The notes beneath the pieces are model-generated. The model saw only the letters and a list, made by a program, of their open reading frames with translations, did not search any database and had not been told where the DNA came from. A DNA stretch of 64,000 nt, taken from sequence record SRR20825010_791; one strand, 5' to 3'. Every line of letters starts with the position of its first letter. The first letter of the stretch is position 1. This document shows positions 1 through 64,000 of the stretch, piece by piece. The position numbers were made by a program, and so were the translations under genes.

Positions 1-2
1 GG

Positions 3-21
3 TTCAAAGGGTATAAATTAT
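3..21 (-). promoter_or_regulatory. Putative HTCS/AraC-type operator copy facing a divergent promoter outside the window
   Basis: TTCAAAGGGTATAAATTAT (3-21) is the exact reverse complement of ATAATTTATACCCTTTGAA at 328-346. Confidence 0.55.
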
Positions 22-327
22 GATTCTTTATGTGTCTTTTGCCTCGTAGACAGGCCGTTTTACAGTATTAAAAATTCGTTCCCCCATTAACTTGTCAATT
101 TGTAGTATGGTTAAATAGGGTTTAAACTACATCCTTTCCAACCTTAAAGATTCCTTGTTAACACCAATAAAAACTACACTCTTGTTGCCCATTGGCAATT
201 AGGGTTAAAATATATGCATTTTTAAAGGCTGATTTTAGAGCATTCTTAAACTTTAAAAATGTAATTGATTTTATACTACAGAACACCTCGGCCTAATGTT
301 TTGTGCTTTTTAGGGCGTAAAGGAGTG

Positions 328-387
328 ATAATTTATACCCTTTGAATCATAATTTAAACCTTGGGCCTGGAATTCTTTTTAACATTG
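328..387 (+). promoter_or_regulatory. Putative HTCS operator (21-bp-period direct repeat) and -7-like promoter element for susC
   Basis: ATAATTTATACC (328-339) and ATAATTTAAACC (349-360), followed by TAACATTG (380-387), which resembles the Bacteroidota TAnnTTTG -7 box. Confidence 0.55.
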
Positions 388-480
388 ACTTAACAAAAAT
401 TGATGCCAAATACGTGGTATTGATTTGTTGGAAAATTCATTCACAATTAACCAATAAACAACCATTTAAATGAAACTTTT

Positions 481-3400
481 ATGATTACTCAAAAAAACAA
501 AGAATTTAGTTTAAAGTATGTTACCGGATTACTGGTAATAGTAGGGTTATTGCTCGGTGGATCAACTGGGTTAATGGCAGCCGGCACAAATAGTATTTTT
601 GGAGTTCCAATTTCGGAATTGGACAAGGACCAGCAGTTGACCATCACCGGTACTGTCACCAGTTCCGAAGACGGGATGCCGATTCCGGCAGTCAATGTTA
701 TATTGAAAGGTACCAATACTGGTACTACTTCGGATTTTGATGGAAATTACGCCATTAACGTTCCCTCGAACAATAGTGTACTTGTGTTTTCCTCTGTGGG
801 TTATGTTACCAAAGAAATTGCTGTAGGAACCAATAGGGTACTAAACATATCGTTGGATACCGATGTTAGTGCTCTTGATGAGGTAGTGGTAGTAGGTTAC
901 GGTTCAGCAAAAAAGGAAACACTTACAGGTTCTATTGAGCAGGTAAAAGCCGAGGCCTTTGAGGATTTAGCTGTAGGTAGTCCGGCGTTGGCACTACAGG
1001 GTAGAACTCCAGGTTTAGTTGTTACCCGTACTTCTTCAAGACCAGGAGACGAAGGTGTTAATTTTCTTATTCGAGGAGCCTCTTCCATTAATGGGATAGA
1101 ACCTCTTATCGTTATAGATGGTATTCCTGCAATAAATTCATCATCTTTTAATGATATGAACCCTAATGATATTGAAAACATAAGTGTTTTAAAAGGTGGT
1201 TCTGCTTCTGTATACGGTTCTCGTGCCGCTGGTGGGGTAATTTTAGTAACCACTAAAAAAGGGAAAGGGGATGTAAAGGTAGATATAAGTACCATTACAC
1301 GTATGGGCACCATAGGTATACGCCCACCATCGCCAACTATGTCCCAATATGGACAACTTTATGCAGCTGCAGCACGTGAAGATATAGCTTCCGGAAAACC
1401 ACCTCGTTATTTCTTTTGGAACGATCTTGAAACTGTAGATAGGATAGCAGCTGGAGAAGAAGGATATTATGACTTACCTATAAACGGAAGAATATGGCTG
1501 GGTGATGCTCCTAGATTCGATGAAATGTTTGGTAATTCTTATTCCAGCCAACATAACATAAGCGTATCTGGGGGTACTGAAAAAAGCAATTTTCGTGTTT
1601 CTGCAGGCTATGATGAAAATGTTGGTGGTCTGAAAGTTGCAGATGACAGTGCCGATAGATATAATTTCTCCATAAACTATGGTGTAGATATTAGTGATAA
1701 ACTAAGTCTAAATACCAATATCAGTTATTTACATAATAAATTTTCGGGACCAACATCAGGTTTGGCCAGGGAAGCAGCTACATGGGATGCACCTTTATTT
1801 CCTACTTATAACCCTGATGGACAATATTACGCAAACTTTGGGGGTGTAAATATTACGGGAGATAGAAATGCAATAGCACAGGTTAAGGATGGGGGCCGTG
1901 AGAATAAGGCGGTTGAGCAGTTTAAAATAGCTGCACAGGCCACCTATAAATTTACAGATCATTTAAATTTTACGGGATCTTATGCCATTAGTAGGCAAAA
2001 CAGCGAATATCAGGCATATGCGGTTTCAGTTCCACTTTACAGTTGGGACGGAGGTTTCTCCAACAATATAAATAATACAAGTTATATTCAAGAAGGAACA
2101 GGACCTGACAACAACGATGGTAATATTACCTATAAGAATTATAAAGGAGCGCTAAATTATACCAATAGCTTTGGGGATCATAATTTTTCCGGATTATTGG
2201 CCATAGAAGCAGAGAAAAATGAGCTAAATGAGTACAACATTAGGAGAAATGGCTTTGTTGATTATGGTGTATACGATATTGATCTAGGCGCTACCGATCA
2301 ACTGGTTACAACTTCCGGAGGGGGTAATGCCTGGGGCTTTTTCGGATATATTGGACGTTTAAACTACGATTATAAAGGGAAATATTTATTGGAGTTCCAA
2401 GGTAGACGTGATGGATCCTCAAGATTCGCAGACGGTGCAAAATGGTCTAACTATGGCAGTGTATCCGGTGGCTGGGTTATAAGTTCGGAAGAATTTTTAA
2501 TAGACAGCAATTTTGTATCATTCTTAAAATTACGCGGTGGATATGGTGAGGTAGGAAGTACCTCTGGTATTGGTAACTTCGGATATTTATCAACAGTTGG
2601 CTTTGGCACTACTGTTTTTGGTGAAACCAACGCCAATCAACAAGCAACTTCAAGAGCCAGTAGTTTATTTAGTAGTACTACAACTTGGGAACGTATTGTC
2701 TCTAAAGAAATTGGTTTGGATTTTAGATTATTTAATAATAATGTATTCGGCTCTCTGGACTTATATCAGAAAGACAATATAGGGATGCTTGTTAGAGGGA
2801 TTACACCAGATGTGCTTGGAACAGCAACGCCGTTTACCAATATAGGTACTTTAGAGACTAAAGGTTGGGAAGCCATGCTAGGCTGGCAAGGTAAAGTTGG
2901 GGATTTAGACTTTACCATTAGTGCTAATATGAGCGATTCTAGAAATGAAATTACAAAATATGAAGGGGCTCAAACAATTTTTGAAAACCTAAATGATACC
3001 GATAGATCCCGAAACATTTTAGGTAAACCAATCAACTCGTTTTATTTATGGGAAACAGATGGTTATTTTGATTCCCAAGCCGAAGTTGATGCCTATTACA
3101 GTAGTCTAACTCCGGGTGGTATATTGCCATCCCAAACTTCGAACGATGCTTTACGTCCTGGAGATATTCGAGTTGTGGATTCCAATGGGGACGGAATCCT
3201 TAATAATGAGGATTTAACCTACCAAGGGGATGCTGCTGTCCATTATGTTTATGGATTGAATTTTGATTTGAAATACAAGAATTTTGACGTTAGCGCCTTT
3301 TTTCAAGGAGCCCTTGATCATCAAATATATAGAGAGGGGTATTTCGCACAACCTTTTCAGGCAGAATGGCAGAACCAATCCAATACTTGGTTAGGTAGGA

Positions 3401-3726
3401 CATGGACTGAAGATAACCGTAATGCAGAGTTTCCTAGGTTAACTACCCAACGTGGACTATCTGCTTGGAACTATAGAAGTAAGGACCATATTTTGCAAAA
3501 TAATAGATATATAAGATTGAAATCCCTAATTGTAGGCTACAATTTTAAAGGATTACAAATAGGAAATACACCTATTAATACAGTCCGTATTTATTTTTCA
3601 GGAAATGATTTGTTTGAAGCTACCAGTGTAAAGGATGGTTATGATCCTGAATTTCAACGTAGTTCAAATAACAGCGCCTATCCATTTATGCGTACATGGG
3701 CCTTAGGTTTAAAAGTATCGCTGTAA
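481..3726 (+). CDS. susC: SusC/RagA family TonB-dependent outer-membrane transporter
   Basis: Carboxypeptidase-like N-domain (GTVTSSEDGMPIPAVNVILKGT), LDEVVVVGYG, plug motif DIENISVLKGGSASVYGSRAAGGVILVTTKKG, RRDGSSRF, C-terminal beta strand; SusD follows. Confidence 0.97.
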   Translation: MITQKNKEFSLKYVTGLLVIVGLLLGGSTGLMAAGTNSIFGVPISELDKDQQLTITGTVTSSEDGMPIPAVNVILKGTNTGTTSDFDGNYAINVPSNNSVLVFSSVGYVTKEIAVGTNRVLNISLDTDVSALDEVVVVGYGSAKKETLTGSIEQVKAEAFEDLAVGSPALALQGRTPGLVVTRTSSRPGDEGVNFLIRGASSINGIEPLIVIDGIPAINSSSFNDMNPNDIENISVLKGGSASVYGSRAAGGVILVTTKKGKGDVKVDISTITRMGTIGIRPPSPTMSQYGQLYAAAAREDIASGKPPRYFFWNDLETVDRIAAGEEGYYDLPINGRIWLGDAPRFDEMFGNSYSSQHNISVSGGTEKSNFRVSAGYDENVGGLKVADDSADRYNFSINYGVDISDKLSLNTNISYLHNKFSGPTSGLAREAATWDAPLFPTYNPDGQYYANFGGVNITGDRNAIAQVKDGGRENKAVEQFKIAAQATYKFTDHLNFTGSYAISRQNSEYQAYAVSVPLYSWDGGFSNNINNTSYIQEGTGPDNNDGNITYKNYKGALNYTNSFGDHNFSGLLAIEAEKNELNEYNIRRNGFVDYGVYDIDLGATDQLVTTSGGGNAWGFFGYIGRLNYDYKGKYLLEFQGRRDGSSRFADGAKWSNYGSVSGGWVISSEEFLIDSNFVSFLKLRGGYGEVGSTSGIGNFGYLSTVGFGTTVFGETNANQQATSRASSLFSSTTTWERIVSKEIGLDFRLFNNNVFGSLDLYQKDNIGMLVRGITPDVLGTATPFTNIGTLETKGWEAMLGWQGKVGDLDFTISANMSDSRNEITKYEGAQTIFENLNDTDRSRNILGKPINSFYLWETDGYFDSQAEVDAYYSSLTPGGILPSQTSNDALRPGDIRVVDSNGDGILNNEDLTYQGDAAVHYVYGLNFDLKYKNFDVSAFFQGALDHQIYREGYFAQPFQAEWQNQSNTWLGRTWTEDNRNAEFPRLTTQRGLSAWNYRSKDHILQNNRYIRLKSLIVGYNFKGLQIGNTPINTVRIYFSGNDLFEATSVKDGYDPEFQRSSNNSAYPFMRTWALGLKVSL

Positions 3727-3764
3727 GGTATAGATATCTAATATTTAAATTAAAAAACATTCAA

Positions 3765-5549
3765 ATGAAAAAAGTAATATATAAAGTACTACCATGTGTT
3801 ATGGTACTCTTTGCATCTTGTGCAGACGAATTTATAGATTTAACACCGCCGGCATCTATCACAGATGAGGTTTATTATACCGAAGCTGAGCATTTTTTAA
3901 CAGGCTCCAACAGGTTTTATACCAACTTAATAGGATGGTCTGACCAAGGCATTTATGCAGATCACGGTTCCGATTTGGTAGGTTATACCGAAGACGGTGG
4001 GATGCAGGATTATAGTAGGGGAGACACTCAGGCACCTGAAGCTGACCCTTATTACTCAAATGCCTATTCGGCCATTAGGGACATGAACCTTTTGCTTGCA
4101 AGAGCTGAGACTTATGATGGGGAAGGAAGTATCACAGAATATGTAGCCGCAACTAAGTTTCACAGAGCTTGGCAGTATTTCTTTTTAGTACAACGTTTTG
4201 GAGGTGTTACTTTGGTAACCGAACCTCTAGATGTTGATTCGGAAGAATTATATGGGCCACGCAATAGTAGATATGAAGTTGTTGCCCAAATTATAGCTGA
4301 TCTTGATGATGCTATTGCCGGTTTACCTACAGAACAGGAAATTAGTTCTTCTGACAAGGGAAAAATCAGTAAATGGGCAGCCATGGCATTTAAAGCTGAA
4401 GTGTTGTTACATGAGGCAACTTGGATGAAATATGTAGGTGATAGTACGGATGGTGATGGTATAAGTACTGGAGCTGGTAGCGCTGGATTTGATACGGGCA
4501 AAATAAACACCTATTTACAGGAAGTTGCCACTTTAACAAAAACGGTTATGGATCAAGGTGGTTATGAGCTTTGGAACCATAATGATGATCTAGATAATTT
4601 GAGTTCAAATTTCTTATTCAATCTGGAAGACGGCGGATCAAACCCAGCTGGCTTGGACAAGGCGTCCAACAAGGAGTTTATTTTTTATAATAAATACGAT
4701 TTTACTTTTAGACAGGCAGGGACATTGGTAAGTCATGTTTTCGAAGGAAGGGTAAAGCCCAGCAGAAAAATGATGGATATGTTTTTATGCGATGATGGGT
4801 TACCAATCGATCAGTCTTCAAGGTTTCAAGGATACGCAGATACACAAGATGAGTACCAGAACAGGGATTTAAGAATGAGAGCTTATTTTACTTATCATAA
4901 AAACCTTGGTGAGATACCTGAAACTGGAGATGTGACTTTAAACGGAACAAATAACTTTGGGTATTTCAATTCCAAGTTCATGAGTTGGAAATGGGGTACG
5001 GATGAAGCTTATAGAGCCACGACTACTGAAGCCTATGACATGCCTTTTATACGTCTGGCAGAAGTATATTTAATGTATGCAGAGGCTTTGTACGAATTAA
5101 ATGGAAGTCTTACAGATGCCCAAATGAACGAGTCTATAAATTTGGTTAAGGCAAGGGCCGGATTACCACCTATCAGCAATACTTTTTTAGCTGTAAACGG
5201 CATGGATATAGGAACGGAAATTAGAAGGGAACGTACTATTGAGCTTTATGCAGAGAGTGCAACAAGGTTTAACGACCTAAAAAGATGGGGAATTGCTGAG
5301 GACGAATTAGGGCAAACCATATATGGGGCAGTTATAGAAGGTACTGCTTATGAAGGAAACACCGCTTTATATAATCCCAGTGCATATGGTTTTGGAGAAG
5401 CAACGACCACAACCGGAGTTGGCCCTAGAAGAGCTCTCATAGTACAGCCTTCATCGATTCGTAATTTTTCTAGAGATAATTATTTATTCCCGATACCTAC
5501 GTCCCAAACAGGTTTAAATGATAAATTACTTCAAAACCCAGGATATTAA
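3765..5549 (+). CDS. susD: SusD/RagB family surface lipoprotein
   Basis: Start moved to ATG 3765 (MKKVIYKVLPCVMVLFASC lipobox); IRLAEVYLMYAEA, RRERTIEL, RFNDLKRWG, LFPIP, terminal QNPGY. Confidence 0.95.
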   Translation: MKKVIYKVLPCVMVLFASCADEFIDLTPPASITDEVYYTEAEHFLTGSNRFYTNLIGWSDQGIYADHGSDLVGYTEDGGMQDYSRGDTQAPEADPYYSNAYSAIRDMNLLLARAETYDGEGSITEYVAATKFHRAWQYFFLVQRFGGVTLVTEPLDVDSEELYGPRNSRYEVVAQIIADLDDAIAGLPTEQEISSSDKGKISKWAAMAFKAEVLLHEATWMKYVGDSTDGDGISTGAGSAGFDTGKINTYLQEVATLTKTVMDQGGYELWNHNDDLDNLSSNFLFNLEDGGSNPAGLDKASNKEFIFYNKYDFTFRQAGTLVSHVFEGRVKPSRKMMDMFLCDDGLPIDQSSRFQGYADTQDEYQNRDLRMRAYFTYHKNLGEIPETGDVTLNGTNNFGYFNSKFMSWKWGTDEAYRATTTEAYDMPFIRLAEVYLMYAEALYELNGSLTDAQMNESINLVKARAGLPPISNTFLAVNGMDIGTEIRRERTIELYAESATRFNDLKRWGIAEDELGQTIYGAVIEGTAYEGNTALYNPSAYGFGEATTTTGVGPRRALIVQPSSIRNFSRDNYLFPIPTSQTGLNDKLLQNPGY

Positions 5550-5576
5550 TTAGTAGTTTTAGTTAGTTTGTTAAAG

Positions 5577-5612
5577 GCAGCCATAGCTTTATGTTATGGC
5601 TGCTCTTTTTTT
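5577..5612 (+). terminator. Intrinsic terminator after susD
   Basis: Stem GCAGCCATAGC / GTTATGGCTGC followed by TCTTTTTTT. Confidence 0.85.
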
Positions 5613-5683
5613 GGTAGGCATTGGGTTAAAATATCTATTTGTCCAATCTTGGGAAAGCATCTAAAACATGCGGTTAAACGTGA

Positions 5684-8600
5684 TTAATTTTGCTTAACCT
5701 TGGATTTTTGTTCCATATATTCTGTAGGGGTCATGTCAAAAAGTTCCCTGAAGGTCTTGCTAAAATAGGCGGTAGAATTAAAACCGCTCATATAGGTAAC
5801 CTCCTTTATGGAGTATTGGTTACTTTGTAATAATTCGGAAGCGTACCTTAGCCTTATGGTACGTATAAAGTGGCTTGGGTTATTGCCCGTGAGCGAATTT
5901 ATTTTTCGGTACAGTTGGGATCTACCTATGCCCAATTCGTTGGAGAGGTCCTCTTGTTTAAAATCTACGTTGCTAATATTTTTGATGATCGTCTTGGTGG
6001 CCTTGTCCAAAAACACCTCGTCTATATTATTTGATGTTACCTCCGAAGATGGAAATAAACCTCCAATTTCCGCAAACCGTTCCCTTAGTCTATTTTTGGT
6101 TGCCAGTAAATTGCTCATCCTAGCCTTCAATACACTGGTTACAAAAGGTTTGGCCAGATAGCCGTCTGCACCACTTTCATAACCCTCTATTCTATCATTG
6201 TCCAAGCTTCTTGCCGTTAGTAGGAGCACAGGGATATGACAGGTATCAAAATCCTTTTTTATTTCCTTGCACAATTCAAAACCATCCATTTTGGGCATCA
6301 TAACATCACTAATAATAAGATCCGGAAAGATTTTTTTTGCTATTTTCAACCCTTTACTGCCATTGGCTGCTTCTTTAATATCGTAATCATCCTGTAGATC
6401 CGAGGCAAGGTGTCTTCGCAGTTCATTATTGTCCTCAACGATTAGGACGGTAGGTAATTTTGCATTTTTGTCCTTAGCTTTTTTTCTTATTGCAATAGCA
6501 TCCTCACCAGCAATACTCATTTCATACTCCACCGCATTCATAGAGTTGATCAGGAATTCATTTTTTATATTCTCTACATTTTCAAGCTCGGAATCATAGT
6601 TTAAAGGCAGTTTTACGGTAAACTTGCTTCCTTTTTTACGTTGGCTCTCCACCGTTATCTCACCTTTGTGAATACCCACCAAGGCCTTGGTAAAATTTAG
6701 TCCTATTCCTGTACCCGATGTTGTACTATCCGGGTGATAGAACCTACTAAAAATATTTTTTAGTTGCTCTTTGTCCAGCCCCACCCCACTGTCGGCAATG
6801 ATTATTTCGATATATTCCCCTAACCTCTCATTTTTTGACCAAAACCCTTGCTTACTTTTGTTTGTGGATGATCTCTTGTTCACTGAAACACTTATGGAGC
6901 CCCCTCTTTCCGTAAATTTTATAGCATTGGAAATTAGGTTGGTAATTATTTTTTCTACTTTGTCAAAATCAAATACGGTGGCTATAGTATGGGTATCGGC
7001 CTGAAAACTATAGTTCAATTCTTTTCTCGTGGCCAAGGGTTCGAAAAGAGAATAGATGTCTTCGCAGAATTTAACAATATTCCCCTTTTCCAATTGCAAG
7101 GGAGACATACCAACATCCATTTTTCTATAATCCAGTAATTGGTTTACAAGGTGTAACAGTCTTCTTGCACTGCGTTGAATGGTTAATGCGGAAGATTTAA
7201 TGGCATCGGAATCTGGGACACTGGATATAATTTTGTCCACCGGATTTAAGATCAATGTTAGTGGAGTCCTAAACTCGTGGGAAACATTGACAAAGAATTC
7301 CAGCTTGGTTTTATCCAGCTCCCTTCTTTGGGAGGCCTTTACCCTTAGGGTATAGAAATTGATCAGTGCCCAGAATAGGAGTCCTCCTACAATGGTGTAA
7401 ATGATCTTCATCCACCAGGTCTGCCAAAAAGGAGGTAATATTTTAATATCAATTCTAGATGAGTCGGCATCCGCCCATTGGCCGTCCAAGGAAGCTTTTA
7501 CCTCAAAGGAATAATTCCCGGGTTTTAGATTGGAGAGGTTCACTACCCTGTTGTTACCGGTATCTATAAAATCATCATCCAAACCATCCATTTTATAGGC
7601 ATATTGTACCAATTCGGGATTTTCGTAATGGAGTGCTACAAACTCGAACGAGATATAATTTTCATCGTACTTTAAGGTTATATCCTGCACTTGGTTGATC
7701 GATTTGTCAAGGAGTATCCTTCCGTTTACAGAATCGCTTGGATTGATTTTTATATTATTGAGCTTAAAACTGGTAATGTACGGACTAAGTTTTGGTACGG
7801 ATTGAAGCTCAAAATTATTTGGGTCAAAAATGTTAAACCCGTAAATACCTCCAATGATAATGCGCCCGTCCTTGGTCTTTTCAATGGATTTGCTCTGAAA
7901 CTCCAAACCCTGGAGACCATCGTGTTCGTTAAAATTTCTAAATTGATGGGTAACCGGATTCAATAGGGAAAGACCACTTTTTGTGGTTATCCAAAAATTG
8001 TGGTTGTTATCCTCCTTTATCCCTACCACTAGATTATTGGGAAGCTCGTTCTGGGTAGTGTAGGACCTTATTGCTTTTAGGTTTTCATCAAGTTTAAAAA
8101 TTCCATTGTCCGTTCCCAACCAAATATTTCCCAAATGGTCCTCGGTAATATAGTTTATTCCAGTTCCCTCAATACCATTTTCTTTTATTAAGGAAAATTC
8201 GATTTGTTCCGGAGCATATTCTTTCTGGTTATTAAGTTCTATATAATTTAAGCCAAGTGATGTACCTATCAGCAAACGATTTTTAGAATCGATGAAGAGA
8301 CAAAAGACGAAATTACTGGCCAATCCATTCTCTTTATAAGCCGTGTTCTTGTAGTTTTTAAATTGTCCTGTCTTCTGGTCCAACATACTTAGTCCCTCTG
8401 TTCTAAGTCCAAACCAAAGCCTATTTTTGTCGTCTTCTACCCCTGTCCATACAGAGCTTTCGCCAATTGAATTGAGATCCGATGAATTATGGAGATATCG
8501 TTTGAACGTCTTAAGTTCAGGGTCAAATTTATTTACTCCTCCATCCAAGGTACAAACCCAAATATGGCCTGTGGAAGATTCAAAAGTATACAGTATTTTG

Positions 8601-9862
8601 TTGGAACTTAGGGAATTTGGGTTCTTTGGTTCGTGGCTAAAATGGCTATAGGTTAAATTCTTCTCGTCAAATAGATTTAGTCCACCGTTATAGGCACTGA
8701 TCCAAATTCTTTCCTTGGAATCCTCTAAAACGGACTGGACTATTTTCTCATTTAGACCATTGGGGTTATTTGGTTGGTAATAATAATGGCCGAAGAAAAA
8801 TTTTGTGGGGTCCAATTTACTTACTCCCTTGTCATAACTTCCTATCCATAAAATATCATTCTTGTCTTCATAGATTACAGAGGGCTTGTCATTGGGTATT
8901 GAAAACGGGTCAAAAGGATCGTTTTTAATATTTTGAATCGGTTTTATATTGCCCTTTTCGAAAAGAAACAGGCCATGTCCATCTGTTGATACCCATACAA
9001 TTCCATTTTTATCTTGATGGAAATCCCGAATGGGAACATTTCCATCCACCAAGGAAAGAGGAGTAAATTTATTGTCCTTTTTGGTCCACAGGATTATATT
9101 GGACAAGTTATTGCCTATCCAGAAATCGTCATTGGAGTCTATGTATACATTTTTGGGCAGATGGTTTAGTTCATAGGGTTCTGGCACATTGATGTGGATT
9201 CTATCAAAATTATCCTTCTCCGGATCGAATCGATTAAGATATTGCCCGTTGGTCACAAACCACAGGGCATTTTGCCTATCCTTTATTATGAAATTTACAC
9301 TGTTGTTGTCCAAGGAGTGGGGATTTGAAGCTTCATTGGAATAATAGGAGAAGGTCAACTTTTTGCCATCGCTCGGGTTATTCTGTAAGTCGATTTTAAT
9401 GACCCCGTTATTGGTGGCTACCCAAAGGGTATTGGTGGCCAATTCATACCACAGATCGTTAATTATTTTTCTAGGGCTTTTGGACAGTGACTGTTCTCCG
9501 TATAGGCTGATACGATGAAACCTATTGGTTTTTTTATCCAAGAAATTAAGTCCGTTGCTCGTACCCACCCAAAGATTACCAAATTTGTCCTCACTTATGG
9601 CATTAATTCTATTGTTGCTAATTGAAGTGGAATCGTTTAAGACAGACCGGTAAATTTCGAAACCATAACCGTCATATTTATTTAGACCATCAATGGTTCC
9701 AAACCACATAAATCCATCACGATCTTGAAAAATAGCCGCACAGGTACTGCTAGAAAGGCCATCTATAGTATTTAAATTTTCAAATTTGAGATTGTTAAAT
9801 TGACCCAATAACGACTGGGATACAAAACAAACCAAAATAACTGCACATGCGCGTAGGATCAT
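5684..9862 (-). CDS. Hybrid two-component sensor kinase/response regulator (HTCS, AraC output)
   Basis: Signal peptide, repeated WIGT/WVGT propeller units, Y_Y_Y-like domain, TM helix, HEFRTPL, GTGIGL, receiver DVMMP, C-terminal AraC HTH (GFNSTAYFSKTF). Confidence 0.97.
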   Translation of the reverse strand: MILRACAVILVCFVSQSLLGQFNNLKFENLNTIDGLSSSTCAAIFQDRDGFMWFGTIDGLNKYDGYGFEIYRSVLNDSTSISNNRINAISEDKFGNLWVGTSNGLNFLDKKTNRFHRISLYGEQSLSKSPRKIINDLWYELATNTLWVATNNGVIKIDLQNNPSDGKKLTFSYYSNEASNPHSLDNNSVNFIIKDRQNALWFVTNGQYLNRFDPEKDNFDRIHINVPEPYELNHLPKNVYIDSNDDFWIGNNLSNIILWTKKDNKFTPLSLVDGNVPIRDFHQDKNGIVWVSTDGHGLFLFEKGNIKPIQNIKNDPFDPFSIPNDKPSVIYEDKNDILWIGSYDKGVSKLDPTKFFFGHYYYQPNNPNGLNEKIVQSVLEDSKERIWISAYNGGLNLFDEKNLTYSHFSHEPKNPNSLSSNKILYTFESSTGHIWVCTLDGGVNKFDPELKTFKRYLHNSSDLNSIGESSVWTGVEDDKNRLWFGLRTEGLSMLDQKTGQFKNYKNTAYKENGLASNFVFCLFIDSKNRLLIGTSLGLNYIELNNQKEYAPEQIEFSLIKENGIEGTGINYITEDHLGNIWLGTDNGIFKLDENLKAIRSYTTQNELPNNLVVGIKEDNNHNFWITTKSGLSLLNPVTHQFRNFNEHDGLQGLEFQSKSIEKTKDGRIIIGGIYGFNIFDPNNFELQSVPKLSPYITSFKLNNIKINPSDSVNGRILLDKSINQVQDITLKYDENYISFEFVALHYENPELVQYAYKMDGLDDDFIDTGNNRVVNLSNLKPGNYSFEVKASLDGQWADADSSRIDIKILPPFWQTWWMKIIYTIVGGLLFWALINFYTLRVKASQRRELDKTKLEFFVNVSHEFRTPLTLILNPVDKIISSVPDSDAIKSSALTIQRSARRLLHLVNQLLDYRKMDVGMSPLQLEKGNIVKFCEDIYSLFEPLATRKELNYSFQADTHTIATVFDFDKVEKIITNLISNAIKFTERGGSISVSVNKRSSTNKSKQGFWSKNERLGEYIEIIIADSGVGLDKEQLKNIFSRFYHPDSTTSGTGIGLNFTKALVGIHKGEITVESQRKKGSKFTVKLPLNYDSELENVENIKNEFLINSMNAVEYEMSIAGEDAIAIRKKAKDKNAKLPTVLIVEDNNELRRHLASDLQDDYDIKEAANGSKGLKIAKKIFPDLIISDVMMPKMDGFELCKEIKKDFDTCHIPVLLLTARSLDNDRIEGYESGADGYLAKPFVTSVLKARMSNLLATKNRLRERFAEIGGLFPSSEVTSNNIDEVFLDKATKTIIKNISNVDFKQEDLSNELGIGRSQLYRKINSLTGNNPSHFIRTIRLRYASELLQSNQYSIKEVTYMSGFNSTAYFSKTFRELFDMTPTEYMEQKSKVKQN

Positions 9863-10343
9863 TGCTCACAATTGATGTTTAAAAACTACTGGTCTAGGCC
9901 TATGAATTTGAGAAATCTTTATCGTAGTTACCAGGAGGATACTACTGGCTCTTTCGGCTACAATATAAGCACAAATAAACAAACTTAAAACTCATCAACC
10001 TTCCTGATTTTGAATGCGGCCTTAGCGCTTAAGCAGAAAGTCTTAAATATTGCTTAAGCTTTTTTTATGACAACATATGACTTGCCGGTCTATTTGGCCA
10101 GACTACCATCCATTACGGAATAGGACCGGATATAGTTCTAAATTATGGCTTCTTATACCGGAAAAAAGGTGAAGGACAATCTAAATTTAATATGTATATT
10201 TAAAAGTATAATTTTTAGAATCAATACTGGTTTAGCTATTTGGAAAGGGTATGGCCAAGCTTTTTGGCCTAAGATTTTCTTTCTATTTTGGTTAAGGTTT
10301 TTATCTAAGGGGATTAAAATAGCATTGGTCATACTTTATTTAA

Positions 10344-11315
10344 ATGAACATGAATTATAAGATGAGTTCTTTTATTAAATGCGGATTAACAGGTATATGT
10401 TTAGTATTGTGTATTGTAGGATGTAAGGAAAAACAGGAAAAGGACCCTAAAATCGATTTGGGTGAAATGGGGCAAGAGGAAAAATCAGGATTGTACCAAA
10501 GCAGGGAATTTACAGAACCTGCCCTCTTTCCATCTGGAATTGAGGGACCTGCAGTGGATGCCAGCGGGGTACTGTACGCCGTTAATTTTGAAAAAGCCGG
10601 TACCATAGGTCAGGTGGATGCTAACGGAGAGGCGTCGCTGTTTATAAACTTGCCTGAAGGCAGCATTGGCAACGGTATCCGTTTTAATAGCAAGGGCCAC
10701 ATGTTCATAGCAGATTATACAAAACATAACATATTGAAGGTAGACATGGATTCTAAAGAGGTTACTGTTTTTGCCCACAATAATACTATGAACCAGCCAA
10801 ATGATGTTGCAATAATGGACAATGATATACTCTTTGCCAGTGATCCCGATTGGAAGAATTCAAAAGGGCAGATCTGGAGAATAGACACCGAGGGAAGCAT
10901 AGCGCTGTTGGAAGGGGATATGGGAACCACCAACGGCATTGAGGTTAGTCCGGATAACAAAACACTTTATGTTAACGAATCGGTACAGCGCAATGTTTGG
11001 GCCTACGACCTTTCTCCTACTGGGGATATAAGCAATAAACGGCTTCTTATCAAATTTGAAGATTTCGGAATGGATGGCATGCGCACCGATGTGAAGGGCA
11101 ATCTGTACATCACTCGGCATGGCAAAGGAACTGTGGTTAAGGTGTCGCCCGAAGGCAAAATTCTACAGGAAATCGAACTGAAGGGCAAAACTCCTTCCAA
11201 TATTGCCTTTGGAGGAAAGGACGGCACTAAGGCCTTTATAACCCTTCAGGACAACGGCAATTTTGAAACCTTTGATACGGAAGATCCGGGAAGGGAATTT
11301 GTGATGAAGAAGTAG
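10344..11315 (+). CDS. SMP-30/gluconolactonase/LRE family lipoprotein
   Basis: CIVGC lipobox; EGPA, PND, NGI, DGM metal-ligand motifs of the six-bladed propeller; true start may be a downstream Met. Confidence 0.9.
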   Translation: MNMNYKMSSFIKCGLTGICLVLCIVGCKEKQEKDPKIDLGEMGQEEKSGLYQSREFTEPALFPSGIEGPAVDASGVLYAVNFEKAGTIGQVDANGEASLFINLPEGSIGNGIRFNSKGHMFIADYTKHNILKVDMDSKEVTVFAHNNTMNQPNDVAIMDNDILFASDPDWKNSKGQIWRIDTEGSIALLEGDMGTTNGIEVSPDNKTLYVNESVQRNVWAYDLSPTGDISNKRLLIKFEDFGMDGMRTDVKGNLYITRHGKGTVVKVSPEGKILQEIELKGKTPSNIAFGGKDGTKAFITLQDNGNFETFDTEDPGREFVMKK

Positions 11316-11573
11316 TTTTTAAGTATCCGTGCTATATAGTAGTAATACCAATGAAAGGTGGTGGCGGCAGTAACTGTCCAGGATATAAAATTCTGGATTC
11401 CTAATACTGGTTTAACATTTGTATAGGCTGCTATTCCAGGATGGAGAAATTTTCATATATTCATGTTTTCGGCAATAGATCATCGCTAAAAAAGCTTTTG
11501 GCAAGTATAAAGTATGATTGGCCACTGATCAAAAACTTAATATAGGACACAGATAATCATAAATTTTTAAACC

Positions 11574-12050
11574 ATGGAAAACAAAACAACAAGAAGAGCA
11601 TCTTTCAAAAAATTAGGAATGGGTTTGGCAGCTATGTTCGGAATAGGTGCTGCGGCCAGGGCAATGGATGGAGGTTCAAAACCAAAAAAGGAAGTAGTGG
11701 GAGACATAGTCATGGATCAGGATATACCATTGTTTTCAGGAGGGGTAAAACATGGAAACACCCTTTATATAGCTGGCAAAGGGGCACACGTGGAACCTTA
11801 TGAGATAAAGGCACATACGGAGATTGTTTTGCAGGAGTTGGAAAAGGAACTCAAAAAGCATGGTTCTTCCATGGAAAAGGTTTTGAAAGTAAATGTGTAT
11901 TTGGCCGATTTGGCGGATTATAAGGGAATGAACGAAGTGTTCAGGGGCCGTTTTGGACCAAATCCTCCAGTAAGGACCACAGTGGCCACCTACGGGGGCG
12001 TACCTGGAAATTCTTTGGTTGAAATGGACTGTATAGCTGCACTGGACTAA
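11574..12050 (+). CDS. RidA/YjgF family imine deaminase with twin-arginine-like leader
   Basis: LYIAG, VLKVNVYL, MNEVF, PPVRTTV (catalytic Arg), VEMDCIA; leader TTRRASFKKLGMGLAAMFGIGAAARA. Confidence 0.9.
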   Translation: MENKTTRRASFKKLGMGLAAMFGIGAAARAMDGGSKPKKEVVGDIVMDQDIPLFSGGVKHGNTLYIAGKGAHVEPYEIKAHTEIVLQELEKELKKHGSSMEKVLKVNVYLADLADYKGMNEVFRGRFGPNPPVRTTVATYGGVPGNSLVEMDCIAALD

Positions 12051-12064
12051 AAGATTTAAAAATT

Positions 12065-12991
12065 ATGAGGGTCAATATTATTTTACAGTTCTTTTGCTTT
12101 TTTGTGTTGAATTCCGTCGTTTTTGGACAGACCATTCCCAAGGAGGAATTGATTTTCCTGACCTCCGAATGGAAAGGGGAACGCTTTGATGACGGTCGCC
12201 CTAAAATTCCGGACGATCTTTTGGAACGGGCAAAAAAAATTGGGATCGATGATGCATGGACCGTCCTGGAAAACGAAGGATATAAAAATCAGTTCGAAGG
12301 CAATTGGAAAATGGTACACGATGAGGTTCCAGTTGTAGGTAGGGCACTTACCGCCTTGTTTATGCCCAGTAGGCCCGATGTGGAGAAAAGCATTAAGGAA
12401 AGGGGTATAAATTCCCAAGGGAGAAAGGGCAACACCAATTCATGGCCCATTGAAGTGCTCACAAAAGGTGACGTATATGTGGCCGATAGTTTTGGCAAGA
12501 TCGATGCGGGTACACTGATGGGGGCTACCCTGGCAACCTCTATTTATAGCAAGTCCGGAAACGGAGTGGTTTTTAATGGTAGTGCAAGGGATTTGGAGAG
12601 TATAAGCAAGATCGAAGGCTTCAATGCCTTTGTACGCGATTTTCACCCCTCTTTTTTGGAGGAAGAAGTGCTAATGGGACTCAACACCCCCATAAGGATA
12701 GGGCAGGTAATGGTTTTGCCGGGAGATCTTGTCCTGGCAAAAAGGGAGGGAGTATTGTTCATTCCCGCACATTTGGCCGAACAGGTAGTGGGCACCGCAG
12801 AATTTGTAGCCCTTAAGGACCAGTTTGGTTTTGAAATGGTGAAGTCCAAGAAATATTCCACTGGAGAGATAGACAATGATTGGAACGAACAGCTAAAAAA
12901 GGAATTTTTTGCCTGGTTGGACAAACATCCGGAATTGGTAAAAATGTCCAAGGAGACTTTGAATAAGATTTTAAGCAAAAGGACATGGTAA
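12065..12991 (+). CDS. RraA/HMG-aldolase family protein with Sec-type signal peptide
   Basis: VVGRALTA, GDVYVAD, GVVFNGSARD, PIRIGQVMVLPGDLV; hydrophobic leader ending VFG-Q. Confidence 0.85.
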   Translation: MRVNIILQFFCFFVLNSVVFGQTIPKEELIFLTSEWKGERFDDGRPKIPDDLLERAKKIGIDDAWTVLENEGYKNQFEGNWKMVHDEVPVVGRALTALFMPSRPDVEKSIKERGINSQGRKGNTNSWPIEVLTKGDVYVADSFGKIDAGTLMGATLATSIYSKSGNGVVFNGSARDLESISKIEGFNAFVRDFHPSFLEEEVLMGLNTPIRIGQVMVLPGDLVLAKREGVLFIPAHLAEQVVGTAEFVALKDQFGFEMVKSKKYSTGEIDNDWNEQLKKEFFAWLDKHPELVKMSKETLNKILSKRTW

Positions 12992-13509
12992 TCGGAGGAA
13001 ATACATGGATAAATCGTGTAAGTAGCAGCTGGATATTACCCATTTTTGCCTTGTTAATTTTGATGGGGTGCAAACAAAATGTTGATCCACCCAAGTCCCA
13101 AACAACAGCAGGCATGATGGCGGAAGGACAAGATTTGATTACAATCGACGAAGTTCAGCGCGCCGTGTCCACCTTTAATGAAGCCATGGTAAATCCGAGC
13201 ACAGAACTCATGGACAGCTTATGCGCTGATGAGCTCACCTATGGGCATTCCAGTGGGCTGATCCAGAACAAGGCAGCGTTTATAGATGATATAGTGCATG
13301 GGCCATTCAATTTTTTGACTTTGGAAGCTGCTGATCAGACCATCACTATTTCTGGTAATACGGCAATAGTTCGCCATATTTTTTTGGCCAAGGGTACCAA
13401 CGCCGGCGAGCCTGCAGATGTCCGTATAGGAAATACACAGGTATACCAAAAAGCCCGCGATGGGGCACTTAAACTTTTGGCCAGACAGGCTTACAAGTTG
13501 CCCAATTAA
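12985..13509 (+). CDS. NTF2-like (DUF4440-type) lipoprotein
   Basis: LILMGC lipobox; LTYGHSSG...K..FI; C-terminal KLLARQA. Confidence 0.8.
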   Translation: MVIGGNTWINRVSSSWILPIFALLILMGCKQNVDPPKSQTTAGMMAEGQDLITIDEVQRAVSTFNEAMVNPSTELMDSLCADELTYGHSSGLIQNKAAFIDDIVHGPFNFLTLEAADQTITISGNTAIVRHIFLAKGTNAGEPADVRIGNTQVYQKARDGALKLLARQAYKLPN

Positions 13510-13535
13510 AACTAAACCACCTAAACTAACCAATT

Positions 13536-14624
13536 TTGAAAAAACCAACTATTTATTCCATATGCCTTGGTATGGCCGCTATATTGCTGCTAGTAATTTT
13601 AGGCATGATCTTTTCACAAAATTTAGAAAGGGCAGGTCTTTTAATAATGGCCTTTTTTGCACTGCTGGCCCTTGGCTTCAGTGGGTATAAATCTTTGAAC
13701 AGCTATGTTTTTACCGCCTCTATATTTGCCGGGGTAGCCCTAGCTCTTTATTATCCACAGTATTTTCTTCAGATAGGCGATTTTAAGCTTACTGGGCTGA
13801 TCATACCCTTGATCCAACTTATTATGTTCGGTATGGGAACCTCTATGAGGATTAGTGATTTTGCCGAAGTTGTCAAGGCTCCTAAAGGCGTTATGGTCGG
13901 GGTCACTGCACAGTTGGGCATAATGCCGATTATGGGCTTTGTGCTGGCAAAATTTAGTAATTTCCCTCCAGAGATTGCCGCAGGAATCGTGCTGATAGGG
14001 TGTTCCCCCAGTGGGGTGGCATCTAACGTAATGGCCTATTTGGCTAAGGCCAATCTGGCCCTTTCCATCACCATTACTTCTATCTCAACACTTCTTGCAC
14101 CTTTCATTACCCCACTTTTAATGAAGTTATTGGCTGGGGAATTTATAGAGATAGATGTGATGGATATGATGTGGAGTATAATAAAGATGATTATTTTACC
14201 TCTGGGAGCAGGGATTCTCTTAAATCAATTGCGAGGGGACAAGGGAAAATGGCTGGACCAAGCACTTCCGGTAATTTCCATGTTGGGCATTGGGCTTATA
14301 ATCGTTGTAATAACGGCTGCAGGTAGGGATAGCCTTTTGGATATAGGCGGAATCTTAATGTTGTTGGTACTCATACATAACTTATTTGGCTACACGCTAG
14401 GGTATTGGTATGCCCGACTATTGCGATTGAATGAGCAGGATTCACGTACCATTGCTTTGGAGGTGGGGATGCAGAACGGGGGCCTTGCTTCGGGCATCGC
14501 AAATTCCTTGGGTAAGATAGCCACTATGGGTCTGGCACCGGCCGTATTTGGACCCTTGATGAATATTACCGGGTCTATTTTAGCCTCCTATTGGCATAAG
14601 AGACCTCCAAAAGAAGGCCAATGA
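13536..14624 (+). CDS. Bile acid:sodium symporter (BASS) family transporter
   Basis: MFGMG, GCSPSGVASNV, EVGMQNGGLA motifs; many TM helices; TTG start. Confidence 0.93.
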   Translation: MKKPTIYSICLGMAAILLLVILGMIFSQNLERAGLLIMAFFALLALGFSGYKSLNSYVFTASIFAGVALALYYPQYFLQIGDFKLTGLIIPLIQLIMFGMGTSMRISDFAEVVKAPKGVMVGVTAQLGIMPIMGFVLAKFSNFPPEIAAGIVLIGCSPSGVASNVMAYLAKANLALSITITSISTLLAPFITPLLMKLLAGEFIEIDVMDMMWSIIKMIILPLGAGILLNQLRGDKGKWLDQALPVISMLGIGLIIVVITAAGRDSLLDIGGILMLLVLIHNLFGYTLGYWYARLLRLNEQDSRTIALEVGMQNGGLASGIANSLGKIATMGLAPAVFGPLMNITGSILASYWHKRPPKEGQ

Positions 14625-14685
14625 TCCAAATATTAAAGTTAAATTTGGCCAAACTAGAAATAATTGAATAACAAGTTGATTAATT

Positions 14686-16902
14686 ATGAATAAAATTTGT
14701 GCGTGCTTACTTCTTTTGGGCATTGTTGGTTGTGGTAAAAAGGAATACAAGGATAAAATTTATGTAAAACCCGAAATTGTAAGGGAAGCTCCGTCGGATT
14801 TTCTTTCTCCCGAGGAAAGTATGGAAAAGTTCTACTTGCCCGAGGGCTATAAGATTGAGTTGGTAGCCAGTGAACCTATGGTAAATGAGCCTGTAGCTAT
14901 TGCCTGGGACGGGAACGGCAAGATGTATGTAGCCCAAATGGATACCTATATGCAAAATGTGGATGCGGTTGGGGAAGATGAACCCATTAGTCAGATTAAA
15001 CTCTTGGTAGATTTGGATGGCGATGGAAAAATGGACAAGAGTACCGTTTTTATAGATAGTCTTCTTTTGCCAAGGATGATTTTGCCACTTGATGACCGAC
15101 TTATCGTAAATGAAACCTACTCCTATGATCTATGGAGTTATAGGGATACCGATAACGACGGAGTGGCGGACGAAAAGATTAGGGTTTATGAAAATCCAAA
15201 AAGAAGGGGAGGAAACCTGGAGCACCAGCAGAGTGGTCTGGTTTGGAACTTGGACAATTGGGTATATACCACCTATAACCCATTGCGGTTCAGGTTCAAT
15301 AAGGACGGGATAAAAGTAGATTCCTTGGTAGATGGTTCCAGTGGGCAATGGGGTCTAACCCAGGACGATCTTGGAAATATGTATTATTCTTCTGCGGGTG
15401 GAGAAACAGCCGCCTATGGTTTTCAAGTTCCTCCTATCTATGGTGAAGTAAATTTGGAAGGGCAAATTTCAGAAGGCTTTATGGAGCCATGGCCAGTTGT
15501 TGGAACGCCTGATGTTCAGGGTGGGGCCAAATTAAGATTGAAGGAAGATGGTACCTTAAATAAATTTACCGGTGTGGCAGGCCAAGAAATATTTAGAGGC
15601 GATAAATTACCTCCATCCACTTATGGGGATCTCTTTATTCCGGAACCGGTGGGCAGATTGATCCGTAGGGCAAAAATAAAAAATGAGAACGGTAAAAAAG
15701 TGTTGTACAATGCCTACGACCAAGCCGAGTTTTTGGCGTCTACAGATTTGAACTTTAGACCGGTCCAAGCGCAAACAGGGCCAGATGGAAGTCTTTATAT
15801 TGTAGATATGTACCGCGGTATCATACAGGAGGGCAACTGGACCAGGGAAGGCAGTCATTTACGACCCGTTATTCTGCGTAAAGGTTTGGATAAGAATATT
15901 GGAAGAGGTAGGATATATCGTATTGTCCATGAAGAGATGGAACCTAGTGGAAAACCCAAGCTTTTGGATAAGTCCGCTGAGGAGCTGATCGATTACTTAG
16001 GACATCCCAATGGATGGTACAGGAATACGGCCCAAAAGCTGATCATTTTAAAAGGGGATATGGGTATTGTACCCAAGCTAAAGGAATTGGCAAGGGACAA
16101 CGAGTCTTTTTGGACGGACAACTTTGGGGATAGGGACTATCCCATTGAAAGAATCCATGCCCTTTGGACCTTAGAAGGACTTGGGGTTGTAGACAAGGAG
16201 TTGATACTTGAAAAGCTAAAGGATGCTGATCCCAGGGTTCGTATTACGGCGATAAGACTGAGTGAAGAATTTTTGAAGAAAGAAGATCAAGAAATAATGC
16301 AGGCCTTGGCCAAATTGCAAAAGGACAGCGATATCAATGTCGTCAATCAATTAGTATTGAGTTTAAGATATTCCAAAAGTGCAGAAAGCTCCAATATCTT
16401 AAGTTCTGTCCAAGAAGAATATGCAGACAATGAGCTGATAGCTGCCTCTGTTGATCTGGGTTTAAAAGCAAAGGATTCAGATTTACTACAATTAAAGCAT
16501 AGGCTGGCCAATAAAAGCAATGGTCATAAATGGAGGGCTTTGGATGGCTACGATATTTATAAACAGACCTGTGTTACCTGCCATGGTTCCGATTTAAAAG
16601 GGGTTCCCAATGGCGAAAATTCCTTGATCGCACCATCTTTAATTGGATCGCCAAGAGTTATGGGCGATAAGGAAGTACTTGTTAAAATTCTTTTAAACGG
16701 ACTTACCGGACCTATAGACGGTAAGGAATACGGTATTATGTTGCCAATGGGAAGCAACGATGATGATTGGATAGGCCATGTGGCCACCTACATTCGTTCC
16801 ATGAACGACACGACTATGGTCCATGAAAATGAGGTTAGGGATATCCGTGCCAAAAATACAGAAAGGAATAGCTATTGGACTTTGAAAGAACTGTTGAAAT
16901 AA
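14686..16902 (+). CDS. Lipoprotein membrane-bound dehydrogenase-like protein (beta-propeller + HEAT-like repeats + cytochrome c; PVC-type CxxCH family)
   Basis: GIVGC lipobox; LSPEES...IELVASEP, FRPV..GPDGSLYIVDMYRG, GRIYRI, HALWTLEGLG, CVTCH heme site with distal GIMLPM. Confidence 0.85.
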   Translation: MNKICACLLLLGIVGCGKKEYKDKIYVKPEIVREAPSDFLSPEESMEKFYLPEGYKIELVASEPMVNEPVAIAWDGNGKMYVAQMDTYMQNVDAVGEDEPISQIKLLVDLDGDGKMDKSTVFIDSLLLPRMILPLDDRLIVNETYSYDLWSYRDTDNDGVADEKIRVYENPKRRGGNLEHQQSGLVWNLDNWVYTTYNPLRFRFNKDGIKVDSLVDGSSGQWGLTQDDLGNMYYSSAGGETAAYGFQVPPIYGEVNLEGQISEGFMEPWPVVGTPDVQGGAKLRLKEDGTLNKFTGVAGQEIFRGDKLPPSTYGDLFIPEPVGRLIRRAKIKNENGKKVLYNAYDQAEFLASTDLNFRPVQAQTGPDGSLYIVDMYRGIIQEGNWTREGSHLRPVILRKGLDKNIGRGRIYRIVHEEMEPSGKPKLLDKSAEELIDYLGHPNGWYRNTAQKLIILKGDMGIVPKLKELARDNESFWTDNFGDRDYPIERIHALWTLEGLGVVDKELILEKLKDADPRVRITAIRLSEEFLKKEDQEIMQALAKLQKDSDINVVNQLVLSLRYSKSAESSNILSSVQEEYADNELIAASVDLGLKAKDSDLLQLKHRLANKSNGHKWRALDGYDIYKQTCVTCHGSDLKGVPNGENSLIAPSLIGSPRVMGDKEVLVKILLNGLTGPIDGKEYGIMLPMGSNDDDWIGHVATYIRSMNDTTMVHENEVRDIRAKNTERNSYWTLKELLK

Positions 16903-16924
16903 TATAAAAAGGGCAAAAGGATAC

Positions 16925-17920
16925 CTACATAGGTATCCGTTGTCCCTTTAAATTACTTTCCTCCAATTTTTCTATGACAATCATATTCTTTACGGAATCT
17001 TCCAAAGGAGTGGGAACTGGTGTATTGTTTCTTATTGCCAAGGCAAAAAGATCGGCCTGTATGGTGTATTGATTACAGGTCTCAAATTCAATGGTTTGGC
17101 AATCATCACCTATGGTGACCCATATTTTGGAAGGCCTGTCTATAGGTGGGTTAAAGGGCAGTTCAAATTTTATATTTCCCTTGGTTCCGAATATTTGTGC
17201 TTGTTGATTGTCCGCCAATTGAGTGGAGCTGAAGAATACCGAAGTGCCGGTTTCAAATTCCAGTATTCCAGAGGCCAATACGTCTACTTTAAAATCGGGA
17301 TGGTATTCAATAACCGATGAAATACTTTTGGGTTCCGAATTGAACATAAACCTGGAGAGGGATATGGGGTAGCAGCCAATATCCATTAAACTTCCACCCC
17401 CGAACTCTTTGCTGTTGACAATGCTATTGGGGTCATCTTCAAAAAAGGAGAAAGAGGATTGAATGGTTTTGATGTCACCTATAGCCTTTTGGTCCACTAA
17501 TTCCTTAACCTTTATCCATTGGGGGTGATGTCTGTACATAAAGGCCTCCATAATCTTTAAGTGCGGGTACTTTTTGGTTTCCTGCAACAATCTTTCGGCT
17601 TCCTTACTGGATAGCCCAACAGGCTTTTCAACCAGAACGTGCTTGTCCGCTTCCAAGGCCTTTATGGCCCATTGCACGTGTAGATGATTGGGCAATGGAA
17701 TATAGATGGCATCTACTTCCTTATCTACCAGCAATTCCTCATAGGAACCGTAGAATTCGGGTATACCAAATTGCTCAGCTATGTCCTGGGCCTTTTCTGT
17801 ACTTCTGGAGGCAATAGCATACACTTCTCCGTACTGACAACTGAGCATTGCCGGAATTACGTGCTCTGTTGCAATATGGGCACTGCCCAAAATCCCCCAT
17901 TTTATTTTTTTGCCCATCAA
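16925..17920 (-). CDS. Gfo/Idh/MocA family NAD(P)-dependent oxidoreductase (aldose-dehydrogenase-like)
   Basis: WGILGSAHIA, YIPLPNHLH, HVLVEKP, GGGSLMDIGCY. Confidence 0.92.
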   Translation of the reverse strand: MMGKKIKWGILGSAHIATEHVIPAMLSCQYGEVYAIASRSTEKAQDIAEQFGIPEFYGSYEELLVDKEVDAIYIPLPNHLHVQWAIKALEADKHVLVEKPVGLSSKEAERLLQETKKYPHLKIMEAFMYRHHPQWIKVKELVDQKAIGDIKTIQSSFSFFEDDPNSIVNSKEFGGGSLMDIGCYPISLSRFMFNSEPKSISSVIEYHPDFKVDVLASGILEFETGTSVFFSSTQLADNQQAQIFGTKGNIKFELPFNPPIDRPSKIWVTIGDDCQTIEFETCNQYTIQADLFALAIRNNTPVPTPLEDSVKNMIVIEKLEESNLKGQRIPM

Positions 17921-17923
17921 TTT

Positions 17924-18835
17924 TTATATGACCTGTGGACTTGCGAACTGGTCTAAATAATCTTTTACTTTTTCTCTTTCCCTATTTTCAAATTTTCTTA
18001 ATGGTAGGGCCATATGGTCCTCGCAGATGTCCATTACAGATAGGGCACATTTAATGCCCTTGGTTATTCTGGACGCATTCTTGCCTACACAGTAAATACT
18101 GCTGTTAACAAAAGCCACCTTATTGCGAAGTATTTTTATATCCTCGAAATTACTTGCCACAGAAGCGTTGTACAGGTCAACAAATAACTCTGGCAGGAAA
18201 TTTGCCCCACCAGCAACAGCACCATGACCACCATGTAGTATGGTTTCTGGTAAAAACATTTCTGTCCCTACAATGATGGAAAATTCCGGAGTCTCCTTAA
18301 AAGCTTCAATCAGCGAGTAGAAATAGGACATATCACCTGAGCTGTCCTTGATACCTATTGCACCTAATTCCTTAGCTTTTTTTACTGTCTCCAAGGAAAG
18401 GTGTAGTTTGGTACAGCTTGGCATATTGTACATCATAACGGGCAAGGACAATTGTGGAATTAATCGCTCCAAATAGTCCATCATTTCTTCCTGCGATATT
18501 GGAAGATAATAAGGAGGGGCTACAACCACTGCATCTGCACCAGCTTCTTTGGAGTGGGCTGCAATGTCCAAGGAACCGCTAAAGGAGGTATCGGTTATTC
18601 CTACCAATACGGGAACCCTTCCACGGATATATTTACAAGCCTTTGTTATAAGCTCTTTTCGTAATTCATAACTAAGACTGGGAGCTTCCCCATTGGTGCC
18701 CAAAAGGAAAATGCCATGTACACCTCCAGTAATAAGATGCTCAATAAGTTTTTCCAATCCTTTTTCATCCAATCCACCGTCAGCGTTAAGAGGGGTAACC
18801 ATTGGGGGAATAATCCCTTTTAATTTTAATGCCAT
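17924..18835 (-). CDS. Dihydrodipicolinate synthase/N-acetylneuraminate lyase family protein (canonical motifs)
   Basis: GIIPPMVTP, GTNGE, PPYY, YNMP, GIKDSSG Schiff-base Lys. Confidence 0.92.
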   Translation of the reverse strand: MALKLKGIIPPMVTPLNADGGLDEKGLEKLIEHLITGGVHGIFLLGTNGEAPSLSYELRKELITKACKYIRGRVPVLVGITDTSFSGSLDIAAHSKEAGADAVVVAPPYYLPISQEEMMDYLERLIPQLSLPVMMYNMPSCTKLHLSLETVKKAKELGAIGIKDSSGDMSYFYSLIEAFKETPEFSIIVGTEMFLPETILHGGHGAVAGGANFLPELFVDLYNASVASNFEDIKILRNKVAFVNSSIYCVGKNASRITKGIKCALSVMDICEDHMALPLRKFENREREKVKDYLDQFASPQVI

Positions 18836-18989
18836 ATATTTTTTTTAGTTGGAACAAAGTAAATTTAAAAGGTAGGGGTGTACCACAACTATATTATTTA
18901 AAACAGATAATATATTGACCATTGTGTCTTTTAACGCAAGGTTTTGTGGGAATTTATTTAGGCCGTATATATTAAGAGTATCTCCAATA

Positions 18990-19949
18990 TTAGTATTTAT
19001 AGGGCCTTTGGGCCATAAGTTGGTTTTCAAGATTAATAATTCTATCTATATGCTTGTCGGCCAGTTTTTTATGTAGGGCATCAAAGGGAAGTATAGGATT
19101 ACGAACAATGGGGGTTTTATAAATGCCTTGGCGATATAATAGCCGTTTAAAAAAATGTATGGAAATGTCCAAATGCTGATTGGAAAAGGCCAACACTGGA
19201 ATTATCTGCCCAAACAGGGCCTCTGCATCTTCCGTTTTACCTTCCGTGAACATACGGTATATGGAAGTGTAAATGAAATGCATACCAGTAGGCATAAACG
19301 CATGTACACCTCTCTGTAGCCCTTCCATCATTTGGGTAACGGCCCAGCCCCCACTAACGTTCAATTGTCCCTTGGTCAGATCTAAAATTCTTGAATATTT
19401 GGGACCCGCTGGTACGGTTTCAATTTTTAAACATCGAAAGGCAGCCACTTTTTCGAATAAATCACATATAAGGTCGTCCGATAGGCCATAACCGGTAGCA
19501 TCCCAATCTTGTAGCATAATCATTTCCGGATCAAGGGCCGCCAATTCCATAAAATGATTTCTAAACTGGTTCTCATCAACAAAGGGAATTTGGAATAGCA
19601 CATTTTTACAACCTAAATCTATATAAGCCTTTAGTAGTTCCTTGCTTTTGGATAGATCCTGTTCCCCTGCACCACCAATAACCGGAATCCTATCCCCTGC
19701 GGTTTCCAAAACCGTGGATAGCATTTCCAATCTTTCCGAATGGGATAATTTATATACTTCTGCAGCCATGGCGGGGACCAATATACCGGCAACCCCGGCT
19801 CTTAATGCCTCCTTTACATTGTTTCTTAATGCCGCATGGTCAATGGTGTCCTCCTTGGTAAAGGGAGTGTTGAGCACGCTAACAATTCCTTTTAATGGAA
19901 AGAGTTTTTTTTGGGCCAACATCTCCTTATTGTTTAATAAGCCAGACAT
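18990..19949 (-). CDS. DHDPS-fold protein, 2-keto-3-deoxy-pentonate dehydratase-like motif set
   Basis: LNTPF, AMAAEVY replacing GTTGE, QD replacing YN, LKIET. Confidence 0.8.
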   Translation of the reverse strand: MSGLLNNKEMLAQKKLFPLKGIVSVLNTPFTKEDTIDHAALRNNVKEALRAGVAGILVPAMAAEVYKLSHSERLEMLSTVLETAGDRIPVIGGAGEQDLSKSKELLKAYIDLGCKNVLFQIPFVDENQFRNHFMELAALDPEMIMLQDWDATGYGLSDDLICDLFEKVAAFRCLKIETVPAGPKYSRILDLTKGQLNVSGGWAVTQMMEGLQRGVHAFMPTGMHFIYTSIYRMFTEGKTEDAEALFGQIIPVLAFSNQHLDISIHFFKRLLYRQGIYKTPIVRNPILPFDALHKKLADKHIDRIINLENQLMAQRPYKY

Positions 19950-22278
19950 CGGTTACCCGTGATTGTTTTCTCCAGTTGAGGTGTTCTTCGTCAGGTTTGT
20001 CAAAGCTAATTTTTAGTTGGCCGTCCTTGATCAAATCCTTGGAAAGCGGAAATTCTTTAAATTCTTCAAAGCCCTTTTCATATTTGGTAGGTTTTAGGCG
20101 TTCACCATTGGCCCTTAAAAGGGCCTCTCCATAACCTGAAACACGAATTAAGTAATTGGAACTGGGATCCAGATCGTTGTATTCCAAGGTTGGGCTAAAT
20201 TGGAATAATTGGGTGGAGAGCCGCTTTCTACTTAAACCATCGTTTTCCCATAGGAAGTCTATGGCATCATCGGTTTTTGAGCTTACATGTTTGGCATCGG
20301 CACTGGAAATATTGTCGTAAAAACTGCCTTCTCCCGGAGATTCATAGTTTTTGATAAATTCCAATCGCGCTAGCTTTTCGGCTTCCGACTTTAATTCGTC
20401 AATTTTTTTAAATTCGTCTTCCAACCACCATCTATTGTTCAAAGGATAATCTATAAAATCTAAAATGGCCCCTCTTTCTGCACTACGTGCCTGATATTTT
20501 TCCACGCTGGTCTGCGCTCCTATGGATTGAAATAGTTTCTCGCCATATTCAAAAACCTTTTCCTTCAGGTCTTGGGAAACCAATTCGGTATCTGCCTTCT
20601 TAATATGTTGTAGGGCATCGCTCATAGCTTTGTCGGCCCCAATGGTATTGGCCTGGGCCAGTATTTCATACGCTTCGGCCTCCAACCTTTTTTCGTAGGC
20701 AAGTCGGTCCTGAATATAGGCGTCGTAATAGGCCCGCATGATCAGTTGTTGCCACCTCCAATTATTTGCCAGATCAGGGTTGTTTTCTTCCAAGCCTTTC
20801 CACAATGTTAGGGTTTCTTTAATTGAATTGTTGTACAAAATGGGTCCGTCCCAATTTTTTTCCAAATCAAATATGCCTTGTGCCGCTTCCTCGGCTACCT
20901 CTGGGCCAAAGAAGAATTGGGAGTATTCATGAATGATATCTTTGGGATCTTTCTTGGAATCCCAGCCCAATTGGCTCCATAGAACTTTATTTACATCGTC
21001 ATGGGAACCATCGGAATAGGTAATAAAGCCATCGGTATATTTGGTATCCCTCCTAAAAAGTTGGGTGTACATGAGGGGTTGCGGGTTAATAGGCTCCCTT
21101 CCCAGGGTCAATCCATAAGCCTGATCCCAATTATCTACCGGATAATGGCATCTAACCGTATGGGTTATATCTGGGTAAAAGCGGTGCAGATATTTTTTCG
21201 GCAACATTTCCCGTTCCAAATCTATAGGCGGACTACTGGGGCCATAAACAACCCCTTTAAGCCAATCAGGACTATCGGAATTTAGGTAGTTAAAAAAATA
21301 TTCTACTTTTTCTTTATTAAACCCTTGAAGTGAAACCCAAATACCGGCATTTGGATGGTATTTGTGCAAAATCTCCGACAGGTCGTTTAAGTAAGGGATT
21401 AGCTGGGCAGGATGGTTTTCCCCTGGATCTCCACCAGGAACAAATACACCATCCAATCTTGGGCATTTTGCATAAAATGCCTCTTGCTCCGCAAGTCCGT
21501 CCTGATGTGCATTTTTTATGGTGAGGTCATGGGGAGCTGGTGTCCAGACCCAATAATCGGCATCGTATTTCTCGCATATTTTGCTTAGTTCCACTTCCAT
21601 GATCTGGGGGTCTACCTTAAAGTGGGGACTTGAATCGGCTTCCTGAAAAGGTATGTTTTCAAAACTATTCGCCCCAAAAAGTACTTGTTCCCTAAAATGT
21701 TGATCAAACTGCTCCACGGTCCAGGCATCCCAGGAATTGGCTGTATTCCTGTAACCGAACTGATGTCCGCGAAGGGCATATTCCGGGGATTCGGAAAAGT
21801 CAATATTAGGGTTTAGCGTTATTTTGCCATTTTCCATTTTGGCTGTTCGCAAGAGTTTACCTATACCGTAAAGAATGCCCCGTTTATCTGCAGCAATAAC
21901 CCATAGCGTATTTTTGTCGCCATCTTTTTGATGGAAAATACGATAGCCTTCTTTTTTTGATTCGGGGGTATTTTCGCCATCACGGGCCGGTACTTTCGTT
22001 CCGAACAATTCCTTTTCATTGGCCAAGACCAGGGCAATGGTAGTTTTGGAATCCCATTTATTGTTTAATTCGAGTTGAAGATCTGTTCGTTTTTTAATTT
22101 CTTCCACTAGAATACTCGCAGCCGTTTCTTGGATAGGAGATTTAATCTGGGTCGATATCACTATGTTTGCTTGGGAAAGGTCCAAGGTTTTCTGCTGCTC
22201 TTTTTCGCAAGACAGTATACTGCCAATTCCAATAAATACCAGCCAAAATTTTAGTTGTCTTTTCATCTTGTTAGACAT
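19927..22278 (-). CDS. Uncharacterised lipoprotein, putative glycoside hydrolase (GH20b/GH67-like N-domain + barrel + helical domain)
   Basis: SILSC lipobox; EGYRI...IAADKRGILYGIGKLLR typical of the GH20/GH67 N-terminal domain; rest not assignable. Confidence 0.6.
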   Translation of the reverse strand: MSNKMKRQLKFWLVFIGIGSILSCEKEQQKTLDLSQANIVISTQIKSPIQETAASILVEEIKKRTDLQLELNNKWDSKTTIALVLANEKELFGTKVPARDGENTPESKKEGYRIFHQKDGDKNTLWVIAADKRGILYGIGKLLRTAKMENGKITLNPNIDFSESPEYALRGHQFGYRNTANSWDAWTVEQFDQHFREQVLFGANSFENIPFQEADSSPHFKVDPQIMEVELSKICEKYDADYWVWTPAPHDLTIKNAHQDGLAEQEAFYAKCPRLDGVFVPGGDPGENHPAQLIPYLNDLSEILHKYHPNAGIWVSLQGFNKEKVEYFFNYLNSDSPDWLKGVVYGPSSPPIDLEREMLPKKYLHRFYPDITHTVRCHYPVDNWDQAYGLTLGREPINPQPLMYTQLFRRDTKYTDGFITYSDGSHDDVNKVLWSQLGWDSKKDPKDIIHEYSQFFFGPEVAEEAAQGIFDLEKNWDGPILYNNSIKETLTLWKGLEENNPDLANNWRWQQLIMRAYYDAYIQDRLAYEKRLEAEAYEILAQANTIGADKAMSDALQHIKKADTELVSQDLKEKVFEYGEKLFQSIGAQTSVEKYQARSAERGAILDFIDYPLNNRWWLEDEFKKIDELKSEAEKLARLEFIKNYESPGEGSFYDNISSADAKHVSSKTDDAIDFLWENDGLSRKRLSTQLFQFSPTLEYNDLDPSSNYLIRVSGYGEALLRANGERLKPTKYEKGFEEFKEFPLSKDLIKDGQLKISFDKPDEEHLNWRKQSRVTDVWLIKQ

Positions 22279-22310
22279 TTTTTATAATACTGTTTTTTGA
22301 GAGCGTTGTT

Positions 22311-23006
22311 TTAATCTATGTCCTTTACGCATCGTATTCCTACCGGGTATACGTGTATTTTTTCTGGCAACACATAATAGCGCTGTGAGGTACGAATAAA
22401 GGAGTGGTTGTTAAAATTGGATCCGCCCCGCATTACTTTGTAGGTTTCGCCATATTGTTCCATAGGTACTGTATTGCCAGGGTAGGGTTTATACCAGTCC
22501 GATGTCCATTCCCACACACTCCCGGCCATATCATAGCAACCGTACGGACTTGCAGGTTTGGCTATGGAAGTGCCGCGGGTCTCTTTTTGGTCCCAAACAA
22601 CGTAGGTGTTGTCATAGGTATCTCCCCAGGGAAATACGCGGCCGTCTATACCCCTCGCCGCCTTTTCCCATTCTTTTTCCGTAGGCAAACGTTTGCTTGC
22701 CCATTTGGCATAGGCGTCCGCTTTGGACCAGGTCACTATTGCTGCATTGTTCTTTTTTTCTGGGGGGAATTTAAAAGTGGGGTCAAATTTGGCAAAGTCC
22801 GTATTGCTAACTTCATATTTGTCTATAAAGAAGGCCTTTGTACTTGCAATTTGCTGAGGCCGTTCATCCGGGTCGCCATAGACGCTGCCCATAATGAATT
22901 CACCGGCAGGAACATAAACCATTCCCTCGGGAGGAACGGGCTTTTCTTGCCCTACTACATAAAGTATATGTACTAAAAAAGTGAGAAGTGTTATACAAAA
23001 TTTCAT
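22311..23006 (-). CDS. FGE-sulfatase (SUMF1-fold) domain secreted protein lacking the catalytic cysteines
   Basis: GEFIMGS, FIDKYEVSN, RLPTEKEWEKAARG, YDMAGSVWEW, RGGS, GIRC. Confidence 0.88.
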   Translation of the reverse strand: MKFCITLLTFLVHILYVVGQEKPVPPEGMVYVPAGEFIMGSVYGDPDERPQQIASTKAFFIDKYEVSNTDFAKFDPTFKFPPEKKNNAAIVTWSKADAYAKWASKRLPTEKEWEKAARGIDGRVFPWGDTYDNTYVVWDQKETRGTSIAKPASPYGCYDMAGSVWEWTSDWYKPYPGNTVPMEQYGETYKVMRGGSNFNNHSFIRTSQRYYVLPEKIHVYPVGIRCVKDID

Positions 23007-23028
23007 ACGCTTCCTAAATTATTTGTGA

Positions 23029-24249
23029 TTACCATTTTTCATCAATAATACCGTAATACCTACCAAACCAATAATTTCTTATCATGGCCGCGGCAGTGCG
23101 TTCTTCCTCGGAACGTACCATTTTAAAACTGCCATCTTTTTGTGGGATTTTAAATTCCCTGGTATTGCGTTCAAATCCCCACATGTCCTTAATGCCCTGC
23201 TTTTTCTCTTCTGTAAAAACGTCTTCCCCTGTAAGTACCTTATAGACCATTAAAAACCAAATATTGCTTTCCCAAGTAAACTCAATATCCTTCCAGTCGT
23301 ACCAATGTCTGTTTAAATTCATTCGGTATTTATTGAGTAGACTGGGATCGGTCTCTAATCGCATAATCATATAGAGGGAACGGGCCGCATGATAGTCGTC
23401 CCCCACATTTCGCCATTCTTTGGGGAATAGTATTTTGGAGTTAATTTGGTGGTCGTCATAATGATAGCGGTCTATAAGCATATGGTAGGCGGCATTGTAC
23501 CGTTCCTTTCCCGTAATATGATGGGTTACCTTAAGGGCGGCCAACATTTCCAAGGAGTTGAGTTCTTGGTGCGGAAGGTTGGGGCAAAAGTTGCCCCACA
23601 AGGTCATTTTTCCGTCCAGATCCGTAAGTTTAAAATTATTGTCCACTACCCGACCTATAAATCGGTCGAGGAGGCCTGATGCTTTCTCCTTGTATTCCGT
23701 ATCTGCACATAGCTCCCAGAAAGTTCCCACACCGTAAAAAATGGACGTAAACTTATCGGCGCTTAAATCGCCCAGCCAGCGATAACCTGGCATGGAGGAC
23801 GACTGGTGCCATTCATGGTACCAAAAAACTTCTTCGTGCCAAAGGGGTTCGTTGGTCCTATTGAAACTGCGTGCCACCAAACCTTCAACCCCGGTTACTT
23901 TTTCCAGTTTTAGTATGGCCTCGAAAATGTCATTGGCTATTTTCCTGTCCTTTGGGTCTCCTGTAATGGCGTACTTATGTGAGTAGGCGGCCAGCATTTC
24001 GGAAGTGGGATCAAGACAATCGGCCTGGGAACCTATTATTGGCTGCTCCAGTCCAGCTGGAGGAAAAATAACGTGTTGCATTATGGCTCCCTCGTTCCAA
24101 TGGTTTCCGAGCATCAACTTGTCGAACATTTCCACCTTTTTGTGTAGGGGGTCTGTTTTCTTTGGGAATTCGTTTACTTTTTGGGCAAGCAGGCCATGGT
24201 TTATGAAAATGAAAACCGAAACCAAGGGCAATAAACAATATTTAGACAT
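23029..24249 (-). CDS. Uncharacterised secreted protein (possibly alpha/alpha-barrel)
   Basis: 406-aa ORF with signal peptide (…NHGLLA-Q), Trp/Tyr/Asp-rich and helical-looking; first gene of the minus-strand run. Confidence 0.7.
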   Translation of the reverse strand: MSKYCLLPLVSVFIFINHGLLAQKVNEFPKKTDPLHKKVEMFDKLMLGNHWNEGAIMQHVIFPPAGLEQPIIGSQADCLDPTSEMLAAYSHKYAITGDPKDRKIANDIFEAILKLEKVTGVEGLVARSFNRTNEPLWHEEVFWYHEWHQSSSMPGYRWLGDLSADKFTSIFYGVGTFWELCADTEYKEKASGLLDRFIGRVVDNNFKLTDLDGKMTLWGNFCPNLPHQELNSLEMLAALKVTHHITGKERYNAAYHMLIDRYHYDDHQINSKILFPKEWRNVGDDYHAARSLYMIMRLETDPSLLNKYRMNLNRHWYDWKDIEFTWESNIWFLMVYKVLTGEDVFTEEKKQGIKDMWGFERNTREFKIPQKDGSFKMVRSEEERTAAAMIRNYWFGRYYGIIDEKW

Positions 24250-24686
24250 GGCTAGTTCCTATTTGTGAGCGTTTAAGATTTTGGCCCAAGTTGCTATTGG
24301 ACTTTTAATTTTGGTTGCAATGTTTTTATCAATAATACCATGGGTCCTTCTATACGCTATGTTGTTCGTTAAAGAAGGGCTATTGGGCTTGTTGATTCCT
24401 TACTTACTCTATTAATGCAATAATATTAACTCATTTTAATCAATAAAACCAATTAAATATTAGTTTGGGTTAATATATAATGTACAATAAGTAATATATA
24501 TTATATGGCTATTGTAAAGTGTTGTTCTTTTATGGAGAGGATTGGGAAATTATATGAATTTGGGCTCCTATTTGCAGCTAACATTTCTAATCCCATTGTT
24601 GTTTGCAGGCGGTATTATTTGCTTTTAAATTCTCTGAAAGAGAATCTATTTCTTAGGTCAAAACCTTTTATGGGAAAATGGCCTAG

Positions 24687-24731
24687 TGTAACAAAAGTTG
24701 CTGTGGACATTAAATGCCTGGCCTATCTTTA
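24687..24731 (+). promoter_or_regulatory. GTAAC-N4-GTTGC box + -7-like element upstream of the rhodanese operon
   Basis: TGTAACAAAAGTTGCTGTGGA (24687-24707); TATCTTTA at 24724-24731. Confidence 0.7.
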
Positions 24732-24762
24732 CACTATAAATAAATGTTTTGGTTGGTTGTAT

Positions 24763-24802
24763 AAGGAAACGGTCATTGTAAAAGGTGACGGTTTCCTTTT
24801 TT
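24763..24802 (+). terminator. Terminator-like hairpin in the leader of the rhodanese gene
   Basis: AAGGAAACGGTCATT / GGTGACGGTTTCCTT imperfect stem followed by a T6 run. Confidence 0.6.
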
Positions 24803-24839
24803 AAACAAGTAATTCAGATTAACGCAAAAAAGAAATAAT

Positions 24840-25184
24840 ATGTCTATTTTTAGTACACTTTTCGGAACAAGCAAAGAGAAATCGGATAAAATTGAAATAT
24901 TGAATCAGGCCGACTTTTCAGCCGCCATAGCGGGTAAAAAAGTACAACTTATAGATGTTCGTACGCCTAATGAATATGGTGGTGGTCATATAAAAAATGC
25001 TGTAAATGTTGACTTTTTCAATGCCACAGGCTTTGAAAGATATTGTGAAAAATTGGCCAAGGATAAGCCTGTGTATCTGTATTGTCGTTCTGGTGCAAGG
25101 AGTCAGAGAGCGGCGCATAAATTGATAGGTATGGGATTTGAAAAAGTAATTGACCTGAGGGGTGGCTACATGTCATGGAGATAA
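24840..25184 (+). CDS. Single-domain rhodanese (sulfurtransferase)
   Basis: LIDVRTPNEY..GHI, YCRSGARS active-site loop, LRGG..SW. Confidence 0.95.
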   Translation: MSIFSTLFGTSKEKSDKIEILNQADFSAAIAGKKVQLIDVRTPNEYGGGHIKNAVNVDFFNATGFERYCEKLAKDKPVYLYCRSGARSQRAAHKLIGMGFEKVIDLRGGYMSWR

Positions 25185-25226
25185 TATCCTTGCCAACAAG
25201 AGTTTATAAATTTGGCTTTTAACATT

Positions 25227-25499
25227 ATGAAATTAGCGCTCAGTGTTCAAAATATAAAATGTGGGGGTTGCGCTAAAACAATTACCACAAAATTATCGGA
25301 ATTGGAGAATATCTCGGAGATTATGGTTGATGTAAACTCTGGAACGGTATCCTTTGAATCGAACAACGTTACGGCCACGCAAAGGTTAAGGGATACCCTT
25401 AAAGCTTTGGGCTATCCTACGGTTGATGCCAAAAATGGCTTGGGAGATAAGGCCAAATCCTTTCTTAGCTGTGCGGCAGGAAGGATGATAAAGGAATAA
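25227..25499 (+). CDS. Heavy-metal-associated (HMA) domain protein
   Basis: VQNIKCGGCAKTI, ALGYP, C-terminal AKSFLSCAAGRM; ATG 25227 preferred over upstream TTG. Confidence 0.9.
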   Translation: MKLALSVQNIKCGGCAKTITTKLSELENISEIMVDVNSGTVSFESNNVTATQRLRDTLKALGYPTVDAKNGLGDKAKSFLSCAAGRMIKE

Positions 25500-25519
25500 A
25501 TCCAAAAAAAATTAGCTTT

Positions 25520-26548
25520 ATGAAGTATCTATCTTTCTTGACAATCCTTCTAATCACCCTGGTTAGCTGTAAGGAGGCTAAAAAAACGGAATCTATACCT
25601 GTAGAAATGGGGTTAGAAAACTCAACGGCTGATCATGCAAAGATACATCCAGGTAAAAAGATTATTGAGACAGAGTGCTATTTATGTCACAATCCTAAAG
25701 CATCAGAGGTAAGCATGATTGCGCCTCCTATGGTCGCTATTAAAAAGCACTATATCGATTCAACAACTACCAAGGAACAATTTACAAAAGCTATTGTAGG
25801 TTGGATCAATGATCCACAAGAAGAGAAATCCAAAATGCCGGGTGCCATAAATCGATTTGGGATAATGCCTTATCAACCCTATCCCGAAGAAACCATAAGT
25901 CATATTGCCGAATATATGTACGACTATGAAATTGCACAACCTGAATGGTTCGATGAACATTTTCAGAGGGAGCATGGTAGAAGATTGGGTAAAGGAAAGG
26001 GAATGGTTAAAGGTATGGGAAATGGAATGGGCCCAGGTTCCAAACATAGAGTACAAACGGATTATGGGGATATAGGTCTGGGTTATGCCTTGGCTACAAA
26101 GGCAGCACTGGGGAAAAACCTAATGAAGGCCATACAGGAAAAAGGTACGGATGGAGCGGTAGAATTTTGTAACCTCAGGGCTATAGAATTAACAGATAGT
26201 ATTTCTGTGATGAACAATGCCCAGATAAAAAGGGTATCCGATAAGCCAAGAAATCCAGATAATAAGGCCAACAAGGAAGAACTGGGATATATCGCTACTT
26301 TTAAAGAGCAGGTCGCCGCGGGTATCGAAGTAGATCCCGTAGTAGTTCCTGGTAATGAAGAAGTAACGGTATATTATCCTATAACTACAAACGCCATGTG
26401 CCTCCAATGCCATGGGAAACCCAACGAACAGGTCAAGCCTTCTACGCTGGCCACTCTAAGAAAATTATACCCGGAAGATAAGGCCGTTGGCTATAATGTA
26501 AATGAGGTCCGTGGAATATGGAGCGTGGTTTTTGATAAAAATAAGTAG
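25520..26548 (+). CDS. Di-heme c-type cytochrome lipoprotein with C-terminal DUF3365 (Tll0287-like) domain
   Basis: LVSC lipobox; CYLCH and CLQCH; AVEFCN, RVSDKPRNPDN, YPEDKAVGY..NEVRGIWSV. Confidence 0.88.
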   Translation: MKYLSFLTILLITLVSCKEAKKTESIPVEMGLENSTADHAKIHPGKKIIETECYLCHNPKASEVSMIAPPMVAIKKHYIDSTTTKEQFTKAIVGWINDPQEEKSKMPGAINRFGIMPYQPYPEETISHIAEYMYDYEIAQPEWFDEHFQREHGRRLGKGKGMVKGMGNGMGPGSKHRVQTDYGDIGLGYALATKAALGKNLMKAIQEKGTDGAVEFCNLRAIELTDSISVMNNAQIKRVSDKPRNPDNKANKEELGYIATFKEQVAAGIEVDPVVVPGNEEVTVYYPITTNAMCLQCHGKPNEQVKPSTLATLRKLYPEDKAVGYNVNEVRGIWSVVFDKNK

Positions 26549-26790
26549 ATATTTTTTTTGGCCTTATATAGGTTGAAAGTCCTTATTGCCTTGAGAAGAA
26601 AATATACCTAATATCGATATCGGGTGTAGTGATATTTAGGAAGGAATAAGGATTTTAGAGCCTTTAATGTTTAGAGTTTGTTACTTATATACCCCACTCA
26701 ATACTGCCAAAGTGTACTTTATAAATGCCTGAAAATAAGCGAAATAACAAAAAAATATTGTCGGAGTCCTTTTGGAATTAAAAAAATTTG

Positions 26791-26827
26791 TAAATTTGTT
26801 AACCAACTGGTTAAACCGTTTAGTTAA
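26791..26827 (+). promoter_or_regulatory. -7 box and tandem palindromic TetR operator
   Basis: TAAATTTG (26791-26798) directly followed by TTAACCA-AC-TGGTTAA (26799-26814) and a degenerate second copy running into the tetR ATG. Confidence 0.7.
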
Positions 26828-27429
26828 TGAAAGATCAGAGCACAGAAGAAAATATACTAAAGGCAGCCGTAAGCGTCTTCCAAAAGAAAGGTATGGCAGG
26901 AGCCCGTATGCAGGAGATTGCGGATGAGGCTAAAATTAACAAGGCCATGCTGCACTACTATTACAAGAGTAAGCAAAAATTGTTCGAGGCGGTATTTAGG
27001 CAGGCCTTTGAAAAGTTTGCTCCCCATATCAACCAGGTTTTTAACTCCGATAAAAGCGTTTTTGAAAAAATAACTGAATTTACAGATAGCTATATTTCCT
27101 TTGTCATGGAGAATCCATATCTGCCCAACTTTCTTATTCAGGAAATAAATAACAATCCGGAGTTTGCGGATTTATTTTTTGGCTCTGAGATTGCGCCCAA
27201 CCCTTTGCCTTTTAAGAAACAGATAGCGGAGGAAATAGAGATGGGAATTATAAAGCCCATAGACCCTAAACAATTGTTGTTAAACCTATTTTCCTTGACG
27301 GCCTTTTCCTTTGTTGGGACCGGCCTGGTCCGAGGAATATTGAACTTGGACGAAAAAACATTTAAAGCCATGATGGAGGAACGTAAGATTTTGATTCCAG
27401 AGCTTTTAATTAATTCGATTAAAAAATAA
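26827..27429 (+). CDS. TetR/AcrR family transcriptional regulator
   Basis: N-terminal HTH: ILKAAVSVFQKKGMAGARMQEIADEAKINKAMLHYYYKSK. Confidence 0.95.
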   Translation: MKDQSTEENILKAAVSVFQKKGMAGARMQEIADEAKINKAMLHYYYKSKQKLFEAVFRQAFEKFAPHINQVFNSDKSVFEKITEFTDSYISFVMENPYLPNFLIQEINNNPEFADLFFGSEIAPNPLPFKKQIAEEIEMGIIKPIDPKQLLLNLFSLTAFSFVGTGLVRGILNLDEKTFKAMMEERKILIPELLINSIKK

Positions 27430-27542
27430 AACATTCATGCTTAGTTTAAAACACACTGGGAAAGTAATTAGTTGGATTTTGCACCCGCCAGAATGACTTT
27501 GTCGGCCTAGTGCTCCCACTGAAAATCAATAAATAAAAACAC

Positions 27543-28808
27543 ATGAAAAGACTTTTTTTAATATTAATTTTCACTATACCTCTTGGCGCCTTGGCCCAGC
27601 AGACCCTAAGGTTGGAGGAGTGTTTTGACCTTGTTGCCGAGAATTATCCCTTGGCCAAACAAACCGGATTATTGGAAAGTCAGGTACAAATGGATATTGA
27701 AGCCTTAAGAACGGGCTATTTGCCCAAACTGGACCTCAACGCCCAGGCCACCTACCAGTCCGATGTTACAAGTTTGCCGATCCAGATACCGAATGTAACG
27801 GTAGAACCTCCCAATAAGGACCAATATCGCGCCACCTTGGATGTAAACCAAATGATATATAACGGAGGGATGATCAATGCTTCCTCCATGGTGAAGGAGG
27901 CAGCCTCAAAGGTAAACCAACAGCAGTTGGAGGTGAGCCTCTACGGATTAAAAAGCCAGGTCAATTCCATTTACTTATCAGTTTTATTGCTTCAGGAAAA
28001 CCAGGCATTGCTCCAAGCCAAGGAAGAGCAATTAAAGGCACGTTTGGAAGATGTTAAGGCTGGGGTAAAATATGGGACTTTGTTGGGGTCTTCTGAAAAA
28101 ACACTGGAAGCGGAACTCCTAAAATTAAGACAACAGTTTACGGAGTTGAGGTACAATAAATTGGAGTTGGTACAACGCTTGTCCTTACTTATTGGCATGG
28201 AATTATCTTCCGATGTAAACCTTGAAAGACCTGCCGTTTTTATGTCGGAAACCCAATCCGAGCGACCAGAAATTCAGCTTTTCGACCTTCAAAAGGAACA
28301 GATAGATTTTTCCTCCAAACTAATTTCAAAGACCAATCTCCCAAAAATCAATGCTTTTGCCCAAGGGGGTTATGGCAATCCGGGGCTGAATATGTTGGAC
28401 AATTCTTTTAAAGCCTTCTATATGGCAGGTTTAAAATTGAATCTGAACATCTTTGATTGGAACAAGACCAGGACCGAGAAACAATCCCTTGAAATAAACA
28501 AGGAAATTATAGATACCCAAAAAGAGACCTTTGAACTGAACAACAATTTGGAATTGGTAAAACTCGAGTCCGAAATTGATAAGATCGATGCCTTGATTTT
28601 CACCGATAGGGAGATTATAGTACTACGCGAGGATATTCTAAAAACAGCGGAATCCCAATTGAACAACGGTGTAATTACAGCATCGGCCTATATTACCGAA
28701 TTTACAAATTTATATGAGGCAAAAAGCAATCTAAATCTACACGAAACACAATTGCTATTGCACAAAATTCAATACGAAATTACCAAAGGCAGCTATTACA
28801 ATAACTGA
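27543..28808 (+). CDS. TolC family outer-membrane channel
   Basis: Signal peptide, AENYPL, YLPKLDL, LPKINAF, NIFDW; precedes HlyD/ABC genes. Confidence 0.9.
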   Translation: MKRLFLILIFTIPLGALAQQTLRLEECFDLVAENYPLAKQTGLLESQVQMDIEALRTGYLPKLDLNAQATYQSDVTSLPIQIPNVTVEPPNKDQYRATLDVNQMIYNGGMINASSMVKEAASKVNQQQLEVSLYGLKSQVNSIYLSVLLLQENQALLQAKEEQLKARLEDVKAGVKYGTLLGSSEKTLEAELLKLRQQFTELRYNKLELVQRLSLLIGMELSSDVNLERPAVFMSETQSERPEIQLFDLQKEQIDFSSKLISKTNLPKINAFAQGGYGNPGLNMLDNSFKAFYMAGLKLNLNIFDWNKTRTEKQSLEINKEIIDTQKETFELNNNLELVKLESEIDKIDALIFTDREIIVLREDILKTAESQLNNGVITASAYITEFTNLYEAKSNLNLHETQLLLHKIQYEITKGSYYNN

Positions 28809-28830
28809 TATATAACAATACCTGAATAAA

Positions 28831-29733
28831 ATGAAACATCCATATTTAATATTGACAAGTCTTCTAATGAGCCTTTTAGGTTCTTGTACCGGCAATGGGG
28901 ATAAGGCCGATGGTTACGGTAATTTTGAAGCTACGGAAATAACTATTTCGGCAGAGGCCAATGGAAAAATTTTGTTCCTGGATGCGGAAGAAGGAAACGT
29001 ACTGGCCCAAAATAAGGTTGTTGGGGTTATAGACACCATTCAGCTTTCCTTAAAGCGCGAACAATTATTGGCTTCCAAAAACACTATTTTTTCGAAATCC
29101 AGAAATGTACTATCTCAAAGGGAAGTACTTAAGGAGCAATTAAAAGTGGCCCAAAATGACAGGACTAGGATAGAGAACCTATTGCAGGCAAAAGCTGCAA
29201 CTACCAAACAATTGGATGACATTACTGGACAGATCAATATTATCAAAGAACAAATTAAAAGTGTGGAAACTCAAAATTCGCCCATCATCAATGAGATAAA
29301 AAGTATAGAAATACAAATACGGCAAATTGAAGACCAAATCAATAAAAGTGTCATTCAGAACCCTGTGAAGGGCACGGTCCTGGTTAAATATGCCGAACCC
29401 AATGAAATTACTGCATTTGGGAAACCCTTATATAAAATAGCCAACCTGAAAGATATGATTCTAAGGGTCTATATCAGTGAAAATCAATTATCCAAACTGA
29501 AAATTGGGCAGGAAGTAAACGTAAAAATTGATGCAGGCAAGGAGATGAAATCTTATCCAGGGGTAGTATCCTGGATCGCGGAAAGCGCAGAATTTACTCC
29601 TAAAATTATTCAAACCAAAGAAGAACGTGTCAATCTGGTCTACGCCGTTAAAGTTAAAGTCCGTAATGATGGAAGTTTAAAAATTGGGATGCCTGCAGAA
29701 ATGTGGATTGCCACGAAAACTAATGAAGAATGA
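28831..29733 (+). CDS. HlyD family periplasmic adaptor (YbhG-like)
   Basis: Lipobox LLGSC; GNFEATEITIS, AEFTPKIIQTKEERVNLVYAVKV, LKIGMP. Confidence 0.93.
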   Translation: MKHPYLILTSLLMSLLGSCTGNGDKADGYGNFEATEITISAEANGKILFLDAEEGNVLAQNKVVGVIDTIQLSLKREQLLASKNTIFSKSRNVLSQREVLKEQLKVAQNDRTRIENLLQAKAATTKQLDDITGQINIIKEQIKSVETQNSPIINEIKSIEIQIRQIEDQINKSVIQNPVKGTVLVKYAEPNEITAFGKPLYKIANLKDMILRVYISENQLSKLKIGQEVNVKIDAGKEMKSYPGVVSWIAESAEFTPKIIQTKEERVNLVYAVKVKVRNDGSLKIGMPAEMWIATKTNEE

Positions 29734-30113
29734 AAACGACCTTGATTATCGCGACCATACTTGCAATCCTGATCGGCACCCTATCCGTAATCTCAGGTTC
29801 CATGGTCCTTTTGGGGCTGCGTTCCGTGGATTATAGGGTACTGGATTGGTTGGTGGTCTATAACGTTACCCTTGGAATTATATCCATTTTGGTGGCCTAT
29901 CAAATAGGTAAACAACACAGTAGGTCTAAATTAATGATAATGACCATCCTGCTTTTGCATTTTTTGGTATTGGTCTATTTGTACTTTTTTAATGATATGG
30001 TAGCTGATGAGAGTATAAAGGCAATGGCCTTTAGGGTAGGCATATGGGTAGCAATACTACTTCTGGTACTTCTAAATCATACAAAAACATTAAGTAACAA
30101 AATAAAATCATGA
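29730..30113 (+). CDS. Small hypothetical membrane protein (about 4 TM)
   Basis: ATGA overlap with the adaptor gene; four hydrophobic segments. Confidence 0.75.
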   Translation: MKTTLIIATILAILIGTLSVISGSMVLLGLRSVDYRVLDWLVVYNVTLGIISILVAYQIGKQHSRSKLMIMTILLLHFLVLVYLYFFNDMVADESIKAMAFRVGIWVAILLLVLLNHTKTLSNKIKS

Positions 30114-30178
30114 GCCATGAAACTAAAAATCACCTTCTTGATAGTGCTATCCTTAGTTTTTATTGAGCGGTTAAGAAA

Positions 30179-31090
30179 ATGAGCATCATTCTAAACAATA
30201 TCAGCAAATCGTACAACAAAGTAAAAGCTGTGGAGGATATTTCCTTTGAGGTAAAGCCAGGGGAACTGTTCGGACTGATAGGTCCGGACGGCGCAGGAAA
30301 GACCACCCTGTTTCGAATCCTGACCACCTTACTGATTCAGGATAAGGGAAATGCTACCGTTGCCGGATTTGATGTTCTAAAGCAATACAAGGATATCAGA
30401 AATCACGTGGGTTATATGCCGGGGAGGTTTTCCTTATACCAAGATCTTACGGTGGAAGAAAATCTTAATTTTTTCGCTACTATTTTTGGAACTACAATAG
30501 CGGAGAACTATGATTTGATCAAGGATATTTATATCCAAATAGAACCATTTAAAGATCGTTGGGCAGGAAAATTATCGGGTGGGATGAAACAAAAACTGGC
30601 CCTCTGCTGTGCTTTGATCCATAAACCCAAGGTGTTGTTTTTGGATGAGCCTACCACAGGGGTAGATCCAGTTTCCCGCAAAGAGTTTTGGGAGATGTTA
30701 AAACGCTTACAGCAAAAGGACATCACTATTTTGGTATCTACTCCGTATATGGATGAAGCCGAACTTTGTGATAGGATTGCGCTGATTACCAACGGAAAAA
30801 TATTGCAGATCAACACGCCCCAGGAAATTATCGCATCGTTCCCAAAGAAAATATTTAAGGTACGTAGTTCCAATACCTATCAATTAATCGAAGACTTAAG
30901 AGTTTACCCAGAAACCAATAGCGCGTATCCCTTTGGAGAATATCTTCATTTTACCCCTAGGTCCGAAGTATTTGGGCCAATGGATTTAACCAAATATTTG
31001 GAGGAAAGACAGCATAAGGAGATTGAGGTTAAAGAGACCGTGGCAACTATTGAGGATACCTTTATGGACCTATCTAAAGCAAATGAATAG
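30179..31090 (+). CDS. ABC transporter ATP-binding protein
   Basis: GPDGAGKT, LSGGMKQK, LFLDEPT. Confidence 0.96.
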   Translation: MSIILNNISKSYNKVKAVEDISFEVKPGELFGLIGPDGAGKTTLFRILTTLLIQDKGNATVAGFDVLKQYKDIRNHVGYMPGRFSLYQDLTVEENLNFFATIFGTTIAENYDLIKDIYIQIEPFKDRWAGKLSGGMKQKLALCCALIHKPKVLFLDEPTTGVDPVSRKEFWEMLKRLQQKDITILVSTPYMDEAELCDRIALITNGKILQINTPQEIIASFPKKIFKVRSSNTYQLIEDLRVYPETNSAYPFGEYLHFTPRSEVFGPMDLTKYLEERQHKEIEVKETVATIEDTFMDLSKANE

Positions 31091-31825
31091 ATGACAGAAG
31101 ATAATATGATACAGGTCGAGAACTTGACCAAAATGTTCGGGGATTTCACCGCTGTAAACAACATCTCTTTTGAGGTGGGAAAAGGTGAGGTTTTTGGATT
31201 TTTGGGTGCCAATGGGGCCGGAAAGACAACAGCTATGAAAATGTTGATCGGAATTTCCGAACCTACCCACGGTAATGCCACCGTGGCTGGTTATAACGTC
31301 CTTACAGAGGCCGAACAGGTAAAGAAGAATATTGGGTATATGAGCCAACGCTTCTCTCTTTACAATGATTTGACCATTAAAGAAAATATTGTCTTTTTTG
31401 GGGGTATATATGGCTTGTCATCTACGGACATCAAAGAAAAGTCACAGGCCATGATCAATGAATTGGGATTGCATGATATGGCCGATTCCCTAGTAGGTTC
31501 CCTCCCTTTGGGGTGGAAACAAAAAGTGGCCTTTTCAGTTGCAATGCTCCACAATCCAAAAATTATTTTTTTGGATGAACCCACTGGAGGAGTAGACCCC
31601 ATTACCAGACGCCAATTTTGGGAAATGATCTATATGGAGGCCAATAGAGGAGTTACCATTTTTGTAACTACCCATTATATGGATGAGGCCGAATATTGTG
31701 ATCGGGTGTCTATCATGGTAGCTGGAAAGATAGAGGCTTTGGACACGCCAAAGAATCTAAAACGTCAGTTTCAAGTGGATTCCATGAACCGGGTATTCCT
31801 AAAATTGGCAAGGAACATAGAATAA
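31091..31825 (+). CDS. ABC transporter ATP-binding protein (degenerate LPLGW signature, YbhF C-half-like)
   Basis: GANGAGKT, LPLGWKQK, FLDEPT, THYMDEAE. Confidence 0.95.
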   Translation: MTEDNMIQVENLTKMFGDFTAVNNISFEVGKGEVFGFLGANGAGKTTAMKMLIGISEPTHGNATVAGYNVLTEAEQVKKNIGYMSQRFSLYNDLTIKENIVFFGGIYGLSSTDIKEKSQAMINELGLHDMADSLVGSLPLGWKQKVAFSVAMLHNPKIIFLDEPTGGVDPITRRQFWEMIYMEANRGVTIFVTTHYMDEAEYCDRVSIMVAGKIEALDTPKNLKRQFQVDSMNRVFLKLARNIE

Positions 31826-31835
31826 CAAGGGCAAA

Positions 31836-32942
31836 ATGAACAGATTTATAGGATTCATCAAAAAGGAATTTTACCATATTTTAAGGGACAGGCGTTCATT
31901 GTTTATCTTGTTCGGCATGCCCATAGTGCAGGTTATGCTTTTTGGTTTTGCCATTACCAACGAGATCAATAATGTAGATATCGCCATTTTGGATCATTCC
32001 AAAGATGTAAATACCAAAGAGATCATAAATAAAATAGCGACTTCAAAATATTTCAGTATCAAAGGGTTTATAAGTCATGAAGATGAGATAGAACCTACCT
32101 TTAGAAAAGGCAAAATAAAGGCAGTACTCAATTTTGAAAAGAATTTTAGCAAAAACCTGGTTACGCAAAAAAAAGCCACCGTTCAAATTCTTACGGATGC
32201 CACCGATCCCAATACGGCTAATACGATAAGTAATTATATAGGGTCTATTTTACAGAATTACCAACAGGAATTAAATCAAGGACTAAACCTTCCTTACCAA
32301 ATAATACCAAAAACAAGGATGGTATTTAATCCTGAACTAAAAAGTGTATATATGTTTGTGCCTGGGGTTATGACCATTATCCTAATGCTGGTATCGGCCA
32401 TGATGACCTCGATATCTATTACCAAGGAAAAGGAATTGGGAACCATGGAAATTTTGCTGGTATCTCCCCTAAACCCGTTCCAAGTTATTGTGGGCAAGGT
32501 AGTTCCTTATATTTTGCTGTCCATTATTAACGCCGTGGTAATTATTCTTTTGAGCATTTATGTTTTTAAAATGCCGGTGGAGGGCAGCTTGTTTTTATTG
32601 GGGGCGGAGAGTACTTTATTTATCATAAATGCACTGTCGTTGGGCATTCTAATCTCCACAGTTGCGGCGACCCAACAGGCGGCCATGATGACCTCATTAA
32701 TGGGGCTGATGTTACCGGTTATATTATTGTCGGGTTTTATTTTTCCTATCTCCAGTATGCCTTTACCATTACAGATGATCAGTAATATAATTCCTGCCAA
32801 ATGGTTTATAATCATCATAAAGGGAATTATGCTAAAAGGAGTGGGATTGGCCTACGTCTGGAAAGAAACTTTAATATTGATTGGAATGACCATATTTTTT
32901 ATAGGCTTGAGCGTAAAAAAATACAAAATAAGATTGGAGTGA
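31836..32942 (+). CDS. ABC-2 type permease (YbhS-like)
   Basis: KEFYHILRD, KEKELGTMEILLVSP, LSGFIFPISSMP. Confidence 0.93.
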   Translation: MNRFIGFIKKEFYHILRDRRSLFILFGMPIVQVMLFGFAITNEINNVDIAILDHSKDVNTKEIINKIATSKYFSIKGFISHEDEIEPTFRKGKIKAVLNFEKNFSKNLVTQKKATVQILTDATDPNTANTISNYIGSILQNYQQELNQGLNLPYQIIPKTRMVFNPELKSVYMFVPGVMTIILMLVSAMMTSISITKEKELGTMEILLVSPLNPFQVIVGKVVPYILLSIINAVVIILLSIYVFKMPVEGSLFLLGAESTLFIINALSLGILISTVAATQQAAMMTSLMGLMLPVILLSGFIFPISSMPLPLQMISNIIPAKWFIIIIKGIMLKGVGLAYVWKETLILIGMTIFFIGLSVKKYKIRLE

Positions 32943-33017
32943 AGGTAATTTGGGAGCTAGTTAAAGGTCAATGAAAATGAATTTCGCATCACGGATTATC
33001 AAATTGATAATGTTTTA

Positions 33018-33092
33018 GTCTCCTTGAGCGAAGTCGAGAGGTCCTGGAAAATTACATCTTTAAAATTAGGTCTGGACTGCGCTCGACCGGAC
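33018..33092. repeat. Inverted pair of REP-like palindromic units
   Basis: GTCTCCTTGAGCGAAGTCGAGAGG (33018-33041, +) and GTCCGGTCGAGCGCAGTCCAGACC (33069-33092, -) share a GAGCG.AGTC.A core. Confidence 0.7.
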
Positions 33093-33143
33093 GACATTAC
33101 ACCAAATAACTCTAGTTTTTAAAAACTAAGTACTAAAAAGTTT

Positions 33144-34265
33144 ATGAACATCATCCGCTATATCATCCAAAAGGAGTTTAAACAGATCTTTAGAAATAAG
33201 GCGATGTTGCCAATTATTTTTGTCTTGCCGTTGATCCAACTGATTATTCTGTCCAACGCCGCCACCTTTGAGGTGAAAAATATAAAATTTGCCTTTGTTG
33301 ATAATGATAAAACATCCCTTTCAAGGGAGTTGGTGGAGAAATTTGAAGCTTCTACCTATTTCAATGTGGTATCCCAATTTCCATCGGCTAAACAGGCCGG
33401 CATGGCAATGTTGGAAGGCAAGGTGGATGTAATCCTAGAGATACCCTCATATTTTGAAAGGCAACTTCTTAAGAATGAAAGAGCAGATCTGTCGGTTATA
33501 ATCAATGCTATTGATGGAGCAGCTGCGGGAGTGGAAAATGTGTATATCAATCAGATTGTGCAACAGTTCAATAAAAAGACACTGGTAGAATTATCCCTTT
33601 TTAATAGTTCTGGAAACATGCCGCTGAATATTGAAACCATCCCGTCCTTTTGGTACAATGAGACCTTGAATTACAAAACCTTTATGGTGCCCGGAATATT
33701 GGTCCTTTTGGTAACAATGATTACCCTTTTTCTATCAGGGATGAACATTGTTCGGGAAAAGGAAATAGGTACTTTGGAACAAATAAACGTTACCCCCATA
33801 AAAAAGCACCAGTTTATTATTGGAAAATTATTTCCTTTTTTGGTTTTGGGCATGGTATTGTTGACCGTGGGTCTGATCATCTCAAAACTGTTGTTTCAGA
33901 TTCCAATAATCGGAAGTCTATCCTTAATGTATCTCTATACCATTATTTACATTTTAGTGATTTTGGGGATGGGCCTATTTATTTCCAATTTTACAGATAC
34001 TCAACAACAGGCCATGTTTATAGCCTGGTTTTTTATGGTCATTTTTATTTTAATGAGCGGTTTGTTCACGCCCATCGAAAGTATGCCGCAATGGGCGCAG
34101 TTGTTAACTGAATTCAATCCTATTAAATATTATGTTGAGGTAATGAGAATGGTAATGCTAAAAGGGGCCGGTCTGTCCGATATTTATTTACAAGTTGTAA
34201 AAACCTTCATATTTGCCATTGCTATGAATGTATTGGCGGTAATCAGCTATAAAAAAGTAAGTTAA
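33144..34265 (+). CDS. ABC-2 type permease (YbhR-like)
   Basis: KEFKQIFRN, REKEIGTLEQINVTP, SGLFTPIESMP. Confidence 0.93.
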   Translation: MNIIRYIIQKEFKQIFRNKAMLPIIFVLPLIQLIILSNAATFEVKNIKFAFVDNDKTSLSRELVEKFEASTYFNVVSQFPSAKQAGMAMLEGKVDVILEIPSYFERQLLKNERADLSVIINAIDGAAAGVENVYINQIVQQFNKKTLVELSLFNSSGNMPLNIETIPSFWYNETLNYKTFMVPGILVLLVTMITLFLSGMNIVREKEIGTLEQINVTPIKKHQFIIGKLFPFLVLGMVLLTVGLIISKLLFQIPIIGSLSLMYLYTIIYILVILGMGLFISNFTDTQQQAMFIAWFFMVIFILMSGLFTPIESMPQWAQLLTEFNPIKYYVEVMRMVMLKGAGLSDIYLQVVKTFIFAIAMNVLAVISYKKVS

Positions 34266-35005
34266 TGGAAAATAACCATAACAATAATCATTTACAACCA
34301 GAAGAGTCGCGTTTTCTTTCCGGACCGCGCTCCAGGTTTAGAGAACTGCTTTTCACCTTTAGGGTACAATACAGTTTTATCAGGGCATTTAGGAAAATGC
34401 ACTTTATAGGTCCCTGTGTAACGGTATTTGGATCCGCCAGATTTGACAAGACCAATCCCTTTTACAAAAAGGCAGAACAGGTTGGAGCGGCATTGGCCAA
34501 TATGGGATTTACGGTGATGACAGGAGGGGGTCCCGGTATTATGGAAGCCGCCAATAAAGGGGCTTATGAAGCGGGAGGTTATTCTGTAGGCTGCAATATA
34601 ATACTGCCCTTTGAACAAAAACCGAACCCCTATCTTCACAAATGGATTAACATTAGGTATTTTTTTGTACGAAAGTTCCTGTTGATCAAATATTCGTATG
34701 CCTTTGTGGTTATGCCCGGAGGCATGGGTACATTGGACGAGCTTTTTGAATCCATTACCCTGATACAAACCAAGATGATCCAAAATTTTCCTGTGGTCAT
34801 TTTCGGGTCCGAATACCATAAAGAACTCTGTGAACACATAAGGATTATGGCGGAGAATGAAAGTATAAGCCCTAAGGACATGGAGTTGTTGTTCGTAACA
34901 GACTCTGTGGAGGAGATGGCAGCGCACATAAGGACCCATGCTATTGAAAGGTTTAAATTGGTTAAAAAACCTCAAAGACCTAGTTGGTTGTTTGGGGAAG
35001 AATAA
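34265..35005 (+). CDS. LOG family (TIGR00730-type) nucleotide phosphoribohydrolase
   Basis: VTVFGSAR, TGGGPGIMEAANKGA, PGGMGTLDE; TAATG overlap with the permease. Confidence 0.92.
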   Translation: MENNHNNNHLQPEESRFLSGPRSRFRELLFTFRVQYSFIRAFRKMHFIGPCVTVFGSARFDKTNPFYKKAEQVGAALANMGFTVMTGGGPGIMEAANKGAYEAGGYSVGCNIILPFEQKPNPYLHKWINIRYFFVRKFLLIKYSYAFVVMPGGMGTLDELFESITLIQTKMIQNFPVVIFGSEYHKELCEHIRIMAENESISPKDMELLFVTDSVEEMAAHIRTHAIERFKLVKKPQRPSWLFGEE

Positions 35006-35008
35006 TAA

Positions 35009-35908
35009 ATGAACAAGTATTGCAGCATATCGATTTTGTTATACCTGCTTATATCGCAAGCACTGGCACAAGGGGTACCGGACAGCTTGCCCCAATTTAA
35101 TCTTGGTAAAATAGCCCAAGTGAACCAAGGTGATAGTTTTATTACTTTTCCCACGGATATTGGCAATTTGGAAGCCCTGATGTTCGAGGCCAATGTTAAC
35201 CCCAGTTTTGTGGTCCGAAAACGAAAGGATTCCAGATTAATGGCCGTACTCACCGCTCAAATTACGATCCGAATGTACAACGAGGAATCTTATCCCGTGA
35301 AGACACCTAGCTACATTCCCCAGATTTCCGCCTATTATTTGGTTGGTGCAAAGAATTCAGCAGACCGGTCTACCATCTTTGTAAAAATGGGGCACCATTC
35401 CAACGGACAGGATGGTAGTTTTTATAATGACGACGGAAACATCAATCTACAAACTGGAAACTTCGCCACCAATTTTTTTGAAATGGGCTGGTTAAAAACG
35501 GACTACAGCAGTAATTTGAAGGCAGAAAAGATATTTAAAACCTCATTGGAAGTGCATCCCAGAAGCTGGATGCTCCAAGAACTGCATGGACAGTATAGTG
35601 GATTACGCTGGCACAATGCGTTCTTGGCCTATAAACTTCCTCTGAAAATGGGTCCTAGAGGATCTATAAAAGCCAATTTTTCTTTAAAGGCAGAAACCAT
35701 GTGGAGCTTGGACAAGCTATACGATTGGGACACCTTCAACATAAAACGTCTTAACGCGAGTGTTACCTTTTACTACCATCCCAAGTTTTTAGAGGATATC
35801 GGTTTCTTTGTTCGCTATTACCATGGAATGGATTATTACAACATCTATTTTCAACATCGATTGGATGTGTTTCGCTTCGGTATAATGACTGAATTGCTAA
35901 GGTTTTAA
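35009..35908 (+). CDS. Outer-membrane beta-barrel, OMPLA (phospholipase A)-like
   Basis: Signal peptide (ALA-Q), TPSYIP, HHSNGQ matching the HxSNG catalytic motif, C-terminal Phe. Confidence 0.6.
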   Translation: MNKYCSISILLYLLISQALAQGVPDSLPQFNLGKIAQVNQGDSFITFPTDIGNLEALMFEANVNPSFVVRKRKDSRLMAVLTAQITIRMYNEESYPVKTPSYIPQISAYYLVGAKNSADRSTIFVKMGHHSNGQDGSFYNDDGNINLQTGNFATNFFEMGWLKTDYSSNLKAEKIFKTSLEVHPRSWMLQELHGQYSGLRWHNAFLAYKLPLKMGPRGSIKANFSLKAETMWSLDKLYDWDTFNIKRLNASVTFYYHPKFLEDIGFFVRYYHGMDYYNIYFQHRLDVFRFGIMTELLRF

Positions 35909-35925
35909 ACTTAAATGAAAAAGAC

Positions 35926-36774
35926 ATGGAGGAAAAGCAGATTATGATCAAAAAAAGTTCGGGGAACCTGGAACCGTTTTCTTCTAGAAAATTGAAAGAT
36001 TCTTTAAGAAACTGTGATGTATCGAGTGATGAAATCGATTCTATCATCTCGCAGGTAATACCGCAACTATATGACGGGATATCATCCAAAGAAATCCATA
36101 ATAAGGTTTTTCCCCTATTAAAAAAATACCACAGGATTTCCGCATCCAAATACCGATTAAAAAAAGGCATTTTCGAATTGGGCCCTACAGGATTCCCCTT
36201 TGAACGTTTAATAGCCGCACTTTTGATGGAAAAGGGATACCAGGCCAAGGTCAGCGTAGTACTAAACGGGAAATGTGTAACCCATGAAATAGACGTTTTG
36301 GCCGAGAAAGACGGGAATACCTATGCCATAGAATGCAAGTTCCATTCCCATCCAAAGGACGTTAGCAATGTAAAGGTGCCATTATACATTAATTCAAGAT
36401 TTTTGGACGTGCAACAACAATGGAATTCCGACCCCAAGAAGACGACCCATTTAAAGCAAGGTTGGTTGGTTACCAATACCCGATTTACAATAGACGCCGT
36501 AAACTACGGCAAATGCATTGGGCTGACCTTATTGAGCTGGGATTACCCCAAGAACAACGGTATGAAAACCAATATAGATGCTTATGGACTATACCCGATC
36601 ACCGTACTTACTACTTTGACTAAAAAGGAAAAGAATCAGTTGATCTCAAAAAATATCATTTTAGTGAAAGAACTTGTTAAGGCACCCTATTCTTTAAAGG
36701 AGCTGGGACTAAACCCAGGAAGGGTCAATAATATTCTTTCAGAAGCCGATCAATTGTGCCGCACAAAATTATAA
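35926..36774 (+). CDS. ATP-cone domain fused to Mrr-like PD-(D/E)xK nuclease domain
   Basis: IKKSSGNLEPFSSRKL ATP-cone start; GFPFERLIAALL..KGY, HEIDVLA, IECKFH. Confidence 0.85.
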   Translation: MEEKQIMIKKSSGNLEPFSSRKLKDSLRNCDVSSDEIDSIISQVIPQLYDGISSKEIHNKVFPLLKKYHRISASKYRLKKGIFELGPTGFPFERLIAALLMEKGYQAKVSVVLNGKCVTHEIDVLAEKDGNTYAIECKFHSHPKDVSNVKVPLYINSRFLDVQQQWNSDPKKTTHLKQGWLVTNTRFTIDAVNYGKCIGLTLLSWDYPKNNGMKTNIDAYGLYPITVLTTLTKKEKNQLISKNIILVKELVKAPYSLKELGLNPGRVNNILSEADQLCRTKL

Positions 36775-36777
36775 GTT

Positions 36778-37350
36778 ATGGCAAAGGAAACAAACGGTTT
36801 GGCGAAGGAAGATCCAAAAAAAGGGAAACGCCTAAAATATGATGCCCGTGGAGTTCAAACGCTTTTTAGAACGCTTTCTAGAAACCATTACAACTTGCTG
36901 AAAATGGCGGATAACAAGGCTAGGATCGTTTTAACTGTGAATTCCATAATTACCTCTTTATTATTGGGCATTCGGTTTATAGATGCCGGAACTAGGGGGA
37001 TAAATATAAATACAGGCACCAAAATATTGGTTATCAGCAGTATGTTGTCTATGATATTTGCTTTGATCTGTATATTGCCGCATAGGTATTTTGGCAAAAA
37101 ATATAGAAAAAGCGGATATAAAGGCTCCTTGTACGCCGAGAATTTTTCTTCCCTATCCCTGGACGAATTTAAACAGGAATTTGAACGCATAATGGTAAGC
37201 GGTCAGAGCGTTTATGATGAAATGGTTACCGACCTTTATTTTTTAGGTAAAATTATTTCTATGAAACAAAAACTTGTGACCATATCCGTAGGCATATTTT
37301 TATTGGGCCTAATTGCAACTATTATTTACACACTTAGCACGACGATTTGA
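36778..37350 (+). CDS. Stand-alone DUF5706 / Pycsar-effector-like membrane protein
   Basis: RGVQTLFRTLSRNHYNLLKMADNKARIVL, three TM segments, DLYFLGKII..K. Confidence 0.75.
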   Translation: MAKETNGLAKEDPKKGKRLKYDARGVQTLFRTLSRNHYNLLKMADNKARIVLTVNSIITSLLLGIRFIDAGTRGININTGTKILVISSMLSMIFALICILPHRYFGKKYRKSGYKGSLYAENFSSLSLDEFKQEFERIMVSGQSVYDEMVTDLYFLGKIISMKQKLVTISVGIFLLGLIATIIYTLSTTI

Positions 37351-37386
37351 TAATACTCCGTTTCCAATTAAAGTACCTTTTCCCTC

Positions 37387-37498
37387 TGTAACAAATGTTG
37401 CTGTGGAATAGATTTTAAAGTTTCAAATTTATAGTGGTTAGAATATTTAACATACTGATAATAATCATGTTAAGTATTTGAGCTATGTGCTAAATTTA
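37387..37498 (+). promoter_or_regulatory. Tandem regulated promoters upstream of sqr
   Basis: TGTAACAAATGTTGCTGTGGA (37387-37407) with CAAATTTA (37424-37431); ACTGATAATAATCAT (37454-37468) with TAAATTTA (37491-37498). Confidence 0.7.
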
Positions 37499-37520
37499 TC
37501 TTTAAGTAAATCCAATCGCA

Positions 37521-38978
37521 ATGTCAAAAATAGTTATTCTGGGTGCTGGAATCTCTGGTCATGTGGCCGCAGCACACCTCCGTAGAAAACTCCCCAAAGA
37601 ACATGAAGTTTTAGTGGTCTCCCCCAATAGTAATTACCAATGGATCCCTTCCAATATTTGGATAGGAATTGGAAGAATGGAACCAAAGGACATTATTTTT
37701 CCGTTGGCCCCACTTTACAAAAAGAAAAAAATAGGGTATAAACAGGCAAAGGTGGTTACCTTTCATCCCGAAGGGGATAAGGAAGTGGAAAAACCTTTTG
37801 TTATGGTGGAATATGTAACGGAGGACCAAAAAGGGAAACAGGAAAAAGTTACCTACGATTATTTGATAAATGCAACAGGTCCCAAACTGGCCTTCGATAT
37901 GACGGAGGGTCTGGTACCTGGCACCAACAAGGCCTATTCCGTTTGCACCTACCATCACGCCAACCAGGCTTGGAAGGCTCTTGATGATCTAATTCAGCAG
38001 ATGAAACAAGGTAAAAAGGCCAAAATATTGATTGGTACCGGCCATGCCAAGTCTACCTGTCAAGGTGCTGCTTTTGAGTACATTTTAAATGTAGAACAGG
38101 AATTAAGACGGCACAAGGTCCGGGATATGGTAGAATTGGTCTGGATTGCCAATGAGCCGCATCTGGGAGATTTTGGAATGGATGGGATGCTTTTGAGCTA
38201 TGGCAACAACATAATGAAGTCGAGCGAAATGGTAGAAATGGTTTTTGAAGATCGTGGCATAAAATGGATCATTCGTGCCGGGGTAAATAAAATTGAAGAT
38301 GGAGTGGCACATTATGAAACTTTGGATGGGGAATACCATAAGGAAACATACGATTTTGCCATGCTTATCCCCGCTTTTTCTGGCCATGGCTTTAAGGCCT
38401 TCGATAAGAACGACCAAGATATTACGGAAAAATTGTTTAAAGGCTTTATGATCGTAGATGCCGACTATACCCCTAAACCCTATGAGGAATGGTCCGTTCA
38501 GGATTGGCCGGAAACCTATCAGAATCCTTCCTACCCCAATATCTTTGCCCCTGGCATAGCTTTTGCTCCCCCGCATGCCATTTCAAAACCTAGGGTAAGT
38601 AAAAATGGAACGGCTATTTCCCCATCGCCCCCAAGAACCGGGATGCCGTCTGGAATAACAGCGAAGCTGGTTGCAGAAAATATAATAGATACCATTAAGA
38701 ATGGTAAGACCTCCTTGCATCACCGGGGATCCATGGGCAACATGGGTGCCGCATGTATAGCCTCTGCTGGTTATGGTATGACCAAGGGCAGCGGAATAAG
38801 TATAACCACTTTTCCCATAGTCCCGGATTATAATAAGTATCCCGATACCCAAGGACGGCAATTGGGGAAAACCTTCGGAGAAATTGGTTTGGCGGGCCAT
38901 TGGCTTAAGTTGGCCCTGCACTATGCCTTTCTATATAAGGCCAAAATGAAACCTTTTTGGTGGTTGATTCCCGAATAA
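37521..38978 (+). CDS. sqr: Sulfide:quinone oxidoreductase family flavoprotein
   Basis: GAGISG, PSNIW, NATG; three Cys motifs SVCTYHHA, STCQGAAFEY, AACIASAG; PRTG; amphipathic C-terminus KLALHYAFLYKAK. Confidence 0.85.
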   Translation: MSKIVILGAGISGHVAAAHLRRKLPKEHEVLVVSPNSNYQWIPSNIWIGIGRMEPKDIIFPLAPLYKKKKIGYKQAKVVTFHPEGDKEVEKPFVMVEYVTEDQKGKQEKVTYDYLINATGPKLAFDMTEGLVPGTNKAYSVCTYHHANQAWKALDDLIQQMKQGKKAKILIGTGHAKSTCQGAAFEYILNVEQELRRHKVRDMVELVWIANEPHLGDFGMDGMLLSYGNNIMKSSEMVEMVFEDRGIKWIIRAGVNKIEDGVAHYETLDGEYHKETYDFAMLIPAFSGHGFKAFDKNDQDITEKLFKGFMIVDADYTPKPYEEWSVQDWPETYQNPSYPNIFAPGIAFAPPHAISKPRVSKNGTAISPSPPRTGMPSGITAKLVAENIIDTIKNGKTSLHHRGSMGNMGAACIASAGYGMTKGSGISITTFPIVPDYNKYPDTQGRQLGKTFGEIGLAGHWLKLALHYAFLYKAKMKPFWWLIPE

Positions 38979-39016
38979 AAGGCAACTTTTAATAACTCAA
39001 AATCCAATAACCTAAA

Positions 39017-39163
39017 ATGGAAAACATGACACGAAGAATATCAAAATCCAAGCGCTTTTATATGATGAACCCTATTATCCAATTTTTTAAATTCATTTGG
39101 TTGAGTATAAAAATAATGTTGATCGTTGCGGGTGGTCACGGGGGCACCAGAAAGGCACAATAA
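39017..39163 (+). CDS. 48-aa small hydrophobic protein downstream of sqr (absent from the ORF track)
   Basis: MENMTRRISKSKRFYMMNPIIQFFKFIWLSIKIMLIVAGGHGGTRKAQ; A-rich start context TAAAATG, 38 nt after the sqr stop. Confidence 0.7.
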   Translation: MENMTRRISKSKRFYMMNPIIQFFKFIWLSIKIMLIVAGGHGGTRKAQ

Positions 39164-39325
39164 ATTATCCCGGACCATAATGAGTTTTGCACGGAGCAGT
39201 GAATTGAAATCTAATCTGGGCAAAGGATTATCGTCACCTTGTAATTTATCTTTTCCCTAGTTGAAATTTAGAACACCTTCCAAAAAATAATCTAACCTTC
39301 CTTTATATTTCAAAGCTGAGGCTTG

Positions 39326-39343
39326 TGTAACTTAAGTAGCTGT
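39326..39343 (+). promoter_or_regulatory. Degenerate GTAAC-N4-GT(A)GC box upstream of the DUF2202 gene
   Basis: TGTAACTTAAGTAGCTGT, same TGT flank as the other copies. Confidence 0.55.
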
Positions 39344-39394
39344 ATTTCTGTTTAATATGTTGGATATTGCTTATGAAACGTAAATCTATTAGCA

Positions 39395-40024
39395 ATGAAA
39401 CTTTTTAAACAAATAAGAACCAATTTATTCATTTTTGGCTTACCGTTCCTTTTGGCAGTGTTCTCCTGTAACAATGATGATTCATCCGTTGCGGATCTGA
39501 ATAATACAAACCTCACTAATGATGACAATGCGGCGTTATTGTTTATGTTGGAAGAGGAAAAGTTGGCAAGGGATACGTATACCTATTTGGAGGATTTATG
39601 GGAAATAAATCAGTTTTCAAATATAAAGAAAAGTGAACAAAGCCATATGAATGCCGTTATTGGCCTTTTGGACCAATATGATATTTCCTATACCCTTTTA
39701 TCATATGGGGAGTTTAATAACCCAGAAATTCAAAAACTTTATGATCAGTTTATTGATTACGGCAGTGAAAATAAGGCAAATGCCTTGGAGGTCGGTGCCA
39801 ACATTGAAGATTTGGACATTGTGGATTTGGCCAATTTTATTGATGCCACGACCAATAGTGCCATGATACAAGTATTTGAAAGCCTACAATGTGGAAGCCG
39901 TAACCACCTCAGGAGCTTTGTCAATGCCATTGAACTATTGGGGAATACTTATGAGCCCCAGTATTTAACCCAGGAAGACTATACCTTAATAATCAATGAT
40001 AGCCAGGAACAATGTGGTCCGTAA
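39395..40024 (+). CDS. DUF2202 ferritin-like lipoprotein
   Basis: AVFSC lipobox; MLEEEKLARDTY, SEQSHM, IEDLDIVDL, GSRNHLRSF. Confidence 0.88.
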   Translation: MKLFKQIRTNLFIFGLPFLLAVFSCNNDDSSVADLNNTNLTNDDNAALLFMLEEEKLARDTYTYLEDLWEINQFSNIKKSEQSHMNAVIGLLDQYDISYTLLSYGEFNNPEIQKLYDQFIDYGSENKANALEVGANIEDLDIVDLANFIDATTNSAMIQVFESLQCGSRNHLRSFVNAIELLGNTYEPQYLTQEDYTLIINDSQEQCGP

Positions 40025-40164
40025 AGGATTTTATTAAACAGACTTTCAAAAGAAGAACTGAATAATTTGGCCGACCCAATTTTGATCACAGGTCAAATGC
40101 CTCAAACATGTTGGCTGTCTTAAACTATATTCCTTGACCATAAATAACTTTAGTTAGGTCTTCC

Positions 40165-40264
40165 TGTGTAACAATTGTTACACAACAATATGTGTAACTT
40201 ATTGATTTAAAATATATTGACTGACATATATCATTTTCCGCTCCTATTAAAGAACATACATTTA
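40165..40264 (+). promoter_or_regulatory. Perfect GTAAC-N4-GTTAC palindrome plus ACTGA-N6-TCAT box and -7-like element
   Basis: TGTGTAACAATTGTTACACA (40165-40184); ACTGACATATATCAT (40220-40234); TACATTTA (40257-40264). Confidence 0.7.
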
Positions 40265-40291
40265 AACATATTAATTGATAAAACACAAATC

Positions 40292-40966
40292 ATGAAAAGA
40301 ATAATTTTTACAATGGTATTTATTGCATTTGGATCAATAATGCTTAATGCACAGGACCAAGACCAATTACGGGATAGGGACCAAGATCGATTAATGTTGG
40401 TGGATGGTGATGTACTACAAATTAGAGATCGAGACCAAATAAGATTACAAGATCCCGTAACATTAAATGATGGAACGGTTGTAAATCCTGATGGTTCTTA
40501 TATAACTAGGGATAAGGATCGTTTACGTCTAAAGGATGGGGAATGTTTGGACAATGATGGTATTAAATACCGTAATGAGTACCAATACAGATACAAAGTA
40601 AAACAGGAAAACAAAGGTCTTACCGAGGCTCAAATGCAGGAACGTAACCAAAATAGGTTTCAGATTATGCAAATAGGTGGTGAAGTATATCAAATTAGAA
40701 ATCAAGAACAAAAACGTCTTCAGCAGCAATTAAACCTCGGCGACGGAATATTGGTCAATCCTGATGGAACCTACCAAAGCCAAGACCGCAAACAGCTTAA
40801 ATTGCAAGATGGAGAATGTTTAAATATGGATGGTACCATGTATAAGAATTCATATCTACATCGTAAAATGATGGTTCAAAAAAACATGAAAGTAAACAAA
40901 AACATGAAGATGAAAAGCAGAGTTAAGAAGTCAACGACTATGAAAAAGAATAAAGGCAACAATTAA
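40292..40966 (+). CDS. Secreted protein with two DUF6799-like repeats and Q/D/R-rich segments
   Basis: ATG 40292 gives signal peptide MKRIIF...LNA-Q; duplicated VNPDG...L.L.DGECL..DG; Lys/Met-rich tail. Confidence 0.75.
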   Translation: MKRIIFTMVFIAFGSIMLNAQDQDQLRDRDQDRLMLVDGDVLQIRDRDQIRLQDPVTLNDGTVVNPDGSYITRDKDRLRLKDGECLDNDGIKYRNEYQYRYKVKQENKGLTEAQMQERNQNRFQIMQIGGEVYQIRNQEQKRLQQQLNLGDGILVNPDGTYQSQDRKQLKLQDGECLNMDGTMYKNSYLHRKMMVQKNMKVNKNMKMKSRVKKSTTMKKNKGNN

Positions 40967-40974
40967 GAAATACC

Positions 40975-41012
40975 AATGGGATGTAGGAATTTTTAAATTC
41001 CTACATCCCATT
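40975..41012. terminator. Perfect 18-bp inverted repeat (terminator or mRNA-stabilising hairpin)
   Basis: AATGGGATGTAGGAATTT-TT-AAATTCCTACATCCCATT; only a short T run follows. Confidence 0.7.
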
Positions 41013-41040
41013 TCCAATAAAGAACATAAACTTATATCTA

Positions 41041-41943
41041 ATGAAATCCCGGCTAATTATATCTTCATTAATATTTTTTGCTCTTAATACCGGGGTGATG
41101 TCCCAAAATAATAAAAAATCTGTCCAAGAAAAATCCAATGACAATGAATCTTACGTTCTAACCGATGTAAGCTACATAAATGATGCTGTGTTTATGGGAA
41201 GGCGGGATTCTATTGCAGCCCCATATATTTACCCTTCTATTGGCTATTACGATAAGACGGGTTTTTTTGCAGATGCCTCAGTATCGTATTTAACGGCATC
41301 CAACGAAAACAGGGTAGATCTTTTTTTAATCAGTTCAGGGTTTATATTTAATGGATCACAGATTAGTGGAGGAATATCGGGAACCGCTTATTTTTTTAAT
41401 GAGGACAGTTATAATGTTAGGTCCGAAGTTATTGGCGATATTACCGGAGTTTTAAGTTATGACTTAAAGTTTCTGGAAATTACACTTTCGGCAAGTACAT
41501 ATTTTAATAAAGAAAGTTCAGTAGATATTTTTACTGGACTAAAATTGGATAGAACCTTTTATACTCTTGGGAACAAGCTATTGCTGGATCCGGGTATTTC
41601 CCTGTATACCGGATCACAATATTTCTATCAGGAATATTATAGTAGCAGTCGTTTAGGCAACAGAAAGGGAAAAGGAAAGGGGGCTACTGATACAGAACCA
41701 ACTACCTCCACTGTGGTGGAAATAAAGGAGGCATCAGAGTTTAATCTCTTAAACCTGGAGTTAAGTCTTCCTGCGCAATTTTATCACAAGCAATTTATTT
41801 TTTCTATTACCCCTTCCTTGTCTTTTCCCCAAAGCAGTGCCACTATAAGTACCGAGGATACCATTATAAAGGAAGATCTAAAAAATACATTCTATTGGAC
41901 CATTGGCGTTAGCTATTGGTTTTATACCAAAAAAAGAAACTAA
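41041..41943 (+). CDS. Uncharacterised outer-membrane beta-barrel-like protein
   Basis: Signal peptide, alternating aromatic/hydrophobic strands, C-terminal YWTIGVSYWF. Confidence 0.65.
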   Translation: MKSRLIISSLIFFALNTGVMSQNNKKSVQEKSNDNESYVLTDVSYINDAVFMGRRDSIAAPYIYPSIGYYDKTGFFADASVSYLTASNENRVDLFLISSGFIFNGSQISGGISGTAYFFNEDSYNVRSEVIGDITGVLSYDLKFLEITLSASTYFNKESSVDIFTGLKLDRTFYTLGNKLLLDPGISLYTGSQYFYQEYYSSSRLGNRKGKGKGATDTEPTTSTVVEIKEASEFNLLNLELSLPAQFYHKQFIFSITPSLSFPQSSATISTEDTIIKEDLKNTFYWTIGVSYWFYTKKRN

Positions 41944-41973
41944 AATTGGTTATCCCAATGGGATCAATTCCTT

Positions 41974-42018
41974 GGTAACATTAGTTACTGTGCAATCCTT
42001 TTACTCCCCCTAATTTTG
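41974..42018 (+). promoter_or_regulatory. GTAAC-N4-GTTAC box + consensus -7 box upstream of the TolC-RND operon
   Basis: GGTAACATTAGTTACTGTG (41974-41992); TAATTTTG (42011-42018). Confidence 0.75.
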
Positions 42019-42036
42019 TCTTAAATAATTAGAACG

Positions 42037-43341
42037 ATGAAGAATATCATTTATATACTGTCTTTTTTGGGAACCTTGTCCTTGGTTCACGCTCAGGAAA
42101 GAGTGTTGATCAGCAAGGAAGAGGTATTGACCAAAGTGAGGGAAAACAACAATACCCTTAAAATGTCCCAACAGGATGTGTTGGCCGCCAAAGGAGATTT
42201 TAATCAGTCCAATGCGGTAATATTGCCTAATATAAGTGTCTCCCATACCGCTATTGCTACTACCAATCCTCTAATGGCATTTGGTTCCAAATTGAACCAG
42301 GAAATTTTGACACAGGCCGATTTTGATCCCCTCTTATTAAACAACCCCAGTCAGATCGAGGATTACGCAACACGTATAGTAGTGCAGCAGCCTTTGGTAA
42401 ATTTGGACGGAATTTTTCAACGTAAGGCTGCAAAAGCCAAATTGAATGCTGTGGAGTTAAAAGCTGATAGGACCAATGATTATATAGACTTGGAGGTGGA
42501 AAAGGCCTATATGCAGTTACAGTTGGCCTATAAGTCCGTCTCGGTTTTGGAAGAGGCGAAAAAGGCGGCAATGGAAAATAAACGTTTGGCGGATAATAGT
42601 TTTAAGCAAGGATATCTTCAAAAATCGGATGTCCTAGCCGTAGAGGTTAGGCTTACCGAAATAGACAATCAGTTGCAGTATGCCAAGAGCAATATCCAAA
42701 ATGTCTCCAATTACATATCTGTCTTGATGAACGATAACAGTTATGCTGTTTTACAACCATCGGATTCCTTGACCCTAGTGGTGAGTGATATCTATACGGA
42801 AGGATTGCCTGAGAATAGAAAGGACCTACAGGCCATGTCCTTGTCCACTGAGGCATACCAACAAATGTACAAGGCAGACAAAATGAGTTTCCTTCCTAGC
42901 TTAAATGCCTTTGGAACCTATGAATTGCACGATGATCAAGTTTTTCAGGGCAATGCCAATGGATATTTGATAGGGGCAGAATTAAAATGGAACATTTTTG
43001 AAGGCAGTAAGCGTTTTGGAAAGGTCCAAAAGAGTAGGGCCGAATTTGAAAAATCCAAGCTGGAACTGCATCAATATAAAGCGGAAAGTCAGGTAGAGTT
43101 GAATAGGGCCATGCGTTTGCTTCAAGATGCCAAAAACAATTTGGAGCTTACCTCCTTGGCCTTGCAACAGTCGGAAGAATCCCTCCGTATACGTACCAAT
43201 AGATTTACACAAGGCTTGGAGAAAACGACCGACCTATTAAATACCGAAACCCAATTTTCCCAGAAGAGATTGGAATATTACACCACTATTTTCAATTATA
43301 ATTACGCCTTGGCTTATGTAAAGTTTTTAACCAAGGAATAA
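42037..43341 (+). CDS. TolC family outer-membrane channel
   Basis: Signal peptide (VHA-Q), ILPNISVS, FLPSLNAF, KWNIFEG. Confidence 0.92.
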   Translation: MKNIIYILSFLGTLSLVHAQERVLISKEEVLTKVRENNNTLKMSQQDVLAAKGDFNQSNAVILPNISVSHTAIATTNPLMAFGSKLNQEILTQADFDPLLLNNPSQIEDYATRIVVQQPLVNLDGIFQRKAAKAKLNAVELKADRTNDYIDLEVEKAYMQLQLAYKSVSVLEEAKKAAMENKRLADNSFKQGYLQKSDVLAVEVRLTEIDNQLQYAKSNIQNVSNYISVLMNDNSYAVLQPSDSLTLVVSDIYTEGLPENRKDLQAMSLSTEAYQQMYKADKMSFLPSLNAFGTYELHDDQVFQGNANGYLIGAELKWNIFEGSKRFGKVQKSRAEFEKSKLELHQYKAESQVELNRAMRLLQDAKNNLELTSLALQQSEESLRIRTNRFTQGLEKTTDLLNTETQFSQKRLEYYTTIFNYNYALAYVKFLTKE

Positions 43342-43389
43342 GGGCATAAAGTTAATCAATATAAGAAACTATTTAAAGGAATTATACAT

Positions 43390-44469
43390 ATGAAAACAAA
43401 ATTATACATAGCAGCAATCTTCATCTTCGCCATAACGATTAGCAGTTGTGGGAGCGATGATAAAAAAACTGTGGCGGACAATTCTCCTGCCGTGGCCGTT
43501 GAAGTAAGCACGGTTTCTGAAGGGAACAGCAGTCCGTTCCTATCCGCCAGCGGAAAGATAGAGGCGGTGAACAGTGCCAATATAAGTACCAGAATGATGG
43601 GATATGTAGATAAGATTTTCGTACAGGTTGGGGATAAAGTTAATAAAGGACAGCAATTGATAAGTATAAACAATGCAGATATATCTGCTAAGTTGGCCCA
43701 AGTGAATGCAGGTATTACCGAAGCAAATGCCGCTTTTAACAATGCTGAAAAAGATTATAACAGGTATACTGCCTTGTTTAACGAGAACAGTGCTTCCCAA
43801 AAGGAACTGGACGACATTACCGCCAACTACAACATGGCCAAGGCCAGATTGGAAGGGGCCAAACAAATGAAGAACGAGGTGAATGCCCAATTTTCCTATA
43901 GCAATATTCGGGCTCCTTTTAACGGAGTGGTCACCAACAAATTTATTAAGGTTGGGGATATGGCAAATCCAGGGATGCCTTTAGTGGAAGTAGAAAGTCC
44001 GGGTAATTTTCAGGTATTGGCCATGGTACCGGAATCGGAAATTCTAGAGATCAAGTCGGGTTCGGAAGTCGAGGTATTGATCAAGACCCTGGACGAAACC
44101 TTTAAGGGAACAGTAGCGGAAGTGAGTACCTCTGCCAAAAATACTGGAGGACAGTATATGGTTAAGGTAATGTTGGATGAGTCCAATTCCAAACTACTTT
44201 CTGGAATGTACGCCACTGTTCAATTTCCTACTGCAAAAAAAGCGAATACCAATAGGGTGCTTATTCCTCTGGAGGCGATAGTGCAAAACGGACAGTTATC
44301 CGGAGTGTATACGGTTAGTGAGAGCAATACGGCACTATTACGCTGGTTGCGGTTGGGGAGGACTTATGGCGATAGTGTAGAGGTATTGTCAGGACTTTCT
44401 GCCGAGGAACAATATATAATATCGGCCGAAGCCAAATTGTTCAATGGGGCTAGGATTAGTATCCAATAA
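43390..44469 (+). CDS. RND periplasmic adaptor (MFP) lipoprotein
   Basis: ISSC lipobox; GDKVNKGQQL, IRAPFNGVV, LLSGMYATV, VEVLSGL. Confidence 0.93.
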   Translation: MKTKLYIAAIFIFAITISSCGSDDKKTVADNSPAVAVEVSTVSEGNSSPFLSASGKIEAVNSANISTRMMGYVDKIFVQVGDKVNKGQQLISINNADISAKLAQVNAGITEANAAFNNAEKDYNRYTALFNENSASQKELDDITANYNMAKARLEGAKQMKNEVNAQFSYSNIRAPFNGVVTNKFIKVGDMANPGMPLVEVESPGNFQVLAMVPESEILEIKSGSEVEVLIKTLDETFKGTVAEVSTSAKNTGGQYMVKVMLDESNSKLLSGMYATVQFPTAKKANTNRVLIPLEAIVQNGQLSGVYTVSESNTALLRWLRLGRTYGDSVEVLSGLSAEEQYIISAEAKLFNGARISIQ

Positions 44470-44490
44470 CCAAAGTTTGAAAAATCGGAT

Positions 44491-44585
44491 TTGCGTTGGG
44501 CCTGCCTGCCGGTAGGCAAGGATTGTAGCGATTACCCCAAGACTTCTATACCTGCAAGGTTTCCAAAACCTTGTAGGTATAAGAA
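44491..44585. repeat. Cluster of intergenic palindromic (REP-like) elements
   Basis: CCTGCCTGCCGGTAGGCAAGG (44501-44521) and hairpin TATACCTGCAAGGTTT-CCA-AAACCTTGTAGGTATA (44547-44581). Confidence 0.65.
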
Positions 44586-44649
44586 AACGGGAATTGGGTC
44601 ATTCAAGAATAAGCGAAGGTAACGCCCAAAACAAAAATAAAAGATAAAG

Positions 44650-47600
44650 ATGAAAGAAGGATTAGCAGGCAAAATTGCCAAAGCATTTATAGGATCTAAG
44701 TTAACGGTCCTTTTAATGATCGTGTTCATGGTCATTGGGGTATATAGTTCGTTCCTAATTCCAAGGGAGGAGGAGCCTCAGATAGATGTGCCTATGGCAG
44801 ATATCTTTGTAGGCTATCCAGGGGCCAGTCCCACTGAAGTAGAGAGCAGGGTAACCAAACCCCTTGAAAAGTTAATCTCCAATATTAAGGGTGTGGAGTA
44901 CGTCTACTCTACCTCTATGGAGGAACAGGGAATGGTTATAGTGCAGTTTTATGTTGGTGAGGATATAGAACGTTCGTTTGTTAAACTACAGAACGAGATC
45001 AATAAGCATATGGACGAAATGCCACAAGGTGTTACCTTCCCTTTGATAAAGACCAGGGCTATAGATGATGTTCCCATGTTGGGACTTACCTTATGGAGTG
45101 AAAGTTATGACGATTACCAACTAAAGCAAATAGCTCAGGAGCTTACCGATGAAATTGAAAAAGTAAACGATGTGTCCGCTACCCAAAGAATTGGTGGACG
45201 AAATAGACAATTAAGGGTGGTATTGGACAAGGATAAATTGGCGGAAAGCGGGTTGGATTTTCTTACCGTTGCCCAAATGATCAAGGCCAATAACCAACAA
45301 ATTAGCGGTGGTACTTTTGATAAGAACGATACCGAATTTATGGTGACCACAGGTAAATTCCTGGAAACTGCTACCGATGTTGAAAATTTGGTGGTAGGCG
45401 TACAACAGAACCGTCCTATTTATCTGAAGCAGATTGCCAGTATACAGGATGGCCCCGAAATTCCTAAGGAATACGTATCCCTCGGTTTTGGGCAGGGAAG
45501 TGAACAAAGGGAAACCTATAAGTCCGAATATCCTGCAGTAACCATTTCCATAGCCAAGCGCAAAGGGGCGGACGCCATGAATATATCGGATATTATTTTG
45601 GAGAAGGTAGATCATTTAAAGAAAAATCTTATCCCGGATGATGTGCATGTGGAGGTGACACGGAACTACGGGGAAACGGCGTCCCACAAGGTATCCGAAC
45701 TGTTAATGCACCTTATTGGTGCCATAATAGCGGTGACCTTTGTAGTAATGTTGGCCATGGGATGGCGTGGGGGATTGGTGGTGTTTCTATCCGTACCCAT
45801 CACCTTTGCCTTAACTCTATTGAGTTATTATTTGTTGGACTACACCTTGAACCGTATCACCTTATTTGCATTGGTTTTTGTAACGGGTATTGTGGTGGAC
45901 GACTCCATTATTATTGCGGAAAACATGCACCGGCATTTTAAAATGAAACGCCTGCCGTTTAAACAGGCTGCACTGTATGCCATTAATGAAGTGGGCAACC
46001 CAACCATATTGGCCACTTTTACAGTAATTGCTTCTGTATTGCCAATGGCTTTTGTCTCCGGTCTTATGGGGCCTTATATGTCGCCAATGCCGATTGGAGC
46101 TTCAATTGCCATGTTGTTGTCCCTTTTTGTTGCCTTGACGATAACACCATATTTGGGGTATATATTTCTTAGGGAGAAGGATAAAAAAGGAGAGGAAAAG
46201 GTAGAGAAACCTTTGGAGGAAACCTTTATATATAGAATGTACCATAAGTTTGAAAACCCTTTGATCGAAAACAAAAAGAAACGATGGTTGTTTTTGGGAA
46301 TTACCTTTCTGTTGCTATTGGGTTCTATAGGGATGTTCTTTACCAAATCGGTGGCGGTAAAAATGTTGCCGTTCGACAATAAGAACGAATTTCAGGTGGT
46401 CATAGACATGCCCGAAGGGACTACTTTGGAACGTACGGGAGTAGTGGCAAAGGAGATTGCCCAATATTTGAACACCCGTCCAGAGGTGGTAAACTACCAG
46501 AGTTATGTGGGTACTTCCGCACCAATAACATTCAACGGACTTGTACGTCATTATGATATGAGGGGAGGAAGTAATATGGCCGATATTCAAGTGAATTTAT
46601 TGGATAAGGGCGACCGATCTGCCCAAAGTCATGAGATAGCCAGTTTATTACGTCCGGAGATACAACGTATTGGGAACAAGTATAATGCCAACGTTAAGAT
46701 TGTTGAGGTACCACCTGGACCTCCGGTGTTGTCTACCATTGTTGGGGAAATATATGGCCCTGATTATGACACACAAATGGATATTGCAGATCAGGTACAG
46801 CAGATTTTGAAAAACACCCCGGATGTGGTGGATGTGGATTGGATGGTAGAAGCAGACCAAGTGGAATATCAGTTTATAATAGACAAGGAAAAGGCAATGC
46901 TCTATGGTGTGGCACCACAACAAATTGCCCATACCATGAATATGGCCCTGTCGGAAAGGGCGGTGACCAATCTATACGATGAAAATGCTTCCATTCAAAT
47001 AGGTTTGATATTGGCCTTGGAAGAAAAGGAAAAATCAACTATTCAGGATATTGCCCAATTGAAGGTGAAATCACAGCAAGGAAATATGGTCCCTATAGCA
47101 GATTTGGTAGCTATAGAGCAGACCACAAGGGCCAAGAGTATTTATAGAAAAAACCAAAAGCGGGTGGTCTATGTACTGGCCGATATGGCCGGGGATTTGG
47201 AAAGTCCAGTGTATGCCATTTTGGGAATGACCGATAAGTTGAAGGCAATGAATTTGCCAAAGGGATATTCCATTGATGAGCTGTACATAAAGCAACCCGA
47301 TTTTGAGGATAATTACACCGTAAAATGGGATGGGGAATGGCAGATAACCTTGGAGGTATTCCGGGATCTGGGATTGGCCTTCCTAGGGGTAATTTTCATC
47401 ATCTATATATTGATCGTGGGCTGGTTCCAAAATTTTAAGGCCCCAGTAGTGATGATGGTGGCCATACCACTTTCCTTAATCGGGATTGTATTGGGACATT
47501 GGATGTTGGATGCATTTTTTACGGCAACTTCCTTTATTGGAATGATTGCGCTAGCGGGAATTATGGTTAGGAACTCGGTGTTATTGATCGATTTTATTAA

Positions 47601-47841
47601 TCTGCGATTGGCGGAAGGTATTCCTTTAAAACTGGCCGTAATTGAAGCCGGAGCCGTAAGGACTACCCCTATTCTATTAACAGCGGGAACCGTGGTTATT
47701 GGAGCGTTTGTAATCCTATTCGATCCAATTTTCCAAGGGCTGGCCATTTCTTTGATGGGCGGTACCATAGTCTCTACCGTACTTACCTTGTTAGTGGTGC
47801 CTTTGGTGTATTATATGATAGAAAGGAAGAACTATAAGTAA
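44650..47841 (+). CDS. AcrB/AcrD/AcrF family RND permease
   Basis: 1063 aa, PREEEPQI, YPGASPTEVE, GIVVDDSIIIAEN, GIMVRNSVLLIDF, RTTPILLT. Confidence 0.95.
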   Translation: MKEGLAGKIAKAFIGSKLTVLLMIVFMVIGVYSSFLIPREEEPQIDVPMADIFVGYPGASPTEVESRVTKPLEKLISNIKGVEYVYSTSMEEQGMVIVQFYVGEDIERSFVKLQNEINKHMDEMPQGVTFPLIKTRAIDDVPMLGLTLWSESYDDYQLKQIAQELTDEIEKVNDVSATQRIGGRNRQLRVVLDKDKLAESGLDFLTVAQMIKANNQQISGGTFDKNDTEFMVTTGKFLETATDVENLVVGVQQNRPIYLKQIASIQDGPEIPKEYVSLGFGQGSEQRETYKSEYPAVTISIAKRKGADAMNISDIILEKVDHLKKNLIPDDVHVEVTRNYGETASHKVSELLMHLIGAIIAVTFVVMLAMGWRGGLVVFLSVPITFALTLLSYYLLDYTLNRITLFALVFVTGIVVDDSIIIAENMHRHFKMKRLPFKQAALYAINEVGNPTILATFTVIASVLPMAFVSGLMGPYMSPMPIGASIAMLLSLFVALTITPYLGYIFLREKDKKGEEKVEKPLEETFIYRMYHKFENPLIENKKKRWLFLGITFLLLLGSIGMFFTKSVAVKMLPFDNKNEFQVVIDMPEGTTLERTGVVAKEIAQYLNTRPEVVNYQSYVGTSAPITFNGLVRHYDMRGGSNMADIQVNLLDKGDRSAQSHEIASLLRPEIQRIGNKYNANVKIVEVPPGPPVLSTIVGEIYGPDYDTQMDIADQVQQILKNTPDVVDVDWMVEADQVEYQFIIDKEKAMLYGVAPQQIAHTMNMALSERAVTNLYDENASIQIGLILALEEKEKSTIQDIAQLKVKSQQGNMVPIADLVAIEQTTRAKSIYRKNQKRVVYVLADMAGDLESPVYAILGMTDKLKAMNLPKGYSIDELYIKQPDFEDNYTVKWDGEWQITLEVFRDLGLAFLGVIFIIYILIVGWFQNFKAPVVMMVAIPLSLIGIVLGHWMLDAFFTATSFIGMIALAGIMVRNSVLLIDFINLRLAEGIPLKLAVIEAGAVRTTPILLTAGTVVIGAFVILFDPIFQGLAISLMGGTIVSTVLTLLVVPLVYYMIERKNYK

Positions 47842-47870
47842 TTGCGAGTTTAAATGAGATAGTTCTACAG

Positions 47871-47979
47871 ATCCCTGAGCGGAGTCGAAGGGAGCGCTCT
47901 AGGAAATTGATTTAATCTATGTGGGAAATGGCTATTTATCCAAATTTTATGGACCGGTCTCTAAGCTTAGTCGAAGAGA
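47871..47979 (+). repeat. Two REP-like units of the same family as 33018-33092
   Basis: ATCCCTGAGCGGAGTCGAAGGGA (47871-47893) and degenerate GTCTCTAAGCTTAGTCGAAGAGA (47957-47979). Confidence 0.65.
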
Positions 47980-48055
47980 GCCCGGTATAGCCCAAAGAAG
48001 GTAAAGCCTCAAGAAATCATTTTGGCAATAGAATTGAAACTAAAAATAAATAATT

Positions 48056-48361
48056 ATGAAACTACTCATAGTAACCGTTGTGGAGGAGTTCGCCAAGGAA
48101 ACTCTAAAACTCTTTAAAAAAGCAAATATTGAAAGCTTTAGTGGCTCCGATATAGATGGATATAAAAATCCAGCCCAAGTGCTCATGGCTTCAAATTGGT
48201 TCCCTAGTGAAAAAGGAGGTGTAGAATCTGCCATGTTTTTTTCCTTTACCACAGAAGAGAATATTGATATCCTTTTTCAACTTATTTCTGAATTCAACAA
48301 TAATTTGGAAACCAACAATCCCATAAGGGCTGCCGTGGTTCCCATAGAAAAATATATTTAG
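48056..48361 (+). CDS. Small hypothetical protein, possibly PII-like fold
   Basis: 101 aa; MKLLIVT start and terminal VVPIEK strand resemble PII-like proteins; co-oriented with the RND operon. Confidence 0.6.
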   Translation: MKLLIVTVVEEFAKETLKLFKKANIESFSGSDIDGYKNPAQVLMASNWFPSEKGGVESAMFFSFTTEENIDILFQLISEFNNNLETNNPIRAAVVPIEKYI

Positions 48362-48382
48362 TAACCTTTAAAAAATAATATT

Positions 48383-48589
48383 ATGATCAACAGGTATATC
48401 CGGGCAATTGCCGGGGCTTTTGTAGTTATTAGTGTTGTATTGGCCGTATACGTAAACATAAACTGGTTGTGGTTTACCGTTTTTGTAGGTGTTAATCTTT
48501 TTCAATCTGCATTTACACAATGGTGCCTTATGGAAAAGATTTTATTCAAATTGGGGGTAAAAAAGGAAGGCGATAGTTGTACTGTTTAG
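48383..48589 (+). CDS. DUF2892 / YgaP-like small membrane protein
   Basis: RYIRAIAG...FVGVNLFQSAFTQWCLME with conserved Cys. Confidence 0.88.
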   Translation: MINRYIRAIAGAFVVISVVLAVYVNINWLWFTVFVGVNLFQSAFTQWCLMEKILFKLGVKKEGDSCTV

Positions 48590-48788
48590 TGTTCCAAATT
48601 CTTCCGAATTGGGCGGTGTCGAGTAAGATAGTACCGGCTTTTTGTTGATTAACAATTAAGAATTTATCAAACATACCTTAGATACTATTTTTAATCCAAA
48701 GGTTTACCTCTCTTGTCCATATGCAATTATAATTTTGGGAGGACAAAGAGGGATTTGGAACATTTTTTTTGTTCTGGATTGGTAGGAA

Positions 48789-48817
48789 TAAAAAATGCCC
48801 CGATTTCCCGGGGCATT
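48789..48817 (-). terminator. Intrinsic terminator of the minus-strand susCD
   Basis: Stem AATGCCCCG / CGGGGCATT with an A run on the left (U tract on the minus strand). Confidence 0.85.
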
Positions 48818-48860
48818 CTAAAACTAACTCAAAACTCAATAAATGAAACTCAATCTTTAT

Positions 48861-50555
48861 TTACCAAGGCTTTGTAACCCCCTGTAATATCCAAGGTTTG
48901 GACCATGGTGTGTCATTTTCGTATTTTCCGGGCACATCGTTGGTGTGGCTGGTTGTTTCCAATGAAGATAATGCTGCATTGTAATTAGCTTCATTAATAT
49001 TTCTTTCTTCATCAGGATATTGAAAACGAACTGGGATTACTGACGATAGGGCAAAAGGTCCAGTCTGTAGATCAGGAAGTCCAGTACGTCTCCAATCCAA
49101 ATATGCCTCAGAAGCGGTAGCAAAGTTGGCTATCCATTTTTGTTCCATGATCTGGGCTAGTGTACCATCAAAGGCAACCTCAGCATTATCTATATAATCT
49201 GCATATTCATCGCCAATTCCCCAGGTGTCCAAAGATGCTTGTACTCCTTTGTTATAGTTTCCTTCTGCATCTGTACCCCAACCTTTTAGGGCAGCTTCTG
49301 CTTTTAAGAAACAAACTTCCGCATAGGACAGAACCCTAGCTTTTAAGAAATCTCCACTAGCTTCTTTAAACTGATCGTTCATTAATGAAACATGTACATT
49401 GCCTCCACCTTGAACCGGGTTAGGGTTCAAGTTATAGGTGTATGGCTCTGATCCTTGATAGGATACTGGGAGACCCACATAGGTGCTACTAGTATCTACC
49501 AAACTTAATCCAGCCAAACGATCGGCTTTCCAGGTATTTTTGTCATATATCTTTAGACCATTATCTGCAAGAGTTTCTTCATTGATATAACGTACTCCAT
49601 CTACAACCACATCATCTTCTCCACCAGGAACGTCTGCTGCAGCCACAACTTTAATTGGAATTGCAACAGGTGCAAACCAAATATTGGCTCTTGGGTCATT
49701 AAGTTCCCTTAATCTATCGGTAAAAGTAGTACAAGGCTTAACACGATTGAAGGCAGATGCTCCTCCTGTTGAACTGTTGCTAGGTTGTGCAGTTCCATCA
49801 GATGTACCTATATAGGCCAAGGCACACTCCTCATCCACACTGCTGATCAAAGGTTTCGCCAATGTGGCCGTTACCCCTGCTTGTGCATAAGATGGGTCTT
49901 TCTCAGACAATCGCATGTAATAACGTAGGGCCAAGGAGTTGGCGTATTTCATCCATTTTTCGGCATCGCCTCCAAAGAAAATATCTTGGCTGGCACCAAA
50001 GGCTTCCAAGTTGCCCATATTGTTGGATATTGAAGCAGCAGCAGCTACAAAATCAGCAATAGCCCCCTTATATACAGCTTCTTGGGAATCGTAAGTTGGC
50101 AAAATAACATCTTCGTCAGCTTGTACAGCGTTTGAATAAGGAACGTCTCCATAGTAATCTGCCAAAGTAACAAAGTTCTGCGCCATTAATATTTGGGCAA
50201 TAGCTTCATGTAAGGTATAACCTAATTCTTGAGACCGTTGTAGGGCTAATTTAGCACTACGCAAGTTTCCGTAGTAGGTGTTCCATCCACTGCCATCCCA
50301 ATCATAATTGTTGTTGCCCCAAGAATCTTTTTGGGTGTATTGCACAAAGGCAGATAATTCTCCACTATAGCCTTTACTGCCTACGTCCAAAGCGGTATTC
50401 ACCATCACTTGTGTTAATAAAAAACTTGGATTGCCTTGGCTCGGATCTACCCCGTTGGGGTTTTGGTTAATTTCTGTAAGCTCATTGTCGCACGAAGTAG
50501 CGGACAGTAGACAAACTACGAGAAATAGTTTAAATATCTTATTTATTTTACTCAT
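48861..50555 (-). CDS. susD: SusD-like lipoprotein
   Basis: SATSC lipobox, INQNPN, DYYGDVPYS, YAEVCFLKAEA, QKWIA, WRRTGLP, IPVRFQYP. Confidence 0.95.
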   Translation of the reverse strand: MSKINKIFKLFLVVCLLSATSCDNELTEINQNPNGVDPSQGNPSFLLTQVMVNTALDVGSKGYSGELSAFVQYTQKDSWGNNNYDWDGSGWNTYYGNLRSAKLALQRSQELGYTLHEAIAQILMAQNFVTLADYYGDVPYSNAVQADEDVILPTYDSQEAVYKGAIADFVAAAASISNNMGNLEAFGASQDIFFGGDAEKWMKYANSLALRYYMRLSEKDPSYAQAGVTATLAKPLISSVDEECALAYIGTSDGTAQPSNSSTGGASAFNRVKPCTTFTDRLRELNDPRANIWFAPVAIPIKVVAAADVPGGEDDVVVDGVRYINEETLADNGLKIYDKNTWKADRLAGLSLVDTSSTYVGLPVSYQGSEPYTYNLNPNPVQGGGNVHVSLMNDQFKEASGDFLKARVLSYAEVCFLKAEAALKGWGTDAEGNYNKGVQASLDTWGIGDEYADYIDNAEVAFDGTLAQIMEQKWIANFATASEAYLDWRRTGLPDLQTGPFALSSVIPVRFQYPDEERNINEANYNAALSSLETTSHTNDVPGKYENDTPWSKPWILQGVTKPW

Positions 50556-50585
50556 GATTTTTTGTTTTTTGTTTAAAGTGCCTAA

Positions 50586-53500
50586 TTAGAAACTTACGTT
50601 AAGTTTGAAACCTATTGGAATAGTAAATGGATTTATATTAAAGCGCTCTATACCTTGCTTAAATTGGATACCACTTCCTCCTTGTGTACTTGATTCGTGC
50701 TGGAAAGCCATCTCAGGGTCGATTCCTATATCGGCCTTGGTCCATAGGATAATATTTCGGCTAAATAAAGATATATTTAGATTTTGAAGTCCTACTTGTT
50801 TTATATGTTTGCTTGGCACGGAATAAGTAAGTGAAATTTCTCTTAATTTTACGAAATCGGAATCAAAAGTTGCATTTCTGGTAAAGTCCCATCCGTAGTG
50901 ATCTTGGTATCTTGTAACTACAGTTCCAGGACCTCCTAAGTTTTCGGCTGTAGCTATGAAGTTGCCGTTATCGTCATAATCTCCTTGAACCCCTGGCATA
51001 AATACACCATCGTTCAATGTAATTCCACCTTCGGTATAAGGAAGACCACCATCTGCTGCTGTAGGCCCACCAACCAATACATAAAATTCACCATCTTCAG
51101 ATAAGAATTGGTCCGCATTTTCCCTTAAGTACGCAGGAATATCGGAAATGTCATTAAAATTATGCAATTTATCAATCCATCGTTGGGTATGTAAATCAGA
51201 TTCTCCGTATCTGTGGGTTTGTGAAACAAACTGTCCACCTTTTCTCCAGTCAAAATTCATGGAGATGCTCCAGTTCTTATAAGAAGCGGAAGTGGTCATC
51301 CCTAAAGTGAAATCGGGGTTAAAGTTGCCAATAATTGGAGCAACCCTGTTTCCGTCCGCGTCTTCTCTAGTTCTGTCGCTATTCTCAAAACCGGAATCAT
51401 CAATAATAGGCCATCCAAAATAAGGCGAGTTAGGATCTTCAACACGCACTAGGGCAGCATCAAAAATATTTCCTATTTCTTCACCAACCCAGGTTATGGC
51501 ACCACCACGGGCATCGGTCCAAAAGGTAATGGAATTCATACCTTCAGCCAATTCAATTACCTTGGTTCGGTTTCTGTTAAACACGAAGCCCATATCCCAA
51601 CGCCAATCATTGGAGTTTATGATGTTAGCATTTAAACCAGCTTCTATACCTGTACTTCTCAATAGACCAGCATTGGTGTTTTTAGAGCTATATCCTGAGG
51701 AGATAGGTAGCGCAATTCCAAAAATTTGGTTTTCGTTATCGGCGGTGTAATATGTAAAATCCATACTTAACCTATTGTTAAAGAAGGCCAAATCAGCTCC
51801 TCCTTCCCAAGAGGATATACTTTCTGGTTTTAAATCAGGGTTAAGTAGCGTAGAGGGCACGGATAACAAAGATCCTGATCCCCATGAGGTACCACCATTT
51901 AAAGTAGGTTGTAGGTTGTATGCCCCTGTATCGTTACCTACTTCGGCATAACCGGCACGAAGTTTTAATAAGGATACCCCGTTGCCAAAACCAAGAAGCC
52001 TATTAACCAATAAACTAGTGGATACGGAAGGGTAAAAATAGGAATTGTTATTGTCTGGCAAGGTGCTGGACCAATCATTTCTTCCTGTAACGTCTACATA
52101 GAACATATCTTTAATACCAATACTAGCCATTCCATACAAACTATTTACTTGTTTTTCGTAACTGTTGTAAGAGTAAATTAAATTGTCGTTGGCAATATTG
52201 GATAAAGTGAACAATCCTGGAGTTAAAAGTCCAGATCCTCTATTTATGGTAGAATTTAACAAATTGTTTCCTTTTAAAACCCTTTTGTTGCCTCCTCCAG
52301 ATATTGAGAAATCCCATCCTTCCAGTCTTTTGGCATAAGTTAATAAGAAATCGACATTTGTTTCATTTGTGAAAATTTTGTTGATACCATAGGCCCCATT
52401 CATGTCTCCAGTATATCCTTTAGACAATTTGGTTTCTCGTACTTCGTTAATTTCATCCATGTTGTAACGAACCATCCCTGTTAGATCATCGGTGATTTTA
52501 TACTCTCCTTTAACATTACCATAAAACCTGTTTCTTTCAAAACCATTGTTGTTCTCGTAAGCTAAGAAATAAGGGTTGTTCCATTCGGTTTCTGTTGGAT
52601 CGTCCCCAAAATTATAAGGTGAATTTTGGAAGATGCCTTCGTAACCTGGTAACCAATAATCCTTCATTTGACGCACATCAATATGTGGGTTCAATTCGTA
52701 AACTGCCTGCATTGCGTTGGCCCCGCGGTTACCAACAGGTCTGTTGTCCGCACCAGTTTTTGTGTAGTTAAGACTAGTACTAACCGTAAATTTTTCGTTT
52801 AACTTCAATGATGAATTTAAACTGATACTATGTTTGTGTAAATCCGTATTAGGGATGTTTCCCTTGTTCTGTAGATCCGAATAGGACAACCTATAATTAA
52901 TTTTTTCCGTATTGTCCTGGATAGAAATATTATTGGTTGTTGTAACGGCCGTTTGAAAGAAATTCTTTGGATTGTTGTACGACTTCAATTCCCTTGGAAC
53001 AGGAACACCACTAGCTATTTCCTCTGCGCTATATGGCCATTGGATTGCCATGATGCCTTTGTCCAGTTCAGGACCTGCCCATGCTGAAGCAGTTTCACCA
53101 ATGATTATGGCACCATAAGAATTCGCCGGGAAATTATCTTCGGTATAAGGTCTGGAACCTGTTGCAAACCTAGTATGGGTATCTAAGAAACGACTAGGAA
53201 TATCAAAAACAGTACTGGTATTAATAGTTACTCCCAATCCTTTTTTAGATTTTCCAGACTTGGTTGTAATTAATATAACCCCGTTACCTGCCCTAGAGCC
53301 ATAAAGTGCTGCTGCACTGGCACCTTTTAGAACTGTAACACTGGCAATATCGTCTGCATTGATATCAGAAATGGCATTACCGTAATCCACTTTGTTATCC
53401 CTACCTATTTCTGTAATGTTGTTCGCTGTATTAATTACAGGAGAACCATCGATTACAAATAATGGTTGGTTGTCACTGGACAGCGAAGCTGCGCCCCTCA

Positions 53501-54005
53501 CATTAATGTTTACAGTAGAACCTGCACCACCAGTAGAATTGATATTCACCCCGGATACCTTACCCGAAAGAGCGTTTAAAACGTTCTCTTGAGGAACGTT
53601 ATCTAAAGCGTCACCTCCTACCTCACTTACAGAATATCCCAAGGATTTCTTTTCACGAGATATACCCAGAGCGGTTACTACAACTTCGTCCAATTGCTCG
53701 GAGGAGGTTGCCATAGTTACGTTAAGGGTGGTTTGATTACCAACCGCCACTTCTTTCGTTTCCATTCCTAAATAGGAGAACACCAAAACAGCACTACTGT
53801 TGGGAACAGTAATACTGTAAATACCATCAAAATCAGAGGTAACACCAGTGGTAGTTCCCTTTACTACCACGGACACCCCAGGGAGCAATTCGCCATCATC
53901 ACTGCTGACGACTCCCGTTACACCTTGTTGTGCCAACATGATTCCAGAAACCATGCTGAACAAAAGGAAAGTCAAAAATTTCAAGCTGCTTTTTTTCATA
54001 TTCAT
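50586..54005 (-). CDS. susC: SusC/RagA family TonB-dependent transporter
   Basis: LDEVVVTALGISRE, DIASVTVLKGASAAALYGSRAGNGVILITTKSG, RNDWSSTLP, terminal Phe. Confidence 0.97.
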   Translation of the reverse strand: MNMKKSSLKFLTFLLFSMVSGIMLAQQGVTGVVSSDDGELLPGVSVVVKGTTTGVTSDFDGIYSITVPNSSAVLVFSYLGMETKEVAVGNQTTLNVTMATSSEQLDEVVVTALGISREKKSLGYSVSEVGGDALDNVPQENVLNALSGKVSGVNINSTGGAGSTVNINVRGAASLSSDNQPLFVIDGSPVINTANNITEIGRDNKVDYGNAISDINADDIASVTVLKGASAAALYGSRAGNGVILITTKSGKSKKGLGVTINTSTVFDIPSRFLDTHTRFATGSRPYTEDNFPANSYGAIIIGETASAWAGPELDKGIMAIQWPYSAEEIASGVPVPRELKSYNNPKNFFQTAVTTTNNISIQDNTEKINYRLSYSDLQNKGNIPNTDLHKHSISLNSSLKLNEKFTVSTSLNYTKTGADNRPVGNRGANAMQAVYELNPHIDVRQMKDYWLPGYEGIFQNSPYNFGDDPTETEWNNPYFLAYENNNGFERNRFYGNVKGEYKITDDLTGMVRYNMDEINEVRETKLSKGYTGDMNGAYGINKIFTNETNVDFLLTYAKRLEGWDFSISGGGNKRVLKGNNLLNSTINRGSGLLTPGLFTLSNIANDNLIYSYNSYEKQVNSLYGMASIGIKDMFYVDVTGRNDWSSTLPDNNNSYFYPSVSTSLLVNRLLGFGNGVSLLKLRAGYAEVGNDTGAYNLQPTLNGGTSWGSGSLLSVPSTLLNPDLKPESISSWEGGADLAFFNNRLSMDFTYYTADNENQIFGIALPISSGYSSKNTNAGLLRSTGIEAGLNANIINSNDWRWDMGFVFNRNRTKVIELAEGMNSITFWTDARGGAITWVGEEIGNIFDAALVRVEDPNSPYFGWPIIDDSGFENSDRTREDADGNRVAPIIGNFNPDFTLGMTTSASYKNWSISMNFDWRKGGQFVSQTHRYGESDLHTQRWIDKLHNFNDISDIPAYLRENADQFLSEDGEFYVLVGGPTAADGGLPYTEGGITLNDGVFMPGVQGDYDDNGNFIATAENLGGPGTVVTRYQDHYGWDFTRNATFDSDFVKLREISLTYSVPSKHIKQVGLQNLNISLFSRNIILWTKADIGIDPEMAFQHESSTQGGSGIQFKQGIERFNINPFTIPIGFKLNVSF

Positions 54006-54462
54006 TTATATTAATTGGTTGAGTAATTAGCATTTCGTTAACAAAACTATTGTAAAATAATCGACAAAAAGCATAGTATTTTATTAGATACTTATGGAAT
54101 TTTACCTCTTTTCGGGTCAATATTATGATATTGAAAATTTTAGGTTAAGATATGTTTGATTTTTGGTAAGAATATTTCTTAAAGGTATACTGCACCATTT
54201 TGGAACCTCACTATTTGGGACCGATTTTATGGTTAAAATAGGTAGTGGTATTATATATATTGATATAGGTAGGTCATATCAATATTTATTATGTGATATT
54301 TCATTCATTATACAAACTGCTATAATTTTAACTTAATTGCCCTGAAATAAGTCAAAAAACTAGGTCTTATGTCAATATACCATGTAAATGAAATAAGATT
54401 TACTTATTTAATCACCTCTATTTGAATTTAATTTGTAGGTAATTAACCAAAATGCCAAATCA

Positions 54463-55971
54463 ATGTTAGCAGGGATAGATTATTTTATTGTAATAGCTTA
54501 TATAATAGGAATGCTATTACTGGGGCTATATTTCAAAAAATTTGTCAATAGTTCCGAAGACTATTTTCTAGGAGGCAAAAGCCTACCTTTCTGGGCCATT
54601 GGTATGTCGATCGTAGTATCGGACATTGGGGCATTGGATTTTGTGGGGGTATCCGGCCAAGCTTATAGATATGGTATTTCTGTCGGCAACTTTGATTGGG
54701 TAGGTTCAGTTCCTGCAATGTTACTGGCGGCCTTTATTTTTATTCCTTATTTCTGGCGTGGGGGTATGTACACTATTCCGGAATACCTGGGAAGAAGGTA
54801 TAACCAAAAGGTAAGGACTATTGCTTCTGTTACCTGGATCCTGTTTTTTGCCTTGGATTTGGGGGTTCTTTTTTGGGCCAGTGCAGTTCTATTAAATGTA
54901 CTCATGGGGTGGCCCATCTGGATATCCATTGTTGCCACTGCCGGTGTGGTTGGTCTATATACCTATTTCGGGGGTATTACAGCTGTAATAATGACCGATG
55001 TTGTTCAGTTCGTTATAATGTTTATAGGAGGCTTTGCCTTAGTTTTTCTGAGTCTTTACGAAGTTGGAGGATGGGATAATATGGTAGATAAAATCGCTAC
55101 AATGGGACCCGAATATCGCAATCATTTCGATATTATACAACCACAGGATACGAAATCGCCCTTTCCATGGACTGGAATTTTATTTGGTCTAACCTTTGTT
55201 ATGGCCAATGCATATATGATAGGTAACCAATCTATTGTACAGCGCTGTCTTACCGCCAAAAACGAATGGCACGCAAAGGCGAGTATGATTTTTGGATCTG
55301 CACTTAAAATGTTTATTCCAATCTTGGTTTTGTTTCCTGGGCTTATGGCTGTAGTGGTTCATCCCGGATTGCTGGACGGAGATCAGGCGCTGCCAATGAT
55401 GATCAAATCCATTTTGCCCCCTGGTTTGGTCGGACTTATGTTCGCCGCATTTTTTGCAGGGCTTATGTCCAGTGTGGATTCCTTGTTGAATTCAACGGCC
55501 ACCTTATTTACAAAGGATATCTACGAACCGTTTATTAAAAAAGGGGCGGATGACAAACATTATTTAAAAGTAGGGCAGATTACCACCTTGGTATTGTTGC
55601 TTATTGGAGTTGCTACCTCACCAATTAGCAGCGATTTCCCAGGGATTTATGTGGCCATACAAACCTTTATGTCCTATTTCCAAGGACCCATATTCGCCAT
55701 TCTTCTTTTAGGTATATTCTGGAAACGAACTACGGAATGGGGAGGGCTTTCGGCATTGGTCATAGGTATTGGTTTTGCCATATATCTAAATGTATTTAAG
55801 GAACAATTCTTCACCATAGAAGATCCTTTTCTCTATATTTCCTGGTGGTCCTTCCTGTTAGGGTTTATAATTAATGTTGTAGTAAGTCTGCTCACCAAGA
55901 AACATACCGAAGAACAACTTAAAGGCTTGGTGTTTAGTTCAAAAATTTTAGTGGAAAATAAAAAACTGTAA
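54463..55971 (+). CDS. Sodium:solute symporter (SSS, SLC5 family)
   Basis: DYFLGGKSLP, TIPEYLGRRY, GGITAVIMTDVVQ, NQSIVQRCL, AGLMSSVDS. Confidence 0.95.
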   Translation: MLAGIDYFIVIAYIIGMLLLGLYFKKFVNSSEDYFLGGKSLPFWAIGMSIVVSDIGALDFVGVSGQAYRYGISVGNFDWVGSVPAMLLAAFIFIPYFWRGGMYTIPEYLGRRYNQKVRTIASVTWILFFALDLGVLFWASAVLLNVLMGWPIWISIVATAGVVGLYTYFGGITAVIMTDVVQFVIMFIGGFALVFLSLYEVGGWDNMVDKIATMGPEYRNHFDIIQPQDTKSPFPWTGILFGLTFVMANAYMIGNQSIVQRCLTAKNEWHAKASMIFGSALKMFIPILVLFPGLMAVVVHPGLLDGDQALPMMIKSILPPGLVGLMFAAFFAGLMSSVDSLLNSTATLFTKDIYEPFIKKGADDKHYLKVGQITTLVLLLIGVATSPISSDFPGIYVAIQTFMSYFQGPIFAILLLGIFWKRTTEWGGLSALVIGIGFAIYLNVFKEQFFTIEDPFLYISWWSFLLGFIINVVVSLLTKKHTEEQLKGLVFSSKILVENKKL

Positions 55972-55972
55972 T

Positions 55973-56188
55973 ATGTTCAATTTTGACTGGCTTTCCGGTG
56001 TTTCGCAAGAAACTGCAAAAATGATATTTCTTTCTTTGTACGCCCTAATAGGACTTTTGGTGCTTTTATTGCCTACAGAGTATGTTTACCAGGGTATTGC
56101 CAAGGAAGATCGGCACTGGTGGAATAATTTAAAACTATGGTCTATTGCCGTACTTTGTATTTTGGCATCGATCTATAATCATTTTTAA
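55973..56188 (+). CDS. Small 2-TM hypothetical protein
   Basis: Starts 1 nt after the SSS stop; two hydrophobic helices; WWNNLKLW. Confidence 0.75.
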   Translation: MFNFDWLSGVSQETAKMIFLSLYALIGLLVLLLPTEYVYQGIAKEDRHWWNNLKLWSIAVLCILASIYNHF

Positions 56189-56205
56189 CCCCTTAATAAA
56201 AAAGT

Positions 56206-56436
56206 ATGGAGACAAATGAAATAAATGCGGGCTTAAAGGCCGCTCAAATTAACAATGCTCTTGGATTTTTCATTATGGCTTTTGGGGTTATTGTACTTTT
56301 TGCAATGATCTATACAGAAACCTTCGTAGAACATATGACCGATATGGTTGCTGGTTTAATACTAATATCCATTGGTGGCGGAATGATGTGGAAGGCAAAA
56401 AGAACTATAAAGAAATTAAAATCCAAGAAGGAATAA
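56206..56436 (+). CDS. Small 2-TM hypothetical protein
   Basis: Tight operon spacing; two hydrophobic helices and a basic tail. Confidence 0.75.
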   Translation: METNEINAGLKAAQINNALGFFIMAFGVIVLFAMIYTETFVEHMTDMVAGLILISIGGGMMWKAKRTIKKLKSKKE

Positions 56437-56449
56437 TAAAACATATAGA

Positions 56450-59023
56450 ATGCACAAGTCCTTCCAAATAAAGTTATCGGATAATTGGAGAATCCAGAGT
56501 TCAAGTAAAGTTTCGGAAAAGGGGAGTGATATCTCTACGAACCCCACAATTTCGGAAAATTGGTTACCGGCCGTCGTTCCTTCAACCGTTTTGAGCACTT
56601 TGGTGGCCAACAAGGTTTACGAAGACCCCTATTTTGGGGAGAATTTAAAGACTATCCCAACAGAACTATTTAAAGTATCCTGGTGGTACACAAGCAGTTT
56701 TGAACTCACACAGGAGCAATCCAATGAGTTTGCCAGCTTAAAATTTGACGGTATAAACTATAAGGCCAATGTTTGGTTAAATGGACAACTCATCGCCGAT
56801 GCCACTGATATAGACGGGGCATTTCGAATTACCTCTTTTGATGTAAGTACACATATTAAAAGTGGATCCAATATTTTGGCCATTGAGGTAATTCCACCCC
56901 AACCCGGCGATTTTAGTATAGGTTTTGTAGATTGGAATCCTGCCCCTCCAGATGGGGACATGGGTGTTTTTAGGCCTGTAACCTTGCACCTTCATGGTGG
57001 GGTACAAATTGAAAAACCCTTTGTGAAGACCAAGGTAAATCTTAAGACCTTGAAAGAGGCCGACATTACTGTTTCGGCGGAACTGACCAATTATTCCAAG
57101 GCTGAAATTTCTGGAGATTTAGTAGGGACCATAGGGGCTATAGTGTTCAAGAAAAATATAAGATTAGCTCCAAATGCTAAAGAGCTGATCACCTTTGACA
57201 GTAAGGAGTTTGTGGGACTTAATTTTAAGGAGCCTAAACTTTGGTGGCCCATTAATTTGGGGAATCCCGATCTCTATAATCTGGATTTAAAATTTGTTGC
57301 CAAGGAGACGGTCTTGGATACTGCCCAGTTGAGATTTGGAATTCGTGATATACAGGATTATTGGTTGAACGATATTCATAGAGGTTATAAGGTAAATGGA
57401 AAAAAGGTATTGATAAAAGGTGCCGGTTGGACAGATGATATGCTGTTGATGGATACGGACGAAAGTATTGAGGCCCAAGTGAAGTACGTAAAACAAATGA
57501 ATCTCAATTGTATTCGTTTGGAAGGATTCTGGGGCAAAGACCACAAATTGTACGACCTCTGTGATGAACATGGTATACTGTTAATGGTAGGTTGGAGCTG
57601 CCATTGGGAGCATGAGATCCATATGGGGGTCCCGGTCAATGAGCGATTTGGAGGTGTATATAAGCCAGAGCATATTTCCCATGTTGCCCAAGCCTGGGAA
57701 GATCAGGTGATATGGCTTCGCAACCACCCAAGTATCTTTGTTTGGACTGTTGCCAGTGACAAGGTGCCGATTACGGAATTGGAGCAAAAATATATAGACA
57801 CTTTCGCCAAGTATGATCCCACAAGGCCTTATTTAAATTCTACAGGTGGTGTGGGCAGTGATCAACACGTTATAGGCAGTGAGGATGTAATTAGTGAGAT
57901 TAGTGGATCCTCCGGTGTAAAGATGTTGGGTCCCTATGCCTATACTGCCCCGGTTTATTGGTTTACGGACACCAAATTTGGCGGTGCCTATGGGTTTAAT
58001 ACAGAAACCGGTCCCGGAGCTCAGATTCCCCAATTGGAAAGTCTAAAAAAGATGATTCCTCAAGAACAATTGTGGCCAATGGGCGAAGCCTGGAATTTTC
58101 ATTGCGGACGGTATGAGTTTGCCGATTTAAGTAGATTTACCAAGGCCATGGATGAAAAATATGGAGCTCCCAGTTCCTTGGAAGAGTTCGATAGAAAGGC
58201 ACAGGCCATGAACTATGAGCTTATGCGGCCTATGTTCGAAGCTTTTCAGGTCAACAAAAAGAAATCCACGGGTATTGTCCAATGGATGTTGAATGCGGCC
58301 TGGCCAAAGATGTATTGGCAGTTGTACGACTATTATTTAAACCCTACAGCAGCGTTTTACGCTACCCAAAAAGCATGTTTGCCCCTAAGTCTTGTATATA
58401 ATTATGGGGATAAACACATATATGCCATTAATGACCGCCAAGGGACGGAGGAAAAATTAACTGCCCATATTAGAGTATATTCTATAGGGTCGGAGATGTT
58501 GTTCGAGGATAAGGTAAACTTTACTCTGGATCCGGATTCATCAAAATCTATTTTGGAATTAGGGAACCTCAAAGGGCTTACCACTACCTATTTTGTAGAT
58601 CTTCGATTGTTGGATAAAACGGGTGTAGAGATCAGCAATAATTTTTATTGGCTATCCACCAAAGAGGAGGTGTTGGACTATGAGGCCGATTTGGGACCAT
58701 TTGCATTTCACACCCCCAGTAAGGTATATGCAGACTTTACCCAGTTGAATGAGCTGCCTAAAACCCAGTTGGGGCAATCACATTATTTTGAGCAGGACAG
58801 TGAACAGCAAAATATCAAGGTAGCACTTAAGAACAACGGTGATCATATAGCCTTTTTGATTAACCTAAAGGTAGTGGATAAAAGGACGGGAGAACTTGTA
58901 TTGCCAATATTCTGGGAAGATAATTTTATAAACTTACTACCAGGGGAGGAACGCATGGTTTGCGCCAATTTTAAAGGAACTTCCGAGGCCGAATTGAAGG
59001 TAGAGGGATGGAATTTGGAATAG
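56450..59023 (+). CDS. GH2 exo-beta-D-glucosaminidase (CsxA-like), no signal peptide
   Basis: LWWP, FGIR, IRLEG, RNHPS...ASD (Asp in place of the usual GH2 NE), GVKMLGPY, GFNTETG, QWMLNAAWP. Confidence 0.85.
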   Translation: MHKSFQIKLSDNWRIQSSSKVSEKGSDISTNPTISENWLPAVVPSTVLSTLVANKVYEDPYFGENLKTIPTELFKVSWWYTSSFELTQEQSNEFASLKFDGINYKANVWLNGQLIADATDIDGAFRITSFDVSTHIKSGSNILAIEVIPPQPGDFSIGFVDWNPAPPDGDMGVFRPVTLHLHGGVQIEKPFVKTKVNLKTLKEADITVSAELTNYSKAEISGDLVGTIGAIVFKKNIRLAPNAKELITFDSKEFVGLNFKEPKLWWPINLGNPDLYNLDLKFVAKETVLDTAQLRFGIRDIQDYWLNDIHRGYKVNGKKVLIKGAGWTDDMLLMDTDESIEAQVKYVKQMNLNCIRLEGFWGKDHKLYDLCDEHGILLMVGWSCHWEHEIHMGVPVNERFGGVYKPEHISHVAQAWEDQVIWLRNHPSIFVWTVASDKVPITELEQKYIDTFAKYDPTRPYLNSTGGVGSDQHVIGSEDVISEISGSSGVKMLGPYAYTAPVYWFTDTKFGGAYGFNTETGPGAQIPQLESLKKMIPQEQLWPMGEAWNFHCGRYEFADLSRFTKAMDEKYGAPSSLEEFDRKAQAMNYELMRPMFEAFQVNKKKSTGIVQWMLNAAWPKMYWQLYDYYLNPTAAFYATQKACLPLSLVYNYGDKHIYAINDRQGTEEKLTAHIRVYSIGSEMLFEDKVNFTLDPDSSKSILELGNLKGLTTTYFVDLRLLDKTGVEISNNFYWLSTKEEVLDYEADLGPFAFHTPSKVYADFTQLNELPKTQLGQSHYFEQDSEQQNIKVALKNNGDHIAFLINLKVVDKRTGELVLPIFWEDNFINLLPGEERMVCANFKGTSEAELKVEGWNLE

Positions 59024-59080
59024 TCCCAAGAAAGAGTTCTTTTCCTTGTTTTGATTAGCAGACATTTAATTACAATTACT

Positions 59081-60172
59081 ATGTTAATTTGTGTAAAAAA
59101 TTTAGTTGCTATTGCCCTTCTAATATCGGCTTCGTCCTGTAAGGAAAAGGTGAAGGTAAATAGCTCGGAAACTTCTGTTAAGCATCCCGCAATAACCATT
59201 GAAGAATACATTTACCCCATAGGCCAAGGCTTAACGCCCCAATGTCATGCTCCAACTATAGATGTTAGCAATGGTATTCTGGTGGCTTCTTGGTTTGGGG
59301 GAACGGAAGAAAAAAACAATGACGTAGGCATTTGGGTTTCTAGAAAAATTGGAGGTAAATGGACAACCCCGGTAGAGGTAGCCAATGGCGTGGAGGAAGA
59401 TGGAATTCGATTTCCAAGTTGGAATCCGGTTCTTTTTAAACCTCACAATAAACCTTTGATACTCTTTTACAAAGTTGGTCCCGATCCATTATATTGGTGG
59501 GGAATGTACAAGACCTCGGAGGATGATGGTCTAAACTGGTCTGCCCCTATCAGATTGGCAGACAGTATTTTGGGACCGATAAAGAATAGGCCAGTTACTT
59601 TATCCAATGGGGATATTTTATCACCTTCCAGTACCGAGAGCGAAACGGTAGGTCATAAAATCCATTTGGAAAGAAGTGTGGATTTTGGTAAAACATGGAC
59701 CAAAACGGCCCCTTTGAACGATGGTAAAACATTTAAGGCTATACAACCGGCCATCCTAGATCACGGCAACGATACCATCCAATTATTAAGCAGAACCTAT
59801 CAGGGGGTAATAGGGCAAAATTGGTCCTATGACGGTGGATTCAGCTGGAGCGAAATGACTGCTACGGATCTTCCCAATCCTGATTCAGGGATTGATGCCA
59901 TTACGCTAAAGGACGGTCGACATTTATTGATTTATAATCCTACCACCATTGAATCCGAGGATAGGGTTCCCTTGAGCGTAGGTCTTTCCCAAGACGGCAA
60001 AATATGGAAGAGAGTGTTGGATTTGGAACCCTTAACAGCAACAACAGACAAAAAGGGAGAGGAATATTCGTACCCCACCCTGATTCAAAACCCTAACGGA
60101 ATGGTACATATAGTGTATACATGGAATAGAAAGACCGTGAAACATGTAGTATTGGACCCTGAAAAATTATAA
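59081..60172 (+). CDS. Sialidase-like BNR/Asp-box beta-propeller lipoprotein
   Basis: Asp-boxes SEDDGLNWS, SVDFGKTWT, SYDGGFSWS, SQDGKIW; EYSYP; ASSC lipobox; ATG 59081 preferred over TTG 59051. Confidence 0.85.
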   Translation: MLICVKNLVAIALLISASSCKEKVKVNSSETSVKHPAITIEEYIYPIGQGLTPQCHAPTIDVSNGILVASWFGGTEEKNNDVGIWVSRKIGGKWTTPVEVANGVEEDGIRFPSWNPVLFKPHNKPLILFYKVGPDPLYWWGMYKTSEDDGLNWSAPIRLADSILGPIKNRPVTLSNGDILSPSSTESETVGHKIHLERSVDFGKTWTKTAPLNDGKTFKAIQPAILDHGNDTIQLLSRTYQGVIGQNWSYDGGFSWSEMTATDLPNPDSGIDAITLKDGRHLLIYNPTTIESEDRVPLSVGLSQDGKIWKRVLDLEPLTATTDKKGEEYSYPTLIQNPNGMVHIVYTWNRKTVKHVVLDPEKL

Positions 60173-60201
60173 ACGAATTCATATTATAACAACCATTGAC
60201 A

Positions 60202-61485
60202 ATGAAAAAACTAGCAATAAATGGCGGCTTACCTAGTCGCGATACCAATAAGAATCCCTGGCCTAAATGGCCGGTCTGGGGGAAGGAAGAGGAAGTTGCT
60301 CTGATAGAGGTCCTGAATAGTGGGGTTTGGTCCTATAATGGGCCAAAGGAAATGGAGTTCAATAAACTATTTGCGGCATATACGGGGACAAAACATGCCA
60401 TATGTGTTGTAAACGGTACCATAACCATGCAAATTGCTTTGGAAGCCTTGGGTATAGGCGTTGGTGACGAGGTTATTGTCCCTGGCCTAACGTGGCAAGC
60501 TACTGCTGCCACGGTAATCGATGTAAATGCTACCCCCATATTGGTGGATATTTGTGAGGATACCTGGTGTATAGATCCAAAAGAAATAGAAAAGGCTATA
60601 ACTCCAAGAACAAAGGCTATTATGCCAGTACATCTCTACGGTGCCTTTGCGGATATGGATGCGATAATGGCCATTGCCAAGAAACATAACCTTTATGTAA
60701 TTGAGGATTGTGCCCACAAGCACGGAGGTGAATGGAAAGGTAAAAAAGCGGGAAGTATCGGTAATGTCGGGAGTTTCAGTTTTCAATTATCAAAACATTT
60801 AACAGCTGGTGAAGGGGGATCTATTACTACGGATGATACTGATTTAGCAGAAAAAATGGACGCCCTGAGAAATGTTGGTCGCAGACCGGAAGGAGATTCG
60901 TTGATCGGTGCCGACAAAGGGATAGGGGATTATGGTGATGACGGTAATTTTATTCAGTCCGGTAACTATCGGATTACCGAATTTCAAGCAGCTATACTGG
61001 TAGAAGGCTTAAAAAGATTGCCAGAACAGAACGCAAACAGAGACGCCAATGGGGTTTATTTAAATACGCTTCTAAAGGAAATAGAAGGGGTGACCCCGTT
61101 AAAAAGAGATGATCGGGAAACCAAAAAGGCTTATTTCAATTTTGCTTTTCGATACGATTCAAGCAAGTTCAAGAATTTGCCTATAGAGAGGTTTAGATCC
61201 GCCCTGGAAGAGGAATTGGGTATAATTGTGGATGCCTGCTATGAGCCTTTAAATAATTGCTCATTGTACGTACCACATACAAAACCTTCCAGACACAAAT
61301 TAAATGATGCCTATTGGAAAGCTATTGATCCAAAAAGATTTTCTTTACCGGTCTGTGAACGTATTTTTAAGGAAGAGTCGGTTTGTGTACATCATAAGGT
61401 GTTAATGGGAACAAAAGCGGATATGGATTTGGTGGCCGATGCCATAAAAAAGATTTATACCCATGCCGAGGAATTAATGGACTAG
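60202..61485 (+). CDS. DegT/DnrJ/EryC1/StrS PLP aminotransferase (RifK/BtrR-like)
   Basis: NGT, GVGDEVIVP, PVHLYG, IEDCAH, SFQLSKHLTAGEGG, GNYR; ATG 60202. Confidence 0.92.
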   Translation: MKKLAINGGLPSRDTNKNPWPKWPVWGKEEEVALIEVLNSGVWSYNGPKEMEFNKLFAAYTGTKHAICVVNGTITMQIALEALGIGVGDEVIVPGLTWQATAATVIDVNATPILVDICEDTWCIDPKEIEKAITPRTKAIMPVHLYGAFADMDAIMAIAKKHNLYVIEDCAHKHGGEWKGKKAGSIGNVGSFSFQLSKHLTAGEGGSITTDDTDLAEKMDALRNVGRRPEGDSLIGADKGIGDYGDDGNFIQSGNYRITEFQAAILVEGLKRLPEQNANRDANGVYLNTLLKEIEGVTPLKRDDRETKKAYFNFAFRYDSSKFKNLPIERFRSALEEELGIIVDACYEPLNNCSLYVPHTKPSRHKLNDAYWKAIDPKRFSLPVCERIFKEESVCVHHKVLMGTKADMDLVADAIKKIYTHAEELMD

Positions 61486-61539
61486 GGCAGTATTGGTGGT
61501 GCTAAAGTTGTAGCTTTTAGAAAATAATATTTTTAACAG

Positions 61540-62358
61540 ATGAAATTGTTTATAGGCCTTCTCGCTATTTTCACTTGGAATAATCTTGTTTTTGGTCAAG
61601 ATTCCATGGATCTCCCAGAAAATGAAAATATGCCCCAAAATGGCATTGGTGCCCATAGGGGGGCCAATGAGACCCATCCGGAGAATACTTTGGCAGCCTT
61701 TGGGGAGGCTATTCGTTTAGGAGCGCAGATGATAGAGTTGGATGTTCATATGACCAAGGACAATCAGTTGGTGATTATGCACGATGACAAGGTAAATAGG
61801 ACCACCAATGGCCGAGGACTGGTGAAGAATCTTACATTGAGGAAAATAAAAAGGTTGGATGCGGGCAAATGGAAATCCAAAGAGTTTAAGAAAGAAAGGG
61901 TTCCCACCTTACAGGAGGCGCTGGAAATTATGCCCAGAAATATCTGGCTTAACATCCATTTAAAAGGGGACGAACGTTTGGGAGCCGCAACAGCCGAAGC
62001 CGTGATTTCAGCGGACAGAATCCATCAGGCTGTTATTGCCTGTGAAAATGAGGCAGCAAAAGGGGTAAGGCGTGTAAATCCAAATATAATGATGTGTAAT
62101 ATGGAGCGCCTATCTACCCGCGCTGAATATATAAATGGGACCATAGAAAATGGCTTCGCATTTCTTCAATTAAGAAGCAGTAGGGACGATGAAAATATTC
62201 TGACGGACTTAAAAAGGCTAAAGGATAATGGGATTCGCATCAATTATTTTCATTCCGAAGAGGAAGGGCGCGTTAAGGAATTATTGGATGCGGGGGTCGA
62301 TTTTATTTTGACCGATAAGTTATCAAAAATGCTTCAAGCTTTTGAAAATGACTATTGA
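61540..62358 (+). CDS. Glycerophosphodiester phosphodiesterase family, secreted
   Basis: Signal peptide; AHRG, PENT, ELDV, HD, RTTNG, PTL.E, ILTD. Confidence 0.92.
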   Translation: MKLFIGLLAIFTWNNLVFGQDSMDLPENENMPQNGIGAHRGANETHPENTLAAFGEAIRLGAQMIELDVHMTKDNQLVIMHDDKVNRTTNGRGLVKNLTLRKIKRLDAGKWKSKEFKKERVPTLQEALEIMPRNIWLNIHLKGDERLGAATAEAVISADRIHQAVIACENEAAKGVRRVNPNIMMCNMERLSTRAEYINGTIENGFAFLQLRSSRDDENILTDLKRLKDNGIRINYFHSEEEGRVKELLDAGVDFILTDKLSKMLQAFENDY

Positions 62359-62401
62359 AGCGCTACTGCCCGGCCACAGAAATTTAAGTAATTCATAAAA
62401 A

Positions 62402-63409
62402 ATGGAAAAAATTAAAATAGCCCTAATAGGTGCGGGATTTATATCGGATTATCACGCTCGTGGACTGCAAACCTTGGCCGATGTTGAAATAGCGGCCGTA
62501 GTGTCCAAAAACCTAGATAATGCCCAAAAATTTGCCCTTAAATACAATATTAAAGAGGCGCTGAACGACATCTCTTCGCTTGTAAAAAGAGATGATCTGG
62601 ATGCAGTAATTATAAGCACGCCCAATCAATTTCACGCTCCCTATGCCATAGAGTTCTTGCAGAATGGTAAGGATGTTTTTCTTGAAAAACCCATGGGAAT
62701 GAGCGGTGAAGAAGGCAGACAAATAGCTGGGGTAGCAACCAAGCATAACCAATTGGTGATGGTTGGTCATATGTGGCGTTTCGATACCGATACCCGTTAT
62801 ATAAAGGATACCGTAGCCTCAGGAACAATAGGAAGAGTATTTAAGACCAAGGGCTACGGAATACATGAAAATTGGGGCCCTTCCGGATGGTTTACCAAAA
62901 AGGAGTTGGCCGGGGGCGGGGCCTTGGCAGATATGGGGGTGCATGCCATTGATGCCGTAAGATATATCTTGGGAGATCCAAAACCCGTAAAGGTATATGC
63001 CAGAATTTCCACGGAATTTGGGGATTATGATGTAGACGACACGGGAATCTTGGTAATTACTTGGGACAATGGCACGGAAAGCATCATTGAAAGTGGATGG
63101 TGGCATCCCCATATGGACGGACCTGAAGCTAGTACCAGTCTGTTTGGGACTAAAGGTTATGCCAATCTGTTTCCTACATTTTTAAAAATGAAGGAAGGCG
63201 AAGGTACGGTAACCACAGTGCCCGAGCTTCCAAAAAGGGAGGATCACTGCGACCAAATAATCTATACCCGTCAAATGGAGTATTTTGTTGAATGTCTCAA
63301 AACCAGACAACAACCGGTTCCAGGACTTTCGGAAGGACAAATGGTGCTGGACATTGTGGATGCGGCCTATAAATCGGCCGAAACAGGTGAGGTAGTCAAC
63401 TTAATTTAG
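62402..63409 (+). CDS. Gfo/Idh/MocA family oxidoreductase
   Basis: IGAGFI, TPNQFH, FLEKP, GGGALADMGVHAID. Confidence 0.93.
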   Translation: MEKIKIALIGAGFISDYHARGLQTLADVEIAAVVSKNLDNAQKFALKYNIKEALNDISSLVKRDDLDAVIISTPNQFHAPYAIEFLQNGKDVFLEKPMGMSGEEGRQIAGVATKHNQLVMVGHMWRFDTDTRYIKDTVASGTIGRVFKTKGYGIHENWGPSGWFTKKELAGGGALADMGVHAIDAVRYILGDPKPVKVYARISTEFGDYDVDDTGILVITWDNGTESIIESGWWHPHMDGPEASTSLFGTKGYANLFPTFLKMKEGEGTVTTVPELPKREDHCDQIIYTRQMEYFVECLKTRQQPVPGLSEGQMVLDIVDAAYKSAETGEVVNLI

Positions 63410-63437
63410 GACCTGTACTATTTAAAACTTTTAAAAA

Positions 63438-64000
63438 ATGGCTCCGAGTGATTTAAGGGATAATATTGAAAACATCATTTTTGACCTGGATGGAACCCTG
63501 TGGGACCCTATGCCCATGAGCATTAAGGCTTGGCATACAGCTTTGAATGGATTCGATTGTATTAAAAACCCCATTTCCGAGGAAGATATACAGGGTATTT
63601 TGGGAATGCAGCACGATTTGGTAGGCAAGAAATTATTTCCATATTTAAGCGAAGAGCAGCAATTTCAAGTTATGAATAGTTGCTATGTACAGGAGGTAAA
63701 TGACATTAAGGAGTCCGGAGGGGTTTTGTACCATGGATTGGAGGCAACTTTGGAAACCTTAGGTAAAAAGTATGGTCTGTTTATAGTCAGTAATTGTCAG
63801 GCCGGCTATATAGAAGCCTTTTATGAATTTCATGGTTTAAGTGCTTACTTCAAAGATTTTGAATGCTCGGGCAATACGGGCTTGTCAAAGACTGAAAACG
63901 TAAAAATGGTCATTGAAAGAAATAAACTCACCAAACCCATCTATATTGGGGATACCATGGGAGATTATACGGCGGCGATTGGGAACCAAATTCCTTTTGT
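63438..64000 (+). CDS. HAD family hydrolase/phosphatase (truncated by window end; absent from the ORF track)
   Basis: My translation: MAPSDLRDNIENIIFDLDGTLWD...FIVSNCQ...K...YIGDTMGD; HAD motifs I-IV; frame open to the end. Confidence 0.9.
   Translation, partial: MAPSDLRDNIENIIFDLDGTLWDPMPMSIKAWHTALNGFDCIKNPISEEDIQGILGMQHDLVGKKLFPYLSEEQQFQVMNSCYVQEVNDIKESGGVLYHGLEATLETLGKKYGLFIVSNCQAGYIEAFYEFHGLSAYFKDFECSGNTGLSKTENVKMVIERNKLTKPIYIGDTMGDYTAAIGNQIPF

Follow-up and report, generated by a model that had tools for sequence, protein, structure and literature searches.

Genes and Box Copies

The window, the 64,000-nt stretch of marine flavobacterial DNA analyzed here, contains exact matches to GTAAC-N4-GTTRC at 24688, 37388, 40168, and 41975. 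Six strand-matches occur in the window against a shuffle mean of 0.09, and none of 100 shuffles reaches six. The original prediction placed five copies of this box upstream of five transcription units. The arrangement is real, with every box upstream of the genes that were named, four boxes exact, and the fifth, at 39327 (GTAACTTAAGTAGC), carrying two mismatches to GTAAC-N4-GTTAC. The window holds 31 matches to this pattern at the two-mismatch level against 21.6 expected, so the 39327 box is not significant alone; conservation before DUF2202 orthologues supports it as a putative site. An extra one-mismatch match at 33711 falls inside the gene of an ABC permease and lacks a -7 element. The nearest genome, G001, is 96% identical to the window over this region. 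One run listed as RNA, but probably DNA, shares the G001 junction at 35006.

The first box precedes a rhodanese-HMA-cytochrome operon:

24688..24701, + strand: GTAAC-N4-GTTGC box, exact match, kept in G001 and G041
24724..24731, + strand: -7 element TATCTTTA at +36
24840..25184, + strand: single-domain rhodanese (PF00581, E 1.6e-22)
25227..25499, + strand: HMA-domain protein with CxxC (PF00403; Cys12/15)
25520..26548, + strand: two-heme cytochrome c lipoprotein with a C-terminal Tll0287-like domain (PF11845; PDB 5B82, E 6e-6)

Two CxxCH motifs are present in the cytochrome, in agreement with its earlier description as di-heme. Tll0287 itself has a link to sulfide. A 99-aa ORF that overlaps the first box (24505-24804) was rejected as a gene: it belongs to no family, and its frame differs in G001.

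The second box belongs to the sulfide:quinone oxidoreductase gene, sqr:

37388..37401, + strand: box of promoter P1, exact match
37424..37431, + strand: weak -7 element CAAATTTA of P1
37455..37468, + strand: FNR-like box CTGAT-N4-ATCAT of promoter P2, in 10/24 orthologues
37491..37498, + strand: -7 element TAAATTTA of P2, a full TAnnTTTA at +36 of the FNR-like box
37521..38978, + strand: sulfide:quinone oxidoreductase (SQR; PDB 3HYV, E 1.8e-34)
39017..39163, + strand: conserved 48-aa ORF without a Pfam family, with a homologue following sqr at 12 of 16 sqr loci

The claimed 20/21-nt identity of the first and sqr boxes holds, as a single base distinguishes the stretches at 24687 and 37387. The predicted SQR has the features of the Aquifex and Acidithiobacillus enzymes, a flavoprotein with three conserved cysteines; Cys 142, 180, and 412 align with the three cysteines of Aquifex SQR. 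G001 keeps the regulon, yet it has no sqr of the window type.

The next two boxes precede genes of uncharacterized domains:

39327..39340, + strand: degenerate box before DUF2202
39395..40024, + strand: DUF2202 lipoprotein, a relative of MJ0754 (PF09968; PDB 3Q4N, E 2.9e-40)
40168..40181, no strand assigned: perfect box, 53 bp upstream of an FNR-like box
40221..40234, + strand: FNR-like box CTGAC-N4-ATCAT of the DUF6799 promoter, in 10/11 orthologues
40257..40264, + strand: -7 element TACATTTA, a full TAnnTTTA at +36 of that FNR-like box
40292..40966, + strand: secreted two-repeat DUF6799 protein (PF20606)
41041..41943, + strand: 300-aa secreted protein without a Pfam family

The DUF6799 start was moved to the ATG at 40292 on the basis of orthologue starts. 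Its model (pLDDT 79) gave no Foldseek hit at E<=0.001 and a best Z of 4.3, and an Atlas search returned only its own family. The 300-aa protein is possibly an outer-membrane barrel, a lead only, from barrel-family neighbors (score 0.91). The 20-bp palindrome reported around the 40168 box is perfect in the window (40165-40184) but imperfect in G001.

The last box precedes a TolC-MFP-RND operon:

41975..41988, + strand: perfect box
42011..42018, + strand: -7 element TAATTTTG at +36, in 26 of 29 box-bearing orthologues
42037..43341, + strand: TolC-family outer-membrane factor (PF02321)
43390..44469, + strand: RND periplasmic adaptor (TIGR01730, above cut-off)
44650..47841, + strand: RND permease (PF00873), under the cut-off of each named subfamily tested, including CusA/CzcA
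48056..48361, + strand: conserved 101-aa protein without a family
48383..48589, + strand: YgaP-like (DUF2892) membrane protein (PF11127)

Promoter Geometry and Conservation

A -7 element had been placed exactly 36 nt after the box start at 24688, 37388, and 41975. It is there in all three cases, and the one at 37424 lacks the first T. The degenerate 39327 box is followed at +36 by GATATTGC, a poor -7 element, and the 40168 box by GATTTAAA, which is no -7 element. A generic scan for sigma-70 promoters and terminators gave counts at chance level. Among 164 intergenic sites from 61 loci, 131 NAnnTTTR hits have offset 36; no other offset has more than 10.

Genome-wide, the bare 14-mer is not enriched over its reversed control, the reversed word being common, and this count was dropped in favor of a compound pattern, the box plus a -7 element at exactly +36. 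Across 151 Flavobacteriaceae genomes, the compound pattern is enriched, with 376 matches against 20 for its reversal. Conservation in orthologues, a check proposed with the prediction, is strong: the box is kept with at most one mismatch before 22 of 24 sqr and 29 of 30 TolC orthologues, and 21 of the 22 box-bearing sqr orthologues have a -7 element at +36. For DUF2202, 9 of 12 orthologue loci have a box within two mismatches, and the -7 element lies at +36 in 5 of these 9. An unbiased census of G001 yields only seven exact compound sites, among them two that lie ahead of an MFS transporter and a DoxX operon. The site abuts the -33/-35 region at a fixed position, as is characteristic of class II promoters, which supports the box as a putative operator conserved at a class II-like position.

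A Second, FNR-like Box

FNR-like boxes (TGAY-N4-RTCA) with their own -7 elements, missed in the original prediction, lie at 37455 and 40221. A strict -7 element is found at +36 of 99 of 624 oriented FNR-like sites and in at most six cases at any other offset. The FNR-like box also serves usp and cbb3-linked genes, and G001 encodes three Crp/Fnr proteins whose helices read TE[ST], one of which has an N-terminal CxxC. The second switch at these two promoters is probably low oxygen.

The five units are not equivalent, and treating them as one set holds for only the three with plain activator geometry. DUF2202 has a degenerate site, the promoter of the DUF6799-barrel unit is FNR-like, and sqr appears to have two promoters, P1 and the FNR-like P2. 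The DUF6799 gene seems to be controlled chiefly by the FNR-like box, and the sulfur box lies farther upstream; the latter is kept in 7 of 11 orthologues and never has its own -7 element. The layout at 40221/40168 recalls that of Escherichia coli ansB and yfiD, where an FNR site near -41 is joined by a second Crp-family site near -92, although the regulators differ. Because the upstream site co-activates ansB and damps yfiD, the analogy gives no sign for the action of the DUF6799 sulfur box. At distances of up to 65 bp upstream of FNR-like promoters, 13 of 17 sulfur-box offsets fall near 32, 43, 53, or 64, the exceptions being 38, 47, 48, and 49; this helical phasing is suggestive only, as three longer offsets were excluded and the rows are related.

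A Candidate Regulator

The original prediction called for a Crp/Fnr-type activator whose gene lies beyond the window. G001 has such a protein (C3:1526621-1527250), whose neighbors are SulP and a fusion of persulfide dioxygenase with rhodanese. This 210-aa protein occurs in 135 of the 151 genomes and also in named Arenibacter genomes. The compound site is present in 114 of the 135 regulator-bearing genomes and in none of the 16 without the protein; 21 of the 135 have no exact compound site. Sites per Mb number 1.86 with a strong regulator match and 0.64 without, in genomes whose kinship makes them not independent. The candidate at L029:14619-15251 belongs to the Crp/Fnr superfamily, with a cNMP-binding domain (PF00027, 42.7 bits) and a Crp-type HTH (PF13545, 38.8 bits) above cut-offs, and the regulator model matches CRP, NtcA, and FNR structures.

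The recognition helix SRVVxSR matches the R-V..R of NtcA, and the site appears to follow residues 180/181 of this helix. In 100 regulator loci, the nearest site to the 75 Arg-Val proteins is GTAAC-type in 49 cases and GTGAC-type in 5, whereas for the 25 Arg-Glu proteins, which sit beside GTGAC-N4-GTCAC, the counts are 1 and 15. On a quick tree, the recognition residue changes at least four to five times and the site follows in close relatives (L326/L327 versus L329, L337 versus L340, and L333 versus L332/L361). The effector pocket contains Cys77, kept in 41/41 members of the family sample, and Cys83 and Cys84, each kept in 40/41. Among 150 distant representatives these residues number 145, 74, and 85, respectively, leaving only Cys77 near-invariant, and some one-Cys homologues still adjoin sulfur genes. 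A literature search found no paper on this regulator and no described sulfide regulator for flavobacteria.

What the genomes themselves document is the box, the fixed 22 bp that separate it from the -7 element, how it co-occurs with the regulator and co-varies with the helix, and the gene content of the targets. The box is a real and widely conserved putative activator site, most likely read by a Cys-bearing Crp-type protein, and there is little doubt that it would be the operator of a cognate Bacteroidota Crp/Fnr regulator that activates transcription.

Targets and the Nature of the Signal

The first genes behind oriented boxes encode persulfide dioxygenase-rhodanese (26), SQR (19+4), TauE (18), TolC (18), peroxiredoxin (7), SulP (6), rhodanese (5), CydA (4), and YeeE (3), in a census biased by the choice of loci near the regulator and sqr. 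The proposal of a sulfide/sulfane-sulfur regulon is upheld, since the targets are the classic sulfide-detoxification set (sqr, pdo, sulfurtransferases, and TauE/YeeE), the same set that known reactive-sulfur (RSS) sensors control (PMC13467558, section 6; PMC7315123). This content makes a reactive-sulfur-sensing class II activator likely.

The same regulator and geometry could instead serve a signal of pocket-bound sulfite or thiosulfate, or of general thiol-oxidizing stress. TauE, SulP, YeeE, peroxiredoxin, and thioredoxin are often targets, window-type SQR is found in only about 24 genomes as against 135 of 151 for the regulator, and Cys83 and Cys84 vary in distant homologues. However, no target is commoner than persulfide dioxygenase, SQR and cytochrome bd turn up repeatedly, and 40 of 41 family members keep all three cysteines, so we consider such a signal unlikely.

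Another alternative is an oxygen/redox or metal-cofactor sensor that holds Fe-S, heme, or copper on its three cysteines and drives a response to low oxygen or copper. The usp and cbb3-linked genes are already under the separate FNR-like box, and at sqr such a sensor would be redundant. Cysteine clusters can bind metals, and the targets include cytochrome bd, the HMA protein, cytochromes c, and the RND pump, but the pump falls under the CusA/CzcA cut-off and the regulator lacks the N-terminal FNR cysteines. FNR is defined by an N-terminal Fe-S cysteine cluster and a TTGAT-N4-ATCAA site; the candidate scores 21 against a cut-off of 228 for NF008365, with only Cys77/83/84 conserved. A sensor of this kind is decidedly improbable.

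The predicted nitric-oxide regulator HcpR2, also of the Crp/Fnr family, has a motif, GTAACnnnnGTTAC, that is the identical 14-mer, and it occurs in Bacteroides, Clostridia, and Thermotogales (PMC1274295). HcpR2 carries Pro181, always co-occurs with hcp, regulates hcp only, and belongs to anaerobes (PMC1274295). Residue 181 is Val here in 41/41 proteins, hcp (PF03063) is found in 0 of 5 near-complete genomes by a search positive in 5 of 14 controls, and no NO-detoxification gene occurs among annotated first genes. Despite the shared motif, the candidate is not an HcpR2, and a nitric-oxide role is very improbable. Still harder to credit is a repressor of another family (Rex, CsoR/CstR, or ArsR/SqrR) with the Crp gene a mere neighbor: most known RSS sensors are repressors and ArsR-family genes occur in 5/5 genomes tested, but Rex is found in 0/5 and CsoR-type genes in 1/5, spacing upstream of the core promoter is sharp to one base, and the site co-varies with the Crp helix and is absent where the Crp gene is absent.

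Comparison with Known Systems

In cyanobacteria, NtcA binds a GTA-N8-TAC consensus from a class II position. The candidate regulator shares its Crp/Fnr fold, Arg-Val..Arg helix, and site (PDB 2XGX, 9GUI), but scores far under the TIGR03697 cut-off (44.9 versus 244.95 bits) and differs in the fixed inner bases GTAAC/GTTAC, the three pocket cysteines, and sulfur instead of nitrogen targets. It is likewise no CRP (NF008732, 50.9 against a cut-off of 266), with Arg-Val instead of Arg-Glu in the helix. The best solved relative by sequence and fold, EUBREC_1222 (PDB 3DV8), has Cys at the positions equivalent to 77 and 83 but an Arg-Glu helix and about 23% identity.

CstR, SqrR/BigR, and FisR likewise control sqr, pdo, rhodanese, tauE, and yeeE/yedE, mostly through cysteine pairs (PMC13467558, section 6; PMC7315123). 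They have CsoR, ArsR, and Fis folds rather than the Crp fold and act as repressors or as a sigma-54 activator, whereas the candidate would be a sigma-70 class II activator. The primary sensors reviewed in section 6 of PMC13467558 are CsoR, ArsR, and Fis proteins only, with no Crp/Fnr member in that section. In the related lineage of Chlorobaculum tepidum, where the RpoD promoter is similar, a predicted Crp-type site (CLM) precedes sulfur-regulated psrABC and cydAB, but CLM sits 49 bp upstream of the -6 box without the N4-6 spacer, and has other targets and a putative reader (bioRxiv 10.1101/172254).

Proposed Mechanism and Significance

In step 1, a dimer at about -41 would recruit RNA polymerase to promoters without a good -33 element, as in class II activation. 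In step 2, persulfide or polysulfide from SQR or cysteine breakdown would modify Cys77 and Cys83/84, located in what was once the cAMP pocket, and switch the protein on. In step 3, SQR would turn sulfide into sulfane sulfur, rhodaneses and persulfide dioxygenase would convert this to sulfite and thiosulfate, and TauE, SulP, YeeE, and perhaps the RND pump would move sulfur species out. Class II activation, the cysteine switch, and this flow of sulfur are together a reasonably probable account. In step 4, a separate FNR-like regulator would supply a low-oxygen input, with the tandem sqr promoters answering either signal and the FNR-type promoter of the DUF6799-barrel unit modulated by its upstream sulfur box.

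The box-marked RND pump occurs in 60 of 151 genomes, and RND pumps are among the genes near reactive-sulfur regulators (PMC12423496). The predicted sulfane-sulfur export, like any role for the DUFs, is still a matter of guilt by association; the box nonetheless singles out the pump, the Tll0287-like cytochrome, and DUF2202 as sulfur candidates.

More tentatively, and as a possibility worth holding, the whole would add a fourth structural class to the primary sensors of reactive sulfur. Here a Crp/Fnr activator would have its cAMP pocket turned into a persulfide trap of the form Cys-x5-Cys-Cys and would govern sulfide detoxification in most Flavobacteriaceae as well as in many other aerobic Bacteroidota; single promoters would link it to an FNR-like oxygen sensor (either signal at sqr, two inputs at DUF6799), and a dedicated TolC-MFP-RND-YgaP pump would export sulfane-sulfur species. 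A reactive-sulfur switch of Crp type would, if true, be an undescribed kind. The candidate sensor, of another fold, comes with an exact site, a promoter geometry, three residues, and a target list, and is directly testable. Algal particles and biofilms, where oxygen meets sulfide, are broken down predominantly by flavobacteria, and the second box suggests how the two signals may combine at sqr.

A conserved box and promoter spacing

The palindromic box GTAAC-N4-GTTRC is a real feature of the window. Exact copies at 24688, 37388, 40168 and 41975 give six strand-matches in a pattern scan of the window, against 0.09 expected. The original prediction counted five copies; four are exact, but the fifth, at 39327, has two mismatches, a level near chance (31 matches in the window versus 21.6 expected). 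The position of each site agrees with the gene calls, upstream of all five proposed units: rhodanese-HMA-cytochrome c (24688), sqr (37388), DUF2202 (39327), the DUF6799-like gene (40168) and TolC-MFP-RND-DUF2892 (41975). As predicted, three boxes are followed exactly 36 nt from the box start (+36) by a -7 element of the Bacteroidota type (TATCTTTA, CAAATTTA and TAATTTTG); the element in this position is poor at 39327 and absent at 40168. The Flavobacterium promoter consensus is TTG-N17-23-TAnnTTTG, as quoted in a passage of bioRxiv 10.1101/172254. A further TGTGTAAC half-site lies at 40187-40198, 22 bp downstream of the 40168 box, and forms an overlapping inverted repeat that spans 40177-40198.

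The box is conserved before orthologues. In a 151-genome Flavobacteriaceae sample, 22 of 24 full-length sqr orthologues have it with at most one mismatch, 21 of these 22 with NAnnTTTR at +36; a fragment was left out of this count, as were five SQR-like genes of more distant kinship, four of which also have the box (at most one mismatch). Among the best 30 of 60 TolC orthologues, 29 have the box (at most one mismatch) and 26 of these the -7 element at +36; at DUF2202 loci the figures are 9 of 12 (at most two mismatches) and 5 of 9. Across 164 intergenic sites in 61 loci around the regulator (see below) or sqr, 131 hits fall at offset 36, with no other offset in the range 20 to 61 collecting more than 10. 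The expectation that the motif exceeds random frequency holds for the compound of box and -7 element (376 genome-wide matches in 114 of 151 genomes versus 20 for the reversed control) but not for the bare box, whose genome-wide count is not enriched over its reversed control.

A candidate Crp/Fnr regulator

The Crp/Fnr-type reader expected outside the window has a candidate in the nearest genome, G001, in which four Crp/Fnr proteins pass the Pfam cut-off. One of 210 aa adjoins SulP and a persulfide dioxygenase-rhodanese fusion, and the box precedes both neighbours. Relatives of it occur in 135 of the 151 genomes sampled from the family and in 78 of 201 from the phylum, the closest named ones being from Arenibacter. 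Around 41 regulator genes, 74 perfect boxes are intergenic and 3 were scored as coding. The compound promoter is present in 114 of 135 genomes with the regulator and in 0 of 16 without it, several of the 16 being small genomes and kin not being independent.

The recognition helix, SRVVxSR, resembles the NtcA helix TRVTVTR, and PMC1274295 ties recognition residues 180/181 to the DNA site. Scoring the intergenic site that lies closest to the regulator gene, up to 2.5 kb away, at 100 loci gave 49 GTAAC-type, 5 GTGAC-type and 4 hybrid sites for 75 Arg-Val proteins, with no site for the other 17; for 25 Arg-Glu proteins the corresponding counts are 1, 15, 0 and 9. A quick tree places five changes of this residue, of which well-supported branches require four, and in three close comparisons the site type tracks the change. 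Read from sequence, this co-variation connects the protein to its box more firmly than any other line of evidence below the level of a binding assay, and the box is very probably cognate to this predicted Crp activator. Genomes with both Arg-Val and Arg-Glu paralogues (loci L365, L381 and L368) have both box types, with a GTGAC box directly behind the Arg-Glu gene.

Regulon content and the likely signal

First genes behind oriented boxes, a census biased because its loci were picked near the regulator, include persulfide dioxygenase-rhodanese (26), SQR (19, plus 4 of another type), TauE (18), TolC (18), peroxiredoxin (7), SulP (6), rhodanese (5), cydA (4), Tll0287-like cytochrome (3), YeeE (3) and, more rarely, DsrE, TsdA-like and molybdo-oxidoreductase genes. 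The unbiased set, seven exact compound sites in G001, precedes SulP, persulfide dioxygenase, a thioredoxin-like protein, the rhodanese operon, the TolC operon, an MFS transporter behind a DsrE gene, and a DoxX operon. The predicted sulfide and sulfane-sulfur character is borne out, as the boxed genes match the gene set of the CstR, SqrR/BigR and FisR regulons (PMC13467558). PMC7315123 describes a likewise matching content of known reactive-sulfur-sensor regulons, and PMC12423496 lists RND pumps among the genes near such regulators.

The only conserved cysteines of the regulator, 77, 83 and 84 (41, 40 and 40 of 41 proteins), align with the NtcA pocket segment; among 150 distant representatives they occur in 145, 74 and 85, respectively. 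Together, the sulfur gene set and conserved pocket cysteines make persulfide sensing the likeliest mechanism, in which the regulator would sense persulfide via Cys77/83/84; a reactive-sulfur signal is fairly likely. A Cys77-only paralogue clade (GDTCAISF; L364, L367, L374, L376 and L101) adjoins exported rhodaneses. Most boxes of this clade have no -7 element at +36, and at several loci they are found upstream of FNR-like promoters.

The cytochrome of the rhodanese operon is a two-haem lipoprotein with a Tll0287-like domain, reportedly linked to sulfide oxidation in cyanobacteria. SQR retains the three cysteines of Aquifex SQR, and the DUF2202 protein is related to MJ0754. The DUF6799 protein has a confident fold prediction that gave no clear match to a solved fold, and the RND pump scored below the cut-off of every named subfamily tested.

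A second, FNR-like box

A further palindrome, TGAY-N4-RTCA, unnoticed in the original prediction, lies at 37455 and 40221, and both copies are followed at +36 by a full TAnnTTTA; the window's two remaining matches are inside genes and have no -7 element. In all compared loci, 99 strict hits among 624 oriented sites fall at +36 and at most 6 at other offsets. In G001 this box occurs at the usp cluster and at an fnr-like gene adjoining a heavy-metal ATPase, and the remaining three of this genome's four Crp/Fnr proteins carry TE[ST] helices. It is read as a putative low-oxygen site.

The FNR-like box follows the sulfur box in 10 of 24 sqr orthologues, and in these ten, as in the window, the T that should open the first -7 element is missing; this order before sqr predicts a tandem promoter pair. 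Of 11 DUF6799 orthologues, 10 have the FNR-like box and 7 the sulfur box, the latter always without its own -7 element and 32, 41 or 53 bp upstream of the FNR-like box. The DUF6799 unit is thus primarily an FNR-type promoter, which the sulfur regulator may tune; E. coli precedents permit either co-activation or damping by an upstream second site. The five units are therefore not equivalent: the 40168 box exists, but its unit is primarily FNR-type, and sqr has a second box.

The sqr block and its neighbours

Features between the first two boxed units and behind sqr are as follows.

26799-26814, TTAAC-N6-GTTAA palindrome directly before tetR
26827-35005, TetR-TolC-HlyD-ABC exporter operon
35009-37350, three genes, encoding a 299-aa protein, an ATP-cone/Mrr-like protein and a PycTM-domain protein
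37521-38978 (+), sqr
39017-39163, 48-aa ORF behind sqr

The TetR-ABC exporter, between two blocks, has no box and, by this pattern, is placed outside the regulon. A similar exporter operon adjoins sqr in G114, a genome of another genus (L257).

G001 is 96% identical to the window over the region and lacks 35007-39262, sqr included; sequencing run X1 lacks it too, judged by a junction at 35006 common to both. G041, of the same genus as G001, has sqr with both boxes and lacks the three genes of 35009-37350. Closely related strains therefore differ by gain or loss of sqr but keep the regulon. The 48-aa ORF has homologues (71-86% identical) in 12 of 16 sqr loci and belongs to no Pfam family; it is a possible SQR partner.

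The PycTM gene (36778-37350) encodes a Pycsar-effector membrane protein and has no adjacent cyclase gene; a paralogue of the adjoining ATP-cone/Mrr-like gene sits in the G001 usp cluster. Intergenic repeats at 32990-33100 and 47860-48000 have many similar copies in G001. The flanks (481-24249 and 48861-63409) hold two SusC/SusD carbohydrate loci with a hybrid two-component regulator, two DHDPS-like lyases, a GH2 exo-glucosaminidase-like gene and a DegT-family aminotransferase.

Relation to known systems

NtcA, CRP and FNR can be set aside, as the regulator fails their curated cut-offs; it falls below that of NtcA despite the similar recognition helix. The only literature match for the motif is a predicted HcpR2 site in PMC1274295, but the regulator lacks Pro181, and hcp was found in 0 of the 5 near-complete genomes searched, the same search giving hits in 5 of 14 controls. 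The main text of PMC3590769 mentions neither GTAAC nor Flavobacteri, and a literature search, with most subscription papers outside its scope, found no description of the regulator. CstR, SqrR and FisR share the regulon gene set, whereas this protein is a predicted class II Crp activator.
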